Shown here: piece by piece, positions 1 through 64,000 of the stretch
How the letters are laid out: each line of letters opens with the position of its first letter
How positions within the stretch are numbered: the stretch's first letter is position 1
From: Candidatus Eiseniibacteriota bacterium
Lineage (GTDB): Bacteria; Eisenbacteria; RBG-16-71-46; CAIMUX01; VGJL01
NCBI GenBank assembly: GCA_963792585.1
Contig: CAWBWI010000001.1
Coordinates: 1,888,001-1,952,000, forward strand
Reading direction: 5' to 3'
Length of the DNA stretch: 64,000 nt
Position numbers and translations under genes: made by a program
The notes under the pieces: model-generated
Database searches by the model: none
What the model saw: only the letters and a program-made list of their open reading frames with translations
What the model was told of the DNA's origin: nothing

Positions 1-118
1 CGAGACTGGTGTCACTCGCTTAGTGCCACTCGCTTGGCCGAACGGTCGAGGACTGGTGTGGTAGTCCGACGCGCTCTATGGTCCCGAGAACCTCGTCCGC
101 TTTGCCCTAGTCGCATCG

Positions 119-461
119 CCGTCAACCGGGAGAGCGCAGTTTCGTGAACCGTCCTTCCTGGGCATCGCTCATGCTGAGAGCGTCCACCACTGGTCGAGTA
201 GTGAATGTCCGGGAGAGAGTCTGGCCATGTCACGCGCCCGAATCAGAGGGTTCTCTCCGGTTACGCTCATACAGTTCGCAAACAGAGAATCGGCTCGTGT
301 AATTCACCCCTGCAACACGTTCGTGTTTCCGCACATGCGAAGAGCCCCGGCGGCATCAACCACCGAGGCTCCGTCAACGACTCTCGCCACGATAAGCTCG
401 TGGCTTGGATCAGTGGCTCCCCGCTCCTACCGCGAACCTGCAACCTTGTGATGAACGCTCC
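119..461. repeat. Dispersed non-coding repeat family R, copy 1
   Basis: Shares blocks GCAGTTTCGTGAA, CACCACT, GCAACAC-N6-GTTT and CACCGAGGCTCCGT with copies at 3349, 13089, 14828 and 57836; right end close to copy 5. Confidence 0.85.
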
Positions 462-498
462 GGGCACACCCGGGGCCAGGGACAGAGCGACGCGACAC

Positions 499-600
499 TG
501 TCGCGCTCGATACAGTTTCCTAGCAGAGAGTTCGCGTCGAGAATTCACCATCGCAACAGGCATGCGTTTCTATGGATAGAACGAACCCCGATGGCGAACG
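499..600. repeat. Repeat family R, partial tandem copy (central segment only)
   Basis: GTCGCGCTCGATACAGTT...CAGAGAGT...CGCAACAGGCATGCGTTTCTATGGATA...CCCCGATGGC aligns with ~3491-3588. Confidence 0.7.
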
Positions 601-672
601 CGCCAATCACCGCAGACGAGGCGGACCATCGGGCCCGCCTCGTCAGACTCACGCGCTCAGCGTCCTGCCGGA

Positions 673-1596
673 CTAGTCGTCGTGGTGCCCGTTGTCGTGA
701 TCATCGTCATGGCCGTCTTCGTGACCGTCGTCATGGCCGTGCCCATTCGTTGGCATGAACTCCAAGCCATGCGGGTTGCTCAGGGTGATGCCCGCGACTA
801 AGGTCTCCTCTCCCGTGAGCGGGTCCACACGCCAGAGCGGCGCATTCTCGATGATTTCGGTGACATAGAAGTTTCCATCATCGTCAATCGCCAGTCCCAT
901 CACGTTCGTCAGATGCTGAAAGGGGGTGACCAACTCGGCCTGGCCGGTCTGCAGGTTGATGCGGAAGAGCTTCCTAAACTTGGCCCCATACATCGTGCCG
1001 TCGGGATGCTGGGCCAGGTCCATGATGTTTCCGGCGGCGCCCGTGATGCCCACCTTCGTGGCCGCGCCGGTATGCAAATCGAACTGGTAGAGGCTGTTCT
1101 GGTCCGGTGTACCCGTGTCCGCATTCACTCCGTAGAGCTCGCCGTGGTGTGAAAAGCCGAGTCCCATGAATTGCTCCGGCGCCAAGTTGACCCCGAAAGG
1201 TGTGAGGTGACCCGTAGCACGGTTCACGCGGGACAGTTGCGGATCGGTAGTGGGGTCATCAAAGCCGTGCGTCACCGTGTAGATCTTGCCTTCAGGACTG
1301 ATAGCAAGGGCAAGGGTATTCCCGTGGTCCCCAAAGACTCCGATCGACGTCACAGTGCCGGCGTCGACATCGATTTTGATCAACTCTCCTGTGGGTCCGA
1401 ATCCGCTCGTCGAATACAGGATGGGTCCGGAGTGACCGTGGTGTTCGCGGAGTGCGGACGAAGTAGCGACATCGGTAGCAGAGTGGAGTCCGGGTCCTGT
1501 TGTGCTCTCGCGCTCGGTCGAGCAGCCACACACTGTGATCAGACAAGCGATCGTCAGGGCCGCGGCGACGCCCACAGGCCTCATGGTCTCTTTCAC
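673..1596 (-). CDS. Secreted/lipoprotein beta-propeller-like protein with His/Asp-rich C-terminal tail
   Basis: RBS GGAGG before GTG; signal peptide with Cys; repeated 'L(A/G)xxxxGxLY' blades; tail HGHDDGHEDGHDDDHDNGHHDD. Confidence 0.7.
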   Translation of the reverse strand: MKETMRPVGVAAALTIACLITVCGCSTERESTTGPGLHSATDVATSSALREHHGHSGPILYSTSGFGPTGELIKIDVDAGTVTSIGVFGDHGNTLALAISPEGKIYTVTHGFDDPTTDPQLSRVNRATGHLTPFGVNLAPEQFMGLGFSHHGELYGVNADTGTPDQNSLYQFDLHTGAATKVGITGAAGNIMDLAQHPDGTMYGAKFRKLFRINLQTGQAELVTPFQHLTNVMGLAIDDDGNFYVTEIIENAPLWRVDPLTGEETLVAGITLSNPHGLEFMPTNGHGHDDGHEDGHDDDHDNGHHDD

Positions 1597-2079
1597 ATCC
1601 TACCTCCGTGGTTTGGTTTTCGTTCAGCGGCATCGTCACACCCGGTTGTGTTGGCTAGTTTCAGGACCTCTCCACGATCTCCTTTCTATTGGGCTCGTCC
1701 CGGGGGGCTTCAAGATTCCCGAGCGTCGCCACTCCAGGCGAAGTTCCGGATCGGAATCTGCAAACACAAATGCGCCGCAAACCCGCCCCAAGTTCATGGC
1801 CTGCCAACATCGTTCCGTGTTCTAGATTGAATGCTTCGACTCCGCAGACGACAAGAGACTTAGAAGTTAGGTGACCGTCAGCAAAGTTTGGGAGGCTATC
1901 CGCTGCTTGCTCCTAGATCGCCGCGCAACTCGTAGCCACCGGATCACTGGAATCGTGAACGAGCCGCGCCAACCCACAGATTCTGTGGTGCCTGGACCTG
2001 GCCGTCGTCTCCTGGGCGACGGCCCGCAACCGCAGGCGTGCTCAACCCCGCCGTTGCTTCCCCCATTCCGCGACCACAC

Positions 2080-2988
2080 TCAAGCCGTGAAGATCTGACG
2101 GTACTCCGACGCCGTAACGCCAATGATGCGGCGGAATGACTGCCGGAAATGGCTCGCATGGGCAAAACCGGAGTCGCAAGCGATCTGGTCGATCGTTCGG
2201 TCTGTTTGTAGAAGTAGTTCGCAGGCCCGCCGCACTCGACGCATCGTGATGTACGTTCGCATCCGCTCCCCAACCTGCTGTGCGAACAGGTGTGTGAGGT
2301 ACTTCTCGTTCTTCCCCAAGGCGGTGGCAATCTGTACCAGAGTGAGCTCACTGTCAGCGTAATGCTCGTTCAGGTAGTCCAGAATCTGACTGATCAGGGT
2401 CTGGGCCTGAGGTGAATGGTCGTTGATCTGATCTTTGGCCACAGGTGCGTCAGCTCTGTGCAATGCCGGCCAACCTATTCGATTAGCCTGCTGCAGCCGT
2501 TCAACCGAGATCTGCAGATTGTGAACTTCTTCCCGTAGAACAACCACGTAGAGCTCCTGACACGGTCGAGCGATCAGCACCTCTAATAGATAGATGAGCG
2601 AGCGAAAGCGTTTCTTGGGGACTTCCGGACCGGAAACAAGCTTGGCTAGACCGAGTAGTTCGTCACCCAGGAGTATGGGCACGCTCGCGCAACGAAGCCC
2701 GAGTGGACAGATATGCACTCGGCAGGCCTGCATTCTCACTGCAAGCTCTAGGTGCTTTTGCCACTCCGCGTCGCAGGGCGACTTAGGTGAAGTTTCCCGC
2801 AGCAATTTCGCGCATAGGGGATGAACGGGGGGCGACGGCAGGCCGCGGGTTCGCGTATCCGGCGAAGCCGATCCAAGCGTCGTGACGGCGGTGAGACCTG
2901 TCAGTTGTTGAAGACTACGCGCGGCATCGCGGATCAGGCTTGGAAACCTCGCGAATGCGATCGTTCGTTCTACACTGGGGGCGCTCAT
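2080..2988 (-). CDS. AraC-family regulator with PocR-like sensory domain
   Basis: C-terminal AraC HTH (IACDSGFAHASHFRQSFRRIIGVTASEYR); N-terminal HICPLGLRCASVPI typical of PocR. Confidence 0.85.
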   Translation of the reverse strand: MSAPSVERTIAFARFPSLIRDAARSLQQLTGLTAVTTLGSASPDTRTRGLPSPPVHPLCAKLLRETSPKSPCDAEWQKHLELAVRMQACRVHICPLGLRCASVPILLGDELLGLAKLVSGPEVPKKRFRSLIYLLEVLIARPCQELYVVVLREEVHNLQISVERLQQANRIGWPALHRADAPVAKDQINDHSPQAQTLISQILDYLNEHYADSELTLVQIATALGKNEKYLTHLFAQQVGERMRTYITMRRVRRACELLLQTDRTIDQIACDSGFAHASHFRQSFRRIIGVTASEYRQIFTA

Positions 2989-3348
2989 GAGGTAGCTCCT
3001 CTGACAAGATGCCTCGGCAGATGACTCTGGCAAAACAGCGGGAGAAACCGCCGGCGGATTAACCAATCCGTGTTGACTGAAGCAGTTGTTCTCACGGGAG
3101 CCGTGGATCTATTGAATTCAGCCGATCTCGATCGTAGATCGAATACTCGAATCATGAAAGAACAGACACGGGACATTATTGGATTGAATACCTCGCGATC
3201 TTGGCGCGGACGGGTGCGGTGGTTAGTAGGATTCCACTTGACCCTGTCCGCCGTTCACACCTTTGCCCGCGGTGGGGGTAACGTGTGGCTCCATCCCCAG
3301 CGACTCGTGCCGTCCGGCACCCACGCTGGGCATGCCCCGATCCCACCA

Positions 3349-3684
3349 GCGTCAACCAGGAGAACGCAGTTTCGTGAAGCGTCCTCTCTGGTACCCCGGA
3401 GCGAACCGCGTCGTTCACCACTCGGTGTGCAGAGAGAGCACCGGAGAGAGTTTCGTCCTCTTGGTCACCAGAAACGGAGGGTTCTCTCCGGTCGCGCTCG
3501 ATATAGTTCGCAAACAGAGAGTCTGCACGACGGAGGCACACGCGCAACACGCACGCGTTTCTGCGGATATCGACGAGCCCCGATGGCATCGACCACCGAG
3601 GCTCCGTTCACCACTCTCTGCCGCTTGCGTTCGTGGCTTGGATCACTGGATCCCCGGAGAGGACGGTCTACGAACGGTTCTCTC
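3349..3684. repeat. Repeat family R, copy 2
   Basis: GAGAACGCAGTTTCGTGAAGCGTCCTCTCTGGTACCCCGGAGCGAACCGCGTCGTTCACCACTCG identical to copy 3; weaker similarity to copy 5 extends left to ~3255. Confidence 0.9.
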
Positions 3685-3699
3685 AATTTGAGTAGCCAA

Positions 3700-4011
3700 G
3701 GCCCTCTCCCCGGTGCAACCGGATGACGGTCTCGGGTTGAACCATGGTCAGCGACTCCCGCCAACCGACCCAGAACCGGGACAACAGCACCCAGAGGAGG
3801 CGATCTAGCCTCCCGAGGCGCGGTCTCTTGGCTGTTGGTTGAAGGACCGCAAGTTGGTGCCGGAGGGCAAGGTTCTCCATGGCAAGGGCACGCTGCGACT
3901 GAAGGACGGCAATCAGGGTGCGTATGATGGTGAGGAGCATGCCAGGGAGCCTATCGTCAGACTGAGGCTAACTGCAAGCCGCGCAACGCGGACGGAGTTT
4001 TCAGAAGCCAC
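3700..4011 (-). pseudogene. Truncated IS (5' end and N-terminus of integrase-core transposase)
   Basis: ENLALRHQL...VQPETVIRLHR paralogous to the 10.6-11.9 kb IS; end TGTGGCTTCTGAAAACTCCGTCC; truncated next to repeat R copy 2. Confidence 0.85.
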
Positions 4012-4051
4012 AAGAGGCGGTTGGCTGCGGGATCAAACGGAGAGTCCTCTC

Positions 4052-5722
4052 CTACTCCACCCGCTTTGCCGGCGGCGCGGCTTCCCCCTGGAAGAGCGTC
4101 AGCACCGAGGCGCGCCCGTCATCGCCTATCGCGAACTCGATCTGCGCGTCGACTACCTTGAAGAAGAACCTTGTCTCCGACTCGGCGAAGGCCTCGGCAC
4201 GTCCCTGTCCCGTCGCCTGCAAGAAGAGCTGCGCCCCCTCGCGTGTGATCGTGAACCGGAAGCCAGGCTCAAGCTCGTAAACGCCGAGCAGCCTGTCGAG
4301 CTTCTCCGCGGCGAGCGTAATCTCTTTGCGCCTGGCGGGGGCATCCGCAACGCGCTTCCCCGTCTGCGCGGGCTGCCCGCGTGTGATGAAAGCGGCCGAT
4401 TCGATCGCGCCCGATGGCGCTATCCTGAACTTGAGCCGAGAGAACGCCTTGTCGTAGACGAACTCGTCCTTCGCGACGGGAATGAGCGCGAACGGCGGCC
4501 CGCCCTCTTGCTGGGCGCTGAGATTCCCGTCCTCGAACCTCACCGTACGCTTCACGCCGTCGAAGGCGTAGATGCCGGTGACCTGCCTCATCGCATCGTC
4601 TGACAGCGCTACCGGAGTCACGCTCCAGCTCTGCCCCAGCGCCTCGAGCGCGAGTCGCATTGTGATGTATTTCAGGGTGTACAACATGTCGTTCCCCGAG
4701 CTGAGTGCGTTGTGTAGAACCCCGACGAACAGCTTCTTCTCGGGAACGAGCACGCCGTGGCTCCTGAAGCCAGTGATTCCGCCGCCATGCGCGACGAAGT
4801 GCACTCCGTCTTCATCGCTCACATACCAGCCGTACCCGTAGCCGGTCGGCATGCCGTCCTTCGTCCTGGACTCGGTCCACGCGCGAGCGACGAGCGCCTT
4901 GTCGATCACCTTGCCCGCGACGAGGAGCTCGTTCCACCTTGCGAGGTCGTCGACGTTCGTCTCGATCGAGCCCGCGGCGTAGGGATAGGTCATGTTCATG
5001 TAGCCGGCGTTCCGAAGGACATTGTCGGTGCCGATCGCGTAGCCCTTCACCCGCCCCACCACGATCTGGCTCTCATCTTCAACAAAGGTGTTCTTCAGGC
5101 CGAGAGGAGTGAAGAGCTTCGTCTGCATGTAGTCTGCGTACTTCATTCCGCTGACCTTCTCGATGATGATGCCCAGGAACAGGTAGCCGCTGTTGCTGTA
5201 CATCCAACTCTCGCCGGGCGCGAAGGCGGGCTTTTCGTTCCGAATGCCCTCGACCAGTTGCATTGGCGTCTTGTCTTCACGAGCGCCCACCAGAGCGCTC
5301 GGCACGTCGTTGTAGCTCCTGATCCCCGACGTGTGCGTGAGCAACTGCTCGACGGTGATCGCCTGAGCCCCCGGAAAGTCGGGCACGTACTTCGACAGCG
5401 GATCGTCGAGCTTCACCTTTCCTTCCTGCACCAGCTGGAGGATTGCGACGGCGGTGAACTGCTTGCCCATCGATCCGAGGCGGAAGACCATCTCAGGCCT
5501 CACCGACACCCCGAGCTCGAGGTCGGCCATGCCGTAGCCCTTCCGCAGCAGCGTTTCGCCATCCTGCACGACGATGACGGAGGCGCCGGGCCCGTCCTTC
5601 GCAAAAGCTTCGGCGGCGATCGCGTCGAGCCTCTCGGGAAGCGTAGCTGCGCTCGCCATGCTTGGCGGCGACAACGTGACGAGTACCAATAGAGCTGCGA
5701 CTGAAGCGCCGACTCGCGTCAT
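4052..5722 (-). CDS. Serine hydrolase, beta-lactamase/AmpC-like family, with C-terminal DUF3471-like domain
   Basis: Signal peptide; SMGK (SxxK), LLTHTSG, YSN and HGG motifs. Confidence 0.9.
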   Translation of the reverse strand: MTRVGASVAALLVLVTLSPPSMASAATLPERLDAIAAEAFAKDGPGASVIVVQDGETLLRKGYGMADLELGVSVRPEMVFRLGSMGKQFTAVAILQLVQEGKVKLDDPLSKYVPDFPGAQAITVEQLLTHTSGIRSYNDVPSALVGAREDKTPMQLVEGIRNEKPAFAPGESWMYSNSGYLFLGIIIEKVSGMKYADYMQTKLFTPLGLKNTFVEDESQIVVGRVKGYAIGTDNVLRNAGYMNMTYPYAAGSIETNVDDLARWNELLVAGKVIDKALVARAWTESRTKDGMPTGYGYGWYVSDEDGVHFVAHGGGITGFRSHGVLVPEKKLFVGVLHNALSSGNDMLYTLKYITMRLALEALGQSWSVTPVALSDDAMRQVTGIYAFDGVKRTVRFEDGNLSAQQEGGPPFALIPVAKDEFVYDKAFSRLKFRIAPSGAIESAAFITRGQPAQTGKRVADAPARRKEITLAAEKLDRLLGVYELEPGFRFTITREGAQLFLQATGQGRAEAFAESETRFFFKVVDAQIEFAIGDDGRASVLTLFQGEAAPPAKRVE

Positions 5723-5896
5723 GATTCCTCCAGACTGGCGAATACCGGTGGCCGAGGTGTGCGCTCTGGAGAGAGTTCGTCACCCTCCAGCCACAGACGC
5801 AGCGTGACAGGGTGGCCGGGCACGAGGAAGCGGCTTGCGATGAACGACGGCATTTCGCCGGCGAAACACGGCCTGGGCGGACGAACGGGGAGCTGC

Positions 5897-6688
5897 CTAC
5901 ATCTGGCGGAACAGGTGGAGATAGCTGCGGCTGACTGGCAGCACCTCCTTGCGGCCCTTCAGGTGAATGTCGGCCGTTTCGTTGTCACCGCGTGATATAT
6001 GGCTGATGGCCCGCAGATTGACTACGACCGATCGATGCACCTGCGCGAACTGCGCGGGATCGAGCTGGGCAAGCAATTCCTTCAGCGCGATGCGGACGAG
6101 CGCTTCGCCTGGCCGACCGGCATCGTCGCGCCAGGCGACGCGCGTGTACTTCGTGTCGGCCCGCAGGTAGTCGACATTCGCGACCGGAATCAGACGCAGG
6201 GTCTGTCCGTCCTGCGCTCGGATCCAGCGCAGCCGTCCCGGAGCCGCGCCGCTCTGCAGCTGCGCGATCTGCGCAGAGAGCTGTTGCAGCAGCGCCTCCG
6301 TGTTCAGTGCCGGCTGTGCTGCCTGCAGGCGCTCTTTGAGGCGCGCTACGGTTTCGATTAGACGCGCCTGCTCCACCGGCTTCACTACGTAATCCAGTGC
6401 GCCCTGCGCGAAGGCCTGCACGGCGTAGTGATCGTAGGCGGTGACGAACACCAGATGCGCGCGGCGACCGATCTGGTGCGCCGCCTCGATGCCAGACAGA
6501 CCCGGCATGTGGACGTCGAGAAAGCAGACGTCGGGTCGCAGGACCTCGAATTGCTCGATCGCCTCGCGCCCGTTGCGCGCATGCGCGACCACGTCCAGCT
6601 CGGGCCAGACCAGCAACAGCTGGCGCGCCAAGGCGTCGCGCAGCAGCGGCTCGTCGTCGGCGATGAGCGCGGTTGGGCGTGGGCTCAT
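5897..6688 (-). CDS. LytTR-family response regulator
   Basis: Receiver motifs IADDE, FLDVHMP, FVTAY, KP; LytTR motif FAQVHRSVVVN. Confidence 0.95.
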   Translation of the reverse strand: MSPRPTALIADDEPLLRDALARQLLLVWPELDVVAHARNGREAIEQFEVLRPDVCFLDVHMPGLSGIEAAHQIGRRAHLVFVTAYDHYAVQAFAQGALDYVVKPVEQARLIETVARLKERLQAAQPALNTEALLQQLSAQIAQLQSGAAPGRLRWIRAQDGQTLRLIPVANVDYLRADTKYTRVAWRDDAGRPGEALVRIALKELLAQLDPAQFAQVHRSVVVNLRAISHISRGDNETADIHLKGRKEVLPVSRSYLHLFRQM

Positions 6689-7704
6689 CCTGTCGCCTCC
6701 CCACATGCCGGGAGATCGACCTCCGCGCAGACGCCACGCGGCCGCTGGCTGGTTACGCGAAGCTGCGCGTCGCCCCCGAAGGTCAGCTGAAGCCGCTCGC
6801 GCAACGTCGAGAGCCCGGTACCGGACCCGTCGCTCGTTTGTAGCAGGCCTGCGCCGGTATCGCTGACGCGCACCACGCAGCGGTCGTCGCGCCGTTGCAC
6901 GTGAATGTCGATCCGGCCACCTTCCTCGCTGGGGTCGATGCCGTGACGCACTGCGTTCTCAACCAGCGTCAGCAGCGTCATCGGCGGACAGCATAGCGTC
7001 AACGATGCCGCCTCATCCACATGCAGCGAGAACTGCAGGCGATCGGGCATGCGCATGTGCATCAGCTCGAGGTACGCCCGGACAAGCTGCAGCTCCTGAC
7101 CGAGCGTGGTGGCCGGCTCGTGCAGGCGCGGCACGGCCGCACGCAGGTAAGCGGTCATGCTCCGCAGCACGGCGGGGGCCTGCGGCGAGCCTGCGTCGAT
7201 CAGGGCCTGCACGTTGGCCAGCGTGTTGAACAGGAAGTGCGGTGCCACCTGCCCCTGCAATAGGCGAAGACGAGCGTCGAGTGCCTGGCGCTCGAGTTCG
7301 CTTCGTTCCAGGGCGAATGCCAGCGCCTGATGGCGAGCGAGCGCATCCTTCTGTCGAACCAGGACCGCCAGGGCGACCCAGGGTGCTACCAGCAGCCCAA
7401 GGTCCTGAAGCTCTCCAAGCGACGGCACTCCGGTGCCATCAGAAAGTGCGCTGAGAACGAGGGTACCTAACGGCATGGCCAGCGCCACACCCATCACCTG
7501 TAAAGCCCAGCGTGCGAACCAGGTAGGCAGCTGCTTCGGCCACTGCTCGAATAGACCGAAAAGCAGCATCGCGATGAGCCCGAGGAGCACCGGTTCGATG
7601 ATCACGGGGAATCCCAAGTGGAAGCTGATCAGCAGGCCTACGACAACCGAACAGGCCAACGTGAACAGCACGCGCCGCCAGCCCAGCATCGAGGGGATAG
7701 GCAT
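6685..7704 (-). CDS. LytS-type sensor histidine kinase
   Basis: TM helices; QVAPHFLFNTL, LVENAVRHG, DTGAG, GTGL; 4-bp overlap with the regulator. Confidence 0.93.
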   Translation of the reverse strand: MPIPSMLGWRRVLFTLACSVVVGLLISFHLGFPVIIEPVLLGLIAMLLFGLFEQWPKQLPTWFARWALQVMGVALAMPLGTLVLSALSDGTGVPSLGELQDLGLLVAPWVALAVLVRQKDALARHQALAFALERSELERQALDARLRLLQGQVAPHFLFNTLANVQALIDAGSPQAPAVLRSMTAYLRAAVPRLHEPATTLGQELQLVRAYLELMHMRMPDRLQFSLHVDEAASLTLCCPPMTLLTLVENAVRHGIDPSEEGGRIDIHVQRRDDRCVVRVSDTGAGLLQTSDGSGTGLSTLRERLQLTFGGDAQLRVTSQRPRGVCAEVDLPACGEATG

Positions 7705-7862
7705 TTCGAAGCACCTTTTCCCAGTTGTGGTTCCTACAAACTCCATCTGGCCGAAAAGCGGTCGACGCACCACTAATCCTCTGCCTTCATCTCGCGCACT
7801 TGATGATAGTCGAGGGGCTCTTGGCCGTGCCAGAGCGCTCTTCGTAGCTTCGATGGCCCGCC

Positions 7863-8010
7863 TCACCTCGCAATCATCGCCCTCCCCATCGCGCTTCCTT
7901 GCCCCGTCACGACCCGCGCGAAGTACACCCCCGTGGGCAGGTCCCGGCCGTTGTCATCCCGGCCGTCCCAGGACGTCGGGAACGCACCTGCTGCGCGATG
8001 GCCCTCTGAG
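7863..8010 (-). pseudogene. Orphan 3' fragment of a FlgD-Ig C-terminal domain
   Basis: Encodes SWDGRDDNGRDLPTGVYFARVVTGQGSAMGRAMIAR*; nucleotide paralogue of ~24642-24790. Confidence 0.8.
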
Positions 8011-8055
8011 AGAGCGCATACACCTGCGGTTCGCGTGGCCTCTCACTCGAATCCC

Positions 8056-10362
8056 TCACGGCACGACGATAATCCTCTTTGCTGCCGCGCGGTCGTTGAA
8101 GCGCAAGACCGCGTAGTAGACGCCGGCGGGTAATCGCCCGCTCCTGTCCCCGCGCCGCGAGTCGAATGTCACATCGTGCACGCCCTCGTCCATAATGGCG
8201 TCCACAAGACGTAGCACCCGACGACCTCCCACATCCATCAGATCCAGCGAAACACGTCCCCTTTGGGGAATCTCTAAGGTGATCCTCGCCGGGCCGCTAA
8301 CCGGGTTGGGATGAACGCCTCGCACAGCCAGCACCCACCGCAGGTGCCCCACATGGACGCGCAACATGCGAACCACTTCCGGAGCCGACCCGTCAGCGAT
8401 CATCTCCAGCCTGTACTCGTAGTCGTGGTTCGATTGAACGGCGGTGTCGACGATCTCGTAGGTCCCGTCCTGCGAGACCAGCGGCGCGCTCGTCAGCAGC
8501 TCACCGGCAGGTTGGTCCGCGGTCCCTTCCTCCGCTGATCGATAGACGTTGAAGCGGACGTTCCGCACGTCCAGCGGCATACTCCATCGAAGCCGTACGT
8601 CATGGTCCCGGACTTCGGCAGATGCATCCTCGATCCGGATTGGGGTCGGTTCGCCATCCCTCTTGATTGCCAGGTGCACGTCATGACCGGTCGCGAGCGC
8701 TACGAAATCCTGGTTCGGATGCGGTAGCGGCTGACCGAACCAGCCGCTCCCCCAAATGGCGAGCGTTCCGTCGGACCTGAGTCCGACGCTCTGCTCGTCC
8801 CCCGCCGCGATGGCAATGAACGGCCCCGGAGGAGCATCGCATTGGCCATACTCATTGGCTCCCCAACCCACCACGGAACCGTCGGACTCGAGTCCCAGGC
8901 TGTGCCGATAGCCCGCCGATATGGCGACGAAGCCTGTATTGGGCGCCGGCACGTCGCACTGGCCGTCATCGTCGATTCCCCAGGCGACGACCGTCCCGTT
9001 GGACTTCAGGCCAAGCGCGTGCATCGCGCCCCCAGAGACCGCTGTGAAGTCGGCGTTGGGCTCGGGGACGTCCAGGAGGCCATATTCGCCCCAACCCCAG
9101 ACGATGATCCTCCCGTCGGACTTCAGACCCAGGCTGTTGCACCCGCTCGCTGACACTGCCACGAAGTCGGAATTGGGCTCAGGGACATTGCACTGGCCAC
9201 AGGCGTTCTCCCCCCACGCCACGATCCTGCCGTCCGATTTCAGGCCGAGGCTTTGACCGCCTGTGTTCGCGGCGACAGCGACGAAGTCCGCGTTCGGCTC
9301 TGGGATGTCCAACTCGCCTTCTCCGTTGTACCCCCACGCCAGGATCGTCCCATCCGTCTTCAGCGCCAACGTGTGCCATTCACCTTTCGACACGGCGGCG
9401 CAGTCGGAATTGACCGGGGGAACATTGCGCTCGAATCGGCCGTTGGTTCCACCCCAGAGCACCATGGTTCCATCCGTCCTCATGCCGACGCTGAATCCGG
9501 CCCCCGCACTGATCGACAAGAAATCCCGATTGTCTGGTGGGTCCTCGTATCTCCAACCCCATACCTCGACCCTCCCATCCGACTTGAGTCCGAGGCTGTG
9601 ATAGGCCCCACAGGCAATTGCGACAAAGCCCGTGTTCGGCTCGGGGACATCGCACTCACCGTCGCCGTTACGGCCCCATGCGACAACCGAACCATCCGAT
9701 TTCAGGCCCATGCTGTGAAACATTCCCGCCGCAACGGCCACGAACCCTGTATTGGGGGACGGTACTTCACACTCATGCTCGAAGTTTTGCCCCCAGGCCA
9801 CGATGTTGCCGGTCGACTTCAGTCCAAGGACGTGGAAGCCTCCTGCCGCCACGGCAACGAAATCCTCGTTGGGCAAGGGGACATTGCACTGCCCGTAGTA
9901 ATTCGCGCCCCAGGCGACGATTCTGCCGTCCCGCTTCAAGCCCAGGCTGTAGCCCCATCCTCCTTCGAGCGCAGCGAAGTCCGTGTTGGGGAACGGAACA
10001 TTGCAGTCGGTGTATCCCCAGCAAACGATGCTCCCGTCGGGCTTCAAGGCGAGGCTGTGTGTCACCCCTGCGGACACGGCCACAGGAGCCGGGCTAATCT
10101 CCGGAGGAATGCATTGACCGAGCTCGTTATGGCCCCAGGCTACGACCCTTCCGTTTCTGATCGCCAGAACATGACTGTCACCAGCATCTACGGCCGATAG
10201 TCCTTCGAGTTGATCCTGTTCGACAGTGATGTTCTCGCCCCAGGCGATCAACGGCCGTTCGTATTGCGCTCGCGCAGTTCCCGCGATCCCCGATATGGCA
10301 ACGAGGCAAAGGGCCGCACAGATAGCGATGGACGTGACGCGTCTGGGCGAGCCGACTCTCAT
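8056..10362 (-). CDS. Secreted RCC1-repeat protein with C-terminal FlgD-Ig/T9SS-CTD-like domain
   Basis: Signal peptide; many HSLGLKSDGxxVAWG repeats; C-terminal PNP...LPAGVYY. Confidence 0.9.
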   Translation of the reverse strand: MRVGSPRRVTSIAICAALCLVAISGIAGTARAQYERPLIAWGENITVEQDQLEGLSAVDAGDSHVLAIRNGRVVAWGHNELGQCIPPEISPAPVAVSAGVTHSLALKPDGSIVCWGYTDCNVPFPNTDFAALEGGWGYSLGLKRDGRIVAWGANYYGQCNVPLPNEDFVAVAAGGFHVLGLKSTGNIVAWGQNFEHECEVPSPNTGFVAVAAGMFHSMGLKSDGSVVAWGRNGDGECDVPEPNTGFVAIACGAYHSLGLKSDGRVEVWGWRYEDPPDNRDFLSISAGAGFSVGMRTDGTMVLWGGTNGRFERNVPPVNSDCAAVSKGEWHTLALKTDGTILAWGYNGEGELDIPEPNADFVAVAANTGGQSLGLKSDGRIVAWGENACGQCNVPEPNSDFVAVSASGCNSLGLKSDGRIIVWGWGEYGLLDVPEPNADFTAVSGGAMHALGLKSNGTVVAWGIDDDGQCDVPAPNTGFVAISAGYRHSLGLESDGSVVGWGANEYGQCDAPPGPFIAIAAGDEQSVGLRSDGTLAIWGSGWFGQPLPHPNQDFVALATGHDVHLAIKRDGEPTPIRIEDASAEVRDHDVRLRWSMPLDVRNVRFNVYRSAEEGTADQPAGELLTSAPLVSQDGTYEIVDTAVQSNHDYEYRLEMIADGSAPEVVRMLRVHVGHLRWVLAVRGVHPNPVSGPARITLEIPQRGRVSLDLMDVGGRRVLRLVDAIMDEGVHDVTFDSRRGDRSGRLPAGVYYAVLRFNDRAAAKRIIVVP

Positions 10363-10484
10363 GGGTTCCTCCCCTGCTTCGCAAGTACCCGGTCCACGGC
10401 CGCACGGATCTCGCGCGCCTGATGATAACCGAGGGAAGGCAGGGGTGCCATTGGCAACTTCAGCCGCTCCGAGTGGCCGCCGTC

Positions 10485-10609
10485 TCATCTCTCCAGCACT
10501 ACCCGCCCGGTCGTCGTGCCTTGCCCCGTCGTCACGTGCGTGAAGTACACGCCCGCTGGAAGCTCGCGGTATGAGTCGTCCTTGCCATCCCACTTCAGCG
10601 AGTAGTCCT
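10485..10609 (-). pseudogene. Detached FlgD-Ig C-terminal fragment, probably the 3' end of the IS-disrupted LVIVD gene
   Basis: DYSLKWDGKDDSYRELPAGVYFTHVTTGQGTTTGRVVLER*; paralogue of ~26387-26510; abuts the IS end. Confidence 0.75.
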
Positions 10610-11875
10610 GTCCCTTCCATTAACTTCGTCCGGCCGTTCCTCCGAGAACGAGCGACCCCTCCACCGGCTTATTGAAGCGTGCGCCACCAATCGTACGCCG
10701 CCGGAAGCGTTGGGACCAGACTTCCTTCGGCCGGACGGTCAATACGCTTCTCGAGCTTCCGGAGAGTCCGGATCCAACGAAGATCACGCCGCGCGTCGGA
10801 AGTACCGGTGATGGAGCCCACCTGCCATCGGCTCCTCGAGAACCGGCCCCAAGTCGGGTAGCTCGATCCCCCGCGGAACCGGGCAGTCCTTCTCCAGGCC
10901 GAGATGGGTGCGCGATCCGTGGTAGTACTCGATGTAGCTCCTGAGCACGCGCCGTAGGTGTCTCTCGCTGAAGACGATCACATGATCGAGGCACTCCCTC
11001 CGGATCGATCCGATCACCCGCTCGACGTACGGGTTCTGCCACGGTGAGCGGGCCGAGATCGGCACCTCCTCGATCCCCATGCCCACGACACGTCCTACGA
11101 ACTCGTTCCCGTAGATCCCGTCCCGGTCTCGGATCAGGTATCGCGGGGCTGTCTCCCAAGGGAACGCCTCAATGATCTGCTGCCCCGTCCAGGCTGCACT
11201 CGGGTTCGTCGTCACGTTGAAGTGGATGATCCGTCTCCGGTGGTTGCTCAGAATGAGGAACACGAAGAGCACCCGAAACGTGGCCGTCGGCACCGTGAAG
11301 AAGTCGATCGAGACGATCTCCTGCGCGTGGTTCTCCAAGAACGTCCGCCAGTTCTGTGATGGCGGCTTCCTATTGCGAACCATGTACTTCGAGACGCCGG
11401 CCTGACTGATCTCGATGCCGAGTTTCAGCAGTTCCCCATGGATCCGCGGAGCACCCCAGAGTGCATTCGCCACCGACATCTGCCGGATGAGATCGCGAAC
11501 TTCTCCGGCGACCCTGGGCCTTCCCGATGCCTTCGATCGGCTCTTCCACCTCCAGTAAAGTCGGAACCCTTCCCGGTGCCATCGGATGACCGTCTCGGGT
11601 TGGACGATGGTCAGCGACTCCCGCCAGCCAGCCCAGAACCGGGACAGCAGCATCCAAAGGAGGCGATCTGCTCTTCCTGAGGCGCGGTTTCTTGGCAGTT
11701 CGTTGGAGGACATTGAGTTGGTGGCGAAGCGCGAGGTTCTCGATGGCGAGAGCGCGTTGCGATTGAAAGATGGAAACCAGGGTGTGGAGCAAGGTGAGAA
11801 GCATGGCAGCAAGCCTATCGATGTGATCGGCTAACCGCAACAGGACCAATGAGGACGAGGTTTACAGGAGGCACC
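10610..11875 (-). mobile_element. Insertion sequence with DDE integrase-core transposase (IS3/IS481-related); +1 frameshift near 11675
   Basis: SIDFFTVPT, LIRDRDG, SPWQNPYVERVIGSIRRECLDH; imperfect terminal IRs TGTCCCTTCCATTAACTTCGTCC / GGTGCCTCCTGTAAACCTCGTCC; N-terminus lies in another frame. Confidence 0.88.
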
Positions 11876-12947
11876 CGTCAGCGACGTAGGCGTAACTCCC
11901 CGTGACGGCCACACATTGCGCATCCCCCGGCGTGTCCACGCTCCCTACGATCTCGGGGCTCGCGGGATTCGCGGTGTCGTACACCAAGAGATCGGAAGCC
12001 TCATCGTTCACGATGTAGGCATGGGTGCCCGAGACAGCCACGCCCACGGCAACGAAATACGTGCCCGCGCTCCCCACAATCTTGGGGCCCTGGGGATTTG
12101 TGATATCGATCACCTGAAGACCGGAATCCCAGTCCGCCACGTAGGCGTAGTTGCCCGAGACGGCCACGCCCCTGGCACTCCCCTGCGTGTCCACGCTCCC
12201 CACGATCTGCGGGCTCGCGGGACTCGTGACGTCGATCGCCTGGAGACCGGAATCCCGGTCCGCGACGTAGGCGTAGTTGCCCGAGACGGCCACGCCCAAG
12301 GTATAGCCCGGCGTGTCCACGCTCCCCACGATCTGAGGGCTCGCGGGATTTGTGATGTCGATCACCTGGAGACCGCCGCCCCAGCCGTCGGCCACGTAGG
12401 CGTGGGTACCCGAGACGGCAACGTCCTCGGCAGAGCCCGGCGTGTTGACCATACCCCTATACCAGGGGCTCGCGGGATTCGTGATGTCGATCACCCCGAG
12501 ACCGAACTCGCCGGCCGCGACATAGGCGTAGTTGCCCGAGACGGTAACGTCCTCGGCATCGCCCGGCGTGTTGATGTTACCCACAATCCGGGGCCCCGCG
12601 GGATTCGTGATGTCGATCACCTGAAGGCCGCGCGGTGAGTCCGCGACGTAGGCGTAGTTGCCCGAGACGGCCACGCCCAAGGCATAGCCCGGCGTGTCCA
12701 CGCTCCCCACGATCTGAGGGCTCGCGGGATTTGTGATGTCGATCACCTGGAGACCGCCGCCCCAGCCGTCGGCCACGTAGGCGTGGGTACCCGAGATGGC
12801 AACGTCCGAAGCCCAAGTCCCTGGCATGAAAACCTTGCCCACCCAGTGGAGGTAGTCTCCGTAATCGATGCAGTCAGCAGAGGCAGGGCACGAAACTACG
12901 AGCACCCCAAGGAATGCCAGACCGATGACAACCACGGGAACTCTCAT
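11862..12947 (-). pseudogene. LVIVD-repeat secreted protein truncated by the IS
   Basis: Signal peptide; ~8 repeats VAVSGNYAYVAD...GLQVIDITNP; reading frame ends inside the IS terminus. Confidence 0.85.
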
Positions 12948-13088
12948 GGCCAGTCCCTCCCTTCGATCTGCCACCAAAGCACAGTCAATTCAGCACGGAG
13001 AGATGCGCGGGATGAGTTTAGGGGATCCTGACGCTCGGATCCATGGCGGATTTCGTAAACCCTTGCTCTGCACGCCACGCTCGCCCCA

Positions 13089-13350
13089 GCCTTCACCACG
13101 AGAACGCAGTTTCGTGAAGCGTCCTCTCTGGTACCCCGGAGCGAACCGCGTCGTTCACCACTCGGGCGGAGAGAACGGAGAGGGAGAGAGTCCCGGCCTC
13201 TTGGGTCGCAGAATAGGAGGGTTGCCTCCGGTCGCGCTCGATACGCTTCGCGAACAGAGAATCCGCACGGCAGAGGCACGCGCGCAACACCCTCGCGTTT
13301 CTGCGGATGACGAAGAGCCCCGGCGGCCTGCACCACCGAGGCTGCGGTCA
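13089..13350. repeat. Repeat family R, copy 3 (right end missing)
   Basis: Identical left block to copy 2; similarity stops at the stop codon of CDS 13348-14685. Confidence 0.9.
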
Positions 13351-14685
13351 CTTCAGAATGACAATCTTACGTTCCTCGTGAACCCCACCCGCGTCCAGTC
13401 TCAGGTAATAGATGCCGCTGGCGGCACGACGCTCGGTGGCTGTGTCTTCACGCCAACTAAAGGTGTAAACACCAGCCGGGAGCGATCCTTCGTGGAGCGT
13501 CTGCAAGAGCCTCCCGCGCGCATCGAAGAGCCTCAATGAAACATCATCCGAACTCATCAGACGCACTCGGCAAGAGCTTGGGCTCGATGATGGATTTGGA
13601 TAGAGGAGGAGTTGGATGCCATTCTCCTGTGGCAGCTCTGCATCCGGAGCGCCCGCTCCTGAGAGGTGCCACCGCCACACTCCCGAGCCTTCGAGCGCAA
13701 CGTAGAGGGTCGGTTCAGTGGGATGGCCTTCGAGAAACATGCTCGCATAGTAGAGGCTCACCGGCAACTCGGGGAGACCGTCACCGCACTGGAACCACGA
13801 CCCGCCCAGATCCGTCGTCCGCCATACCTGGTAGAACGTTTCCGCCATGTTGGCTCCGGATATGAAGAAGCACCCTGGCCACCAAGGTAGTGACCGAATC
13901 ACATTTGTGTCGAAAGGTGTCGCTCGCGCGGTCCAGCTATGCCCTGAGTCGGTGGACACGTCGACGACCTGCCCGAGCGTGCTGGCCATCATGACGCCAG
14001 GGGTATTCCACCCCACCTCGATCTCCCAGAACCAGCACGCATAGAGAAGCTGGTGCCAGTTGGCCCCCCCGTCGAGGGAGTTGAACAGGTCGATCGTCTC
14101 GATGGCGGACCCACCCACGCAGTAAGCGAGATTGGCATCCGCGGGGTCGAATCGCGCATGGGATGGCCAGTTCTGTGGTCCGCCATGAGGGGCCCGCCAG
14201 GACCATCCTGCGTCGGTCGAGTATCGTAGCGGATCACTGATGAGGATGTGGGACGTGTCGGACGGAGCCTGCGTCAGGCGATCGAGAATGAAGTAGTCGG
14301 CATGCGTCGCCATCCAGGTTGCGCCTCCGTCCGTCGAGCGTTGCACGTAGCACCAGTCCCCCGGGCGGTCCGTGGTCACGAGTATGTTCTCGTCAGCCTC
14401 CCCCCACACGGTGACACCGTAGATGTTGTAGCCAGGCCACGCCAGCTGGTCCCATTGTCCGCTAGCGAACCGGTACCGATAGAGACCGAGGCCCGTTCTA
14501 TCGTCCTCGGAGAGCCCGAGATAGATGGCGTGCTTCGAGACGAAGAAGGCATCGGGTCTATACCCCACGCCGGGGCCGAGGAACTCCCACGATCCCTGGG
14601 CAAGGGCAAGCCCGCCGACCATGCAAAGGATTGCTCCCGCGAGGATGCAACCGAGGATCATGGACTCTGTGGAGGGCCTTCTCAT
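13348..14685 (-). CDS. Secreted BNR/Asp-box beta-propeller protein with FlgD-Ig C-terminal domain
   Basis: Signal peptide; repeated SxDxGxxW; YPNP...SGIYYLRL. Confidence 0.85.
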   Translation of the reverse strand: MRRPSTESMILGCILAGAILCMVGGLALAQGSWEFLGPGVGYRPDAFFVSKHAIYLGLSEDDRTGLGLYRYRFASGQWDQLAWPGYNIYGVTVWGEADENILVTTDRPGDWCYVQRSTDGGATWMATHADYFILDRLTQAPSDTSHILISDPLRYSTDAGWSWRAPHGGPQNWPSHARFDPADANLAYCVGGSAIETIDLFNSLDGGANWHQLLYACWFWEIEVGWNTPGVMMASTLGQVVDVSTDSGHSWTARATPFDTNVIRSLPWWPGCFFISGANMAETFYQVWRTTDLGGSWFQCGDGLPELPVSLYYASMFLEGHPTEPTLYVALEGSGVWRWHLSGAGAPDAELPQENGIQLLLYPNPSSSPSSCRVRLMSSDDVSLRLFDARGRLLQTLHEGSLPAGVYTFSWREDTATERRAASGIYYLRLDAGGVHEERKIVILK

Positions 14686-14827
14686 GGAAGTACCACCTCT
14701 GATCTCGGAACGAATAGCCTCAAGCCGCGCCGACCAGGCTCCCGCTACCTACCTCTCGCCCCAGCGGCCGCCTGTCGAACACCGCGCCCCCGAGTATAGC
14801 GCGCCTTGGCTCCCGAAGCCAGGCAGC

Positions 14828-15150
14828 CCGTTCACCATGGGAATGCAGTTTCGTTAAGCGTCCTCTCTGGGGTTCGCTCATGCTGAGAGCGTTCACCACT
14901 TGAGCCGAGAGAACGGGAGACGAGAGAGTTTGGCCCCGTTTCCGGCCCGTGCGTTCACCACTTCCACGGACGGCGACTTCGCAGAGAGTGCCGTGACCAG
15001 ACCCGCCCCCGCAACACCTTCGCGTTTCTGCAAATACAACGCGCCTATTCGCAGGTCAGCACCATCGCTCCGTCGACCACTCTCTGCTGCGCAAGTTCGT
15101 CGCTTGCATCTCCGGCTCCCCGGAGAGGACAGTTTACGAACGGTTCTCTC
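14828..15150. repeat. Repeat family R, copy 4
   Basis: Left block TCGCTCATGCTGAGAGCGT shared with copy 1; right end CCCCGGAGAGGAC...TACGAACGGTTCTCTC shared with copy 2. Confidence 0.85.
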
Positions 15151-15608
15151 TCCTGAGACACCACGTTACCACCATCCCGTGCATCCCGTCCTCAGTAGCA
15201 TGCACCATTACTGCCGGCCGCTCGCGTAGCTCAATTCCGTCCATTGGGGCACGGCGATCGCCAGGGGTACCTACGTCCCGGCCTGCCAGGGACCGCCTCA
15301 ACGCGCCCGGACCCGCACTTGAGAGCGCCTGTGGCAAAGGGCTCATTCCCTCCAAGGGCTGCAGTTCAGATGATCAGACCATCCTCGGGTCCGTGCACCC
15401 GGCGAATGGAGCCTTCGCGGAGTGCAGCAGCCCCGTGACAAGTCAAGGACTTGCTACCCGGTCGGTTCCCGCACCCGCAGGGCATGCGGGTGGCCCACCA
15501 GGAAACCGACACTGTGGTCATCCGAGGCTCCTCCCTGGACATTGCGGAAGTCCAGCGGGGTAACTTAGGCACCATCGGGCTCCATATTCGCGATGAACTG
15601 GAGCGCCC

Positions 15609-16760
15609 TCATGGCGCAGCGTCACGGTCGAGCAGTCGATCATAAAGAGCGAGCAGTCTCATCGTCCAAGTCGAGATCGTGAATTCGCTCAGGACCCGCG
15701 CCCGACCCGATTGGCCGAGGCTCCTTCGCAGCGCAGGCTCGCGCATTAGACGCTCGATAGCCGCAGCTAGCGCCGCTGGATCGCGCGGCGCGACGAGAAG
15801 CCCATCGATACCCTCCCGAACCGTTTCACGGATCGCGGGCAAGTCAGTTGCGACCACTGGCAGTCCGTGCCCCATCGCCTCAAGCAGTACCAGTCCCTGT
15901 CCTTCGTAGTGCGTCGAGAGGACGAAAACATCCCACCTCGGGTACGCAGTGGTCGGGTCGTCGACGAATCCGATGAACTCGACGGCGTTTCCCAACCCTA
16001 GTGCCGCAGCCAGAGCCTCCGACGCGCCTCTCGTCGGACCATCCCCTACGAGAATCAATCTCGAGTGGGGCCGAGTTCGTCGGACCAATTCAAAGGCCCG
16101 CAGCAGCGTATAGTGGTCCTTCTGGGTCCGGAAATTCGCTACCGATCCAATGACAAAGTCCCTTTCGATCGGATCGACCCCATGCGTTGTCTCCAGCACC
16201 GTGGGGACTCTCGGCAGTGCACTCGGCAGATGGATTACCTTCGCCAGGCACGTCCAGCCATGGGTGACTAGCAGACCACCGATCTCCTTGCTAACGACAA
16301 CGTGTGCGTCGATGACACGTCTGTCCACAAAGCGTGCCGCAATCCCAGATGCAACCGAACGGAGTGGGGCGCTGTGCGGTTTGGACGGATTGCCGGTCTG
16401 CAGCAATCCACGAGGTGGGTTGTGCCAGTGGAATACAATAGGCATATGCGGACGTCGCCAATCGCATGCGAGTGCAAATGGCAGTGCGAACGAGAATGAG
16501 AGGTGGGCAAGCCCGATCTGACGCTCATGCTGGAAGCGTTCGAGCTGCCTCGCGAAACCGGCGCGGAGGGGCCGTAGGATCTGAGGAACCACAAGCGTTT
16601 CTACGTGGTCACCCATCGTCCGCATCCAAGGTCTTTCATCTGGAAACGCGACCGTCAGGGCGTCTCCCCGCGCATGGAGCGCCTCGCCCAATGCTCTCAG
16701 ATGATCCGCTATGGCCCCAGGAAATGGAGGCGCGTAGTGGAGGGCGTGCAAGATCTTCAC
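15609..16760 (-). CDS. Glycosyltransferase family 4
   Basis: FVLSTHYEGQGLVLLEAMGHGLPVVATD (EX7E) motif. Confidence 0.92.
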   Translation of the reverse strand: MKILHALHYAPPFPGAIADHLRALGEALHARGDALTVAFPDERPWMRTMGDHVETLVVPQILRPLRAGFARQLERFQHERQIGLAHLSFSFALPFALACDWRRPHMPIVFHWHNPPRGLLQTGNPSKPHSAPLRSVASGIAARFVDRRVIDAHVVVSKEIGGLLVTHGWTCLAKVIHLPSALPRVPTVLETTHGVDPIERDFVIGSVANFRTQKDHYTLLRAFELVRRTRPHSRLILVGDGPTRGASEALAAALGLGNAVEFIGFVDDPTTAYPRWDVFVLSTHYEGQGLVLLEAMGHGLPVVATDLPAIRETVREGIDGLLVAPRDPAALAAAIERLMREPALRRSLGQSGRARVLSEFTISTWTMRLLALYDRLLDRDAAP

Positions 16761-17947
16761 GCAGCCGTCCCCACGCGAGCGGACTTCTTGAATCTCCTGC
16801 CGAGTATCCGCCGGAGAACCAAGAGCCAGATTGCCAGGAGGACTAGCCAGTTCCAGTACTCAATCGGGAGCATCCATAGGGGACCCACGGGGGCGGTATC
16901 CGCCCGCCCGAGCATGCGCCAAAGAATTTGCTGCGTGGGAACGAGCGCAGCGGCACATACTAGTCGCGTCGCGGACGTCCAACCGAGCCAGGTCAGGAGC
17001 ACAAACGCTGGGATCAAAAGGAGGGAGAATGAATAGGTGATCATCCTCGGCACCAATAGGCCATAGGTCAGGACTAAGAAGTGGATTGGTATCAGCTGAT
17101 CCGACTCGATCCGCCTGAGATTGGATGCCGCACGGACGCTAGGCACCATCAGCGCTCCCGCCGAGATGACGTATACAGTCGCAGCAACCCACCCATCCGA
17201 CCACCCCAGTAAGATCAACGTTAGGTCCCGAGAGAGGGCAAACAGACTTGAATCGATGGGGCCTCTGAGCGAATCAAAGCTCTTCGCGATTGTCGTGAGC
17301 CCATCCTCTAGCCCAGGAACCACGACGAGCGGCCCGCAGAACAACACCATGGCAATCAGGGCGCCAACAACGAATACCCGTCGGGCTTGTGGGTGCCTAG
17401 AACACAGAAGGAGACACAGGAACATAGCCGGCAGGATCTTGAACATGCCTGCCACGAGAACCAAGAGCGAGAATCGGCGGTTCCGATCCTCCTTGAGGGC
17501 CCTAAACGCCAGGAGCAACAGGAGGGCCTCGATTGTGGCGACGTTCCCCGCCCGAAGGTCGAAACCGAGAGCCGCATTGAATGCGAAGCACGCAAATAGC
17601 AGAAACCCGCCGAACGCCTCGCGTTCCGGGACAAATCCGCGGGCCACCAGAAGGAATGCCACAGTCGCAGCAACCTTGAGTGTCAAGAAAGCATAGTAGG
17701 CGGCTTCGAATGGGAGCAGCCCAAATGGTAGTATCATGATCGGGCGATATGGAGGGTAGAGTCCAGAAAGATCTGCCAAACCGTGGGCGAAAAGGTTATA
17801 CAAACGGAAATCCCATTGATACTTCTGGGGATCCACAACAACTAGAACAAGTTGCGTAAGAAGGCCTAGAACTCCGCCCCCCGCCGCCACACGCGCCGAG
17901 CTGTGCCGCCATCGACGCTCACCAGTTGCTGTCACACGCAAGCTCAC
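16757..17947 (-). CDS. Polytopic membrane glycosyltransferase, GT87/DUF2029-like
   Basis: Many TM segments; WDF, YPP, GNV and FKILP motifs; overlaps the GT4 start. Confidence 0.7.
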   Translation of the reverse strand: MSLRVTATGERRWRHSSARVAAGGGVLGLLTQLVLVVVDPQKYQWDFRLYNLFAHGLADLSGLYPPYRPIMILPFGLLPFEAAYYAFLTLKVAATVAFLLVARGFVPEREAFGGFLLFACFAFNAALGFDLRAGNVATIEALLLLLAFRALKEDRNRRFSLLVLVAGMFKILPAMFLCLLLCSRHPQARRVFVVGALIAMVLFCGPLVVVPGLEDGLTTIAKSFDSLRGPIDSSLFALSRDLTLILLGWSDGWVAATVYVISAGALMVPSVRAASNLRRIESDQLIPIHFLVLTYGLLVPRMITYSFSLLLIPAFVLLTWLGWTSATRLVCAAALVPTQQILWRMLGRADTAPVGPLWMLPIEYWNWLVLLAIWLLVLRRILGRRFKKSARVGTAA

Positions 17948-18210
17948 TTCTTAGGGGTAGCGTGAGAAAGTCCCAGGAATCTGCAATAAGGCAAGTGTTC
18001 ATTCGGGCCACGGCGCCTCCAACACCCTTCGCCTCTGATCAACGGCTCTGCCTCGGTCATTCCCCCGAGAAACGCTACCATCCACTGCCGCAAAGAAGGA
18101 GCGCCACCAGCAAGAGCTCGCACGGAAACGAATCCACTTCTCTCGTCCCTCCACGCGTCCTCTCCAATTGTGCCAAGTTCAGCAGGCTAGGACAAGCGAC
18201 AAGGTCCGAG

Positions 18211-19495
18211 GGTGATGTATCTGTTCTTGTGTCAGGCAGAAAGAAGGGGTAGCTCCCATGTGGGTCTAGAGGGACCACAGAAAGGAGTTACCCCATGTCG
18301 CCGTTTGCGACGGTCAAGAGTGTGCGTCAGGCGGGCAGACTGATCAAGAGGCTGATGAACCATCACCCCGAGGGCTGGGGAGACTTGAAGGAGGCGGGTC
18401 GGGAGGGTCTCCGGCGCTGTCTCGAGGAGGAGATGGACCACCGGGTGCGCTCCTGGCTCGAGGACTCCCTCGGTCGTGGAGAGCAGGATCGCCGGAACGG
18501 ATCCTATCGCAGGCACTTGCTGACGGCCTTGGGTGACATCGAGGTCTCGATCCCCCGGACACGGCACTACAGTCCGGTCTCCGTGGCCCAAGCCTATGCG
18601 CGACGCAGTGGAGACGTCGACCGAGCCATCCTGGCCTGCTTCGTCCTGGGTCTGTCCACACGGAAGGTCGCGGAGGCGTTGCTGCCGATCCTGGGCGAGC
18701 GGGTCAGCGCCTCGACAGTCAGTCGGGTCTCACGAGTTCTCGACGCGGAGGTCGAGGCGTTTCATCGCCGGCCATTGAAGAACCGGTACCGAGTGCTGCA
18801 GTTCGACGGAGTGGTGCTCTCGCGCAAGACGGGCGTGGGAGCCAGCAAACGCCCGGTTCTCGTGGCTTTGGGGATCCAGCCGGACGGGAGGAAGGAGATC
18901 ATCGACTTTCTGCTGGCGAGCTCTGAGGGCCAGGACTCATGGGAAGGCCTTCTGAACGATCTCTACCGACGGGGGCTGACGGGGAAGGGAGTGGATCTGA
19001 TCACGATCGATGGGTGTGGGGGGCTGCGAGCCGCTCTGCGGGTCGTCTATCCACGGATCCCCGTTCAACGCTGCTGGGCGCATAAGGTCCGCAACATCCT
19101 GGACAAGGTGCGGGTCGGAGACTGGGAAGCGGTGAAGCGGGATCTGAGGAAGATCTACGGGGCGAAGAACCGGATGCGGGCAATCCAGGCAGCCATCCGC
19201 TTCGGGGACCGGTGGGATGGGCTCTACCACGCGGCCGTGCGATGCCTGATGAAGGACCTCGACGAGTTGCTGAACCACTACGACCTGAAGGAGTCGGAGT
19301 GGCAGCGGATGAGCCGGACGACGAACGCGATCGAGCGTCGATTCCGGGAGGTGCGGCGCCGGACCCGTCCGATGGGGGCATTCAGCGACCGGACGAGCAT
19401 CGAACGGATCCTGTATGCCGTTTTCAACTACGCGAATAAGGGAGAAGGGGCGGCTACCCCGTTTCTGCTCGTGACACAAAACACGTGACGTTACC
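18211..19495 (+). mobile_element. IS256-family insertion sequence, intact
   Basis: Imperfect ~24-bp IRs GGTGATGTATCTGTTCTTGTGTCA / GGTAACGTCACGTGTTTTGTGTCA; 8-bp target duplication GGTCCGAG at 18203-18210 and 19496-19503. Confidence 0.95.
18295..19488 (+). CDS. IS256 (Mutator-family) transposase
   Basis: RRNGSY, GLSTRKV, QFDG, TIDG, QRCWAH, TTNAIER motifs. Confidence 0.96.
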   Translation: MSPFATVKSVRQAGRLIKRLMNHHPEGWGDLKEAGREGLRRCLEEEMDHRVRSWLEDSLGRGEQDRRNGSYRRHLLTALGDIEVSIPRTRHYSPVSVAQAYARRSGDVDRAILACFVLGLSTRKVAEALLPILGERVSASTVSRVSRVLDAEVEAFHRRPLKNRYRVLQFDGVVLSRKTGVGASKRPVLVALGIQPDGRKEIIDFLLASSEGQDSWEGLLNDLYRRGLTGKGVDLITIDGCGGLRAALRVVYPRIPVQRCWAHKVRNILDKVRVGDWEAVKRDLRKIYGAKNRMRAIQAAIRFGDRWDGLYHAAVRCLMKDLDELLNHYDLKESEWQRMSRTTNAIERRFREVRRRTRPMGAFSDRTSIERILYAVFNYANKGEGAATPFLLVTQNT

Positions 19496-19921
19496 GGTCC
19501 GAGTCACCCACGCTCGTACCCGTCTGCCGGCCGGACCAGATCTCATCTGAACCTCCGCTTGATAGCCCATCCGATAGACCGCCAGCCACGCCCGTCTCAA
19601 GAGGCTCCCAGCTCAAGAGCAGAGGAAAGGACCTGCCCAGGGGATTGATAGCCCTATACTCCTTTGCCCGCAAGCTTGGACTGCAGCAAACGGAGGCGGT
19701 CTCCTCTGTGGGAAGAAGAGAAGCCGCCTCCATGAATCAGCAGTCCGACCTATTGCCATTCCACACTAGCCAGTTTGACACGACCAATTCGCGAATCGTA
19801 GTGTCGTGCCGCCCTTGACAGGGCGATCGACTCCTCTTCCATGAGGACCTCGGACTCCACGTGACAATGCTCCTTCCAGCCGCCTAACCAAAACCAGATG
19901 GCCGCGAGATACCGCTTCTTT

Positions 19922-22900
19922 CTACTTCACACAGACTAGTGGCAGCCGTAATGCCCGCCCATTACCCCCCAACCATAGGAAGTAGACCCCGCCCGCCACG
20001 GCATTTCCTCTCGCATCGGTTCCATCCCAGATTGCAGATCCGACGGTCCCGATGTCTTCCAACACACCAAGATCCCTCACCAGTACTCCACCTGCGGAGT
20101 AGATTCGCCCCCGAACTTCCCCACCCGGATCGCCGCGTAGCCGTATGTTGACTCGCTCCGAAAACGGGTTTGGCCACGCCATCCCTACGAGGTTCCCGAA
20201 GCCACTCGTATCAGACTCGCTCGCCTGAGAAGGGTTGCTCGAGATGAATTTCGCCACATACCAGGCACCCGGCGCAAGCGTGCAACTCAAAGGTTCTCCT
20301 TCTACTGGCAGGGCCATGGACGCGCCGCTAACCGACGAGTCAACACCCTCGAATGACCACTCCGAAGGTACATGCAGGTCTCCCCATGGAACCTCCACGG
20401 TCTCTTGTTGATCGTGCCCCAGATTGGCAAACACCACCCACGTCCCGCCCTCACCGTTACGAAGCCACGGCCCGGCTGCATATATTACAGGAGACAACTG
20501 GCACTCAGGAACGTAGACGTTCGCAGGGCCGAACCTAACGTAATATGGTGCAATCCTGTTAAGCCAACCTCGTACGGCCTCTATAGTATCGACAAGCCCT
20601 GATCCAAGCCTCGTCCACAGTTCAGCATGGTGATTGCGCATGTCCCACTCGCTGCCAAACCCGCCGCAGTCGCTACAGTCCGTGTCCGCACCACCGTGAA
20701 AGCGCACGAAGAGGTGTACGCTATTTACACCCATTAGCAATGCCGCAAGCGCCTGCGCTCCCACGCCATCAGGGTCGGCCCTTAGGTACTGCCCCTCTTC
20801 TAGGTATGCCCCCTGGATATGTACTTCCAACGGAACATCCTGTCGCACATTCCGTTTCATCTCCTCGATGCGCGTAACAAGTTCGCACAGTGCCGTTATT
20901 GATTGCTCCCAGCCGCGCTCGACATACTGCTCCTCAACAGCAACTTCGAGCAAGTCTCGCACCTCACGTCCCCACTTCAAATTCGGTTCTGAGTTGATCG
21001 TGAGCGGCTTGCGGGTATTGTTCGCCCGAAACCGATAGGCGGCTTCGTACAGATCATCAAGGTCTACCCCTGAGTCGAGCGGCTCGCTTCCCAGGCCAAG
21101 GGTTAGCAGCCCAGGCAAATCGACCGATTCGGCCGCCTCTTCCACGCAACCATAGTCCGGAACAAGCGCTCCGTCGAAAAGCCACGCGCAGCCAAGCAAT
21201 GCTTCCGAGTACATTCCAGATGCAAATGCCACTGGGCTGAGCATCGCTGGAGACCCCACCATCTTGAATCCGAGAGCCGCCACCTCTCGTATCCTGTCCC
21301 CGCACTCCTCGCACGAGGCGCTCCAGCAACATCCAGCTGGCCCGTCCATCCCGAAGAACTGCTGTGGCAAGCCTGGGACTATTAAGTTAGTTGGACGGAG
21401 CTTCCGATACTCCCCAAGGCCGTCTGGCCGCTGGAGCAAGTAAAACAGCATGTTCCCATTCAGGATGGACTGTTGTGACCATGGCCCGGCCTCTAGGCGG
21501 TGCATTCTACGCGTGGTGGTAGTTGCAGGCTCCACGGAGCTCGCAACTTGGTCAAGCGGTGAGTCGTAGACTTCACAGATGTCAGCCTGGTTCGTATAGC
21601 AAGCACTCAGACTCTGGAAATACACGTCGGCCCGGGGCAATACTCGCCAATCGACCCTTAACTGTGGATCGCCGTGCATCATTCTCGGACTCTGGGGAAA
21701 CGCAAAAGGTACATATAGCCGGGTCTCGCCCATCCACGTTACGTACGGAGGAAGACTATCGCCCAGTGCCAACGATATTCCTAGGCCGGACGCGTCGTCC
21801 GATGTCTCCAATTCGAAAGACCAAGCCCTTCCTGAAAGACCATCCGTATCCTCCTCAATCTCGAGTCTTCCGATGGCATCCGTCAGGAATGAGTGCTCTT
21901 CACCTCTTGGATCGCGCAGGATTACTCGGACTTGCGGGTGGACCCGATAGCTGTATTGGCCGACCTCATTCCACTCACTTCGTCCGCATTCAATGCTCAG
22001 TCTGATTGTTGCTAGCTTGCTAGGCACGAAGAAGGTGTAGGTCGGCGTCCTGGCAGTTCCCTGCCCGAAAGCGCATTTGCTCCAGGACAGACTAGAGTTT
22101 GGTCCAATGACTACACCGGGCGCATCACTTCTGACATCGAGATCCTCATATGGATTCATAACGCGGACATGGAGGATCTCTCCGGTGGCGCCCCCGTTGA
22201 CGGAAAGCACCTGCTCCTGGCCTTCAATCAAGGTTATGAAGTCCTTCGTGGGGTCTGACTCCCTCCGGACTTCTATCCTCGTCGCGCTCGTATTGGCATC
22301 ATCGCAATTCGCGGGATCTCTAAGCCACACTGTCTTTGTCGACCCCGGCTTAACAAAGAAGCTAAACGAGTGTCTACCTACAAGTATTAGACTACCTGCA
22401 CCGCACGCGCAGTTTGTTTCCGATCCGGCCACTTGTCCACCGTAGTCGGTTCCATGTGGGGCGTAGAAGGTGGTGCCGTTGTCCGTATGGAACAGTTCCT
22501 GCGGTGCGAATTCTGCGTGGACAGGCTTTGCTGGATCTGGATTGAATGCGTGGGCAGGATACCACCACTGATCTGATCCTTCACTTCGGAATCCAACACG
22601 GAGCAACCCGTAACTATAGCGATGGTATATGTCAACCTGCGGTTGGATCTCCAGAGTCCACACCGCTCCCCGCCAGGCTGGGGATATGTTTGATTGTTCG
22701 TACTGCCTGCCGAGGGCCCAGCGATCCCAAATCCTTTGACCATCCGGAGCATGCAGGATGACATCTCCGTAGGGTGACCCAGTCGCGCAGTCGATCTGAA
22801 GATCTTTCGCCATATTGGGAACCCAGAACCGGAAGAATATCGGAACGGGGAGTTCCTGCTCCAGGCCAATTAGGTTTCCATTGTGCTGTTCGCCGTCCTC

Positions 22901-23881
22901 AACGCCCACCTGCTGCGGACGAAAGTGGAAGTATCCTGCACCCGATACCGAGGCAATGACGACCTTGGCCATCCCGCTGCCTTGTTGGACAACCAAAGGC
23001 CCGATCACAGTCCCGTCAGGGATAAGTGTAAGGATTTCATGGTAGATCTGATCATTCGTACGAGCACAGACTACAGTGACATCCACCACTGGAGTCCCTG
23101 CGACCGCAGCAAGCCGAAAGGACACGGCATTGTCGGCCCCTGGATCAAGATGAGCAATAGTCGGATGGGACGGATCCACGTAATGGAGGTGGTCAAAATC
23201 GGGAGGATCGACAAGGTCCAATGACTCGAACTGCATCGGCCCGTCCGGTATCTCATAGGAGGGGCAGGCGTTGGCGCCTTCGGCATACCATCGGATAAGT
23301 CCAAAGCGAGTGATAGGGTCCTCGGTGGGTGGTTGGCCTGCATCGACGCAAATGGCCTGGCCGGTTGTGGGATTCGGACATGTTCCCATTCGTGACCCTT
23401 CGGTGCCGTATACCGCGAACCAATAGAATGGGAATAAGTGCCCTGTCTTTGTAACAGTTCCAAAAGAAACTGTGTTGCCGAAGGCTGTTTCCGGCCACCC
23501 CGCATCTGGCAACTCGAGCTCTCCGCATTTGCCGTATCGTTCGAAGTAGCCCTCCCCAGGCGGCAGGTTGTGATCGATCCCGAACTGGATCGTCGTGACG
23601 GCCGGCGAGGACGTGTCCGGAAACGCCGCGAGCAGCCAGATCACCGCAGGTGTGTCCTCGTCCTTGTCCGTCCTCGTGACCGCCGCCTCGCAAGAAGCGG
23701 GTAAGAAGCTGGTGGCGCAGTAGTCGTCAGTTCCAGTGTAGGTCACAGCGTCGTCCGTATGGACGATCAGAGCACCGTTGGCGTTTCGGCCGGCAATCGC
23801 GAGCTGCGTGCTCATCACCGTCAAGAACACGATCGGAACCAGGATTCTCCACGGGTTCGGGCAGAGCGGTCTGGATCTCAT
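19922..23881 (-). CDS. Large secreted multidomain protein with FlgD-Ig C-terminal domain; central region unknown
   Basis: Long open frame; signal peptide; WPNPF...WDGTDARGNAVAGGVYF; start codon uncertain. Confidence 0.8.
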   Translation of the reverse strand: MRSRPLCPNPWRILVPIVFLTVMSTQLAIAGRNANGALIVHTDDAVTYTGTDDYCATSFLPASCEAAVTRTDKDEDTPAVIWLLAAFPDTSSPAVTTIQFGIDHNLPPGEGYFERYGKCGELELPDAGWPETAFGNTVSFGTVTKTGHLFPFYWFAVYGTEGSRMGTCPNPTTGQAICVDAGQPPTEDPITRFGLIRWYAEGANACPSYEIPDGPMQFESLDLVDPPDFDHLHYVDPSHPTIAHLDPGADNAVSFRLAAVAGTPVVDVTVVCARTNDQIYHEILTLIPDGTVIGPLVVQQGSGMAKVVIASVSGAGYFHFRPQQVGVEDGEQHNGNLIGLEQELPVPIFFRFWVPNMAKDLQIDCATGSPYGDVILHAPDGQRIWDRWALGRQYEQSNISPAWRGAVWTLEIQPQVDIYHRYSYGLLRVGFRSEGSDQWWYPAHAFNPDPAKPVHAEFAPQELFHTDNGTTFYAPHGTDYGGQVAGSETNCACGAGSLILVGRHSFSFFVKPGSTKTVWLRDPANCDDANTSATRIEVRRESDPTKDFITLIEGQEQVLSVNGGATGEILHVRVMNPYEDLDVRSDAPGVVIGPNSSLSWSKCAFGQGTARTPTYTFFVPSKLATIRLSIECGRSEWNEVGQYSYRVHPQVRVILRDPRGEEHSFLTDAIGRLEIEEDTDGLSGRAWSFELETSDDASGLGISLALGDSLPPYVTWMGETRLYVPFAFPQSPRMMHGDPQLRVDWRVLPRADVYFQSLSACYTNQADICEVYDSPLDQVASSVEPATTTTRRMHRLEAGPWSQQSILNGNMLFYLLQRPDGLGEYRKLRPTNLIVPGLPQQFFGMDGPAGCCWSASCEECGDRIREVAALGFKMVGSPAMLSPVAFASGMYSEALLGCAWLFDGALVPDYGCVEEAAESVDLPGLLTLGLGSEPLDSGVDLDDLYEAAYRFRANNTRKPLTINSEPNLKWGREVRDLLEVAVEEQYVERGWEQSITALCELVTRIEEMKRNVRQDVPLEVHIQGAYLEEGQYLRADPDGVGAQALAALLMGVNSVHLFVRFHGGADTDCSDCGGFGSEWDMRNHHAELWTRLGSGLVDTIEAVRGWLNRIAPYYVRFGPANVYVPECQLSPVIYAAGPWLRNGEGGTWVVFANLGHDQQETVEVPWGDLHVPSEWSFEGVDSSVSGASMALPVEGEPLSCTLAPGAWYVAKFISSNPSQASESDTSGFGNLVGMAWPNPFSERVNIRLRGDPGGEVRGRIYSAGGVLVRDLGVLEDIGTVGSAIWDGTDARGNAVAGGVYFLWLGGNGRALRLPLVCVK

Positions 23882-24404
23882 GGCGGGCGGCCTCCCTTCA
23901 ATCGATGGCATGATCAATACCGGGGGCGTCCCCGGGATCACAAGAGCGTGGGTCGAGTGCATTGGGACAGGCTTTCTGGCGTGTGGTGAAGCAGGGTGCG
24001 GAGCCATTCGGTGGCGAAAGCGATTAGAGATGCATTGCGGGCGATCCTGGGCACCGTCACCGGCCGCCGGAGATACAAATGCCCCTCGGTCCTCTCGGAC
24101 GAGGGGCGCATCTCGCGGCATGGGCCCGTTCGTGGCATTCATGGCGACTCCAGAACTTCAACCCCGGTGTCGTTCGAGCACATTAGTCGTCGCGAATTGA
24201 GCGGCGATCGTGTCTGGAGGACTCGCATCAAGGATAGGTCCATCCGGCGGGGTTGGCCAACCGCTTCTAGGAATGCGAGTGATGCGCGGATCTTATGGGG
24301 ATAGGGCAGCAGGGAACGATGGAATCGTTGGATGCGGGCGTGCGGGAGGAGGGTGTTCGGCTTACCACACGCAATCGTTTAGCGAGCGCACGCCCAAGCC
24401 GTAC

Positions 24405-24636
24405 CTGCCTTCTCCAGAATCTCCAGCACGGCACGCCTGTTCTCCTTCCCCGCGACGCCGCTCAGGATCGTCTGCAGCGCCCTGAGGGTGTGCCCGTGCT
24501 TCCCAATGATCTTGCCACTCCAGTCCTCGCCGATTCGCGGCTTTCAGACGCTCATCGCATTCCCGACCACCTCATTTGCCTGGACCATGCCGGGTTGTTC
24601 ACGAGGCGCTTGGCGAGGAACGCGATGAAGGCTTTG
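24405..24636 (-). pseudogene. khpA: Decayed KH-domain RNA-binding protein (KhpA/UPF0109-like)
   Basis: Manual translation KAFIAFLAKRLVNNP / VQANEVVGNAMSV* / GKIIGKHGHTLRALQTILSGVAGKENRRAVLEILE; has a frameshift and a stop. Confidence 0.75.
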
Positions 24637-24641
24637 TGACT

Positions 24642-26390
24642 CTACTTCGCAATCACCGCCCTCCCCATCGCCGTTCCCTGCCCCGCAACAATTCGCGCGA
24701 AGTACACCCCCGTCGGCATATCCCGCCCGTTGTCATCCCGGCCGTCCCAGGGCGTCGAGAACGCACCCGCTGGGCGATGGCCCTCGGCGAGTCTCCGCAC
24801 CAGGCTACCCGCAGCATTGAACACTTCGATGGTCACGGCGGTGGGCTTGGGCAGGCTGTACCGAATCATGACCTGTCCCGTGCTGGGGTTCGGGGAGGCG
24901 GTGAGGTTCAGCGAGGTGACCTGTGATGCATCGTCAACCGCCGACACGCACGGGTTCGGCTCGCACAGCGTCCCGTTGCCCATGTAGACGCCGCCGTAGC
25001 CGGTGCACTCAGACTCTTTGCAGCGCAGGCAGTACGCTGATAGGCAGCACGCCCCAGTCAGACTCAGCGCGAGGCTATGATACCCACCGGCCGCAATCCG
25101 ACTGGCGTTGTGCGGCGGTTCGGGGACGTCACACTGACCATATTCGTTCCACCCCCAGGCAACGATTGATCCATCGGACTTAAGGCCAAGGCTGCTCGCC
25201 CCACCCCCAGCAACCGCAACAAAGTCCTCGTTCGGAGCGGGGACATCGCACTGGCCAGCCCAGTTCAGGCCCCAGGCGATGATCGTCCGGTCCGACTTGA
25301 GGCCGAGGCTGTGCCACTGACCGGACGCAATCGCCACGTAGTCCGAGTTGGGAGCGGGTACGTCGCACTGCCCGTAGTTGTTCAATCCCCAGGCCACCAC
25401 TGTCCCACTCGACTTCAGCCCTAAGCTATGCGCGACACCAGCTGAGACCGCTACGAACTCGTTGTTCGGATCGGGGACGTCGCATTGACCGTCGTCGTCC
25501 AGACCCCAGGCAACGACCGTGCCCCCGAGCCTGAGGCCGAGGCTATGATCCCTACCACCGGTGATCGCAATGAAGTTCGCATTCGGCGAGGGAATGTCAC
25601 ACTGACCGCTGCTGTTCTGTCCCCAGGCTACGACCGCTCCGTCTGCCCGAAGTGCCAGGCTGTGCCAGAGCCCGGCCGCAACAGCCAGGTATTGGCCGAT
25701 TGGGTCCGGAACGTCGCACTCGCCGTAATCGTTCCGTCCCCACGTAACCACCGTTCCATCGGACCTGAGCCCTAGACTGTGATCCCCACCTCCGGCGATC
25801 TCAACGAAGTCGGCGTTAGGTGGGGGCACATTGCACTGGTTGAACTCGTTGTATCCCCACGCCACGATCGATCCCTCACCGCCAGAAGGGACAGCCGGCA
25901 TCCAACGGATCGGAATGACGATTGTCCGAATGTCGTTGCACGGAGTCCGCTGTTGGTACTCCAGCCGTATGGCCGTGAAATCTGTCGGGACATGGCCCTG
26001 CCATCCACCATCCTGGATCCTGGCGTTCTGGTCCCCACCGCCCGGCCCAACAACGTGCCCGATGGCTACGGCTCCAGGCTCGAACCACGCGGTCAGATCA
26101 TAGGCGCAGTTGGAATCGGGTTCGGTGTCCTGCAAGTCGCAGAACTGATCGTTGTCCATGCTGATGAAGCCGAAGTAGTAGATGCTACCTCCGCCTTCGG
26201 GCCCAACTAAGTTCGGGAGGCTGCAGGCCAGGGTATCGTCCGTGGCCTCGTCGAAGCATCCAACGGGGGCGCTGTCCCACCCGTAGCACGCGATGCGGAT
26301 GGTGGATGCTTCGGAAGGCGCGGGGAAGGCTCCAGTCACAAGGATGACGGTCACCAGCAGAGCGATCCTCACGGCCAAGCGCCCGCTCAT
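24642..26390 (-). CDS. Secreted RCC1-repeat protein with Cys-rich linker and FlgD-Ig domain
   Basis: Signal peptide; RCC1 repeats; GACC...CEPNPC; WDGRDDNG...GVYF. Confidence 0.9.
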   Translation of the reverse strand: MSGRLAVRIALLVTVILVTGAFPAPSEASTIRIACYGWDSAPVGCFDEATDDTLACSLPNLVGPEGGGSIYYFGFISMDNDQFCDLQDTEPDSNCAYDLTAWFEPGAVAIGHVVGPGGGDQNARIQDGGWQGHVPTDFTAIRLEYQQRTPCNDIRTIVIPIRWMPAVPSGGEGSIVAWGYNEFNQCNVPPPNADFVEIAGGGDHSLGLRSDGTVVTWGRNDYGECDVPDPIGQYLAVAAGLWHSLALRADGAVVAWGQNSSGQCDIPSPNANFIAITGGRDHSLGLRLGGTVVAWGLDDDGQCDVPDPNNEFVAVSAGVAHSLGLKSSGTVVAWGLNNYGQCDVPAPNSDYVAIASGQWHSLGLKSDRTIIAWGLNWAGQCDVPAPNEDFVAVAGGGASSLGLKSDGSIVAWGWNEYGQCDVPEPPHNASRIAAGGYHSLALSLTGACCLSAYCLRCKESECTGYGGVYMGNGTLCEPNPCVSAVDDASQVTSLNLTASPNPSTGQVMIRYSLPKPTAVTIEVFNAAGSLVRRLAEGHRPAGAFSTPWDGRDDNGRDMPTGVYFARIVAGQGTAMGRAVIAK

Positions 26391-27157
26391 CGCGCCAGCA
26401 CCACCCGCCCGGTCGTCGTGCCCTCGCTCGTCGCCACGTGCGTGAAGTACACGCCTGCCGGAAGCTCGCGGCCTGCGTCGTCCTTGCCATCCCACCTCAG
26501 GGAGTACTCCCCCGCTGGATGAGGGCCGTCGAGTAGGCGGCGGACGATGCGGCCGGAGGAGTCGATGATGTCGACGGAGACGGGACCATCGACATCGAGG
26601 CGGCAGGAAACCCGGCAGGGTCCGGCCGTCGGATTCGGTGCCACGCTTGTCGCAGATGGGGAATGCCTGTCCTCAGACTCAACATCAGAGAGCGGATTGA
26701 GCCGCTCCGCCCATTCTAGCCGCTGCCCACCATTGCCGTCGTACCCCCATACCTGACCGTCATCGTAGGCGACGAAATAGTAATGCGAGTTATTCCATCG
26801 GCCGAAGGCAGTTGCCTGGGCACCGTCGCGGGACGCATCCATAGCCAAACTGAACCCACTCCCCATGTTTGACACCCAGATTTGGCCATCCTCGTAGAGG
26901 ATGTATAGGGTCGTGGCACCATCCGAGCAGAACCCTTTGATCCGGACATTACGGTTGATCTGGCTAAGGTGACCTATGGAGCCATGCCCTTTCCAAACCT
27001 GGCCGTCTTCATAGGCAAAAACAGGATCCCCATCCCAAAGCTGGCACGAATACAGCTGACTTGGAAACAGCATCGCGTCAACCCGTAGCAACTCATTGGT
27101 TGCAAGAGCCGGCGAAGCCGCCAGGACCAAGTAGATGGTAAGTAGTACGGCTCTCAA
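26387..27157 (-). CDS. Secreted protein with FlgD-Ig C-terminal domain
   Basis: RBS AGGAGG before TTG; signal peptide; repeated YEDGQVW; PNP...WDGKDDAG...GVYF. Confidence 0.85.
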   Translation of the reverse strand: MRAVLLTIYLVLAASPALATNELLRVDAMLFPSQLYSCQLWDGDPVFAYEDGQVWKGHGSIGHLSQINRNVRIKGFCSDGATTLYILYEDGQIWVSNMGSGFSLAMDASRDGAQATAFGRWNNSHYYFVAYDDGQVWGYDGNGGQRLEWAERLNPLSDVESEDRHSPSATSVAPNPTAGPCRVSCRLDVDGPVSVDIIDSSGRIVRRLLDGPHPAGEYSLRWDGKDDAGRELPAGVYFTHVATSEGTTTGRVVLAR

Positions 27158-27188
27158 CGTAGGTTCCTCCTCCTGATTGGTGCGATCC

Positions 27189-27962
27189 TCACCGAACGAC
27201 AACCATCCGCTTCGACTCTTCGCGCCCGTCAACGGTGAGCTGGTAGAAGTAGCTTCCCGAAGTTACCGCTTGGCCGTTGTCATCCTTGACATCCCAGGGG
27301 ATCGAGTACCCGCCGCCTGCAAGGATCCCGTCCGCAAGGAGGCTTACGAGGCGACCGGACACATCATAGATGGCAAGCTGAACGCGGGAGCGACCAGGTA
27401 GCTCGAATGAGATCGACACAGATCCGGCGGTCGGATTCGGACGGCTCTCCGACAGAGCCTGGGGCAATAACGGGGCATCCTGGTTGCCAACCGCCGCAGT
27501 GCCGATCCACCCAATCACAACGGTCCTTGGAAAGCCGCTCCCAATGGCCTGGACTGGCACAAGCACGTCCAGAAAGTGATCGGCATCCACGTCATAGAGA
27601 GTCGGTGGGGCTTCGATGGCCCTCCCGTCGCAGTCAGCGGCTTGCATAGGGCAAGCACCAGAAAGCGCAATGTCGAACCACTGGGTCTCGCCACTTAGGA
27701 GCCGAGTAATCCCGATTCTGTGGTAGACAGGGGACTGATAGCCCTCATAGTTGCCAAACACCAGGGCCTCTGGAGCACCATCGCCGTCCAAGTCGGCAAT
27801 CCAATTGGGCGCCTGGTTTGAAATGACTGGACCACCGCCTGCCGGAGCGAAAACGTGTCCGTCGATGAAGTACTTCACCACGAACTCCGCTCTGACGACA
27901 CTCGTTGGCAGCAGGCACAGCAACAGAAGCATCGCGGTTCTCACAGTAAGCCTCCCCTTCAT
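27189..27962 (-). CDS. Secreted FG-GAP-like protein with FlgD-Ig C-terminal domain
   Basis: Signal peptide; DLDGDGAPE and DVDADHFLD loops; PNP...SGSYFYQL. Confidence 0.85.
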   Translation of the reverse strand: MKGRLTVRTAMLLLLCLLPTSVVRAEFVVKYFIDGHVFAPAGGGPVISNQAPNWIADLDGDGAPEALVFGNYEGYQSPVYHRIGITRLLSGETQWFDIALSGACPMQAADCDGRAIEAPPTLYDVDADHFLDVLVPVQAIGSGFPRTVVIGWIGTAAVGNQDAPLLPQALSESRPNPTAGSVSISFELPGRSRVQLAIYDVSGRLVSLLADGILAGGGYSIPWDVKDDNGQAVTSGSYFYQLTVDGREESKRMVVVR

Positions 27963-28517
27963 CGAATCCGCGTGATCGAAGGCGCATCGAGTGTACCACG
28001 GGCGCGGGCAGGGCGGGAGAGCCTGATTCAGCGAGGCAACCTGCCCCTGCCCACGCGAGGCGAGGATGGCACGGGGCGTATGACAACCGTTGACGTAGGG
28101 GTGGACGCCTACTCTTCTCGAAAACCTATCCGAGGATGACGAACAAGGGACCGAATGTGGCTATCACGGCACCTCCGGGCGCATTGGGAGCGCTACAAGT
28201 GTCCCGGCAAAGGTGGCAAGGGCCGCCTTCCTGGGGCCGTCAGATCGGGTCACGGCGGGGACTGGCTCCCTCTCTGTTTCGTCAACGTGGATGATCTGAA
28301 CGTGCCCATCGGGGAGCATCTGGACCCGCGCTACTACGCACCATCTGCTGTCGTTCATGCCGCCCTCCGTTTGCTCATCTGTGTGCGGTTCCTCGAGCTA
28401 AGCGATCCGCGTCTCGAGATCGGCCGACTCGCGGACGCTCAGGAGCGCATCGACCCAACGCCTCGCCACCGGTGCCTTGCCCTCTTTGTGGACGTCGCAG
28501 CCCCTGGTCTCGATAGT

Positions 28518-28679
28518 TCACTTCTTCTTCGTGGAGACCGCGAAGCTCGTGATCTTCTGCCGTACCTTGGAGGACTTGCACTCCGGACACTTGATCTTGG
28601 CTGTGTCGTGCTTGAGCATCCCCATCGTTATCGTGAAGCTCTTCCCGCAAGCCTCGCACTTGTAGGCATACTCGGACAC
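28518..28679 (-). CDS. FmdB-family zinc-ribbon protein, 53 aa (absent from the ORF track)
   Basis: RBS AAGGAGG then GTG; MSEYAYKCEACGKSF...IKCPECKSSKVRQKITSF. Confidence 0.88.
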   Translation of the reverse strand: MSEYAYKCEACGKSFTITMGMLKHDTAKIKCPECKSSKVRQKITSFAVSTKKK

Positions 28680-29200
28680 GATAGGACCTCCTTAGCAGAC
28701 GAGAATCGGCGCGGTGATCAGTGTGGCGGCTCGATCATAGCACGGAAGGGATGACAGGGATTGACGTCCCCTAATGCTTGCCAGAAGCAGATACCCGCAA
28801 AAGAGTGCCACGCATGGCAACCCGCGATCTGGTATCATCGCTCCGGTCGCTCGCCGCTCGAAAGTGATGACCAAGTGCTGAGGAGGTCGCATGAACGGGT
28901 TGGAGCTCGCGGAGCTCAACCAAGAAGGTCCCCTTCTGAAGCCGTTTTGCCTCAATCCGTGCCAGAATCCCCCCACAGGGGCTCGGGACGCCCTCGCAGC
29001 GACGCGGACCCGCCAGATCTCTTCAATAGCCGTAGCCACGATCCCCACCGACCATCCCGCCCGCCTCAGAGATTTCACCGAGAAGGTAAGGACCCTCAAC
29101 ATTCCAGTCCTGCGCGATCTAGTCAGTGGTCGGGAGTTCGGCGACGTGAACCTTGTAGTCCCAAGAGAATGCGAGAATGGCTCTCGTGAAGGAGGATTGA

Positions 29201-30016
29201 ATGACCATCGCGGTACCCGCAAAGGTGACCGAGCGCATCAAGGTTGGTCTGAAGAAGTTACGTCCCGTTCTCGTTGCGGCGAGGGAACGGGATGTCAACG
29301 AATCTGATACTGCCCTCATCGTGGCGACGATTCTCGCTGACCTACTCGGATACGACCGCTTCCTCGAGATCACGAGCGAGTTCTGCATCCGCGGAACGTA
29401 CTGCGACCTTGCCGTGAAGCTGGACGGAAAACCGAAGATCCTAATCGAGGTCAAGGCGATCGGGTTGGACCTGAAGGACACGCACGTGCGTCAGGCCGTA
29501 GACTACGGCGCCAATCAGGGTATCGAGTGGGTCGTTCTGACCAACGGAATCATCTGGCGCGCTTACAGCGTAGTCTTCAAGAAGCCGATTGATCACGAAC
29601 TCGTCTTCGAGGTCAACATCATCGAGGACGACATACGGGCCTCAGCGCTCCTGGAACGGCTCTACACTCTGTCTCGCGAAGGTCTTCAGAAGCAAGCGCT
29701 CGTCGGGTATCAAGAAGAGAGACAGGCCACAAGCCGTTTCATGGTCGCCGCGATCTTGCAGTCGGAACCCGTCACCGACACTATCCGGCGCGAGATTCGA
29801 AGAGTTAGTGGCGGAGTACGGATCGAAGCCGATGAGCTTTGCGAGATCCTCCGGAACGAGGTCATCAAGAGAGATGCTCTCGAAGGCGCACAGGCAACGG
29901 CAGCCGGGGACCGTGTCCGGCGACGGGCCTCGCGAGCACTTCGGGCGACCACGACAGATGGGGCAACTCAAGTCGCGGAGCTCAACACGAAGGTGGATGA
30001 GCCAAGTCGGCCATAG
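29201..30016 (+). CDS. Stand-alone HsdR N-terminal (PD-(D/E)xK nuclease-like) domain protein
   Basis: NESDT, CDLAVK, LIEVK, QAVDY, VLTNG motifs. Confidence 0.85.
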   Translation: MTIAVPAKVTERIKVGLKKLRPVLVAARERDVNESDTALIVATILADLLGYDRFLEITSEFCIRGTYCDLAVKLDGKPKILIEVKAIGLDLKDTHVRQAVDYGANQGIEWVVLTNGIIWRAYSVVFKKPIDHELVFEVNIIEDDIRASALLERLYTLSREGLQKQALVGYQEERQATSRFMVAAILQSEPVTDTIRREIRRVSGGVRIEADELCEILRNEVIKRDALEGAQATAAGDRVRRRASRALRATTTDGATQVAELNTKVDEPSRP

Positions 30017-30069
30017 AACGTGACAGAGCGAGCCGAATCCGATGGCGGGCCGACTGAAGGAGGGCTGAG

Positions 30070-30825
30070 ATGACCACTGCCTCACCAGCGAGGCAAAGGA
30101 CGGGGCCCTATCAGATATTCATGCTGGGTCTTTGTGTCTACGCTCTGGCGATTCTCTCGGTCGAGACATTTGCCCCGCTTGATCAACGGACGAGGCAGAT
30201 CCTCGTCTACGCGGATATGGGCGTGTGCGGTTTATTCTTCTTGGATTTCATGATCAGTCTGGTGAAGGCCCGCGATCGGTTGCACTACCTATCTCGATGG
30301 GGATGGGTTGACCTTCTGTCGAGCATCCCCACTATTCCCATCCTGCGCTTGGGCCGTGCCGCACGTATCCTTCGAGTCCTTCGCCTCCTACGTGGTGTCC
30401 GTTCTATCAAGATACTCTCGACCTTCATCCTCGATCGTCGAGCCGAGAGCGGCTTCTTAGCGGCCGCCCTTCTGTCTATACTGCTTGTCGTTTTCGGTAG
30501 CATCGCCGTCCTGCAGTTCGAATCGACGCCAGAAGCAAACATAAAGACTGCACAGGATGCTCTATGGTGGGCATTTGTCACAATCACAACGGTTGGTTAC
30601 GGCGATCGATTCCCAGTTACATCGGAAGGACGCATCGTTGGAGCGCTGCTGATGACCGCCGGAGTTGGGCTTTTTGGAACCTTCGCCGGCTTTGTGGCGG
30701 CGTGGTTTCTTGAGCCTTCGAGGCGTCGGGAGCGGTCAGAGCTGCAGGATGTGAAGGAAGAGCTCGCTGCAGTTCGCAGGTTGCTTGAAGCGGGACGAAT
30801 CGCATCTTCTGCTCCGTCGGAGTAG
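30070..30825 (+). CDS. Voltage-gated-type potassium channel
   Basis: Arg-rich S4 helix; pore motif TITTVGYGD. Confidence 0.93.
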   Translation: MTTASPARQRTGPYQIFMLGLCVYALAILSVETFAPLDQRTRQILVYADMGVCGLFFLDFMISLVKARDRLHYLSRWGWVDLLSSIPTIPILRLGRAARILRVLRLLRGVRSIKILSTFILDRRAESGFLAAALLSILLVVFGSIAVLQFESTPEANIKTAQDALWWAFVTITTVGYGDRFPVTSEGRIVGALLMTAGVGLFGTFAGFVAAWFLEPSRRRERSELQDVKEELAAVRRLLEAGRIASSAPSE

Positions 30826-31309
30826 TGGCTCTGGCACTGGCCGCAGGGGACTAGCAACAGGATCCCAATCACCTCCGTGACCACGCGCATTGATAGTGTG
30901 GTCCTCACCTCTTGGTCGGGTGGCCGCGCTCCGGCTACCGGTTCAACTGGGGCCTTGAGGCCCCCCCCACGGCCGGTGTTCTCGCGTCTGCGATTTCGTT
31001 TTTCCGTCCGTGCCTGGCAGGTGGTGCTTTCCTGACGCGTATCGCAAGCACGTCCGCATTGCGTACAGAGACGACGACGCTGCGCGCATGCAATCACGTC
31101 GCCTTCCCATTGAACCACGACGTCCCTGGACGTTGGGGTGCCGAATCGGCGGTGAAACGGCAGTGATCCAGCAGTCGGCTGGCAGAAACTCGCGATTCCG
31201 GTGCCGATAACGGCAGGCAGACAATCGCGCACCTGCGACAACACGCGGCTTTGCGCAGTGTCGCACATTGACGACACCTTCGGATGCCAGCGTTCTCTCT
31301 GCCGTTCGG

Positions 31310-31450
31310 ATGCCGCAACGCCGCCGCTTTCAAGACTCCCCATGCCGCCAAGAATGCCGTTTCTCCACGGCTCATGCCGCCAAGATCACGTCTTCGCCAG
31401 GATCGATGCCGCCAAGACGGGCGTCGCGCAACAGAACGTGCCGCGACTCC
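31310..31450 (+). repeat. Phased direct repeats ATGCCGCCAAGA with a 32-bp period, upstream of the recombinase
   Basis: Exact copies at 31342, 31374, 31406; degenerate copies at 31310 and 31438. Confidence 0.85.
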
Positions 31451-31526
31451 AAGGCTGCCGTCATGGATCCCGTGAAACGACTTGATCCGTGCACCGAGAG
31501 CGCCACCCTTGTGTCGAGGAGGTGAT

Positions 31527-32111
31527 ATGTCGCATCTCAGCCCGCAGACCTTGTCCCAGACCGAGCAGCAAGCGCTCCTGGCATTGATCGCCGATCATCC
31601 CCGCGATTGCCTGCTCGTCTCGCTCGCGCTGGGCACCGGTCTTCGCCTGTGCGAACTCGTCGGTCTGAACGTCGGGGATCTCTACTTCCCCACGGGCCAG
31701 CCACGACTTCGGGTCCGCGTGCGAGCGGAGATCGCCAAGCGTGGCCGGACTGGGGATGTGTTTCTGCCCGATGCGCTCGCATCGAAGCTCGTGTCCTTCT
31801 GGCACTGCAAGCTCGAGCACCATGAGAGCATCGATCCGCATGCACCGCTGTTTTGCGGCCTCTCCCGACGTCGGATCTCCCCGCGCCGCGTCCAGGTGCT
31901 CTTCCGGGACTGGCAGGAGCGCGCCGGATTCGATCGACTCTACTGCTTCCACACGCTGCGCCACACGGCTGTCACGAACGTCTACCAGGCCTCTCGGGAC
32001 CTCTTCCTCGCCCAACGCTTCGCACGCCATGCGAGCCCCCTGACCACCGTCGTGTACACACACGTTTCCGATCAGGAGCTCCGGGACCGGCTTCGGCATC
32101 TCGCCTGCTAG
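31527..32111 (+). CDS. Tyrosine recombinase, catalytic domain only (194 aa)
   Basis: TGLR, HTLRH, ARH, TTVVYTH; RBS GGAGG; no N-terminal core-binding domain and no IntI-specific insertion. Confidence 0.92.
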   Translation: MSHLSPQTLSQTEQQALLALIADHPRDCLLVSLALGTGLRLCELVGLNVGDLYFPTGQPRLRVRVRAEIAKRGRTGDVFLPDALASKLVSFWHCKLEHHESIDPHAPLFCGLSRRRISPRRVQVLFRDWQERAGFDRLYCFHTLRHTAVTNVYQASRDLFLAQRFARHASPLTTVVYTHVSDQELRDRLRHLAC

Positions 32112-32121
32112 GGCCACGCGC

Positions 32122-33723
32122 CTACCTCCACGTACCGGCGCGCATTCGATTCATTCCGGCCATCCAGGCGTAGGTGAAGGCCAGGCTGAAGTGGTCCTCT
32201 CCCAACCGCACGTAACGAAACTTCTTCACCCCCGTCTCCTCGTCTTCCTTGAGCATCCGCGCATCGGCGACCATATGCTTCGCAAACTGCTCGATCTGGG
32301 GTGAGCGGCGCGGGAGCGTGACCTTCTTCTCCCGGATGGCGGCCCGGGATGCATCCAGGGCCTCTGTGCGGTGTCCCTGGACGATCCAGGAGGTGGGATC
32401 CCAGTTGAGCGAGCCTCGTTGGTGCTCGTTGAAGAAGCACATGAAGACGCGCCAGGGGTGGCGCTTGGCAAACTCCCGGGTCGCGTGGGTCTCAGGGAGT
32501 CCGTCGATGACGCAGCGCTCGACATGGAAGCGATCCAGGTACGCATCCAACTCCCCGAAATCATGGCAAACGCCTACGTGGATCAGTTCCCTCCTCTCCG
32601 AGTCCTCGCCGCCGAGGTCCCGCAGGATTACGACGTGGAGGTTCTTGCCCGTATCCACGCCCATGGTGCAGACGCCGCTGGTGTCCGATTCTGCCATGGG
32701 GGTCTCGCCGCAGAGGGAGAGCACGGACATCTGATCCAGACGGGTGCCTAGGTCCGTCCAGGGAACGCCGATCTTCAAGTTATAGAAGCGCTCCGGGTAC
32801 TGCGCCGTCCTGTACTCGCGCAGGATCTCTCCCGGATCGACCTTGGAGCTGAAGAGCTGCGAGATCCGGTAGCCGTGGATCTTGCGGTCCGGGAAGTCGG
32901 CGACCCACTCCCCCGCCGACAGATCGAGTTCCACGGAGCACTTGGGACAGGCCCGGAACCACGTCCCGTCGCTCCGCGCCTGGATGATCCGGACCTCCTG
33001 GCCCAGCTTGACGGGGAAGTCTCTATCCAGCGCCGTCCAGTGACCGCAAGACGGGCAGCGCAGTGTCCAGTGCCTCTGGTCCGACTTCTGGTACTGCTCG
33101 TCGATCCCGTAGTCGGGCAGGGACGGGTTGGAGAGCTCGATCACCCGCTTGTAGTCCGAGTGGGCCAGGCGCTCCAGAGCCATGGCCCGGGCTGCAGGTG
33201 TCGCCTCATCCAGCTCATCGAAGACCACCATGTCCGCCGGCACGGACTTCATCCCCACCGGTGAGAGCATCCCGCGCAGATACAGGTAGGCCTCTCCGAT
33301 GCGCTTCAGCCCCGCCGTGTCCGTCTCCCGCATCATCCGGGTGAGGAACGGGTTGTCAGCTACGAGCGGGCTCACGCGGGCCTTCGAGAACTCGAGCACG
33401 TCCGTCTTGGTGGGGAAGAAGTACATCGCATTCAAGCCCTGGAGACAGGCATGGATGCTTCGTAGGATCGCCCAGGTCGTCCCGCCGATCTGAGCGGCCT
33501 TGGAGAGCACGACGTGGATCGAGGTGTCGTCATAGATCGTCCGCAGGTACTCATGCCCCTCGAATGAGAACGGCACGCCTTCCAGGCGGATCTTCCGAAG
33601 CGTCCATTGGGCCAGAGGGTCACTGACCGACCGGCGCGCCGGGCTCGTCAGCTCCCGGGTCCTCTTCCTGAGGTAGGGCGGCAAGGATCGCCTTGCGGAT
33701 CCTCTCCCTCGCTTCCTCGTCAT
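32122..33723 (-). CDS. Phage terminase large subunit, GpA-like
   Basis: Walker A SKAAQIGGT; Walker B VVFDELDE; two CxxC pairs; nuclease motifs MGVD and EDH. Confidence 0.88.
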   Translation of the reverse strand: MTRKRGRGSARRSLPPYLRKRTRELTSPARRSVSDPLAQWTLRKIRLEGVPFSFEGHEYLRTIYDDTSIHVVLSKAAQIGGTTWAILRSIHACLQGLNAMYFFPTKTDVLEFSKARVSPLVADNPFLTRMMRETDTAGLKRIGEAYLYLRGMLSPVGMKSVPADMVVFDELDEATPAARAMALERLAHSDYKRVIELSNPSLPDYGIDEQYQKSDQRHWTLRCPSCGHWTALDRDFPVKLGQEVRIIQARSDGTWFRACPKCSVELDLSAGEWVADFPDRKIHGYRISQLFSSKVDPGEILREYRTAQYPERFYNLKIGVPWTDLGTRLDQMSVLSLCGETPMAESDTSGVCTMGVDTGKNLHVVILRDLGGEDSERRELIHVGVCHDFGELDAYLDRFHVERCVIDGLPETHATREFAKRHPWRVFMCFFNEHQRGSLNWDPTSWIVQGHRTEALDASRAAIREKKVTLPRRSPQIEQFAKHMVADARMLKEDEETGVKKFRYVRLGEDHFSLAFTYAWMAGMNRMRAGTWR

Positions 33724-34192
33724 GCACGTTCTCCTTCACCGTGTCGATAAAGACATCGATCAGATGCCGCATCTCTGCTTCGGAATGGGCGCGGATCGCC
33801 TCTTCCGTCTCCCCATCGATGGACAACCCCTTGGCCAGACGCTGTCCCTTCTGCGCCCGGTCCAGGATTCCGGAGATCTTCTCCAGCTCCCGGATCTCGA
33901 TCGCGGGCTTTCCCTTCAGTTCATCGGCGAGCTTGGCCACGAGCAGGTCCCACATGCGGTAGTGACGGACGTTCAAAGAAACGCGGTCGCTTGCGATCTT
34001 CTCCGCGAACATCTCCGCAGCCCGGCGATCGATCTTCCTCCTCAGGTTGTCCCAGTCCTCATCCCGCCTCCATTTGCCGATCGTGTGGGGTTTGACGCGC
34101 AGACGGCCGGCAATCTCGGCGTTGGTTTCGACTTCTCCGGTGAGGAAGAGCCGGCGGGCTTCCTCACGCGCCTTGATCAGGATCTTGGGCAT
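33620..34192 (-). CDS. Putative terminase small subunit (N-terminal HTH)
   Basis: EIAGRLRVKPHTIGKWRRDEDW; directly upstream of and overlapping the large subunit. Confidence 0.7.
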   Translation of the reverse strand: MPKILIKAREEARRLFLTGEVETNAEIAGRLRVKPHTIGKWRRDEDWDNLRRKIDRRAAEMFAEKIASDRVSLNVRHYRMWDLLVAKLADELKGKPAIEIRELEKISGILDRAQKGQRLAKGLSIDGETEEAIRAHSEAEMRHLIDVFIDTVKENVHDEEARERIRKAILAALPQEEDPGADEPGAPVGQ

Positions 34193-34874
34193 CTCGGTCC
34201 TCCATGTAGTGCTGGGCCAGGTTGGCGAGACCTCGGGCCTTGCGGTCGCGACCCGCTGTACCGTCGCTTGCCAGTTCCACTGCCTGCTCGATCAACTGTT
34301 CTTGCTCCGGCGTGACGACGAAGGACATGACCCGAGGCAGGACTTTCTCCTCCTGCTCAGCCGCCTCTTCGAGCAGTGCGGCGATCTCCTCGGCCGGAAA
34401 CTCAAGCAAGGCGTGCAGCTCTTCAAGCTGGCGGTCCGTCTCGGGCAGGAGTCCGGCCAAGTCGTCCAGGCTCATCTCGCCCAAGAGCTCGTGGAGCAGC
34501 TGGGCACGGCGGATGGGCTGGTCTTGGCCTTCGAGGCGGTTGAGTGTCGCCAGGAGGAGCTTCGCCTCGCGGTCGGAGACCTCCCAGACGTCGCACCGGG
34601 CTTCCGTGTGTCCGAGATCCCGCAGGACCGACACCCGATGGTGGCCATCCAGGATCTCGAACTTCTCCGACTCGCGCGGATGAGGCCGCACCACGATGAA
34701 CGGGTAGCGTCCCGTGCGCTGAATATGGACCCGGAGCTTCTCCCGTAGCTCGTCGGACATCACGTTCGCGTTCAGCGGATGTGGGACAAGGTCGTCCAGG
34801 GGCACCATGCGGGCCCCGATGCGGGTCCCCATGCGCTCGGCCTGCGGTTGCAGGGTCCCTGCTTCATCATTCAT
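34164..34874 (-). CDS. ParB/Srx N-terminal domain protein
   Basis: HPLNAN, IVVR, ILDGHHR. Confidence 0.88.
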   Translation of the reverse strand: MNDEAGTLQPQAERMGTRIGARMVPLDDLVPHPLNANVMSDELREKLRVHIQRTGRYPFIVVRPHPRESEKFEILDGHHRVSVLRDLGHTEARCDVWEVSDREAKLLLATLNRLEGQDQPIRRAQLLHELLGEMSLDDLAGLLPETDRQLEELHALLEFPAEEIAALLEEAAEQEEKVLPRVMSFVVTPEQEQLIEQAVELASDGTAGRDRKARGLANLAQHYMEDRDAQDPDQGA

Positions 34875-35979
34875 GCGTCATCCCTCCTATCATCGCCACG
34901 TCCTGACTTGCGGCGTTGCATTTCGATACCCGCTCCGGATCCCATCCCACGACCAGGAACTCCCGGTTCGACTCGTTCTTTTCTGCAGTGGCCACGGCGG
35001 GCAGGTGCTTGTACTTGATCTCGATCGCTCGGGTGGAACGACCGAAGCGGGTCATCTTGGCTTCGAGTTCCTCGATCCCCACGACGGCGTTGCCCAGCGA
35101 GAGGAGCCAGACGGGGATGTGCTGCGCGCGGTCGAAGAGGGTATCGAGCATCTCCGCGCCATCGCGTGCCGTGAATGGGCTGGTCGGGCGGGACTGCCCC
35201 TCCAATATCTCGTCGATCACCTTGTATTCCTTCTCGTAGGACATCACGCCCGGGTATGGCGGATCGAAGTACGCGACGTCTGCCTCGATCTCGGGCAGCC
35301 GATCGAGCACGCTCGCCTTGATCACAGTGGCCTTGCCCTCGAACACCCCCGCATTGATCTGCCAAGCAAGCTCGCAGAGCTTCTCGGGGCGCGTGAGCCG
35401 CATGCCGTCCACGTAGTGGTACAAGCACGACTCGGTGATCGACTCGTACTCCCCCGTCGACAGGCGATGGATCGTGCCCGCGCGCACCTGGGCCATCGGA
35501 TGCGCAAGCAACGCCACACGGATCGCGAGGAGGCGTAACAACGCCGCCTTGGAGGGATCGGGCGTCTCTGCGGCCAAGGCTAGGGCTCGGTCGAGAAGAC
35601 GCGCCTGTGCGCACGTAAACGTCGACGGGGCGTAATCCCGTTCGATCCGGCCTGGTGGGTTGTCGGTGGGTGCTGCGATTCGGAGCACATCCTCGTGGGT
35701 CAGGCGGACCCGGCTGTTGGAGATGAGCGCTTCGCCGATTACGATCGATCGCTCGGCAATATCCGTGGCTACGACGCAGAAGCCTTGGGCCTTTGCGAAC
35801 AGGCTCACCGACCCACCGCCCATGAAGCCGTCGAGGAACGTCATCCCGTGCCATCGCGCCCTTGGCAGGATCTGGTCCACTTCCCGGAAGATGAGCGGAC
35901 AAAGCCTCCGTTTCCCTCCCAGATACGGCGGCAGGGCAGACCACAATGCCAGCTTGCGCGTCCTCGTGCGCCTCACCAT
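34867..35979 (-). CDS. DNA adenine methyltransferase, D12/Dam-like
   Basis: PYLGGK, FLDGFMGGGSV, YFDPPY. Confidence 0.9.
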   Translation of the reverse strand: MVRRTRTRKLALWSALPPYLGGKRRLCPLIFREVDQILPRARWHGMTFLDGFMGGGSVSLFAKAQGFCVVATDIAERSIVIGEALISNSRVRLTHEDVLRIAAPTDNPPGRIERDYAPSTFTCAQARLLDRALALAAETPDPSKAALLRLLAIRVALLAHPMAQVRAGTIHRLSTGEYESITESCLYHYVDGMRLTRPEKLCELAWQINAGVFEGKATVIKASVLDRLPEIEADVAYFDPPYPGVMSYEKEYKVIDEILEGQSRPTSPFTARDGAEMLDTLFDRAQHIPVWLLSLGNAVVGIEELEAKMTRFGRSTRAIEIKYKHLPAVATAEKNESNREFLVVGWDPERVSKCNAASQDVAMIGGMTHE

Positions 35980-36080
35980 CTTTCTGCTCCTTCCATGCTT
36001 GTTTCGCTGGAGCTTCCCGCGCAACAGCGCGTGTATTGCATTTCGGGGGCGATGAGGCCCTCGCAAAACGGAGGATGAGG

Positions 36081-36314
36081 ATGAACCAGAACACCACCAC
36101 CGACCCGAAGGCGATCCGCAGGGCCTACCGGGCATCCATGATGCTGGTGAAGGCCGCCGCTCTCTTGAGGGAGGCCGCAGAGGGATCGACCTGGGCACAG
36201 GGTAAGGGCGACTTCCTTCGCTACGCCGTCGCGATCGATGAGTTGATCTCCTGCGACAACGGCGAAGGTGGACTCGCGGCCACGATCACGTTCCTTTCGA
36301 ACCGGAGTCGGTAA
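36081..36314 (+). CDS. Small hypothetical protein
   Basis: RBS; first of a tightly packed + strand operon. Confidence 0.55.
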   Translation: MNQNTTTDPKAIRRAYRASMMLVKAAALLREAAEGSTWAQGKGDFLRYAVAIDELISCDNGEGGLAATITFLSNRSR

Positions 36315-36323
36315 CCGGAGGCG

Positions 36324-36554
36324 ATGGTGAACCACATTCCAACCTACCAAGAGACGATCCGCCAGATCCTCGATCGCAAGCGGATCACGGGAATCGAACC
36401 CGCCCACGTGGAGGCGTTCATGCGCGTCTACGTGGGGACGCTGGACGGACTGGATCGCAGGCGATTCACACGCCTCGCGATGGATGCTGTCGAGGAGATC
36501 CGCGGATGCGAACCCGATGTCGTGGCCAGCGTGGCCGCGTCGTACGGGCTGTAG
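36324..36554 (+). CDS. Small hypothetical protein
   Basis: RBS GGAGG; operon spacing. Confidence 0.65.
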   Translation: MVNHIPTYQETIRQILDRKRITGIEPAHVEAFMRVYVGTLDGLDRRRFTRLAMDAVEEIRGCEPDVVASVAASYGL

Positions 36555-36566
36555 AGGAGGGAGACC

Positions 36567-36935
36567 ATGAACGAGACGACGATCCAGAAGATCGTGATCA
36601 CCCGAGAGCAGATCAGTGAACTGCTGCGCACCAACCCCGATGCCCGCGACGACGCACGCGTCTGGGTCCTGGCGGATGCGATCGGGCAGTATGAGGCTTA
36701 CACAGAGAAGCTCGAGTGGTTGGCCCGCAACCTCAACGACTTGGTCCTGAAGAACCAGACGGCCGGGATGCCGAGCGTCTACGACACCGTGCTGCGGACC
36801 TCCCTGATCCCCGAGATTGAAGAGCACGCCTCGAAGTTCACCGCCCTCAAGCGGGTGCTCCAGACCACTTGCAAGCGAGCAGACGACCCCACCGCGACGG
36901 TCGTCGATACGTTGATCCGGACCCTGAACGCGTAG
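36567..36935 (+). CDS. Hypothetical protein
   Basis: RBS GAGGAGG; operon spacing. Confidence 0.7.
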   Translation: MNETTIQKIVITREQISELLRTNPDARDDARVWVLADAIGQYEAYTEKLEWLARNLNDLVLKNQTAGMPSVYDTVLRTSLIPEIEEHASKFTALKRVLQTTCKRADDPTATVVDTLIRTLNA

Positions 36936-36947
36936 GCGGAGGACGCG

Positions 36948-37619
36948 ATGACCACCTGCACGAAGACCGAGTTGACTCAGTACCTGCGATCGAAGATTTG
37001 TCCCTGGTGCGGGGCCCGGCTGGCGTCGCACCACGAGCGATCGGAGGACGGCAGGATCCTCCCGATGGTCTACACCTGCACCGAGTGCGGCCGGAACCCC
37101 CGTGAAGCACTCGCACTTCCCTACCCAGAACCGGCCGGGCATCGACCCAGGCCAGAAGGAGAAGCCATGAGCACGAAGAAGACAGAGAAGACCTCCAGCA
37201 AGAAGAGCAGCGGCGAGAAGCACGAGGAGGCGGCCACGGCCAGTACGGGACGCGTGCATACGATCGCCAAGCCGAGGACCATGCCGGTGACCGGAGCGCC
37301 GAAGGACAAGCCGGTCGCGGTGATCGTCGGTGGAAACGAGCAGATCCCCGGGCCGGCCGAGGTCGCGGCGACTCCGGCCAAGCCTCCCAAGAAGGCGAAG
37401 GGCCCCGCGACGGACGCGCCCACGACCGTGCCCGACGACGGTGGCGAGATCGTGGTCTTCGCATTCCGCCTCACCCGGTCCGAGCGCGATGAACTGCACG
37501 CCGCCACCGGATCCGCCAAGGCCTCCCGCTTCGTGAAGGCGATCGTCCTGGCGGGAGCGCGAGCGGATACCAAGGCAGTGCAGGAGCTGATCGACGAGGT
37601 GCAGAGAGGCCGCAAGTAG
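36948..37619 (+). CDS. Hypothetical protein: N-terminal zinc ribbon, internal RBS/ATG near 37168, RHH-like C-terminus
   Basis: CPWC...CTEC; AAGGAG-ATG internal start; VVFAFRLTRSERDELH. Confidence 0.6.
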   Translation: MTTCTKTELTQYLRSKICPWCGARLASHHERSEDGRILPMVYTCTECGRNPREALALPYPEPAGHRPRPEGEAMSTKKTEKTSSKKSSGEKHEEAATASTGRVHTIAKPRTMPVTGAPKDKPVAVIVGGNEQIPGPAEVAATPAKPPKKAKGPATDAPTTVPDDGGEIVVFAFRLTRSERDELHAATGSAKASRFVKAIVLAGARADTKAVQELIDEVQRGRK

Positions 37620-38272
37620 CTTCCTCCACAGACGGGCAGACACCCCCAGGATGACATTGCCTGGGGTTGTCGCTTTTGGCATCCGGGGCATCGCGAGAGA
37701 GATCCCCGCGTCCATCGCCATGACGAGAAGCACCAGGAACAGCTGCACGGACGTCAAACTCGTCAAGGCGAGGTACACCTCATCACGATTCATCGATCGT
37801 CCTCCTGATCTGCTTCAGACACCCACACACCGCTCACGGCAGCACGAGGGCTGGATCCATCTGATCGACACGCCCACGAGGCGGGCCGTTCCTTCGCGAA
37901 GTCGATATCGGAGAGCGCTGGACCTCCGAAGGTACGAATGCGGTCCGCTGGGTCGTCGGGGAGTCCCTGCCTGACAAGAGGCATCTTCCGCCACGAGGGC
38001 GCGGACAGCCTCGGCGAGAGACCGTCCGGTGTTGCCATTGGCGGGGCCACCCCGATCCGCAAGCTCATCCATTCTCTCCAGCCGGACTGGCGACTGCAGC
38101 ACCCGTGATCGCATCGATCTCCTGCCAAAGGGCGACGGCATCCCTCACCTGCGCCGCAAAGCAGTGCAGAGTCGAGGCCCGCTCGTTATCACGCTCTGCA
38201 AGCTCAACAGCACGTCGCAGGTCGCTCCGCAAGATTCCAAGCGCATCGTCGACAAGCTTTCCAGCCAGGCTT

Positions 38273-39757
38273 TCACTGCGCTGGGATGTTGGCCGCATCT
38301 GCATCGCATTTCTCCTCCCTCGCAACTTGGTGCGTCTCCACCACTTTGGTTGCTCGATAGTTCTCCGCCAGGATGACCAGTCGAGCAGCAGTCGTGTTGT
38401 CGTAGAGAGACTCGCCAGGACCGTTCGGATACACGATTGCCCGGATCGCCTGGATACGTTCGGGATGTCCCCTCGTCAGTTCTTCGAGTTCGAACAGGAT
38501 CGGGATGCACTGCGCGCGAATCTTCTCCCTCTCCTGCCGCGCCTCAGCCGCAATCTCCAGGATGCGCATCTGCTCGGATTGCTCCCGCTCATGCCTTTCG
38601 GTGGCTTCCCGATCTGCGGCCTCTCGCTCCTGGAGTCGGCGCACTGTTTCCGCATCAGGCGCCAGCGGAGGCATTGTGACGGGCACTTCGTTTGCTGCCT
38701 CGCGAACGATGCGCTCTGCGATGTGTCCACGCTTCGCGTGCGGAGATTCTTCGATCTGATTTTTGGATCCACAGAATTCTGATTCGAACTGCGCGACTCG
38801 CTCGTCTAGCTCGCTGCCTCGCCGTGCGGGCCCATGCACGATCGTTTCATGCTCGCCTTGCTCGTGCACAATTGTCCCACTGAAGACGCCGAACCGTTTT
38901 CCGTCGTTGTCTCCAGAATCTGCCAGGATCCTGCGTAGATATCCGATCGGATTGTCGATCTCCCCGGCTTCCCAACGTGGAAGGACTTCTTCGTTGATGA
39001 CTTCAAGTATCCCGCCGACCACCCCCTCCGCATCGAAGTAGAGCAACAGCGGCCGGAGAGCATCCTCGACACGCCATTCCGAAGCACCGGCAACCCTTTC
39101 TAGGATGGCTGCGGCAGCCTCGGCGTCCTCGGGATCCTGCAGTGGGAGGGGGCGTGTCGGGTCTGAGCCTCCCCGACCTTTCTTTGAAATTGGGACTAGC
39201 GGGAACGCATGCTCGGGCGAGAGCCCCGCGAGCGCCGAGCCTAAGCCTCCTCCTAAGCCGATCGTTGAATCGTTAAGACGTAAAGACGTCTCGGCGGGAG
39301 AATGGTCATGCACCTGCGTAATCGCCCCTGTTTCCAGGGAGTTGCAGGGCACCCCCGTGCGCTCTGGAGAATGGTCATCGGTTGGCCACGGATTGGTCAC
39401 GGTACGGTCATCCAGGAGCGCGGATGCGCGGTCCCAAGCCGACGGATCGCTGGCCCACGTGGGAGAAACCTCGAGTCTTCGGCCGCGTCGCCGGCCGGGA
39501 ACCCGCAGCAGTCCAAGTCTGATACCCAGGTCGATCGCCCGGCGGAAGGACTTCTCGCTCCTGCCGATGCGGTCTGATGGATTGGGCCGTTGTTTCACCC
39601 GTTGTGCCAAGAGATCCGGCCGTAGAGGGAGGCTCTGACGCTTGCCGCGATGGGCATCGCGAGCCTTCGGATGTGGCCAGGGCTCGCCGCGGACAACCAC
39701 CCGATCAAGAAGCTCGAGAACCTCACAGAGGGCGGGCGGTAGGCGCCTCGGATTCAT
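38273..39757 (-). CDS. Putative replication initiator-like protein
   Basis: HTH-like N-terminus, low-complexity linker, IDNPIGYLRRIL motif; function inferred from context. Confidence 0.45.
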   Translation of the reverse strand: MNPRRLPPALCEVLELLDRVVVRGEPWPHPKARDAHRGKRQSLPLRPDLLAQRVKQRPNPSDRIGRSEKSFRRAIDLGIRLGLLRVPGRRRGRRLEVSPTWASDPSAWDRASALLDDRTVTNPWPTDDHSPERTGVPCNSLETGAITQVHDHSPAETSLRLNDSTIGLGGGLGSALAGLSPEHAFPLVPISKKGRGGSDPTRPLPLQDPEDAEAAAAILERVAGASEWRVEDALRPLLLYFDAEGVVGGILEVINEEVLPRWEAGEIDNPIGYLRRILADSGDNDGKRFGVFSGTIVHEQGEHETIVHGPARRGSELDERVAQFESEFCGSKNQIEESPHAKRGHIAERIVREAANEVPVTMPPLAPDAETVRRLQEREAADREATERHEREQSEQMRILEIAAEARQEREKIRAQCIPILFELEELTRGHPERIQAIRAIVYPNGPGESLYDNTTAARLVILAENYRATKVVETHQVAREEKCDADAANIPAQ

Positions 39758-39862
39758 GCCCGCCTTGCGTGCGCTCTCGCGCCACCTGGGTACTATCACC
39801 GAATCTCCACTCCTCCGCGTCGTCCGCAGTGATGGGAGAGAGCTGGTGTGGGGTGCCCGGCA

Positions 39863-39949
39863 GGTAGGAACGAAACAGGCGCTATGGGTTGCCGGAGCAA
39901 CACCCACAACGCCTTCCGCTTTGCGGCCGGGTCGCTGTCTGGTGATCTC
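39863..39949 (-). promoter_or_regulatory. Structured cis-regulatory RNA leader candidate, copy 1
   Basis: ATCACCAGACAGCG.CCCGGCCGCAAAGCGGAAGGCGTTGTGGGTGTTGC conserved with copy 2; terminator-like hairpin. Confidence 0.65.
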
Positions 39950-40147
39950 TCACCTCGCGTGACCTCCCACGCGACAGCAAGACGTGTACCCCGGCGTTGC
40001 ACCAGTGTCAAGCCTGCCGGAGGCGGACCAAGCTGGGCAGCACACAGGCGCGTCCTGACCCTGTACACATCAGATCGTCGGGACAATTCACTTCAGCCGC
40101 TGTGAGACTCGCACGGGCCCGCTGACCTCGCGCCACCGTCGAATCCG

Positions 40148-40516
40148 TCATCGCGACACCCCCTGACGACCCGGATTCTCCGCGGACCGCTGGCCGGCAG
40201 ATTCCTCCCACGCCATTCGGAACGGCAGTCCGTTCTGGATCTCGAGGCACGCGATCGTCCCATCCTGCAGTCGGTCAAATTCTTGGAGCATCTCCAGGAC
40301 CTGTCGTTTGAGCACGGGATTTGAGTTATCTGAGTCGGGCCCCGCGCCTGAGTCCGATCCGAACCTGACGGTCCGGATCATGCGGGGAAGTGGGTGGAGC
40401 ACGGGCTCGCCGGTTCGGATCTTGAGGTCCTGAATCTCGCCGAATCGGACCGACCGGATGAGGTCGAGCAACAGCCTGCGTTTGGGTGAGAGTGACTTGT
40501 ACCGGGTCTCGGGCAT
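40148..40516 (-). CDS. Hypothetical protein of a type found in recombinase-bearing islands
   Basis: Internally duplicated FGEIQDLKIRTGEP / DGTIACLEIQNGLP; RBS. Confidence 0.7.
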   Translation of the reverse strand: MPETRYKSLSPKRRLLLDLIRSVRFGEIQDLKIRTGEPVLHPLPRMIRTVRFGSDSGAGPDSDNSNPVLKRQVLEMLQEFDRLQDGTIACLEIQNGLPFRMAWEESAGQRSAENPGRQGVSR

Positions 40517-40667
40517 GATCACCGCCTTGCTAGCCGGCAAATAAGGGACCCCCAGGGGCTGGCCCGGCAAGGCCTCCTGAGGGTCCCTCCGCCCACGGAG
40601 GGCGGATGAGTCAATGACTTCTGGTTCGCCGGGCCAGCCGAGTCAATTGCTGGCTATCTCCCACAGC

Positions 40668-40709
40668 GAAACTCTTGGGGTTTCAGATGAAACTCTCGGG
40701 GTTTCAAAT
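40668..40709. promoter_or_regulatory. Tandem 21-bp palindromic operator-like repeat
   Basis: GAAACTCTTGGGGTTTCAGAT / GAAACTCTCGGGGTTTCAAAT. Confidence 0.6.
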
Positions 40710-40770
40710 GCTCTTCTTCCGAAATTGGCAGGGGAGCCGCAGTTCAGCGGCCCTGTGCGATGGTCCGAGG

Positions 40771-42186
40771 TTAGAGGCTCCAGTCGATCTTCCTATCGGG
40801 CCGATAGGAGTATGTCGCGTTCTCTCTGCTGATCGCGTTCTCGAGATGCGTCGCGAGATCCGCGCAGTGCCTTCTGAGCCTCCGGCAAGCGAACTTCAAT
40901 GCCTTGTTCACCCTCACCCGTGCTTTGTTCCGCTCTGGTGCGATCCAGCAAGTCTGTCCTTGGGCGCCGTAATCATTGCGAAGCACTCGCTTGATCTCGT
41001 CAATCTGACCCTGGAGCTCATCCGACCCATGACTCCCCGAGTCCTCCTGCAGGTCCCGCAGCCCTTCGAGCCGGTCGAGTTCGGCACGGAGCTTCTCATA
41101 GCCACCGGGGCCTCCCCTTTCGATGGCCGTTTCAAATCCTCTCTTCTTCCGAAGACCAACCTCACCGCACAAGTCAATCGCAGCTGAGTGGGGCACGGGA
41201 GTATCGCGGCCACCCGCCTTGTCCTTGTCGAGGGTCCGGGCCAACAGATCCAGCCCGGGGAACTGCTCCCCCTCGTGCTGCATGAGAAAGTGAATGAGGT
41301 GGAGGCCGCTCAGTTTCGGGACGCGTGGGAGCTCGAACCCTTCCCATGTGATTCGCCAATGCTCCCCGTCCCAGCGAAAGACGTCTCGTGCCAACGCCTC
41401 AAGCGCCATGACCGGGGTCTTCGACCTAAGGCACAGATCGAGGCTCCCCCCCAAGAGCATCTGCTCCTCGTAAAGGCCAACGAGGTTCTGGGTGATTCGC
41501 GCGAACTGCGGTTTGACAAGCACAGGCACTTCGCGTTTCGGGTTGGCTTCGCCTAAACGTTGCAGGTCATTGAGGCTAAGCCATTGAGGCGGTAGGACCA
41601 GATATCCCGTACGCCCGGGGACGTCCTGTGGTCCCAGTCGGATGCCTCTCGCACGGTGAGCGCCATAGAGATCCCAAAAATGAAGCAGCGCCTTGAGTCT
41701 GAATGCCGGTCTACGCAGATGCTTCGCGAAATATGCAGCCCGCTTGGCCTGTGGTATGCCGAATTCCCCCCACTTTGGAAGCTTGAGCATTGAAGGCTTG
41801 CCTTGATTTGCAGCCACCACATCGTTGAATAGGATGAAGAGAAAAACGATAAAGGCGAGGCCCTCGTGGGGTTCCAATCCCTGTAGCCACTGAACGATGG
41901 AGAGTGCGGCCTTGAGTCGTAGAGCAATGACATCCGAAGGGACCTCGCGGATTAGCGCGCCGGTCACCTCGTACTCGTCACGGTAGAAGTTCGGTTCGTC
42001 AACTGGATGCTGCTGGCGAAGTCGATCGCAGGGTAGAAGCAACACGACCACCTCGGTGATCGGTTTGAGTGAGATGTCGACGGACACTTCGAGCTGGAAC
42101 GGGGCTCTCTCAAGATCAGCCCACCAGGTGTCGATCCACTCTACGGGGACGGGCTTCCAGCGGTTTCTGCGTTTCTGCCGGGCCAT
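40771..42186 (-). CDS. Hypothetical protein with putative C-terminal DNA-binding/regulatory domain
   Basis: 471-aa ORF; C-terminus KARVRVNKAL...LATHLENAI...YSYRP resembles tails of regulators. Confidence 0.6.
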   Translation of the reverse strand: MARQKRRNRWKPVPVEWIDTWWADLERAPFQLEVSVDISLKPITEVVVLLLPCDRLRQQHPVDEPNFYRDEYEVTGALIREVPSDVIALRLKAALSIVQWLQGLEPHEGLAFIVFLFILFNDVVAANQGKPSMLKLPKWGEFGIPQAKRAAYFAKHLRRPAFRLKALLHFWDLYGAHRARGIRLGPQDVPGRTGYLVLPPQWLSLNDLQRLGEANPKREVPVLVKPQFARITQNLVGLYEEQMLLGGSLDLCLRSKTPVMALEALARDVFRWDGEHWRITWEGFELPRVPKLSGLHLIHFLMQHEGEQFPGLDLLARTLDKDKAGGRDTPVPHSAAIDLCGEVGLRKKRGFETAIERGGPGGYEKLRAELDRLEGLRDLQEDSGSHGSDELQGQIDEIKRVLRNDYGAQGQTCWIAPERNKARVRVNKALKFACRRLRRHCADLATHLENAISRENATYSYRPDRKIDWSL

Positions 42187-42277
42187 CGTTCGAGGACTTC
42201 TCCTGTAGTCGGGCGTTTCGCAGGCACACGATCGACTGGCCTCGCCTCACGAACGGCGATTGCCGGGCGCACTGCCA

Positions 42278-42790
42278 TCATACGAACATTTGTTCGTTCT
42301 GACTAGGACGGAGTTCTTCGGTAGGTCGGCGTGTTTGGATCACGGAAACCGGAGCCGAGAGACGACCGCTGAGCAGCCTCCGCTGCACCTCCCAGTCGAC
42401 CGCTGCCACAACAGGCCGAAAAAGCCGCTCTGTCACCTCGTCTCGCCCAGTGACGCGCGGCAGGAACAGGATCTCCTCCTGGATTTCCGGTGCCAGGTTC
42501 AGCAGATCCATGATCTGGGAGACGCGCGCCTTGCTGACGCCCCCGAGGCGAGCGATGTCCACGTAGTCGCGCACGATCCCCTTCCGGATCAGGCCGTCGA
42601 AGTGGATCGCGAGAGCCATGAGTCGGGAGATCCGCGGGATGCGGCCCGGCTCGACGGGCTTGGCGCTTCGGGACGGTCCCTGTGCGCATCCGTCGCCGTC
42701 CCCGATTCCCTCTCCGAAAGTGGACATCGAACTCCACCGTCGCGCCCACACACGCGCCCGTGTGCGCGCCTGGAGCCGCCTGTCGCGCCA
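42278..42790 (-). pseudogene. Small HTH protein downstream of the serine recombinase, frameshifted
   Basis: VEFDVHFRRG / GRIPRISRLMALAI...IARLGGVSKARVSQIMDLLNLAPEIQE in two frames. Confidence 0.7.
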
Positions 42791-44373
42791 CTATCCCACC
42801 TCCTGGGCCAGAACCTTGATCCCGCCCGGCCGGAACGTCACGGCGACCGTCTCCTGCGCGCCGTCGTAGGCGACCCGCTCGACGAGCAGGTGGACGACGC
42901 GGGCTTGCTCTCTGGGCGAGAGGGTGTCCCAGATCGGCTCGAAGCTCGCGAGGGCCGTCACCAGGTCCGCTTCGTCCACGCGGTCCCGCTCCAGCGCGGC
43001 CTCCTGAGCGTGGATCTCCGCGAGCCGCTGCTCGGCGACCGTGATCCGCTCCTGCAGGTCCGCCAGGCGTGCGGTGGTCGACACCTTGCCTCTGCCCTGC
43101 GCTGACGTACCGACCAGTCGCTTCACCTCGGCTGCGGATCGCCTGAGATCCCGCCTCCAGTTCGCGGCGCTCCGCGGCCAGGCGGTCGGCCTGCTCCTGG
43201 GTGGCGGCCCGCGCCTGCTTGAGCACCTCGGCCTGGAGCTTCGGGTCCGTCCCGATCGCCCGAACGCGGTCGACCACGAACTTCTCGATCTCCCCGGCCG
43301 GGAGCGACTTCGTCGGGCAGGTGTCCCATCCCTGCTTCTGCGCCCGGCCGCAGACGTAGTACCGGTACCGGCGCTCGCCGCGCTGGGAGTAGGTGTGCGT
43401 CATCGCAGCGTCGCAGGGTGCGCACCGGAGCAGCCCCCGCAGCAGCGCCCCGTGCTGGTTCCGGATCGCCCGTCCACCAGCTCGGCCGTTGCGCCGCAGG
43501 AGCCGTCTGGACGCGCTCCCAGATGGCCTCGTCCACGATCGCCGTCGTGCTCGCCCGGGTAGACCGTGCCCCGGTGGTCGACCTTCCCGACGTAGGTCGG
43601 GCTCGTCAGCAGGTGGAAGAGCGTGTTCTTCTCGAACGGCGTGCCGCCTCGCGCCTTGCCCTTCTTGGTGACCCACGCCTTCGTCGTCCACCGCCGGCGG
43701 TTCAGCTCCCGGAGGGTCTCCGTGAGGGACTCCTTCTCGACGTACAGGTCGAAGATCGCCCGGACCCGCTCGGCCTCGGCCTCGTTGACGACGATTCGCC
43801 CGCCCTGGGGGTCGACGTCGTAGCCCAGGACCGGCACGCCGCCCGACCCACTTGCCCTTCCGGCGGGCGGCGGCCATCTTGTCCCGCGTCCGCTCGGCGA
43901 TGATCTCCCGCTCGAACTGGGCGAAGGACAGCAGGACGTTCAGCATCAGCCGGCCCATCGAGGTCGCCGTGTTGAACTGCTGGGTGACGGAGACGAAGGA
44001 GACCCGGTGCTTGTCGAGGACCTCCATGATCCGGGCGAAGTCGAGCAGGGACCGGGACAGGCGGTCGACCTTGTAGACGACCACGCAGTCGACCCGCCCC
44101 GCCTCGATGTCGGCCATGAGCCGCTTCAGCGCCGGCCGGTCCATGTTGCCGCCGGTGAAGCCGCCGTCGTCGTAGGGGTCGGGCAGGCAGACCCAGCCCT
44201 CGTGCTTCTGGCACGCGATGTACGCCTCGGCGGCCTCCCGCTGGGCGTCGAGGGAGTTGAACTCCTGGTCGAGGCCCTCCTCGGTGGACTTGCGGGTGTA
44301 GATGGCGCAGCGGGTCGTGCGTGGGCTTGGTCGCGTCAGCCTGCCCCTTACTGGATCGAGAACGGCGGATCAT
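42791..44373 (-). pseudogene. Large serine recombinase with several frameshifts
   Basis: CAIYTRKS, VYKVDRLSRS, FAQFERE, GYD and zinc-ribbon segments spread over several frames. Confidence 0.88.
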
Positions 44374-45047
44374 CGCGTCGTCTCCCTTGCCGGTCAGCCC
44401 GAAGAAGAGCAACCCATTCCAGTGCGAGCCCGTCACCGCCTTCGCCACCGCCGTCAGCGACCGGTAGACCGCTGCCCTCGTACTCGAAGCCTTCGTCGAG
44501 CACCGTGACCGCGATGGTGCGACCCCGGTACTCGCGGGTCAGCACCGCCCCCGGCATGGGCAGGCGTCGGTCGTGCGTCGGCGTGAACGACCCGACCACG
44601 GTGCGGCCCACGCCTGTCTTCGGCGCAACCAGCCGCAGGTCGGACTCGTTGGCCAGCTCCTCGGCACGGCGCAGGGCACGCTCCGACAGCCCGCCGTGCT
44701 CGTTCGCCTGCAGCCGCCACGCGATGCGCTTGCGGAGGAAATCCTTGTGCCGGGACGTGGTCGGCTCGCCGAAGGCCTGCTGCGTACGCCTCCCGCAGCT
44801 CCGCGACGGTCATGTCCCGGAGCGCCTCGATCTGCTTGGCGAGCGCCTGCTTCATGATGCAGCCTCCATCGGTCCCGACTCTCCGTCGGTCAACCCACAC
44901 AAGGGCATCGGTCCGCCGGAACAGTCCAGGGGATTCTCGGTGAACGGATCGGGTCTTGAGGCGCAGGTAGCCTGCTGCCAGGATCGCGGCCACCTCGCCC
45001 AGCCGTTGCTCCGCCGTCATCTCCTCGGGGTCGTCCAGGAAGTCCAT
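44370..45047 (-). pseudogene. Small leader ORF plus DUF2924 protein, frameshifted
   Basis: EQRLGEVAAILAAGYLRL; IAWRLQA; PGAVLTREYRG; AKAVTGSHWNGLLFFGL. Confidence 0.8.
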
Positions 45048-45102
45048 GCTTCCTCCGTGACCCGGCGCTGCTTCAGATGTTCGTGGGGGTTGCGCTCAGG
45101 CG

Positions 45103-45192
45103 GGTGGGAACGAAAACGACGTCGTGGTTCCGTTGCCTTCGCAACACCCACAACGCCTTCCGCTTTGCGGCCGGGCCGCTGTCTGGTGATAT
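45103..45192 (-). promoter_or_regulatory. Structured cis-regulatory RNA leader candidate, copy 2
   Basis: Same 5' block as copy 1; the 3' stem arm differs but pairing is kept. Confidence 0.65.
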
Positions 45193-45395
45193 GTCTGATC
45201 GCGGTGCGTTCACCGCCTGAGTTCAGTTTCTACACGTGCACCGATGCTCCGTCAACTACGAACTTTCCAACGCGCCGAGATCACCGTGCGGACGATCGTG
45301 AAGTGCATGGCGGCGAGCCTATCAACAGTCGGACGCTAGCTACAACTCGGGCAATACGGCGGCGGATTGTACGAGGCACACCTGTTAGGCATTTG

Positions 45396-46580
45396 CTAGA
45401 ACGGTATGTCTTCATCATCTGGAACATCGTCCTTGGTTGGAGAGGACAAGAAGGGAGAGCCGTCATCGAGCACAACAGCTGGATTCCCTGGGTCCGTCTC
45501 GTCTTGGAGCGCGACAGCGAGCGCAGTTTGCCAGGCAGGCGGATACGTCCTGATGATCAAGACAATAGCCTGACGTAGGTGATCATCCCCACCCCTGATT
45601 GCGTTGGCGATCGCCCTGACGCAGCGATCCATCCGGGCCCCGGTGGGGAGCACGTCAGGAAGTTGGCGCATGAAGTATCTCGCCACATAGGCACGACCGT
45701 CTTCATCGCTGCCCTCCAATTTCTCAAGAAGAACCTCCGCTGCCTGGATTCGATTCGTAAAGGCGCGTAGCAATGTGTTCGCCCATGTAGCCACTGGGCT
45801 AGTCGTCCTCCCACGGGAGCTGAATTTGCCTGATCGAATGTCCGCTATCAACTTGTTCTCAATCCGGAGCCGCGCAACTTCGGACAGACCCGACCATACA
45901 TCTGGTGAGAGCATCTGCAACGCGGTCCGGATTGCCCCCTCATCAGTGGTCGCGCGAAGGTCCTCGGACACCACGGTTAGGTAGTTTCTGAGCTGACCAT
46001 CGGAAAGCTGAGCGAGAAGGCCGGCAATGAGGAATCGCAGCTTCCGCAGGTCTCCGCGTTGCCTATTCCGAAATAGCGCGATAATGGCCTCTCCTCGCTT
46101 CTGGACCGGGATTTCGGCTACGAGAAGATCTGCATATCTGGGCGATTCCACAAACTCGGGATCGAGGGCACGATTCATGAAGCCCCCGGGAGTGAACGCC
46201 GATTCAGAGACATCTATGATGCGCAGGATGTAGCCAAGAAAGTAGAGTACTGCGTCGGCTGTGTCCTTCGTGTCTACGACTGGCGCGTGACTTCGAGGAT
46301 TGCGAATACCTAGATAGATGCCACGGAGGATTTGCTCCATGCCCTTCTGAACGTTCCGGTCAGATTCTGTCTGCAGGGTATTCAACCGGAGTTTGGGAGC
46401 GTCGCCCCCCAGAGCCAGTCCAACGAGAGCAACTCCATCGCCATCCACCCCGGCCTTCTCCCGTAAAGTCGCACTCAAGAGATGAATGCCCTCGAGGATT
46501 GCGTGGGAATAGTTATTGGATTCATATGGACCCATGACAACTGCCCATAACCCGGCTGGGATATGAGTTTGAAGGTTCAC
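45396..46580 (-). CDS. Cassette: TIGR02391 (Ymh)-domain protein with helical C-terminal extension
   Basis: LREKAGVDGDGVALV, GIRNPRSH. Confidence 0.85.
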   Translation of the reverse strand: MNLQTHIPAGLWAVVMGPYESNNYSHAILEGIHLLSATLREKAGVDGDGVALVGLALGGDAPKLRLNTLQTESDRNVQKGMEQILRGIYLGIRNPRSHAPVVDTKDTADAVLYFLGYILRIIDVSESAFTPGGFMNRALDPEFVESPRYADLLVAEIPVQKRGEAIIALFRNRQRGDLRKLRFLIAGLLAQLSDGQLRNYLTVVSEDLRATTDEGAIRTALQMLSPDVWSGLSEVARLRIENKLIADIRSGKFSSRGRTTSPVATWANTLLRAFTNRIQAAEVLLEKLEGSDEDGRAYVARYFMRQLPDVLPTGARMDRCVRAIANAIRGGDDHLRQAIVLIIRTYPPAWQTALAVALQDETDPGNPAVVLDDGSPFLSSPTKDDVPDDEDIPF

Positions 46581-46757
46581 CTTGGGTATCGCCTCCTCTG
46601 CTGACCAGTCCCGACGTTCCCATCACCTGCGGACTGAACCCGGTGCGGCCCGGCCAGCCTCGCGTGATGGTCTTGCGTTCTATGCTTCTCTCCCAGGACC
46701 GTGACGGGCCAGCGCCGGAGGTGGATCCGGCGGTTCGACTGCATACGGCGCATATTC

Positions 46758-47348
46758 CTACTCGTTTCCTCCTGCTTCGGACTGACCGTCAAGGTAAGCA
46801 CCTATTCCAGCCTGTATCCCGTCGAGGATGCGGGCACCACAAGCGAAGAGCTCGGAGAACCTTCTGACATTGACAAGCTTCATGTCGGATGGGAGCGATT
46901 GTAGCCCTGACCGATCTACGGGGTACCTGAAGGAGAAGGACCCGGAGTCCAACTCCCCGATTTGAGCAACAATCGAATCAAGCTCGAAGAGTTCGGCGGG
47001 ATCGCCGGTAGGCCAGACCCTCAGGACAAGGGGGCGAAGTTCTCGCCAAAGCTCAGATACATCATGGTGACGGTGCTGCTTCTCAGGAACCTTCAGCAAG
47101 GCCTGCGCATCAAGCAGGGTACGTTTTAGTTGCAGTTCGAGGTAGTGGCGGGAAAGAAACACGATCGGGTAGAGGAGAATGTCAAGGTCGCCGCTATTCT
47201 CCTCTGCGTAGCTCGTAAGGACTTCTGCAGCACGAGAGTAGCCGCTGATGTATGGACCCCACTGATCATGCGTGAACTGCAGGCATGCATTGTGCTCCCA
47301 ATCGACGTCCAGTCGGAACAACCGCATGTCATCGCCCATTTCAGGCAC
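46758..47348 (-). CDS. Cassette: hypothetical protein, possibly HEPN-like
   Basis: YPIVFLSRHYLELQLK, HDVSELW, SFSFRYP. Confidence 0.65.
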   Translation of the reverse strand: MPEMGDDMRLFRLDVDWEHNACLQFTHDQWGPYISGYSRAAEVLTSYAEENSGDLDILLYPIVFLSRHYLELQLKRTLLDAQALLKVPEKQHRHHDVSELWRELRPLVLRVWPTGDPAELFELDSIVAQIGELDSGSFSFRYPVDRSGLQSLPSDMKLVNVRRFSELFACGARILDGIQAGIGAYLDGQSEAGGNE

Positions 47349-47491
47349 GGGGCAGCCTCCTGGTCAGGCGAACGTTCGGATCACCTGCGTCCCGATGCCG
47401 GCGCGGCTCCGGCAGCCCGAGGTGATGGACTTGCCTGCTATGCTCGTCCGCCGGTGCCGTGACGGCCCGTCGCGTCAGGTGGGGGCAGCAG

Positions 47492-48223
47492 TTATGTCGT
47501 GGGCATTGCACGTGCAGCCTCGCGATCATCGACGACGCGCAGCAAGTGACTGGCGAGTTGCAGCAGTTCAACGGCTTGCGCAGGGTCGGTGATCGAAACA
47601 CGACGATGGCTTCCTGGGTTCTTGAAGCGTCCGATTGCTCCGGCGAAGAGATCCTGGAGGGCTTGCCGTTCGGCAGCAGGCTCGGATTGCTCCGAAAGTG
47701 GCCCTGACTGGGCATTGAAAGCCCTTCGCATCAGGTCCACGCCGAGAACTGTTGCGTCATAGCCGCCGACCTCGCGCACGCGAACCTCTACAAGCTTGAA
47801 GGACTGAAAGACAGCGGACTCGTAATCGCCAAGTAGAAACGTCGGATAGGCACGCTCCAAAATGAGGGCATGGATCGAGGATTTTGGAAACACGGAGGCG
47901 TATTGGAAACTCTTGTAGTCGTTCTCGGTACGAAGCTGCTCACCTCGGCGCGTTATGAAGAACCAACCGTTGGTGGCGTCGTCAGGATGAGGCGCGATTA
48001 GTACCTCGCGTTCGAGGTGGGCCCAGGCTTCCATTAGAGCCAGTTGAATGCGCACCTGATGCGTGGGCGGATATCCGAGCTGCCCAGCTTCGATGGCGAA
48101 GTTGTGGCGGTTGAACTTGCTACTACGTGAGTGAATGAGCCAGCGAAGGACATATCCTGCTAATTCCTCTGGTGGAAGGGCCAGCAAGTCCTCGGGGTCT
48201 GGAACGAGTTGTCTCAAGTCCAT
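47492..48223 (-). CDS. Cassette: TIGR02391 family protein
   Basis: FKLVEVRVRE, GVDLMRRAF, GAIGRFKNPGSH; TAA stop lies in the attC R'' box. Confidence 0.88.
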   Translation of the reverse strand: MDLRQLVPDPEDLLALPPEELAGYVLRWLIHSRSSKFNRHNFAIEAGQLGYPPTHQVRIQLALMEAWAHLEREVLIAPHPDDATNGWFFITRRGEQLRTENDYKSFQYASVFPKSSIHALILERAYPTFLLGDYESAVFQSFKLVEVRVREVGGYDATVLGVDLMRRAFNAQSGPLSEQSEPAAERQALQDLFAGAIGRFKNPGSHRRVSITDPAQAVELLQLASHLLRVVDDREAARAMPTT

Positions 48224-48377
48224 TGGTGTTACCATATTCTGTTCGAATCCCCCGCGTCCTGACCCCGGCACGGCCCCAGCTGCCCGTCACACTGATCCCG
48301 CCTTTCATGCTCCCCTGCCGGGGCCGTGACGGGCCAGCGCGAGAGGTGGGGGCGGCCGTTGGATTGATCGATCCCTT

Positions 48378-48929
48378 TCATAGGATCCCTGACCACAAAG
48401 CGATCCACGATTTCAGGGGTTCCGCTTTGTTCTCGAAGTGATCATAGACAAGCCACTCATCATCTCGACCCTCGAGCCGCCCCCAAACGATGCGTTGATA
48501 GAGTCCCAAGTACTCGCGCTCAGCCCAATCCAATCCCGGCTTGTCGGACGCGGGGAAGAGAGCCACATGCCGCGCTGTTTGGGCCCCATCCGCAAGGCCG
48601 AGTTCCCATGGAATCCACCGACTGTCCACCGTGTTGGGAGTGAGAAAGAGAACAAAGCGGGAACACTCCTTGATGGTGCTCTTTAGAATTTCCGCTGTCT
48701 TCGGAGAAGGTTCTTTCGGAAGCCGGAGATCGAAAGCATCAACGTAAACCGATGCTCCATGACTCTCCAAAATCTCGATCACCCCGCCAAGGTGTAGGAG
48801 GTCCTGTGCCGAGTGGGAGAGAAATAGAGATTTCCCAGCCGCAGATCGGGAGGCCTCCGTATACGCCTTTGCGACGTCGATCCGCGCGCCTTGTTGGCGA
48901 AGCTCGTCGAATGTTGCGTACCGTGGCAT
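48378..48929 (-). CDS. Cassette: TIR-domain protein
   Basis: LFLSHS, VYVD, SRWIPWELG with catalytic Glu. Confidence 0.88.
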   Translation of the reverse strand: MPRYATFDELRQQGARIDVAKAYTEASRSAAGKSLFLSHSAQDLLHLGGVIEILESHGASVYVDAFDLRLPKEPSPKTAEILKSTIKECSRFVLFLTPNTVDSRWIPWELGLADGAQTARHVALFPASDKPGLDWAEREYLGLYQRIVWGRLEGRDDEWLVYDHFENKAEPLKSWIALWSGIL

Positions 48930-49084
48930 GTTCGCCTACTTCATCCTAAAATGCACCTGCGGCCTGAGCCCGGCGCACCCCTTGCCCCCCATCGCGCCGC
49001 TCCGGCCTTCCATGCTTCTCTGCCGGGGCCTTGACGGCCCAGCGCGTCAGGTGAATGCGGCAGTTGGACCACGACACCATGGAG

Positions 49085-49948
49085 CTATCTCCTGCTGGCC
49101 TGTCGGTTGAGTAAGGCGAGCATGCTGTCGGCACCCACCGCAATGCGCTCAACGGTTCCGTCCTTTGTGAGAGCGACACCAAGAGGGATTCCATGTCGGT
49201 ATACTCGGAAACGCTGCGCTAGCTCACCGAGCCAGCCTCCTCCCCAATACTGCTCACCCGGGGGGCGTTCCTGCGCCAGCCAGGTAGGGAGGGTATGGCA
49301 CTCAGCGTCTAGGTTTATGCCGATCACGCGGACTCCTTGCAGGTTGACCGCCAACGATGGCGACTGATTCAGCCTGGCGATGAAGCGTTTGCATGGGCCG
49401 CACCAACTGGCCCAGAAATAGATGAATTTTGGACGCTCAGCACTGAGGGAAAGTCGAAGATCTGCGCAGGCGGGAGAGGAGACCTGTGCTGCAGTGGCTG
49501 TTTCTCCGACGAGCCAGGGATCGAGCTCCAGCAAAGGAACGACCTGATAGCCTGTCGAATCCGGGTTGAGGACATATCTCGTGTCTGCGCCTGCGGCAAT
49601 GTCAGCCATTCGCATGCGTTGGACGACGACAGCGAGTTGGAGCGATTCGCGCCCGATGGTGACGCGAACCGTGGATGGCTTCGACGAGAGAAGGTACCCG
49701 AGCACGCGATCCAGTGGCCACCCTCGGACCGAGAGACCATCAAGTGCAAGCAGAGAGTCTCCGGGAAGCATGCCCGCTCGATCAGCAGGACCGTTGGGAA
49801 TGGGTCGAAGCACAATGACGCCCGTGGTGCTGTCCGCTTGTCCGAGAACCGCGCCGATCCCGAAACGGTCAGGGGTGAAGTCCTCAGCCACAGCGGACTT
49901 CGAAGAGACTGCCAGTAGAGCAGCCACCCATAGCATCAGAGTCGCCAT
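49085..49948 (-). CDS. Cassette: secreted PDZ plus thioredoxin-like (TlpA) protein
   Basis: GIG...GPADRAGMLPGD; FWASWCGPC. Confidence 0.85.
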   Translation of the reverse strand: MATLMLWVAALLAVSSKSAVAEDFTPDRFGIGAVLGQADSTTGVIVLRPIPNGPADRAGMLPGDSLLALDGLSVRGWPLDRVLGYLLSSKPSTVRVTIGRESLQLAVVVQRMRMADIAAGADTRYVLNPDSTGYQVVPLLELDPWLVGETATAAQVSSPACADLRLSLSAERPKFIYFWASWCGPCKRFIARLNQSPSLAVNLQGVRVIGINLDAECHTLPTWLAQERPPGEQYWGGGWLGELAQRFRVYRHGIPLGVALTKDGTVERIAVGADSMLALLNRQASRR

Positions 49949-50124
49949 CCTCAAACCAGACGGAAGCAAACAGAGCCAGCGGCTCAAAGCTGGGCCAACG
50001 TTCGCGTCACCTGCGGGCGATGACCGGCGCGGACCTGGCAGCCCGGGGTGATGGTCTTGCCTTCCAGTACTTCTCTGCAGGGCCGTGACGGCCCAGCGCG
50101 GGAAGTGAAGCCGGCAGCTAGCCA

Positions 50125-50967
50125 TCAGTGAATACAGCCTAACCATAGCCGACCGAGTGCAGACTCCACCGCCTGGCGCAGCGGGGCTTCGGATTCAGGA
50201 GCAATCTGCACGCCCCAGCCTAGCAGAACGGGGTTTTGGCAAAAGTCGATCGGGTCATCTCTCAGCGGGTCCAGGACGACGGGATCACATCGCGGATCGT
50301 ATGATTGGCCGTTGCAGACTACTGGTCGCGTAAGAAGGGCGTAACGCAGAGACATGAGCAGGGACCAGCTCAAAGTGGCCTCGGTGCCCTCCTCGTACCC
50401 GGTGTCGGGCCCACCAATATCGACCATCTTGTTGTCTCCAGTAAGAGACTCTTTGATGATCTGGCCAAAGCAATGGGCCACTGCGTCGGCGACTTGGATG
50501 CCGACGCGGACACGGGAGTCCGCACCCGCATCTATTCGACTCTCCGCCAAGTAAGAGAACAGGCATCGCAGCCTCGCCGCCTCGGCGGACGACGAGAAGA
50601 TGCCCTGGTCGAAGACGAGAGCCGTGTTGGACGGGTCGATCCCATTGCGAACGAATGTGGATTGCACAGCCTGCAAGGCCTGTCGGCCTAGACGCGCCCG
50701 ACTGAAAGGCCCAAAGAAGACTGCCACGCTGGCGCGGCTGGCGGCGAGCCCCAGTAGGCGGCTTCTTGCGTCACGCATGCGCGGGTCGGAATCCATGCGA
50801 GCGCCACTCTTGAACTCTTCTCGTGGTGGGTCTAGGCCCGCTTCCCTCAATGCAAGTGTCACACGATCTTCAAACTCATCATCGGCGAAAACGAAAGCGG
50901 TGACAACGACGCCTAGTGAGTCGTAGATGCTCTCGTCTACAAAGCATTGAGTAGCGTTGGGCTTCAT
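50125..50967 (-). CDS. Cassette: DUF3800-like protein
   Basis: FVDES, EFK, GIQVAD motifs. Confidence 0.75.
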   Translation of the reverse strand: MKPNATQCFVDESIYDSLGVVVTAFVFADDEFEDRVTLALREAGLDPPREEFKSGARMDSDPRMRDARSRLLGLAASRASVAVFFGPFSRARLGRQALQAVQSTFVRNGIDPSNTALVFDQGIFSSSAEAARLRCLFSYLAESRIDAGADSRVRVGIQVADAVAHCFGQIIKESLTGDNKMVDIGGPDTGYEEGTEATLSWSLLMSLRYALLTRPVVCNGQSYDPRCDPVVLDPLRDDPIDFCQNPVLLGWGVQIAPESEAPLRQAVESALGRLWLGCIH

Positions 50968-51133
50968 CTTACCTCTGCTGCCATAAGGTTGCCCTTCGAG
51001 TCGCCTTCGGACCAAGCCGCGCGCAGCCCGGGGCGATGATCTTGCCCCATCCGGCATCCTACCGAGGCCGGGACGGCCCAGCGCGTCAGGTGAATGCGAC
51101 TGTTGGCCGGGTCTTTCGTCGCGGAGGTCGGCG

Positions 51134-51355
51134 TCAATCCCGCTTCTCCTCAAGGTGAACCCCGCAGGTCTCCAACGCAGCTATGCGGCGACGGAGATCA
51201 CCGATCCGCAAGTCATTGCGCTCATGCAGGCCCGTGACCAACATGAGAAGCCCAGCGACGCTGCCGACGACATTTGTCCGGAAGCCGCAGAAAATGACCA
51301 TCCCGACACCGAGGACAATCAACACCGTGGAGATCGGCCACATGACACGGTTCAT
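51134..51355 (-). CDS. Cassette: small two-TM membrane protein
   Basis: RBS AGGAGG; two hydrophobic helices; lies between attC sites. Confidence 0.7.
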   Translation of the reverse strand: MNRVMWPISTVLIVLGVGMVIFCGFRTNVVGSVAGLLMLVTGLHERNDLRIGDLRRRIAALETCGVHLEEKRD

Positions 51356-51500
51356 TTTCTCCTCCTAGGTTCGTCCAAGGTTCACGACCTCCTGCGCCTC
51401 GGCCATCCCATCGCGCCGCTCCCGCCTTCCATGCCGCTCTGCCAGGGCCGTGACGGCCCAGCGCGGGAGGTGGGGGCGGCTGCTATAGATCATCCGGACC

Positions 51501-51989
51501 TCAGTCGCCCAGACCGCCCATGCCAGAAAACGCACGACCAATGATGTAGATGATCGTGGCGTCGACGACCAACCCTATCCCAAACCCAATCAGAACGACA
51601 TGAGGTGAAGATTTCATCTCCACCCACTCCACCCGCGTCGATGGAATTGAATGTGACTGCCAGCCCGTGCGAAGCAGCACCGCTTCATGGCTGGAACTGT
51701 CGGGCGACTCTGTGGGAATGGCGAGAAGCCTAGAGAATCCCTGGAATCGTCCGGTTACGGCCAACGTGTCGCGCTGTTTGATGATCACTGGCGCGCCCGG
51801 TTCTACTCGGTCCAATGATCTTACATCGCCTCTAGTTTTCCTATCCCTTGCAGCCTCATGCATATGCGCGACACTCGCACCGATCAAGGAGCAGCCGGAG
51901 TTCCCTGAAGCAAGACCGAACACCGGGAGTAGGACTGCCAGCCGCGAGATGCACCGGACTCTGCTGCCGACGGAGTCGATCGTCCGCAT
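51501..51989 (-). CDS. Cassette: hypothetical lipoprotein/membrane protein
   Basis: SGC lipobox-like motif; C-terminal TM. Confidence 0.6.
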   Translation of the reverse strand: MRTIDSVGSRVRCISRLAVLLPVFGLASGNSGCSLIGASVAHMHEAARDRKTRGDVRSLDRVEPGAPVIIKQRDTLAVTGRFQGFSRLLAIPTESPDSSSHEAVLLRTGWQSHSIPSTRVEWVEMKSSPHVVLIGFGIGLVVDATIIYIIGRAFSGMGGLGD

Positions 51990-52222
51990 GACGGTTGCGT
52001 GACCTGCAACCCGAGGTTGCCGCATCCCTGGCAGCCCGAGGCGATAATCAGACTTTCTATGCTCCCCTGTCAGGGCCGTGATGGCCCAGCGCGTCAGGTG
52101 AATGCAGTAGTTACACAGCACGATGCGTACGCCCTCCGATGCGCCCCGTTACTTTGGGGCGCTGTAGGCGGTTTGCCACCTATTCGTGAGCTGATAGGTT
52201 AGAATCGGTCCTCCAACAAGTG

Positions 52223-52696
52223 TCAGTACTGAGAAGATCGCCACATCGCGACCGCTCGGGGAGTCGAAGCAGGGACCGTCGCAAACCTGGGTCGGCTCCT
52301 TTTCGCCAAAACCGCGACCGCCACGGAGCCGAGCACAATGCCCACTGGGATCCCGACGCCAAAGATCGCGAGCTTCGAAGGTGGGCGCTTCGTCCGGACT
52401 GCTATCAGTTGAGCGTCAGTCCGAATAGGCGACTCAGGCCAGATGGTGAGCAGGGATTCCGAGAGCTGCCATGTTCGTGGACGGTGCGAGAACTCCGACT
52501 TGAGACCACCGGCCTCGGAGAGGAATCGCAGTTCAAGGTGCTTTGCGTCACAGATCTTGTTCTGTGCAGTCTGCCCGATGCCTGAGAGCCGGTACGTCTG
52601 ACAGCGCGTGGAGTCAACTCCCGCAGTGTCCTTGGCCATTGCCTCCGAGGCACCGGCAGTAAGAAGAATCGAGATCCCCATGAACGCAAGCGTCAT
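52223..52696 (-). CDS. Cassette: hypothetical exported/membrane-anchored protein
   Basis: Signal peptide and C-terminal TM; lies between attC sites. Confidence 0.55.
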   Translation of the reverse strand: MTLAFMGISILLTAGASEAMAKDTAGVDSTRCQTYRLSGIGQTAQNKICDAKHLELRFLSEAGGLKSEFSHRPRTWQLSESLLTIWPESPIRTDAQLIAVRTKRPPSKLAIFGVGIPVGIVLGSVAVAVLAKRSRPRFATVPASTPRAVAMWRSSQY

Positions 52697-52838
52697 GAAT
52701 GTGGCGATAGTCGGTGTAGCGATTGCATCAGCCGCGCGCTGACCCCGGCGCGGCCATGGCAGCCCGGGGTGATGGTCCGAGCTTCTATGCTTCTCTTCCA
52801 GGGCCGTGATGGGCCAGCGCGGGAGGGGGATGCGGCAG

Positions 52839-53603
52839 TCAGACCCGCGTCGTTGTATCGTCATCAGGTTGCTCCGGCTCGAACTTGAACACGTTTGATC
52901 CGATCGTGTGACCCGACTCCCGACTCAACTGGACCTTCTCAAGAAACCGCCCGAGAGCCCTCGGACCGAAGGTCTTCATCCGGTGAATCTCCTGCGGTGA
53001 GAAGAGAGGTTCAGATAGAAGTGGGTCTGCGTATCCAGGGGGAAACCGAAGGAAACGGTAGAGGACGGCGATTGAGCGTGTGTCCAGTGGGGCTCTTGTG
53101 TTTCTTCCCCAGGCGAAGACATCGTCGGGATGCTCAGCAAAGTAGGTTTCCGGGAAGCCGTCGTCACTAGGTTGGAGAAGGCTGTGGAATCGTAACCTCC
53201 AGTCAATGAGCCTCTCCTCGTACACTCTTCGGTGGCTGGTTTCGAGGATCTCCTTGCTCAGTGCCTCGGATGCCTTCAAGAAGCGAGCCGCTGCAATCCA
53301 GTTCTCCCTGCGATTCGGAGGGGACGTTGACGCATCGCCTTGCGTGAGCACTTGGAATGCCCGTTCGAGGAGCTCCAGGCAATTGTCGAGGTAGTCTCGG
53401 GATCGAGCTCTGGCCAGGTTGAGAAGCAACGCTACAAGGGCGACACAGGCACCCGAGAGGACACCAAGGCCACCGAGGAGTGGCAGAACATCAGGAAGCC
53501 CAGCTCCCCCAGCGAACATGAAGATGACTAACGCAAGGATGAGCAGTCCAGCGAGCGCCAAAACGACGGTAGAGCCCCAAAGAAAACGTGAGAGCGTTTT
53601 CAT
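52839..53603 (-). CDS. Cassette: hypothetical protein with two N-terminal TM helices
   Basis: Fills the attC interval; TGA stop lies in the R'' box. Confidence 0.75.
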   Translation of the reverse strand: MKTLSRFLWGSTVVLALAGLLILALVIFMFAGGAGLPDVLPLLGGLGVLSGACVALVALLLNLARARSRDYLDNCLELLERAFQVLTQGDASTSPPNRRENWIAAARFLKASEALSKEILETSHRRVYEERLIDWRLRFHSLLQPSDDGFPETYFAEHPDDVFAWGRNTRAPLDTRSIAVLYRFLRFPPGYADPLLSEPLFSPQEIHRMKTFGPRALGRFLEKVQLSRESGHTIGSNVFKFEPEQPDDDTTTRV

Positions 53604-53833
53604 GTCAATCTGACGTTTGCCTCCCCCGACTTCGATGACGGGCGCGGCCCTGGCAGCCCGGGGCGATGGTCTAGGATTGCGGGGGGAGAGAAGGCTTGTC
53701 CAGCCCACTCGGGGCCGGACCGGAGCTCGAATCGGCTTGGCCACACGCGGCTCATCCTTCGTCCTCGCCTGGCTGGGTTATCTCGTTCGAGGTGGACACC
53801 TCGGGCACGCACGGAGTCGGGCCAGGCGCATCT

Positions 53834-53862
53834 ATGGTAGCGCGAGAGGGGCGTCTTCGCAA
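53834..53862 (-). promoter_or_regulatory. Sigma70-like promoter pointing into the cassette array
   Basis: TTGCGA-N17-TACCAT on the minus strand. Confidence 0.45.
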
Positions 53863-53916
53863 TGCGGACGAGGTATCCAGGAGAGACGACCGCCAGCCGA
53901 CTGAACCACCGCGCCC

Positions 53917-56034
53917 TCAACGGCCGAGGATGACTATTCTCCCCGTCCGGACCACTCCGGCTGTGAGCATGCGGACGAGGTAGACGCCTGCTGGGAGGGG
54001 TCGCCCGCTGCCATCGCTACCGTCCCAATCGACTGAATGCCGTCCTGCAGAGTGAGGCCCGAGCGAGAATCGGCGCACCACGCGGCCAGTGGCGTCGTAG
54101 ACTTCGAGATCAACGCCTGTCGCGGCCCGCGGCAGTTCATAGGTGAGAAGAGCAGGACCACCGCTCGGGTTGGGGGACGCGCTGACCGGCGAACCGGCCG
54201 CATCCTCTCCGGGCTCGCCGGCGAGGGCCAGCCTGCCCGGACAAGGGCCCCTCATCTCCGATGGGGGCGGAGCCACTATGGTGACATCTCGGGAGACCGC
54301 ATAGCTCCCGTTCCAGACGCTCGCGGCTATGGCCACGAAGTCGCCGTTCGGCTCCGGAATGTTGCACTCGCCTCGATCATTCGATCCCCACGCCACCATC
54401 GATCCGTCCACCATCAGACCGAGGCTGTGAGCACCTCCGCCAGCGATTGCCGTGAAGTGCGCGTTCGGCTCCGGAATGTCACATTGCCCATCGCTGTTAC
54501 TCCCCCATGCTACAATCGATCCATCCGCCTTTAGACCGAGGCTGTGGCCGCCTCCACCTGTGACCGCGATGAACCCGGTGTTCGGGGCCGGTACGTTGCA
54601 CTGACCCACCGAATTCTCCCCCCAGGCGATGATCGATCCGTTCCTCCTCAAGGCCAGGCTGTGCCACGCGCCTGCCGCGATCGCGATGAAGTCCTGGCTG
54701 GAATCCGGCACGTCGCACTGATGGAAGACATTGTTGCCCCATGCAAAGACGCGTCCATCCGACGTCAAACCCAGGCTGTGATCCTCGCCGGCATCGACGG
54801 CGACGAACCCCGTGTTGGGAGCAGGTGGATTGCATTGGTGATTGTAGTTGTACCCCCATCCGATGATCGAGCTATCGGACCGGATGGCGAGGCTATGATC
54901 TCCGCCCGCCGCAATTCCGATCGGGTCGTGCAGACCTTGTGGCACGTTGCACTGACCGTAGCCATTGTCACCCCAGGCGACGACCGTCCCATCGCGGCGA
55001 ACGCCGAGGCAGTGAGATCCGTGGCCCGTTACTGTCCGAAAGCCGGAGTTGGGAGCGGGCACGCGGTGACCCCAACCGGCTCCACCCCATGCCATAATCG
55101 ATCCGGGGGCGCGGGGTGCGCAGGTTGCCGAGAGGCAATCCGTCCCGATTCCCTGCCAGATCCCCGGCGAGTCGCATTCGGCGATCGTCGTCATCGTGCA
55201 GCTCCCGTCCGGAGAGCAGCACGCGCCGTCCGTGCAGGTGTTGAGGTCGCACGCAATTCCGGTCCCCTGCCACGCACCTCCCTGGTCGCTGCACTCGGTC
55301 TCGCTGATGATCCTGCACAGTCCGTGTTGGAGGCAGCATGCCCCTCCGGCATTGGTCAGGGGCCCGGAGAACTCCTGGCTTGCATCATATGCGACCCCAT
55401 CATCACCGAACGTCCAATCCGGATAGCCGAAGTAGGCGCTCCGGAACATGCTGTCGCATTCCTTGACGCTGACGGCCGCAAGCCGCCCTGCCTGGGGCGG
55501 GAAGCCGTGGTCGCGGAACTGCGCGCAGAACCAGTAGCGGACGCCGGGGACGAAGGTCAGCTCGACGGGGACGCTCCACTCGTAAACCGGGTACCATCCG
55601 CCCTGACAGCCTACGAACTCCTCGCGATAATCCGTGACCACGAAGCTCGCGATCAGCTCGCCAGGTCTGCAATTCGCATCCTCGAAGAACTCGAAATTGA
55701 AACCTGGCGTCGGGATCCCCGGATCGCACGCAACGGAGTTGTTATAGTAGCCGCCCCAGAACGTAACGCGTGTCACCAGACTGTCGCTCAAGATGAAGTC
55801 GTTGGCGATCTCCGTCTCGAGCCCAAACTGCAGGATCTGCTCGCTCGAGCCGATCAATCCCCATAGATCGGGAGGATCGGACCAGAGGACGTTTCGGGCT
55901 TCCCTCGCGAGTGGATGCGGCACCCCCAATCCAGGATGGAAAGGGGAAAGCGGTGGTTGGTTCGCCGGTCCCTTTGCAGAAGTCCCGCCGACAACTGCGA
56001 CGATCAGTAGCAACGCGAGTCCGATGGATTTCAC
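53917..56034 (-). CDS. Secreted protein: N-terminal beta-sandwich-like region, two Cys-rich repeats, RCC1 repeats, FlgD-Ig domain
   Basis: Signal peptide; GACC repeats; HSLGL..WG; WDGSDGSGRPLPAGVY. Confidence 0.9.
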   Translation of the reverse strand: MKSIGLALLLIVAVVGGTSAKGPANQPPLSPFHPGLGVPHPLAREARNVLWSDPPDLWGLIGSSEQILQFGLETEIANDFILSDSLVTRVTFWGGYYNNSVACDPGIPTPGFNFEFFEDANCRPGELIASFVVTDYREEFVGCQGGWYPVYEWSVPVELTFVPGVRYWFCAQFRDHGFPPQAGRLAAVSVKECDSMFRSAYFGYPDWTFGDDGVAYDASQEFSGPLTNAGGACCLQHGLCRIISETECSDQGGAWQGTGIACDLNTCTDGACCSPDGSCTMTTIAECDSPGIWQGIGTDCLSATCAPRAPGSIMAWGGAGWGHRVPAPNSGFRTVTGHGSHCLGVRRDGTVVAWGDNGYGQCNVPQGLHDPIGIAAGGDHSLAIRSDSSIIGWGYNYNHQCNPPAPNTGFVAVDAGEDHSLGLTSDGRVFAWGNNVFHQCDVPDSSQDFIAIAAGAWHSLALRRNGSIIAWGENSVGQCNVPAPNTGFIAVTGGGGHSLGLKADGSIVAWGSNSDGQCDIPEPNAHFTAIAGGGAHSLGLMVDGSMVAWGSNDRGECNIPEPNGDFVAIAASVWNGSYAVSRDVTIVAPPPSEMRGPCPGRLALAGEPGEDAAGSPVSASPNPSGGPALLTYELPRAATGVDLEVYDATGRVVRRFSLGPHSAGRHSVDWDGSDGSGRPLPAGVYLVRMLTAGVVRTGRIVILGR

Positions 56035-56191
56035 TTGCAGGCCTCCTTCGGGGGTCTCGGGAACTCAATCCCTCGCACGATCGCGATTCCGCCTTGGATA
56101 TCGGCCGGGGGTATGGCTGCATCGACCACGCCGATCGTCTGGCGGATCGGCATGTGGAAGCAAGCAAGACGGCCTATCGCTCTCCCTAGCA

Positions 56192-57490
56192 TCACCGGAA
56201 GCTGCTCTTGATCCGCCCCCAGGTGGTCGGCTGAACCGGCGTCGGCTCGCACGGATTCGGGTCGCAGGTGGTGCCGTTCCCCATGTAGTTTCCTCCCTGC
56301 TCGCCGCACGCTGACTGTCCAAGGACGAGGCACGATCCATCCACGAAGCAGCACGCGCCAGTCGGTGGCGTTCCGCAGCCTTGGCCCCGGGCACCGATCA
56401 GGCCGCAGTCGACGCCGTCAGGGTGGTTGCCAGGGAGACACGGCGACTGGCCGTCCAGGGTGTAGCCATCGTTCGCGGCATCGCAGAAGAGCGGGTCGGC
56501 CGAGATGTTGCCGCCAAGGTCATTGCCACAGACTGCGTTTCCGGTGGTATTCCCGTAGAAGTCACAGCAGCGGACCGTGACTGTTCCAGAACACTCCAAA
56601 GCCGAACCCTCGTGGAAGGCGATGATGATCCTGTTGAGGCCGATGTTCGAATCGATGATGGAAACCGCAGCGTTCTCACTCGTAAGCGCGTTTCTTGCCA
56701 CCGTACAGCCCGAGATCGTACCGGAGCTGAGCACGACAGTGAGACTGGTGATGCCGCCCCACCAATCGTTCCGGTTGTCGACGAACAGACAGTCCTCGAT
56801 GGTCAGCGCGGGCGTATGGACGAGGAGTCCCGCAGGATTACCGAATCCTGCGATGTTCCTGGCGAAGACGCAGCGCAGGATGGTCACCTCCGGCCCATCC
56901 GCCCACATCGCCAACCTGTCGTTGTCAGTGACGACGGTGTCGGTCATGGTGAGCCTGCATCCGCTTGGAGCCCAGATCCCCCCTCCTTGATAGGCCGTGC
57001 AGTTCCGAACCGTGCATCCCTCAATCAAAATCGTTGAGTTCTGGACAAGGATGCCGCCTCCGCTTGCGCTCGCGCTGCAGTCCTCGATGAGGCAGTCACG
57101 GATTGTCATCCGGGAGTCGCGGCACCGGAGTCCTCCTCCCTCTCGATCCTCGTACTCACCCGACTCGACCAATCCATGAACGATCCTGAATCCCTCGATG
57201 ATCGCATCCTGTTGGAGGCCAGCCGAATCGAATCCCCGACCGGCTGACGCTGCATCGACGGTCGTGGCTTCTGCCCCTTGCTCGCTGTGAACCCAGATCC
57301 CGGCCTTCATGACGATATCGTGCTCGAGATACTCCCCCGGCGCGACCAGCACATCATCTCCTGCTGAAGCCGCGTTGATCCCTGCCTGGATGGTGGGAGC
57401 ATCCCCCGGAACGTGCCAGGTGGCTCCGGCAGCGGGAACCGTGATCACGAGCGTGAGACACATGCAGGGCAGGGTCGGTAAGCGTTTCAT
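56192..57490 (-). CDS. Secreted right-handed beta-helix protein with Cys-rich repeat and C-terminal TTWGRIK tail
   Basis: VPGDAPTIQAGI, GGG repeats, DPLFC, GACC...CDPNPC, PTTWGRIKSSFR. Confidence 0.88.
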   Translation of the reverse strand: MKRLPTLPCMCLTLVITVPAAGATWHVPGDAPTIQAGINAASAGDDVLVAPGEYLEHDIVMKAGIWVHSEQGAEATTVDAASAGRGFDSAGLQQDAIIEGFRIVHGLVESGEYEDREGGGLRCRDSRMTIRDCLIEDCSASASGGGILVQNSTILIEGCTVRNCTAYQGGGIWAPSGCRLTMTDTVVTDNDRLAMWADGPEVTILRCVFARNIAGFGNPAGLLVHTPALTIEDCLFVDNRNDWWGGITSLTVVLSSGTISGCTVARNALTSENAAVSIIDSNIGLNRIIIAFHEGSALECSGTVTVRCCDFYGNTTGNAVCGNDLGGNISADPLFCDAANDGYTLDGQSPCLPGNHPDGVDCGLIGARGQGCGTPPTGACCFVDGSCLVLGQSACGEQGGNYMGNGTTCDPNPCEPTPVQPTTWGRIKSSFR

Positions 57491-57835
57491 CTGAGTCCTC
57501 CCAGGGAGGTACATTCCGCGAAAACCCCTTCGTCCGCACAGATTCGCGCCGTTCTCATGATACGCTCGACAGCCTCATTGGAACACTTCTATCGGCTCGG
57601 CTAATCTTCCACCGGACGGTCGTCAGCGATATCGTGCTCCCCCTTGCCGCGTAAGCAGTGGGGTGCTCCCGCGGCCTGCGAGTCCGGTCGGGCAAAAGCT
57701 GGTGGGTCATCACCAGCCGCGACCCTCGTCTGTGTCCGGCATCCCCACCTTCGCTCGCCTTGGGGTAGTCCGCGACCCCGTCCCCTGCAATCCCCGCGCG
57801 CCTGCACCCACGCCCGGCATGTCGCGATCGCATGG

Positions 57836-58181
57836 GCGTTCACCATGAGAACGCAGTTTCGTGAAGCGTGCGCTCTGGTACCCCGGAGCGAACCGCGTCG
57901 TTCACCACTGCGGGGGAGAGAATCAAGAAGGAGAGAGTTTCGGCCTCTCACGCCCCGTTTCGTGGCGGTTCCCACCGGTTGCACTCGACACACTTTCGAA
58001 ATAGAGAATCAGCTTCGCGGCGACGTCGTCGCAACACGCTCGCGTTTCTGCGGATATAGACGAGCCCCGATGGCATACACCACCGAGGCTCCGTCAACCG
58101 CTCTCGGCACGATAAGCTCGTAGCCTGGTTGTCTGGCTCCCCGCTCCTACCGCGAACCTGGACCCTTCCGGTGAACGCTCC
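57836..58181. repeat. Repeat family R, copy 5, at the border of the accessory region
   Basis: Left block as in copies 2 and 3, right end as in copy 1; inverted termini GCGTTCACC-N9-CAG(T/G)TTCG(T/C)G. Confidence 0.9.
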
Positions 58182-58352
58182 AGACTTGCATCATGGCTTC
58201 AGAACGATGTCCTTCCTCGCTCTCTCCCGATTGCGCAGAACAGAATCACCACCAAGTCCATTGATCATTGATCCATGTGCGTGCTCAGGCGTTCAAGGGT
58301 GATCGTCTGTCCCTCCGGCAACGCCGCACCGCAGACAAGGGCCACGCCCCGT

Positions 58353-60668
58353 CTAGATCCCGAGGAAGCGCCGCACGGAGCCGATCATTCCGCCCCCGTG
58401 CAGGCTGCACTCCTTGTCGGGCTCGGTTCCCTCGAGGAATTCCTCGTCCCGGTACTCGGGGCAGTCGCCGGTCGCTAGCTCCCCCGACGCCGTGCAGACC
58501 AGGGCATCCTCGATGCCCGGCGGGCGATCGAACGATCCGTCCCCGTTGCGGCAGATCGTCTGCGACATGATCGACGCCCAGATCGGCAAGGCGGCCGAGG
58601 CGCCGGAGAGTCCGACGGGATCGCGACGATCGAATCCCACCCATACTCCCGTCGCGCGGCGCGGCGTGTAGCCGCAAAACCAGGCGTCGCGGTAGTCGTC
58701 GGTCGTGCCCGTCTTCCCGGCGACCGTGCCGCGTACGCCGCGCGAGCGCGCGCCGGCGCCCGTGCCCGACTCGATGACGCCCTGGAGAAGACGGGTGATC
58801 AGATAGCTCTCCTGCGGGTCGACCCCCGTAGGATCGCTGAGCGGTGACAGCGATATCGGCTTCCCATTCTGTCCGAGGATCCCGCGCAAGAGCGTCGGTG
58901 CGCGTGCGCGCCCCCCCGCAGCGAGCCCCGCGTAGGCCGACGTGATCTCGAGCAGGCTCACCCCCGACGTGCCCAGCGCGAGCGAGGGGACCTCGTCGAG
59001 CTCGCTCGTGATCCCGAGATCCCGCGCGACCTCCGCCACCCGCTTGATTCCAACCTCGTTTCCCACGGATGCAGTGGGAATGTTGAGCGAGTGCTCGAGG
59101 GCGTACCGCAGGCTCACCTCGCCGCGGAACTGTCGGTCGTAGTCCATCGGACGCCAGATCTTGCGGCCCGCGCGGATCCCGATCGGCTTGTCTTCGAGGA
59201 TCGTCGCCGCGGTCCAGTAGGTCCCGTCCTTGCGCTTTGGGTGGGTGAAGGCCGCGAGGTAGACGAACGGCTTGAAGAGCGAGCCGGCCTGCCGCCGGGC
59301 GTCGACGGCGCGGTTGAACGGTCCCGTCAGGTAGTCGCGTCCGCCCACGAGCGCGCGCACCTCCCCATTGGCAGGGTCGATCGTGACAACCGCCGCCTGC
59401 AACGGGCTCTTCTTCTTGCGGATCGCCCGATGATCGCGCTCGAGATCCTTCAATCCATCGCGCAATGCTTTGACCGCCGCGTCTTGATCGCGAGGATCGA
59501 GGGTGGTAAAGATCGCCGTGCCTGCCTTCGTCGCCGTCCCCCTCGGCGCGCGACGCTCGATTTCCCCGCGTACCGCATCCAGGAAGAATGATGCCTCGGC
59601 GACGCGCTCGGGCGGGCGCCGCGACGGAAGCGGAGAGGCGATCGCCCTCTTGGCGTCACCCTCGCTGAGAATCCCCTTTTCCGCGAGCAGCCGCAGGACG
59701 AGATCGCGGCGGTTCTTTGCCTTCTGGGGAGCGCTGTAGGGCGAGTAGGCGTTCGGGGCCTGGATCAGGCCGACCAGGAGCGCGATCCCCGCCGGGTCGG
59801 CATCCTCGATCTCTTTGCCGAGGTAGTAGCGCGATGCCTCGCCCACGCCACGGATCTCCATCGGTCCCCAGTATCCCCAGTAGACGGCGTTCAGGTAGGC
59901 CTCGAGGATTTGATCCTTCGAGTAGCGAAGCTCGAGGCCCAGCGCGATCACTGCTTCCTGCGCCTTGCGCGCGACGGTCTTCTTGTTGTGAAGGTAGAGG
60001 GAGCGCGCGAGCTGTTGCGTGAGGGTCGATCCTCCCTGCGAGGACGCGCCGCGACGCAGATCCGTCCAGAGGGCCCGCATGGTGCCGACCGGGTCGATCC
60101 CGGGATGGTGATAGAACCGGTGATCTTCGATGGCGATCAGCGACTTCAGGAAAAGCGGCGGCGCATCGCTGAGGCGGAGGTAGTCGAGCACGGCCCCTGT
60201 CTCGCCTTCGAAACCCGCGATCCGTTCCGGGTCGAGGAAGATCTCGGCGTCGTCGATCTCATCGATCAACTCGGTGCGGTTGATCTCGTCTCCGCGCACG
60301 CGGACGCGGACGCGCCCGCCGTCGAACGTGCGATCCGGATACTGGAATGGCCGCAAGTTGATCTCGGCGCCGGAGGACAGGGAACGATACTCGCCCGACT
60401 CGGGTGCGCCATCCACCTCGCGATATCCGGCGCGCCGCAGGCGATCCGCGAGTTCGTCGGCATTGAGCCGGGCCCCCGGCCGGAGGTCGGTCGGGGCGGC
60501 AAAGTACACGACAGTCTGCCGCGATCCGGCCTTCGGGATCGGCATCGTGAGGCACGAGACGCCGACGAGCACGAGCGTCAGCAGGAACGCTCCCGCGACG
60601 CCGATCACAACCCACGGACTCCTGCGGCGGCGCGGCGGCTGGGAGGTAGAAGTCGGTGGCGCGCTCAT
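58353..60668 (-). CDS. mrcB: Class A penicillin-binding protein (PBP1B-like)
   Basis: TM anchor; UB2H-like region; EDHRFYHHPG, GGSTLTQQL, SLFK, SLN, KTGT. Confidence 0.9.
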   Translation of the reverse strand: MSAPPTSTSQPPRRRRSPWVVIGVAGAFLLTLVLVGVSCLTMPIPKAGSRQTVVYFAAPTDLRPGARLNADELADRLRRAGYREVDGAPESGEYRSLSSGAEINLRPFQYPDRTFDGGRVRVRVRGDEINRTELIDEIDDAEIFLDPERIAGFEGETGAVLDYLRLSDAPPLFLKSLIAIEDHRFYHHPGIDPVGTMRALWTDLRRGASSQGGSTLTQQLARSLYLHNKKTVARKAQEAVIALGLELRYSKDQILEAYLNAVYWGYWGPMEIRGVGEASRYYLGKEIEDADPAGIALLVGLIQAPNAYSPYSAPQKAKNRRDLVLRLLAEKGILSEGDAKRAIASPLPSRRPPERVAEASFFLDAVRGEIERRAPRGTATKAGTAIFTTLDPRDQDAAVKALRDGLKDLERDHRAIRKKKSPLQAAVVTIDPANGEVRALVGGRDYLTGPFNRAVDARRQAGSLFKPFVYLAAFTHPKRKDGTYWTAATILEDKPIGIRAGRKIWRPMDYDRQFRGEVSLRYALEHSLNIPTASVGNEVGIKRVAEVARDLGITSELDEVPSLALGTSGVSLLEITSAYAGLAAGGRARAPTLLRGILGQNGKPISLSPLSDPTGVDPQESYLITRLLQGVIESGTGAGARSRGVRGTVAGKTGTTDDYRDAWFCGYTPRRATGVWVGFDRRDPVGLSGASAALPIWASIMSQTICRNGDGSFDRPPGIEDALVCTASGELATGDCPEYRDEEFLEGTEPDKECSLHGGGMIGSVRRFLGI

Positions 60669-60673
60669 GGCGA

Positions 60674-61789
60674 TTACGTGCGGATCTGCCTCGCGGGGCG
60701 CGGATCGGATTCCAGATACGGCTCGAAACCCCGCTCGCGGAGGATCGAGGCGACTTCCGCGAGCGTCCGCTCGTCCTGCAGCTCGAACTGCGCGAGGGCC
60801 TGGTTCTCGGGCGCCGAATAGCCGCCCGGATCGGTCCGCGAGCCGACCGACATCTCGGTCACGCCCCATCCGAGGGCCGCGTCACGGAATGCGGCCGATT
60901 CCCGCGTTGACAGAACGATTCCGGTGGAGGGAAGGCTCATCCGGATGACCGCGATCATCCGCAGCAACTGCTCATCCGCCACACTCCAGTAGGGATGGCG
61001 GGACAGCTCGGAGCCGTCGGCGGGTTCGATGCGCGGCAGCGAGATCGAGCGCGGCAGCCTTCCACTGGCATCCTCCATCCTGCGAGCGTGCCGGATCAGT
61101 CCGATCGTCTCCTCGACCGGATCTCCGAGGCCGACAAGAACGCCCAGGCCGACGTTCGGGATGCCCCCCTCGAGCGCGCGGGACGGCGCCTCGAAACGCC
61201 AGTCGTAGTCACGCTTGGTTCCGTCGGGATGGACCCGGGCGAAGATGGCGCGATCGTACGTCTCCTGGAAGAGGACATAGGCGTCGACTCCCGCATGGGC
61301 GAGGGCACGGAAGTCCTCGACCGTCCCCGGAGCGATCTCCACAGCGAGATGCTCCACTGCGTGGACGCCCTCGCGCGCGGAGCGGGCCCGCGCGACCGCC
61401 GCCAGGGCCATCGCGCGACCGCTCACCGAGGGATCCTCCGACGCGACCAGCAGGATTCGCCGGTGCCCCATGCGGAGCAGCGCGCGGGTCTCCAGTTCGA
61501 TCTCATCGGGAGAGAGGATCCGCCGGCGCGCGTGCACGTTGTCCCTGCGGAACCCGCAGTAGAGGCAGTTGTTGACGCAAACGTTGGAGTAGTAGAGCGG
61601 CGCGAAGAGGCGGATGGTGTGGTTGTGCGTCGCCTCGGTCACCCGGGCGGATGCGCGCAGGAGGGCCACGCCGAACGCCGGGTCGGGATCGGAAAGCCAG
61701 GCGCGAGCCCGCTCCTCGGAGAGCCGCCCGCCGGCCAGGACCGATTCCGTCCATTCGGCCAGTTGTCGGATCTTGTCATCCAGGTTCAC
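60674..61789 (-). CDS. ThiH/HydG-family radical SAM enzyme (ThiH-length)
   Basis: APLYYSNVCVNNCLYCGF, FQETY, STRE, GSRTDPGGY; no HydG C-terminal Cys motif. Confidence 0.88.
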   Translation of the reverse strand: MNLDDKIRQLAEWTESVLAGGRLSEERARAWLSDPDPAFGVALLRASARVTEATHNHTIRLFAPLYYSNVCVNNCLYCGFRRDNVHARRRILSPDEIELETRALLRMGHRRILLVASEDPSVSGRAMALAAVARARSAREGVHAVEHLAVEIAPGTVEDFRALAHAGVDAYVLFQETYDRAIFARVHPDGTKRDYDWRFEAPSRALEGGIPNVGLGVLVGLGDPVEETIGLIRHARRMEDASGRLPRSISLPRIEPADGSELSRHPYWSVADEQLLRMIAVIRMSLPSTGIVLSTRESAAFRDAALGWGVTEMSVGSRTDPGGYSAPENQALAQFELQDERTLAEVASILRERGFEPYLESDPRPARQIRT

Positions 61790-61830
61790 GTCGGTATTCT
61801 AGACCTTGCCGCACCTGGCAGGGAGCAAGG

Positions 61831-63009
61831 ATGGAACCGATATACCTCGACCACAACGCGACCACGCCGGTTGACCCGGAGGTCCGGGAGGCGATGCTCC
61901 CCTTCCTGGGTCCGGAATTCGGCAACCCATCGAGCGGGCACGTCTATGGCCTTCGTGTGCGGGCTGCGGTCGCCCGGGCTCGGGACCAGGCGGCGGCCAT
62001 GATCGGCGCCGCCCCCGAGGAGATCATCTTCACGTCGGGCGGGACGGAAGCGAGCTACCTCGCGCTGCTTGGCGCCGCCGCGGCACTGCGCGATCGCCGG
62101 CCCGGCCGATCCCTGCGGATCGCCTCCTTCACGCTCGAGCACCCAGCCACCCTCGTGCCGCTGGAAGACCTGCGTCGTCAGGGGGACGAGATCCGTCTCG
62201 CGCGGGCCGATCATCACGGCGTCGTCGACCTCGACGAGATCCTGGGAGCCGTGCAGGGCCAGGAGCCGGCGGACTTGGCAAGCCTCATGGTCGCTCACAA
62301 CGAGACGGGCGCGATCCAGCCGGTCGAGGAGGTCGGACGCGCGGCGCGCGCGGCCGGAACGGTCTATCACGTCGATGCGGCGCAGGCGGCGGGAAAGATT
62401 CTCGTGAACGTGGATGCGATCGGTTGCGACCTGCTCTCGATCGTCGGGCACAAGCTGTATGCCCCGAAGGGGATCGGCCTGCTCTACATCCGGGCGGGCA
62501 CGCCGATTCGCTCGCTCGTGGGGGGGGCCGGGCAGGAGCGGGGCCTGCGGGGCGGAACCGAGAACGTCCCCGGCATCATCGGCTTGGGTACGGCCTGCGC
62601 AATCGCGTTGCGGAGACTCGCCGATGGCGAGCCCATGCGCCTGGCCCGGTTGCGCGATCGACTGTGGGAACGACTTCGCGCGGAAATCCCCGGGATCGCG
62701 CGAACTTCGGAGGGGGTTGCTACCCTCCCGAACACCCTGCACGTCCGCTTTCCGGGGGCGAGCGGGAATGCGGTTCTTTCGGCCACCCCGGAGGTCGCCG
62801 CATCCACGGGATCGGCATGCCATTCCGGCATCGACCGCCCTCCCGCCGCGATCATCGCGCTGGGAGTTCCGGAGGAGGAGGCCGTTGGATCCGTCCGGCT
62901 TAGCCTGGGCCACGGAACCGATCCCGAGACCGTCGAACGCGCCGCGGAATACCTGATCCGGGGGTGGCGGACGGCCAGCGGAGGGAATCGCGAAGCCCCC
63001 CGCCGATAA
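61831..63009 (+). CDS. Cysteine desulfurase, NifS/IscS family
   Basis: YLDHNATT, FTSGGTE, HKLYAPKG, GSAC. Confidence 0.95.
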   Translation: MEPIYLDHNATTPVDPEVREAMLPFLGPEFGNPSSGHVYGLRVRAAVARARDQAAAMIGAAPEEIIFTSGGTEASYLALLGAAAALRDRRPGRSLRIASFTLEHPATLVPLEDLRRQGDEIRLARADHHGVVDLDEILGAVQGQEPADLASLMVAHNETGAIQPVEEVGRAARAAGTVYHVDAAQAAGKILVNVDAIGCDLLSIVGHKLYAPKGIGLLYIRAGTPIRSLVGGAGQERGLRGGTENVPGIIGLGTACAIALRRLADGEPMRLARLRDRLWERLRAEIPGIARTSEGVATLPNTLHVRFPGASGNAVLSATPEVAASTGSACHSGIDRPPAAIIALGVPEEEAVGSVRLSLGHGTDPETVERAAEYLIRGWRTASGGNREAPRR

Positions 63010-63628
63010 GGAACGGAAGGGTCCGCCGGACGCCGACCGGGAGGACGCCGAACTCATCCGCCGGACGCTCTCCGGCGACCGGAACGCATTCGAAGGGCTT
63101 GTGCGTCGCCACCACCGGGACCTCATGCGCACGCTCCGCGGGATCACGCGGAACATCGAGGAGGCCGAGGACTTGACCCAGGAGGCATTCCTGCGGGCCT
63201 ACCGCGCTCTCGATCGGTTCGATCTCGCCCGGCCGTTTCGCCCGTGGCTGTGGACGATCGGGATCAGGCTCGCGCTTCATGCAGTCGCCCGCAAGGAACG
63301 AGGCAACGTGAGCCTCGACGCGGAGGATCCCGACGGAATGGCGCGCACCGACGGTCCATGGATGGCCGACTCGCGGAGCGTCGAGGCGATCGAGGAGAAC
63401 CTGATGCGCAGCGAGATCGAGCGGGCTTTGGACGCGCTCGACCCGGACCATCGGGCGGTGATCCTCCTGCGCGCCGTCGAGGAGCGGAGCTACGAGGAGA
63501 TCAGCGAGATCCTCGGGATCCCGAAGGGAACGGTGATGTCGCGGCTCTTCCGCGCCCGAATGCGGTTGAAGGAACGACTCGCCGGACTGCGCGCCGACGC
63601 GCGCCCGGGCGAGAGGAGCGGGTCATGA
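63002..63628 (+). CDS. ECF sigma-70 factor (start uncertain)
   Basis: DAELIRR, AEDLTQEAF, SYEEISEILGIPKGTVMSRLFRAR. Confidence 0.92.
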   Translation, partial: ADKERKGPPDADREDAELIRRTLSGDRNAFEGLVRRHHRDLMRTLRGITRNIEEAEDLTQEAFLRAYRALDRFDLARPFRPWLWTIGIRLALHAVARKERGNVSLDAEDPDGMARTDGPWMADSRSVEAIEENLMRSEIERALDALDPDHRAVILLRAVEERSYEEISEILGIPKGTVMSRLFRARMRLKERLAGLRADARPGERSGS

Positions 63629-64000
63629 ACGAGTCGTGCGGTCGCTTTCTCGAGTGGATGAGCGGCTTCGTCGACGGCGAACTGCCGGAGGCGGACGTCC
63701 GCGCCCTCGAGGCGCACCTCGCCGGATGCGCGGAGTGCAGGCTCGCGCTCGATCAACTGCGGGCCAACGACGTGGGCCTGCGCGCCGCGCTCGCGCATGA
63801 GTCGACGACCAGGGAAGAGACGGAAGCGCTCCAGCGCGCGCTCACGCGATTGGAGGGCGAGCCGGCCCCCGAGTGGGATCTCGCGAGACGGCGGTCGCGC
63901 CGGAACTGGAGTGTGACGCTTCGCTGGTCGGCGGGCATCGCCGCGGCCGCGGCGGCTGTCCTCCTCGTCATGCGACTCGGGCCGGCGCCGACGGCGCCGA
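63625..64000 (+). CDS. zf-HC2 anti-sigma factor (runs off the window)
   Basis: ATGA overlap with the sigma gene; MSGFVDGEL...HLAGCAECR followed by a TM segment. Confidence 0.88.
   Translation, partial: MNESCGRFLEWMSGFVDGELPEADVRALEAHLAGCAECRLALDQLRANDVGLRAALAHESTTREETEALQRALTRLEGEPAPEWDLARRRSRRNWSVTLRWSAGIAAAAAAVLLVMRLGPAPTAP

Follow-up and report, generated by a model that had tools for sequence, protein, structure and literature searches.

The repeat found in the window (the whole 64,000-nucleotide stretch of DNA analyzed) probably represents the left end of integrative islands, which carry a small ORF, a DUF2924 gene and a gene for a large serine recombinase (LSR) and are located at the 3' end of tRNA-Asn(GTT) in related genomes. 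The LSR likely crosses over at the GA of GGG-GA-GCCA. Each full copy consists of a left arm, this GA, and a right arm followed by a hairpin and ~200 bp with repeated motifs and extra half-sites. The copies and the features directly associated with them are the following.

119..461, minus strand: copy 1, a degenerate tRNA-Asn-like arm (B*, 420-461) joined to the element leader, core GA at 419-418
342..371, minus strand: terminator-like hairpin (given for copy 1), ~45 nt behind the core
499..600, minus strand: coreless internal leader fragment
3349..3687, minus strand: copy 2, where two elements meet (P-P' junction), with its core GA at 3652-3651 in the variant form GA-TCCA and the P arm at 3653-3687
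3363..3392, minus strand: extra P-type half-site (given for copy 2), inverted to the real P arm; previously taken for the core at the left end
3683..3940, minus strand: rve_3 (IS3/IS481-like) transposase gene, an N-terminal fragment ending at the P arm of copy 2
13089..13351, minus strand: copy 3, a remnant of the leader without a core, joined directly to the FlgD-tail gene at 13348-14685 at its stop codon
14828..15151, minus strand: copy 4, likewise a P-P' junction, with its core GA at 15118-15117; it bounds a 43-kb LSR-bearing module on the right
57836..58181, minus strand: copy 5, an array head with a B* arm (58140-58181) and core GA at 58139-58138, followed by the leader; adjoins the PBP1A gene

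As the sequence-only reading had described, all five copies are co-oriented and intergenic, the piece at 499-600 is a real fragment of the repeat, and the last copy sits where housekeeping genes resume, next to the PBP1A gene. Its view of the neighbors as secreted-protein genes applies in part, since AraC, an IS fragment and a glycosyltransferase also adjoin the repeats. The motif CGT(T/C)(C/A)ACC indeed recurs: the plus strand of the window has 18 occurrences, 12 of them inside repeats, and the minus strand has four. The dyad GCAACAC..GTTTCTGC is exact in four of the five copies. The right end is an imperfect inversion of the left one in copies 2 and 4. Pairwise identity between the five copies ranges from 63 to 83%, and a profile built from these same copies recovered them with E values of 1e-75 to 1e-105. 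The whole genome contains 27 nhmmer matches, far more than the window's copies, clustered on contigs C1, C3, and C4. About half of the copies in this source genome (G000) are coreless fragments, and copy 3 and the 499-600 piece lack the crossover core. Within the order, 27 of 35 genomes were matched. A BLASTN search with copy 2 against plasmids and phages gave no match, and the exact repeat pattern was found in none of the viral contigs; the pattern matches L022, L026, L027, L030, and L037 span only ~30-50 nt each and were dropped as chance.

In relatives, the repeat directly continues an intact tRNA-Asn gene and enters an LSR operon. Therefore, we interpret it as an attachment junction plus the ~300-bp leader of LSR islands. 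Of the 28 best loci of relatives, 12 have an intact tRNA-Asn immediately at the head of the repeat, as do L040 and L043; the genomes compared are kin and not independent samples. A co-oriented LSR gene lies downstream in seven of ten tRNA-headed stretches, with none seen in the other three. In intact elements, the leader continues into the small ORF-DUF2924-LSR operon, and the domains Resolvase, Recombinase, and Zn ribbon are present in all four intact relatives. Intact LSR genes of relatives lie, for example, at G005:C28:21251-22825 and G012:C90:23866-25383. Starting from the LSR genes, a co-oriented repeat was found at most 15 kb upstream in 21 of 46 loci (seven of these at 0.79-0.94 kb), and only two of the 46 displayed nothing but another geometry. 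Among 80 viral-contig LSR loci, six have a co-oriented tRNA-Asn upstream and two a tRNA-Gln(TTG) with the identical GGAGCCA end.

Flanks swap between genomes exactly at GGG-GA-GCCA, which is why we place the likely crossover there, at what had been called the right end of the repeat and within a copy of the tRNA-Asn 3' end. In two genome pairs the exchange stops at the core GGGGAGCCA, namely between the source-genome junction C3:1227115 and L038, and between a tRNA junction in G017 and an internal junction in G009. Breakpoints inside the repeat, which had been proposed as a check, do occur. We listed 19 further pairs with the same right and another left flank, which are not independent. The arms differ in the distance from a GTTCG-like motif to the center, which is 13 nt in tRNA arms versus 18 nt in element arms. 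Of 90 heads, 76 are cored, and these show 18 nt in 33 cases, 13 nt in 29 (12 intact tRNA-Asn and 17 B*), and neither in 14. In the right arm, the motif is mostly found at 17 nt, not 18. This 13/18-nt spacing matches the 5-bp shift of the distal motif between the attB and attP arms of serine integrases, as far as described in PMC3783163, and the ZD presumably binds the spaced motif. The extra P-type half-site at the left end is likely an accessory or operator site, because its center varies. Junctions of P-GA with other right arms were also found, none of them identified as the native B' of a clean distal attR. Neither a common far-end arm of the islands nor a conserved sequence upstream of the B* arms turned up, apart from one G003 pair.

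An alternative would be integration at tRNA-Asn by a tyrosine recombinase, either the protein encoded at 31482-32111 or one acting in trans. In that case, crossovers in the anticodon loop would have displaced tRNA halves, which would now be the B* arms, and the 300 bp would be arm-type sites. This fits the start of B*-tRNA-Asn homology at the anticodon stem and the small tyrosine recombinase that travels with the element; moreover, tRNA genes are typical targets of tyrosine integrases (PMC10654092, PMC13626063), and serine integrases are not the class that usually goes there. But the flank swaps end at the 9-bp core at the acceptor end, not in the anticodon loop, the 13/18 spacing is a serine-integrase trait, the repeat is followed by an LSR operon rather than by a tyrosine recombinase, and the 209-aa protein consists of the catalytic domain only. 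We therefore regard this explanation as improbable, although a tyrosine recombinase may explain the left boundary of B*.

The sequence-only reading had correctly predicted a recombination site bounding accessory modules outside integrons and had rightly preferred it to a MITE or an ncRNA. Its choice of enzyme, site and analogy did not hold. pdif modules are non-integron recombination sites that bound accessory modules, and in this respect the repeat is alike; unlike them, it has no 11-6-11 XerC/XerD site and points to another enzyme class. In the suggested 11-6-11 core, no more than 1-6 of the 11 arm positions pair in the 15 rows, out of 18, that could be scored. Across the 18 rows the quoted XerD arm is matched at 3-7 of 11 positions, the 7/11 in one arm of copy 4 speaking in favor of pdif-like XerC/D modules. 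The flank swaps occur at the opposite end of the repeat, modules span 1.4-43 kb, and the enzyme evidence favors the LSR over XerC/D or the 31482-32111 recombinase. We consider XerC/D modules extremely unlikely. A search of the genome for dif-like arms gave two weak candidates, both unrelated to the repeat.

Hardly more plausible is a non-autonomous MITE or a large structured non-coding RNA, the two alternatives named previously. Imperfectly inverted ends, many copies, and one conserved hairpin would be in line with either, but there is no target duplication (the longest flanking direct repeat is 3-5 nt within ±8 nt) and breakpoints lie inside the unit. An Rfam gathering scan of the 64-kb window gave no match, and consensus folding returned one hairpin only, leaving long-range structure without support. 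The position of this hairpin is identical in every full copy, but two-sided changes affect one of its 13 pairs, equal to shuffled controls (246/500); read on the tRNA strand, it shows one-sided G-U changes. The hairpin presumably acts as a terminator. A coding function was also rejected: 14 open frames occur among the 108 frame-rows, but none is conserved, because the spacing of the conserved anchors does not stay constant modulo 3 across the 18 copies.

Returning to the LSR islands, the window itself contains the following genes of such an element.

31482..32111, plus strand: small tyrosine recombinase, catalytic domain only, in the distal part of the element
32122..36198, minus strand: backbone genes for a gpA-type terminase ATPase, a terminase-small-subunit-like protein, a ParB-like protein, and a D12 adenine methylase
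42791..44373, minus strand: LSR gene, frameshifted in the assembly (Resolvase and Zn-ribbon matches in separate frames)
44370..45260, minus strand: likewise frameshifted DUF2924 gene, the small conserved ORF upstream of it (start at 45047), and inner leader piece
46600..53760, minus strand: cargo region that separates copy 5 from the recombinase operon and holds short genes with ten attC-like repeats

The frameshifted LSR gene lies 13.8 kb inside copy 5, and the inner leader piece is the sequence that follows the repeat in intact elements. Structural relatives of the LSR in the PDB are the TP901-1 and A118 integrases. The ten attC-like repeats belong to a different family, common to the integron on C6. 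The repeat itself was rejected as an integron attC site, as the IntI of this genome is followed by another repeat family with 42 matches on C6.

Modules between intact junctions span 1.4-43 kb, and therefore we assume a stack of islands in the style of SCC and ssrA islands rather than pdif-like single-gene units. Copies 2 and 4 are P-P' junctions, which in sequence terms mark element-element joints. Copies 1 and 5 are B*-P' junctions, in which a degenerate, presumably element-borne tRNA 3' half with attB-type spacing, found across families, is joined to the leader. Such junctions head arrays at non-tRNA sites, and a B* junction starts both LSR modules of the source genome and likewise L215 and L216. 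The tRNA-Asn of the source genome carries a P arm 1.4 kb behind the gene, which ruled it out as an empty site, and the nearby tRNA-Gln(CTG) was ruled out as the anchor of the island at C1:204k, because its 3' end differs. We propose that an excised circle (P-P') would integrate at the tRNA-Asn 3' end and that later circles would enter either at this junction or at one farther downstream. Junctions would then pile up between cargo blocks, mostly without a recombinase. Against this scheme, attP and attL are not a pair that canonical serine integrases recombine (PMC3783163). On contigs other than that of the tRNA, repeats have accumulated behind worn copies of the tRNA end, where they likely contribute to the reshuffling of exported-protein genes. 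Since they are 63-83% alike, the 300-bp leaders are likely also substrates for homologous recombination, which would account for mosaic copies, coreless remnants, and duplicates of exported-protein genes starting inside the repeat. Gene duplications indeed begin in repeats or just behind them, and the near-identity of copy 5 and C1:302k starts mid-repeat, not at the core.

Whether the source-genome repeats still recombine is a separate question. They could, in the main, be defunct remnants of former LSR islands. Copies would now spread through gene duplication and homologous recombination, any remaining role would be limited to that of leader or promoter for exported-protein genes, and site-specific shuffling would have ceased. 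We give this almost an even chance. Both LSR genes of the source genome are frameshifted and about half of the copies are coreless, so the arrays may be largely relic; in addition, duplicated units break mid-repeat and in a homologous C-terminal tail, and in L028 and copy 2 the repeat is cut or interrupted by an IS element. However, the frameshifts are possibly sequencing errors, because other genes of the assembly are frameshifted too, and core and 13/18 spacing are kept in all ten listed cored full-length copies of the source genome. Furthermore, in a contig of run X3 the body of copy 1 (129-442, five differences) is linked to the left arm belonging to the C4:293932 junction, the two meeting within a 24-nt common stretch containing the core; this single contig, of depth 3.3, suggests a swap at the core. 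Most joints in run X5 stem from other copies of the repeat, and the circles that had been suggested as a check were not detected in the sequencing runs, which covered at most 0.18 of the stretch's words. The copies in the source genome may be inactive. As this bears on what the repeats do today and not on where they came from, it agrees with an LSR-island origin.

A bolder, rather doubtful idea is that B* represents an attB which the element carries with it and can thus transport; by imitating the 3' half of tRNA-Asn, it would plant landing pads away from the tRNA. The DUF2924-linked LSR would keep loading and swapping modules of FlgD-tail exported proteins there, as an integron-like, self-seeding secretome platform of the order, and DUF2924 or the small ORF would be a hitherto undescribed directionality factor permitting reuse of P-P' and B*-P' junctions.

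By analogy, the logic of these islands is that of SCC and ssrA islands. The LSR domain order, the short core with a central dinucleotide, and the 5-bp arm shift of the distal motif resemble the Listeria A118/LI integrase and its att sites, as far as PMC3783163 presents them. Here, in contrast, the target is a tRNA 3' end, P-P' junctions stand in the chromosome, and a conserved 300-bp leader with extra half-sites and a DUF2924 partner are present. The Dehalococcoides ssrA islands (DsiB; PMC3146451) likewise carry serine recombinases and form tandem stacks where a stable-RNA gene has its 3' end, with many members lacking an integration module and with ParB-like and methylase backbone genes. They differ in their target, which is ssrA and not tRNA-Asn (or tRNA-Gln(TTG), as in two viral contigs); moreover, our recombinase gene does not overlap att but starts 0.8-0.9 kb inside, and some of our arrays lie elsewhere than at the target, following tRNA-mimic arms. 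With SCC/SCCmec and the Enterococcus cassette chromosome, in the features that PMC6222049 covers, they have in common LSR-driven islands, multiple internal att sites, and highly variable cargo; a similar composite structure of internal att sites and recombinase-less modules is present here. But our recombinase is not CcrA/B/C (104-158 bits versus cut-offs of 700-900; CcrB 158 versus 900), the target is tRNA-Asn and not the rlmH 3' end, and DUF2924 and terminase-like genes replace the SCC backbone.

What is new is the DUF2924-linked LSR family with its long leader and with tRNA-mimic arms away from the tRNA. Neither a DUF2924-LSR nor a serine integrase acting at tRNA-Asn is described in the literature that we searched, and the att tables of Durrant et al. 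(PMC10083194) and the TIGER/Islander database (PMC12424338) may hold the family. An atlas search with DUF2924 returned DUF2924 clusters only. The family matched at least ~590 viral-contig stretches, and this widespread group of serine recombinases thereby gains a target, the tRNA-Asn 3' end, and predicted att sites. With a near-universal tRNA end as its target, such a serine integrase would make a useful tool for integration, and the stacked P-P' junctions together with the tRNA-mimic arms raise the testable question of relaxed directionality. For the organism itself, the arrays suggest how this lineage gathers and reshuffles its many exported proteins.

We consider it highly probable that the repeats are the predicted att junctions, with their leaders, of islands carrying a DUF2924 gene and a large serine recombinase (LSR), and that these islands are stacked in arrays. 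The five copies and the fragment at 499-600 put forward by the sequence-only reading were all recovered at their positions, as were the internal motif and the central dyad; the five copies are 63-83% identical to one another. Its proposed 11-6-11 core did not hold, as the arms paired at just 1-6 of 11 positions and the quoted XerD arm matched at 3-7 of 11 (18 copies). The repeat had no match in an Rfam scan of the window or in a search of plasmid and phage sequences, and neither a target duplication nor a conserved reading frame was found at the copies. In the host genome (G000), the repeat profile matched 27 times, in clusters at 204-312 kb of contig C1, in the window and at 255-294 kb of contig C4, almost always on the strand opposite to the co-oriented cargo genes. 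A sequence-only model built from 18 copies matched 27 of the 35 genomes of the order and 46 of the 151 genomes sampled across the phylum. At one locus (L028:3249-5071), a transposase gene, which from its motif we take to be IS110-like, splits the repeat near model position 171-186.

On the minus strand, an intact tRNA-Asn(GTT) gene runs straight into the repeat at the metagenome loci L040 and L043, and an intact tRNA-Asn stands at its head in 12 of the 28 best loci scanned from relatives. What the sequence-only reading called the right end is therefore GGGGAGCCA, the acceptor end of the tRNA; the remainder of the repeat lies behind it. The sole conserved structure is a 13-pair hairpin ∼45 nt behind the core (the predicted crossover at GA), with pairing kept at 94.9% of cells through G-U changes on the tRNA strand; two-sided covariation was sought in this hairpin, but none was supported. 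We read it as a putative terminator, with which the island would close the tRNA gene that its insertion restores. A further degenerate tRNA-Asn 3' half, of a different kind, heads a weak repeat at C3:573624 (-) of the host, with a second fragment at C3:569256.

We compared 90 distinct heads, 76 of them with a core, after centring the left arms on the core GA. In 33 of the 76 cored heads, a GTTCG-like motif stands 18 nt away from the centre; the distance is 13 nt in 29 and neither value in 14. Of the 29 heads in the 13-nt class, 12 are intact tRNA-Asn genes, whose T loop supplies the motif, and the other 17 are arms without an ARAGORN tRNA call. The two offsets differ by 5 bp. Rutherford et al. 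(PMC3783163) show the same shift for the zinc-ribbon motif of serine integrases, which in attB is 5 bp nearer the centre than it is in attP. Flank comparison places the predicted exchange at the core. The host sequence at C3:1227115 and locus L038 are near-identical over 200 nt as far as GGGGAGCCA and unrelated beyond; a tRNA junction of one relative (G017) and an internal junction of another (G009) are unrelated ahead of the core and closely alike for ∼300 nt behind it. A matrix for the element-type P arm found nine sites in the host and none in a shuffled contig; one lies 1.4 kb behind the host tRNA-Asn on C3, with a single gene in between. Evidence against a textbook serine integrase comes from the right-arm motif, which is mostly 17 nt from the centre, from the search for a native attR via P-arm sites and shared far-end arms, which pinned none down, and from the lack of attP x attL recombination by canonical integrases (PMC3783163). 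P arms are also joined to other conserved right arms (L090:9774 (-), L089:12681, L083:14699, L084:5859), one in opposite orientation. Module types besides the LSR islands may share the same core.

Intact loci begin with tRNA-Asn and the repeat, followed in this order by a short extension of the leader, a small conserved ORF, DUF2924 and the LSR, which has Resolvase, Recombinase and Zn-ribbon domains. The LSR was co-oriented within 14 kb in seven of the ten tRNA-headed stretches fetched, inverted on the next stretch in one and not seen in two. Our survey of 46 LSR loci from 25 genomes other than the host found a co-oriented repeat at most 15 kb upstream in 21 (seven at 0.79-0.94 kb) and another geometry alone in two; the 25 loci outside the 21 include nine from one genome without a repeat match and several close to a contig start. 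Among the matches listed on viral contigs (80 LSR loci, many with upstream DNA too short for a tRNA to be seen), tRNA-Asn lay co-oriented upstream in six, and in two that place was taken by a tRNA-Gln(TTG) that likewise ends in GGAGCCA. At L121 and L123, a tRNA-Gln(TTG) with identical acceptor end precedes the same LSR family and leader, the latter with internal GTTGAC motifs instead of GTTAAC. Backbone genes recurrent in relatives encode a 140-aa protein, a gpA-type terminase ATPase and a small tyrosine recombinase; the window module additionally has ParB-like, terminase-small-like and D12 methylase genes.

Junctions and backbone genes in the window (P and P', element-type arms; B*, degenerate tRNA-Asn-like left arm)
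419 (-): core of copy 1, B*-P' junction
3652 (-): core of copy 2, P-P' junction
15118 (-): core of copy 4, P-P' junction
58139 (-): core of copy 5, B*-P' junction
13089-13351 (-) and 499-600 (-): copy 3 and fragment, coreless leader pieces
32122-36198 (-): gpA-type terminase ATPase, terminase-small-like, ParB-like and D12 methylase genes, also recurring in relatives

The gene set at 32122-36198 may be a phage-satellite-like transfer module; Pfam recognised no capsid gene near it. At 31310-31444, four tandem ATGCCGCC repeats of 32 nt immediately precede the gene for the small tyrosine recombinase; these are possible binding sites. Measured core to core, the window modules are 43, 11.5 and 3.2 kb long (1.4-43 kb across all host arrays), and only the 43-kb one carries the recombinase. 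Its element module (LSR operon and backbone) spans 31.5-45.3 kb, 12.7 kb of cargo separate copy 5 from the operon, and the LSR and DUF2924 genes are both frameshifted in the assembly. What had been described as the left end of the repeat is an extra, inverted P-type half-site, scored in 7 of 18 aligned copies and seen by eye in the remainder. Its variable centre makes a crossover there unlikely; its place in intact elements, just ahead of a TATGTA-like box and the operon, suggests a putative operator. P arms adjoin truncated rve_3 transposase genes, with the C-terminal tail in L036, L039 and L042 and an N-terminal part (window 3683-3940) at copy 2.

The B* arms are identical to the native tRNA-Asn at 21-29 of 40 positions (mean match 20.9 of 34, versus 13.1 for P arms). 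Among themselves they agree better, across families, at a mean of 28 of 40; they have derived changes in common, and the DNA further left is unrelated. To judge from these alignments, the arms would be copies borne by elements and not chance chromosomal sites. They head both host LSR modules and those of L215 and L216, and several come after housekeeping genes; the window lies on C1 and the host tRNA-Asn on C3. Their left limit is the anticodon stem, leaving room for a second recombinase. That B* serves as a portable landing pad seems rather doubtful.

The composite SCC/ECC islands (PMC6222049) and the Dehalococcoides ssrA islands (PMC3146451) follow the same working principle as the DUF2924-LSR arrays. 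However, SCC/ECC use a Ccr recombinase and target rlmH, and the ssrA islands target ssrA with a recombinase overlapping the att site. None of this applies to the window, so its islands belong to neither system. tRNA sites are treated as the domain of tyrosine integrases in the sections seen of PMC10654092 and PMC13626063, and those of PMC8627217 and PMC12884075 make no mention of a serine integrase at tRNA-Asn. In the article texts covered by our literature search, we found no description of the DUF2924-LSR family.

Three gene units are duplicated in the host, each starting in or just behind a repeat.

Duplicated units and exported-protein genes
56192-58145 (window) = C1:302394-304348: unit 1, 94.6% identical overall and 99.4% in the 500 nt that follow the repeat
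11874-13115 (window) = C4:292434-293667: unit 2
C1:264782-266766 = C1:313880-315871: unit 3
8056-10620, 24642-26495, 53917-56034 (window): three RCC1-repeat exported proteins
11862-12977 (window): one LVIVD-repeat exported protein

The identity of unit 1 climbs mid-repeat and fades within a shared C-terminal tail; these breakpoints fit homologous recombination rather than core crossover. In one contig of sequencing run X3 (388 nt, depth 3.3), the body of copy 1 is joined to the left arm of the junction at C4:293932; the two junctions have no more than 24 nt in common, around the core, with 61% identity between their bodies. This single contig, seen from the copy-1 side, would fit a core swap in a near strain. 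Pfam FlgD tails, a type probably typical of Eisenbacteria-like lineages, are present in two of the four exported proteins. The paralogues have C-terminal tails in common, and these are likely second recombination substrates. Ten attC-like repeats lie behind short genes (two Hypoth_Ymh, TIR_2, PDZ/thioredoxin and others) at window 46600-53760 (-); the same repeat has 42 matches behind an integron integrase at C6:619076 of the host and three within its other LSR island (C1 260-280 kb). Being common to the integron and the LSR islands, these repeats indicate that integron cassettes are island cargo.
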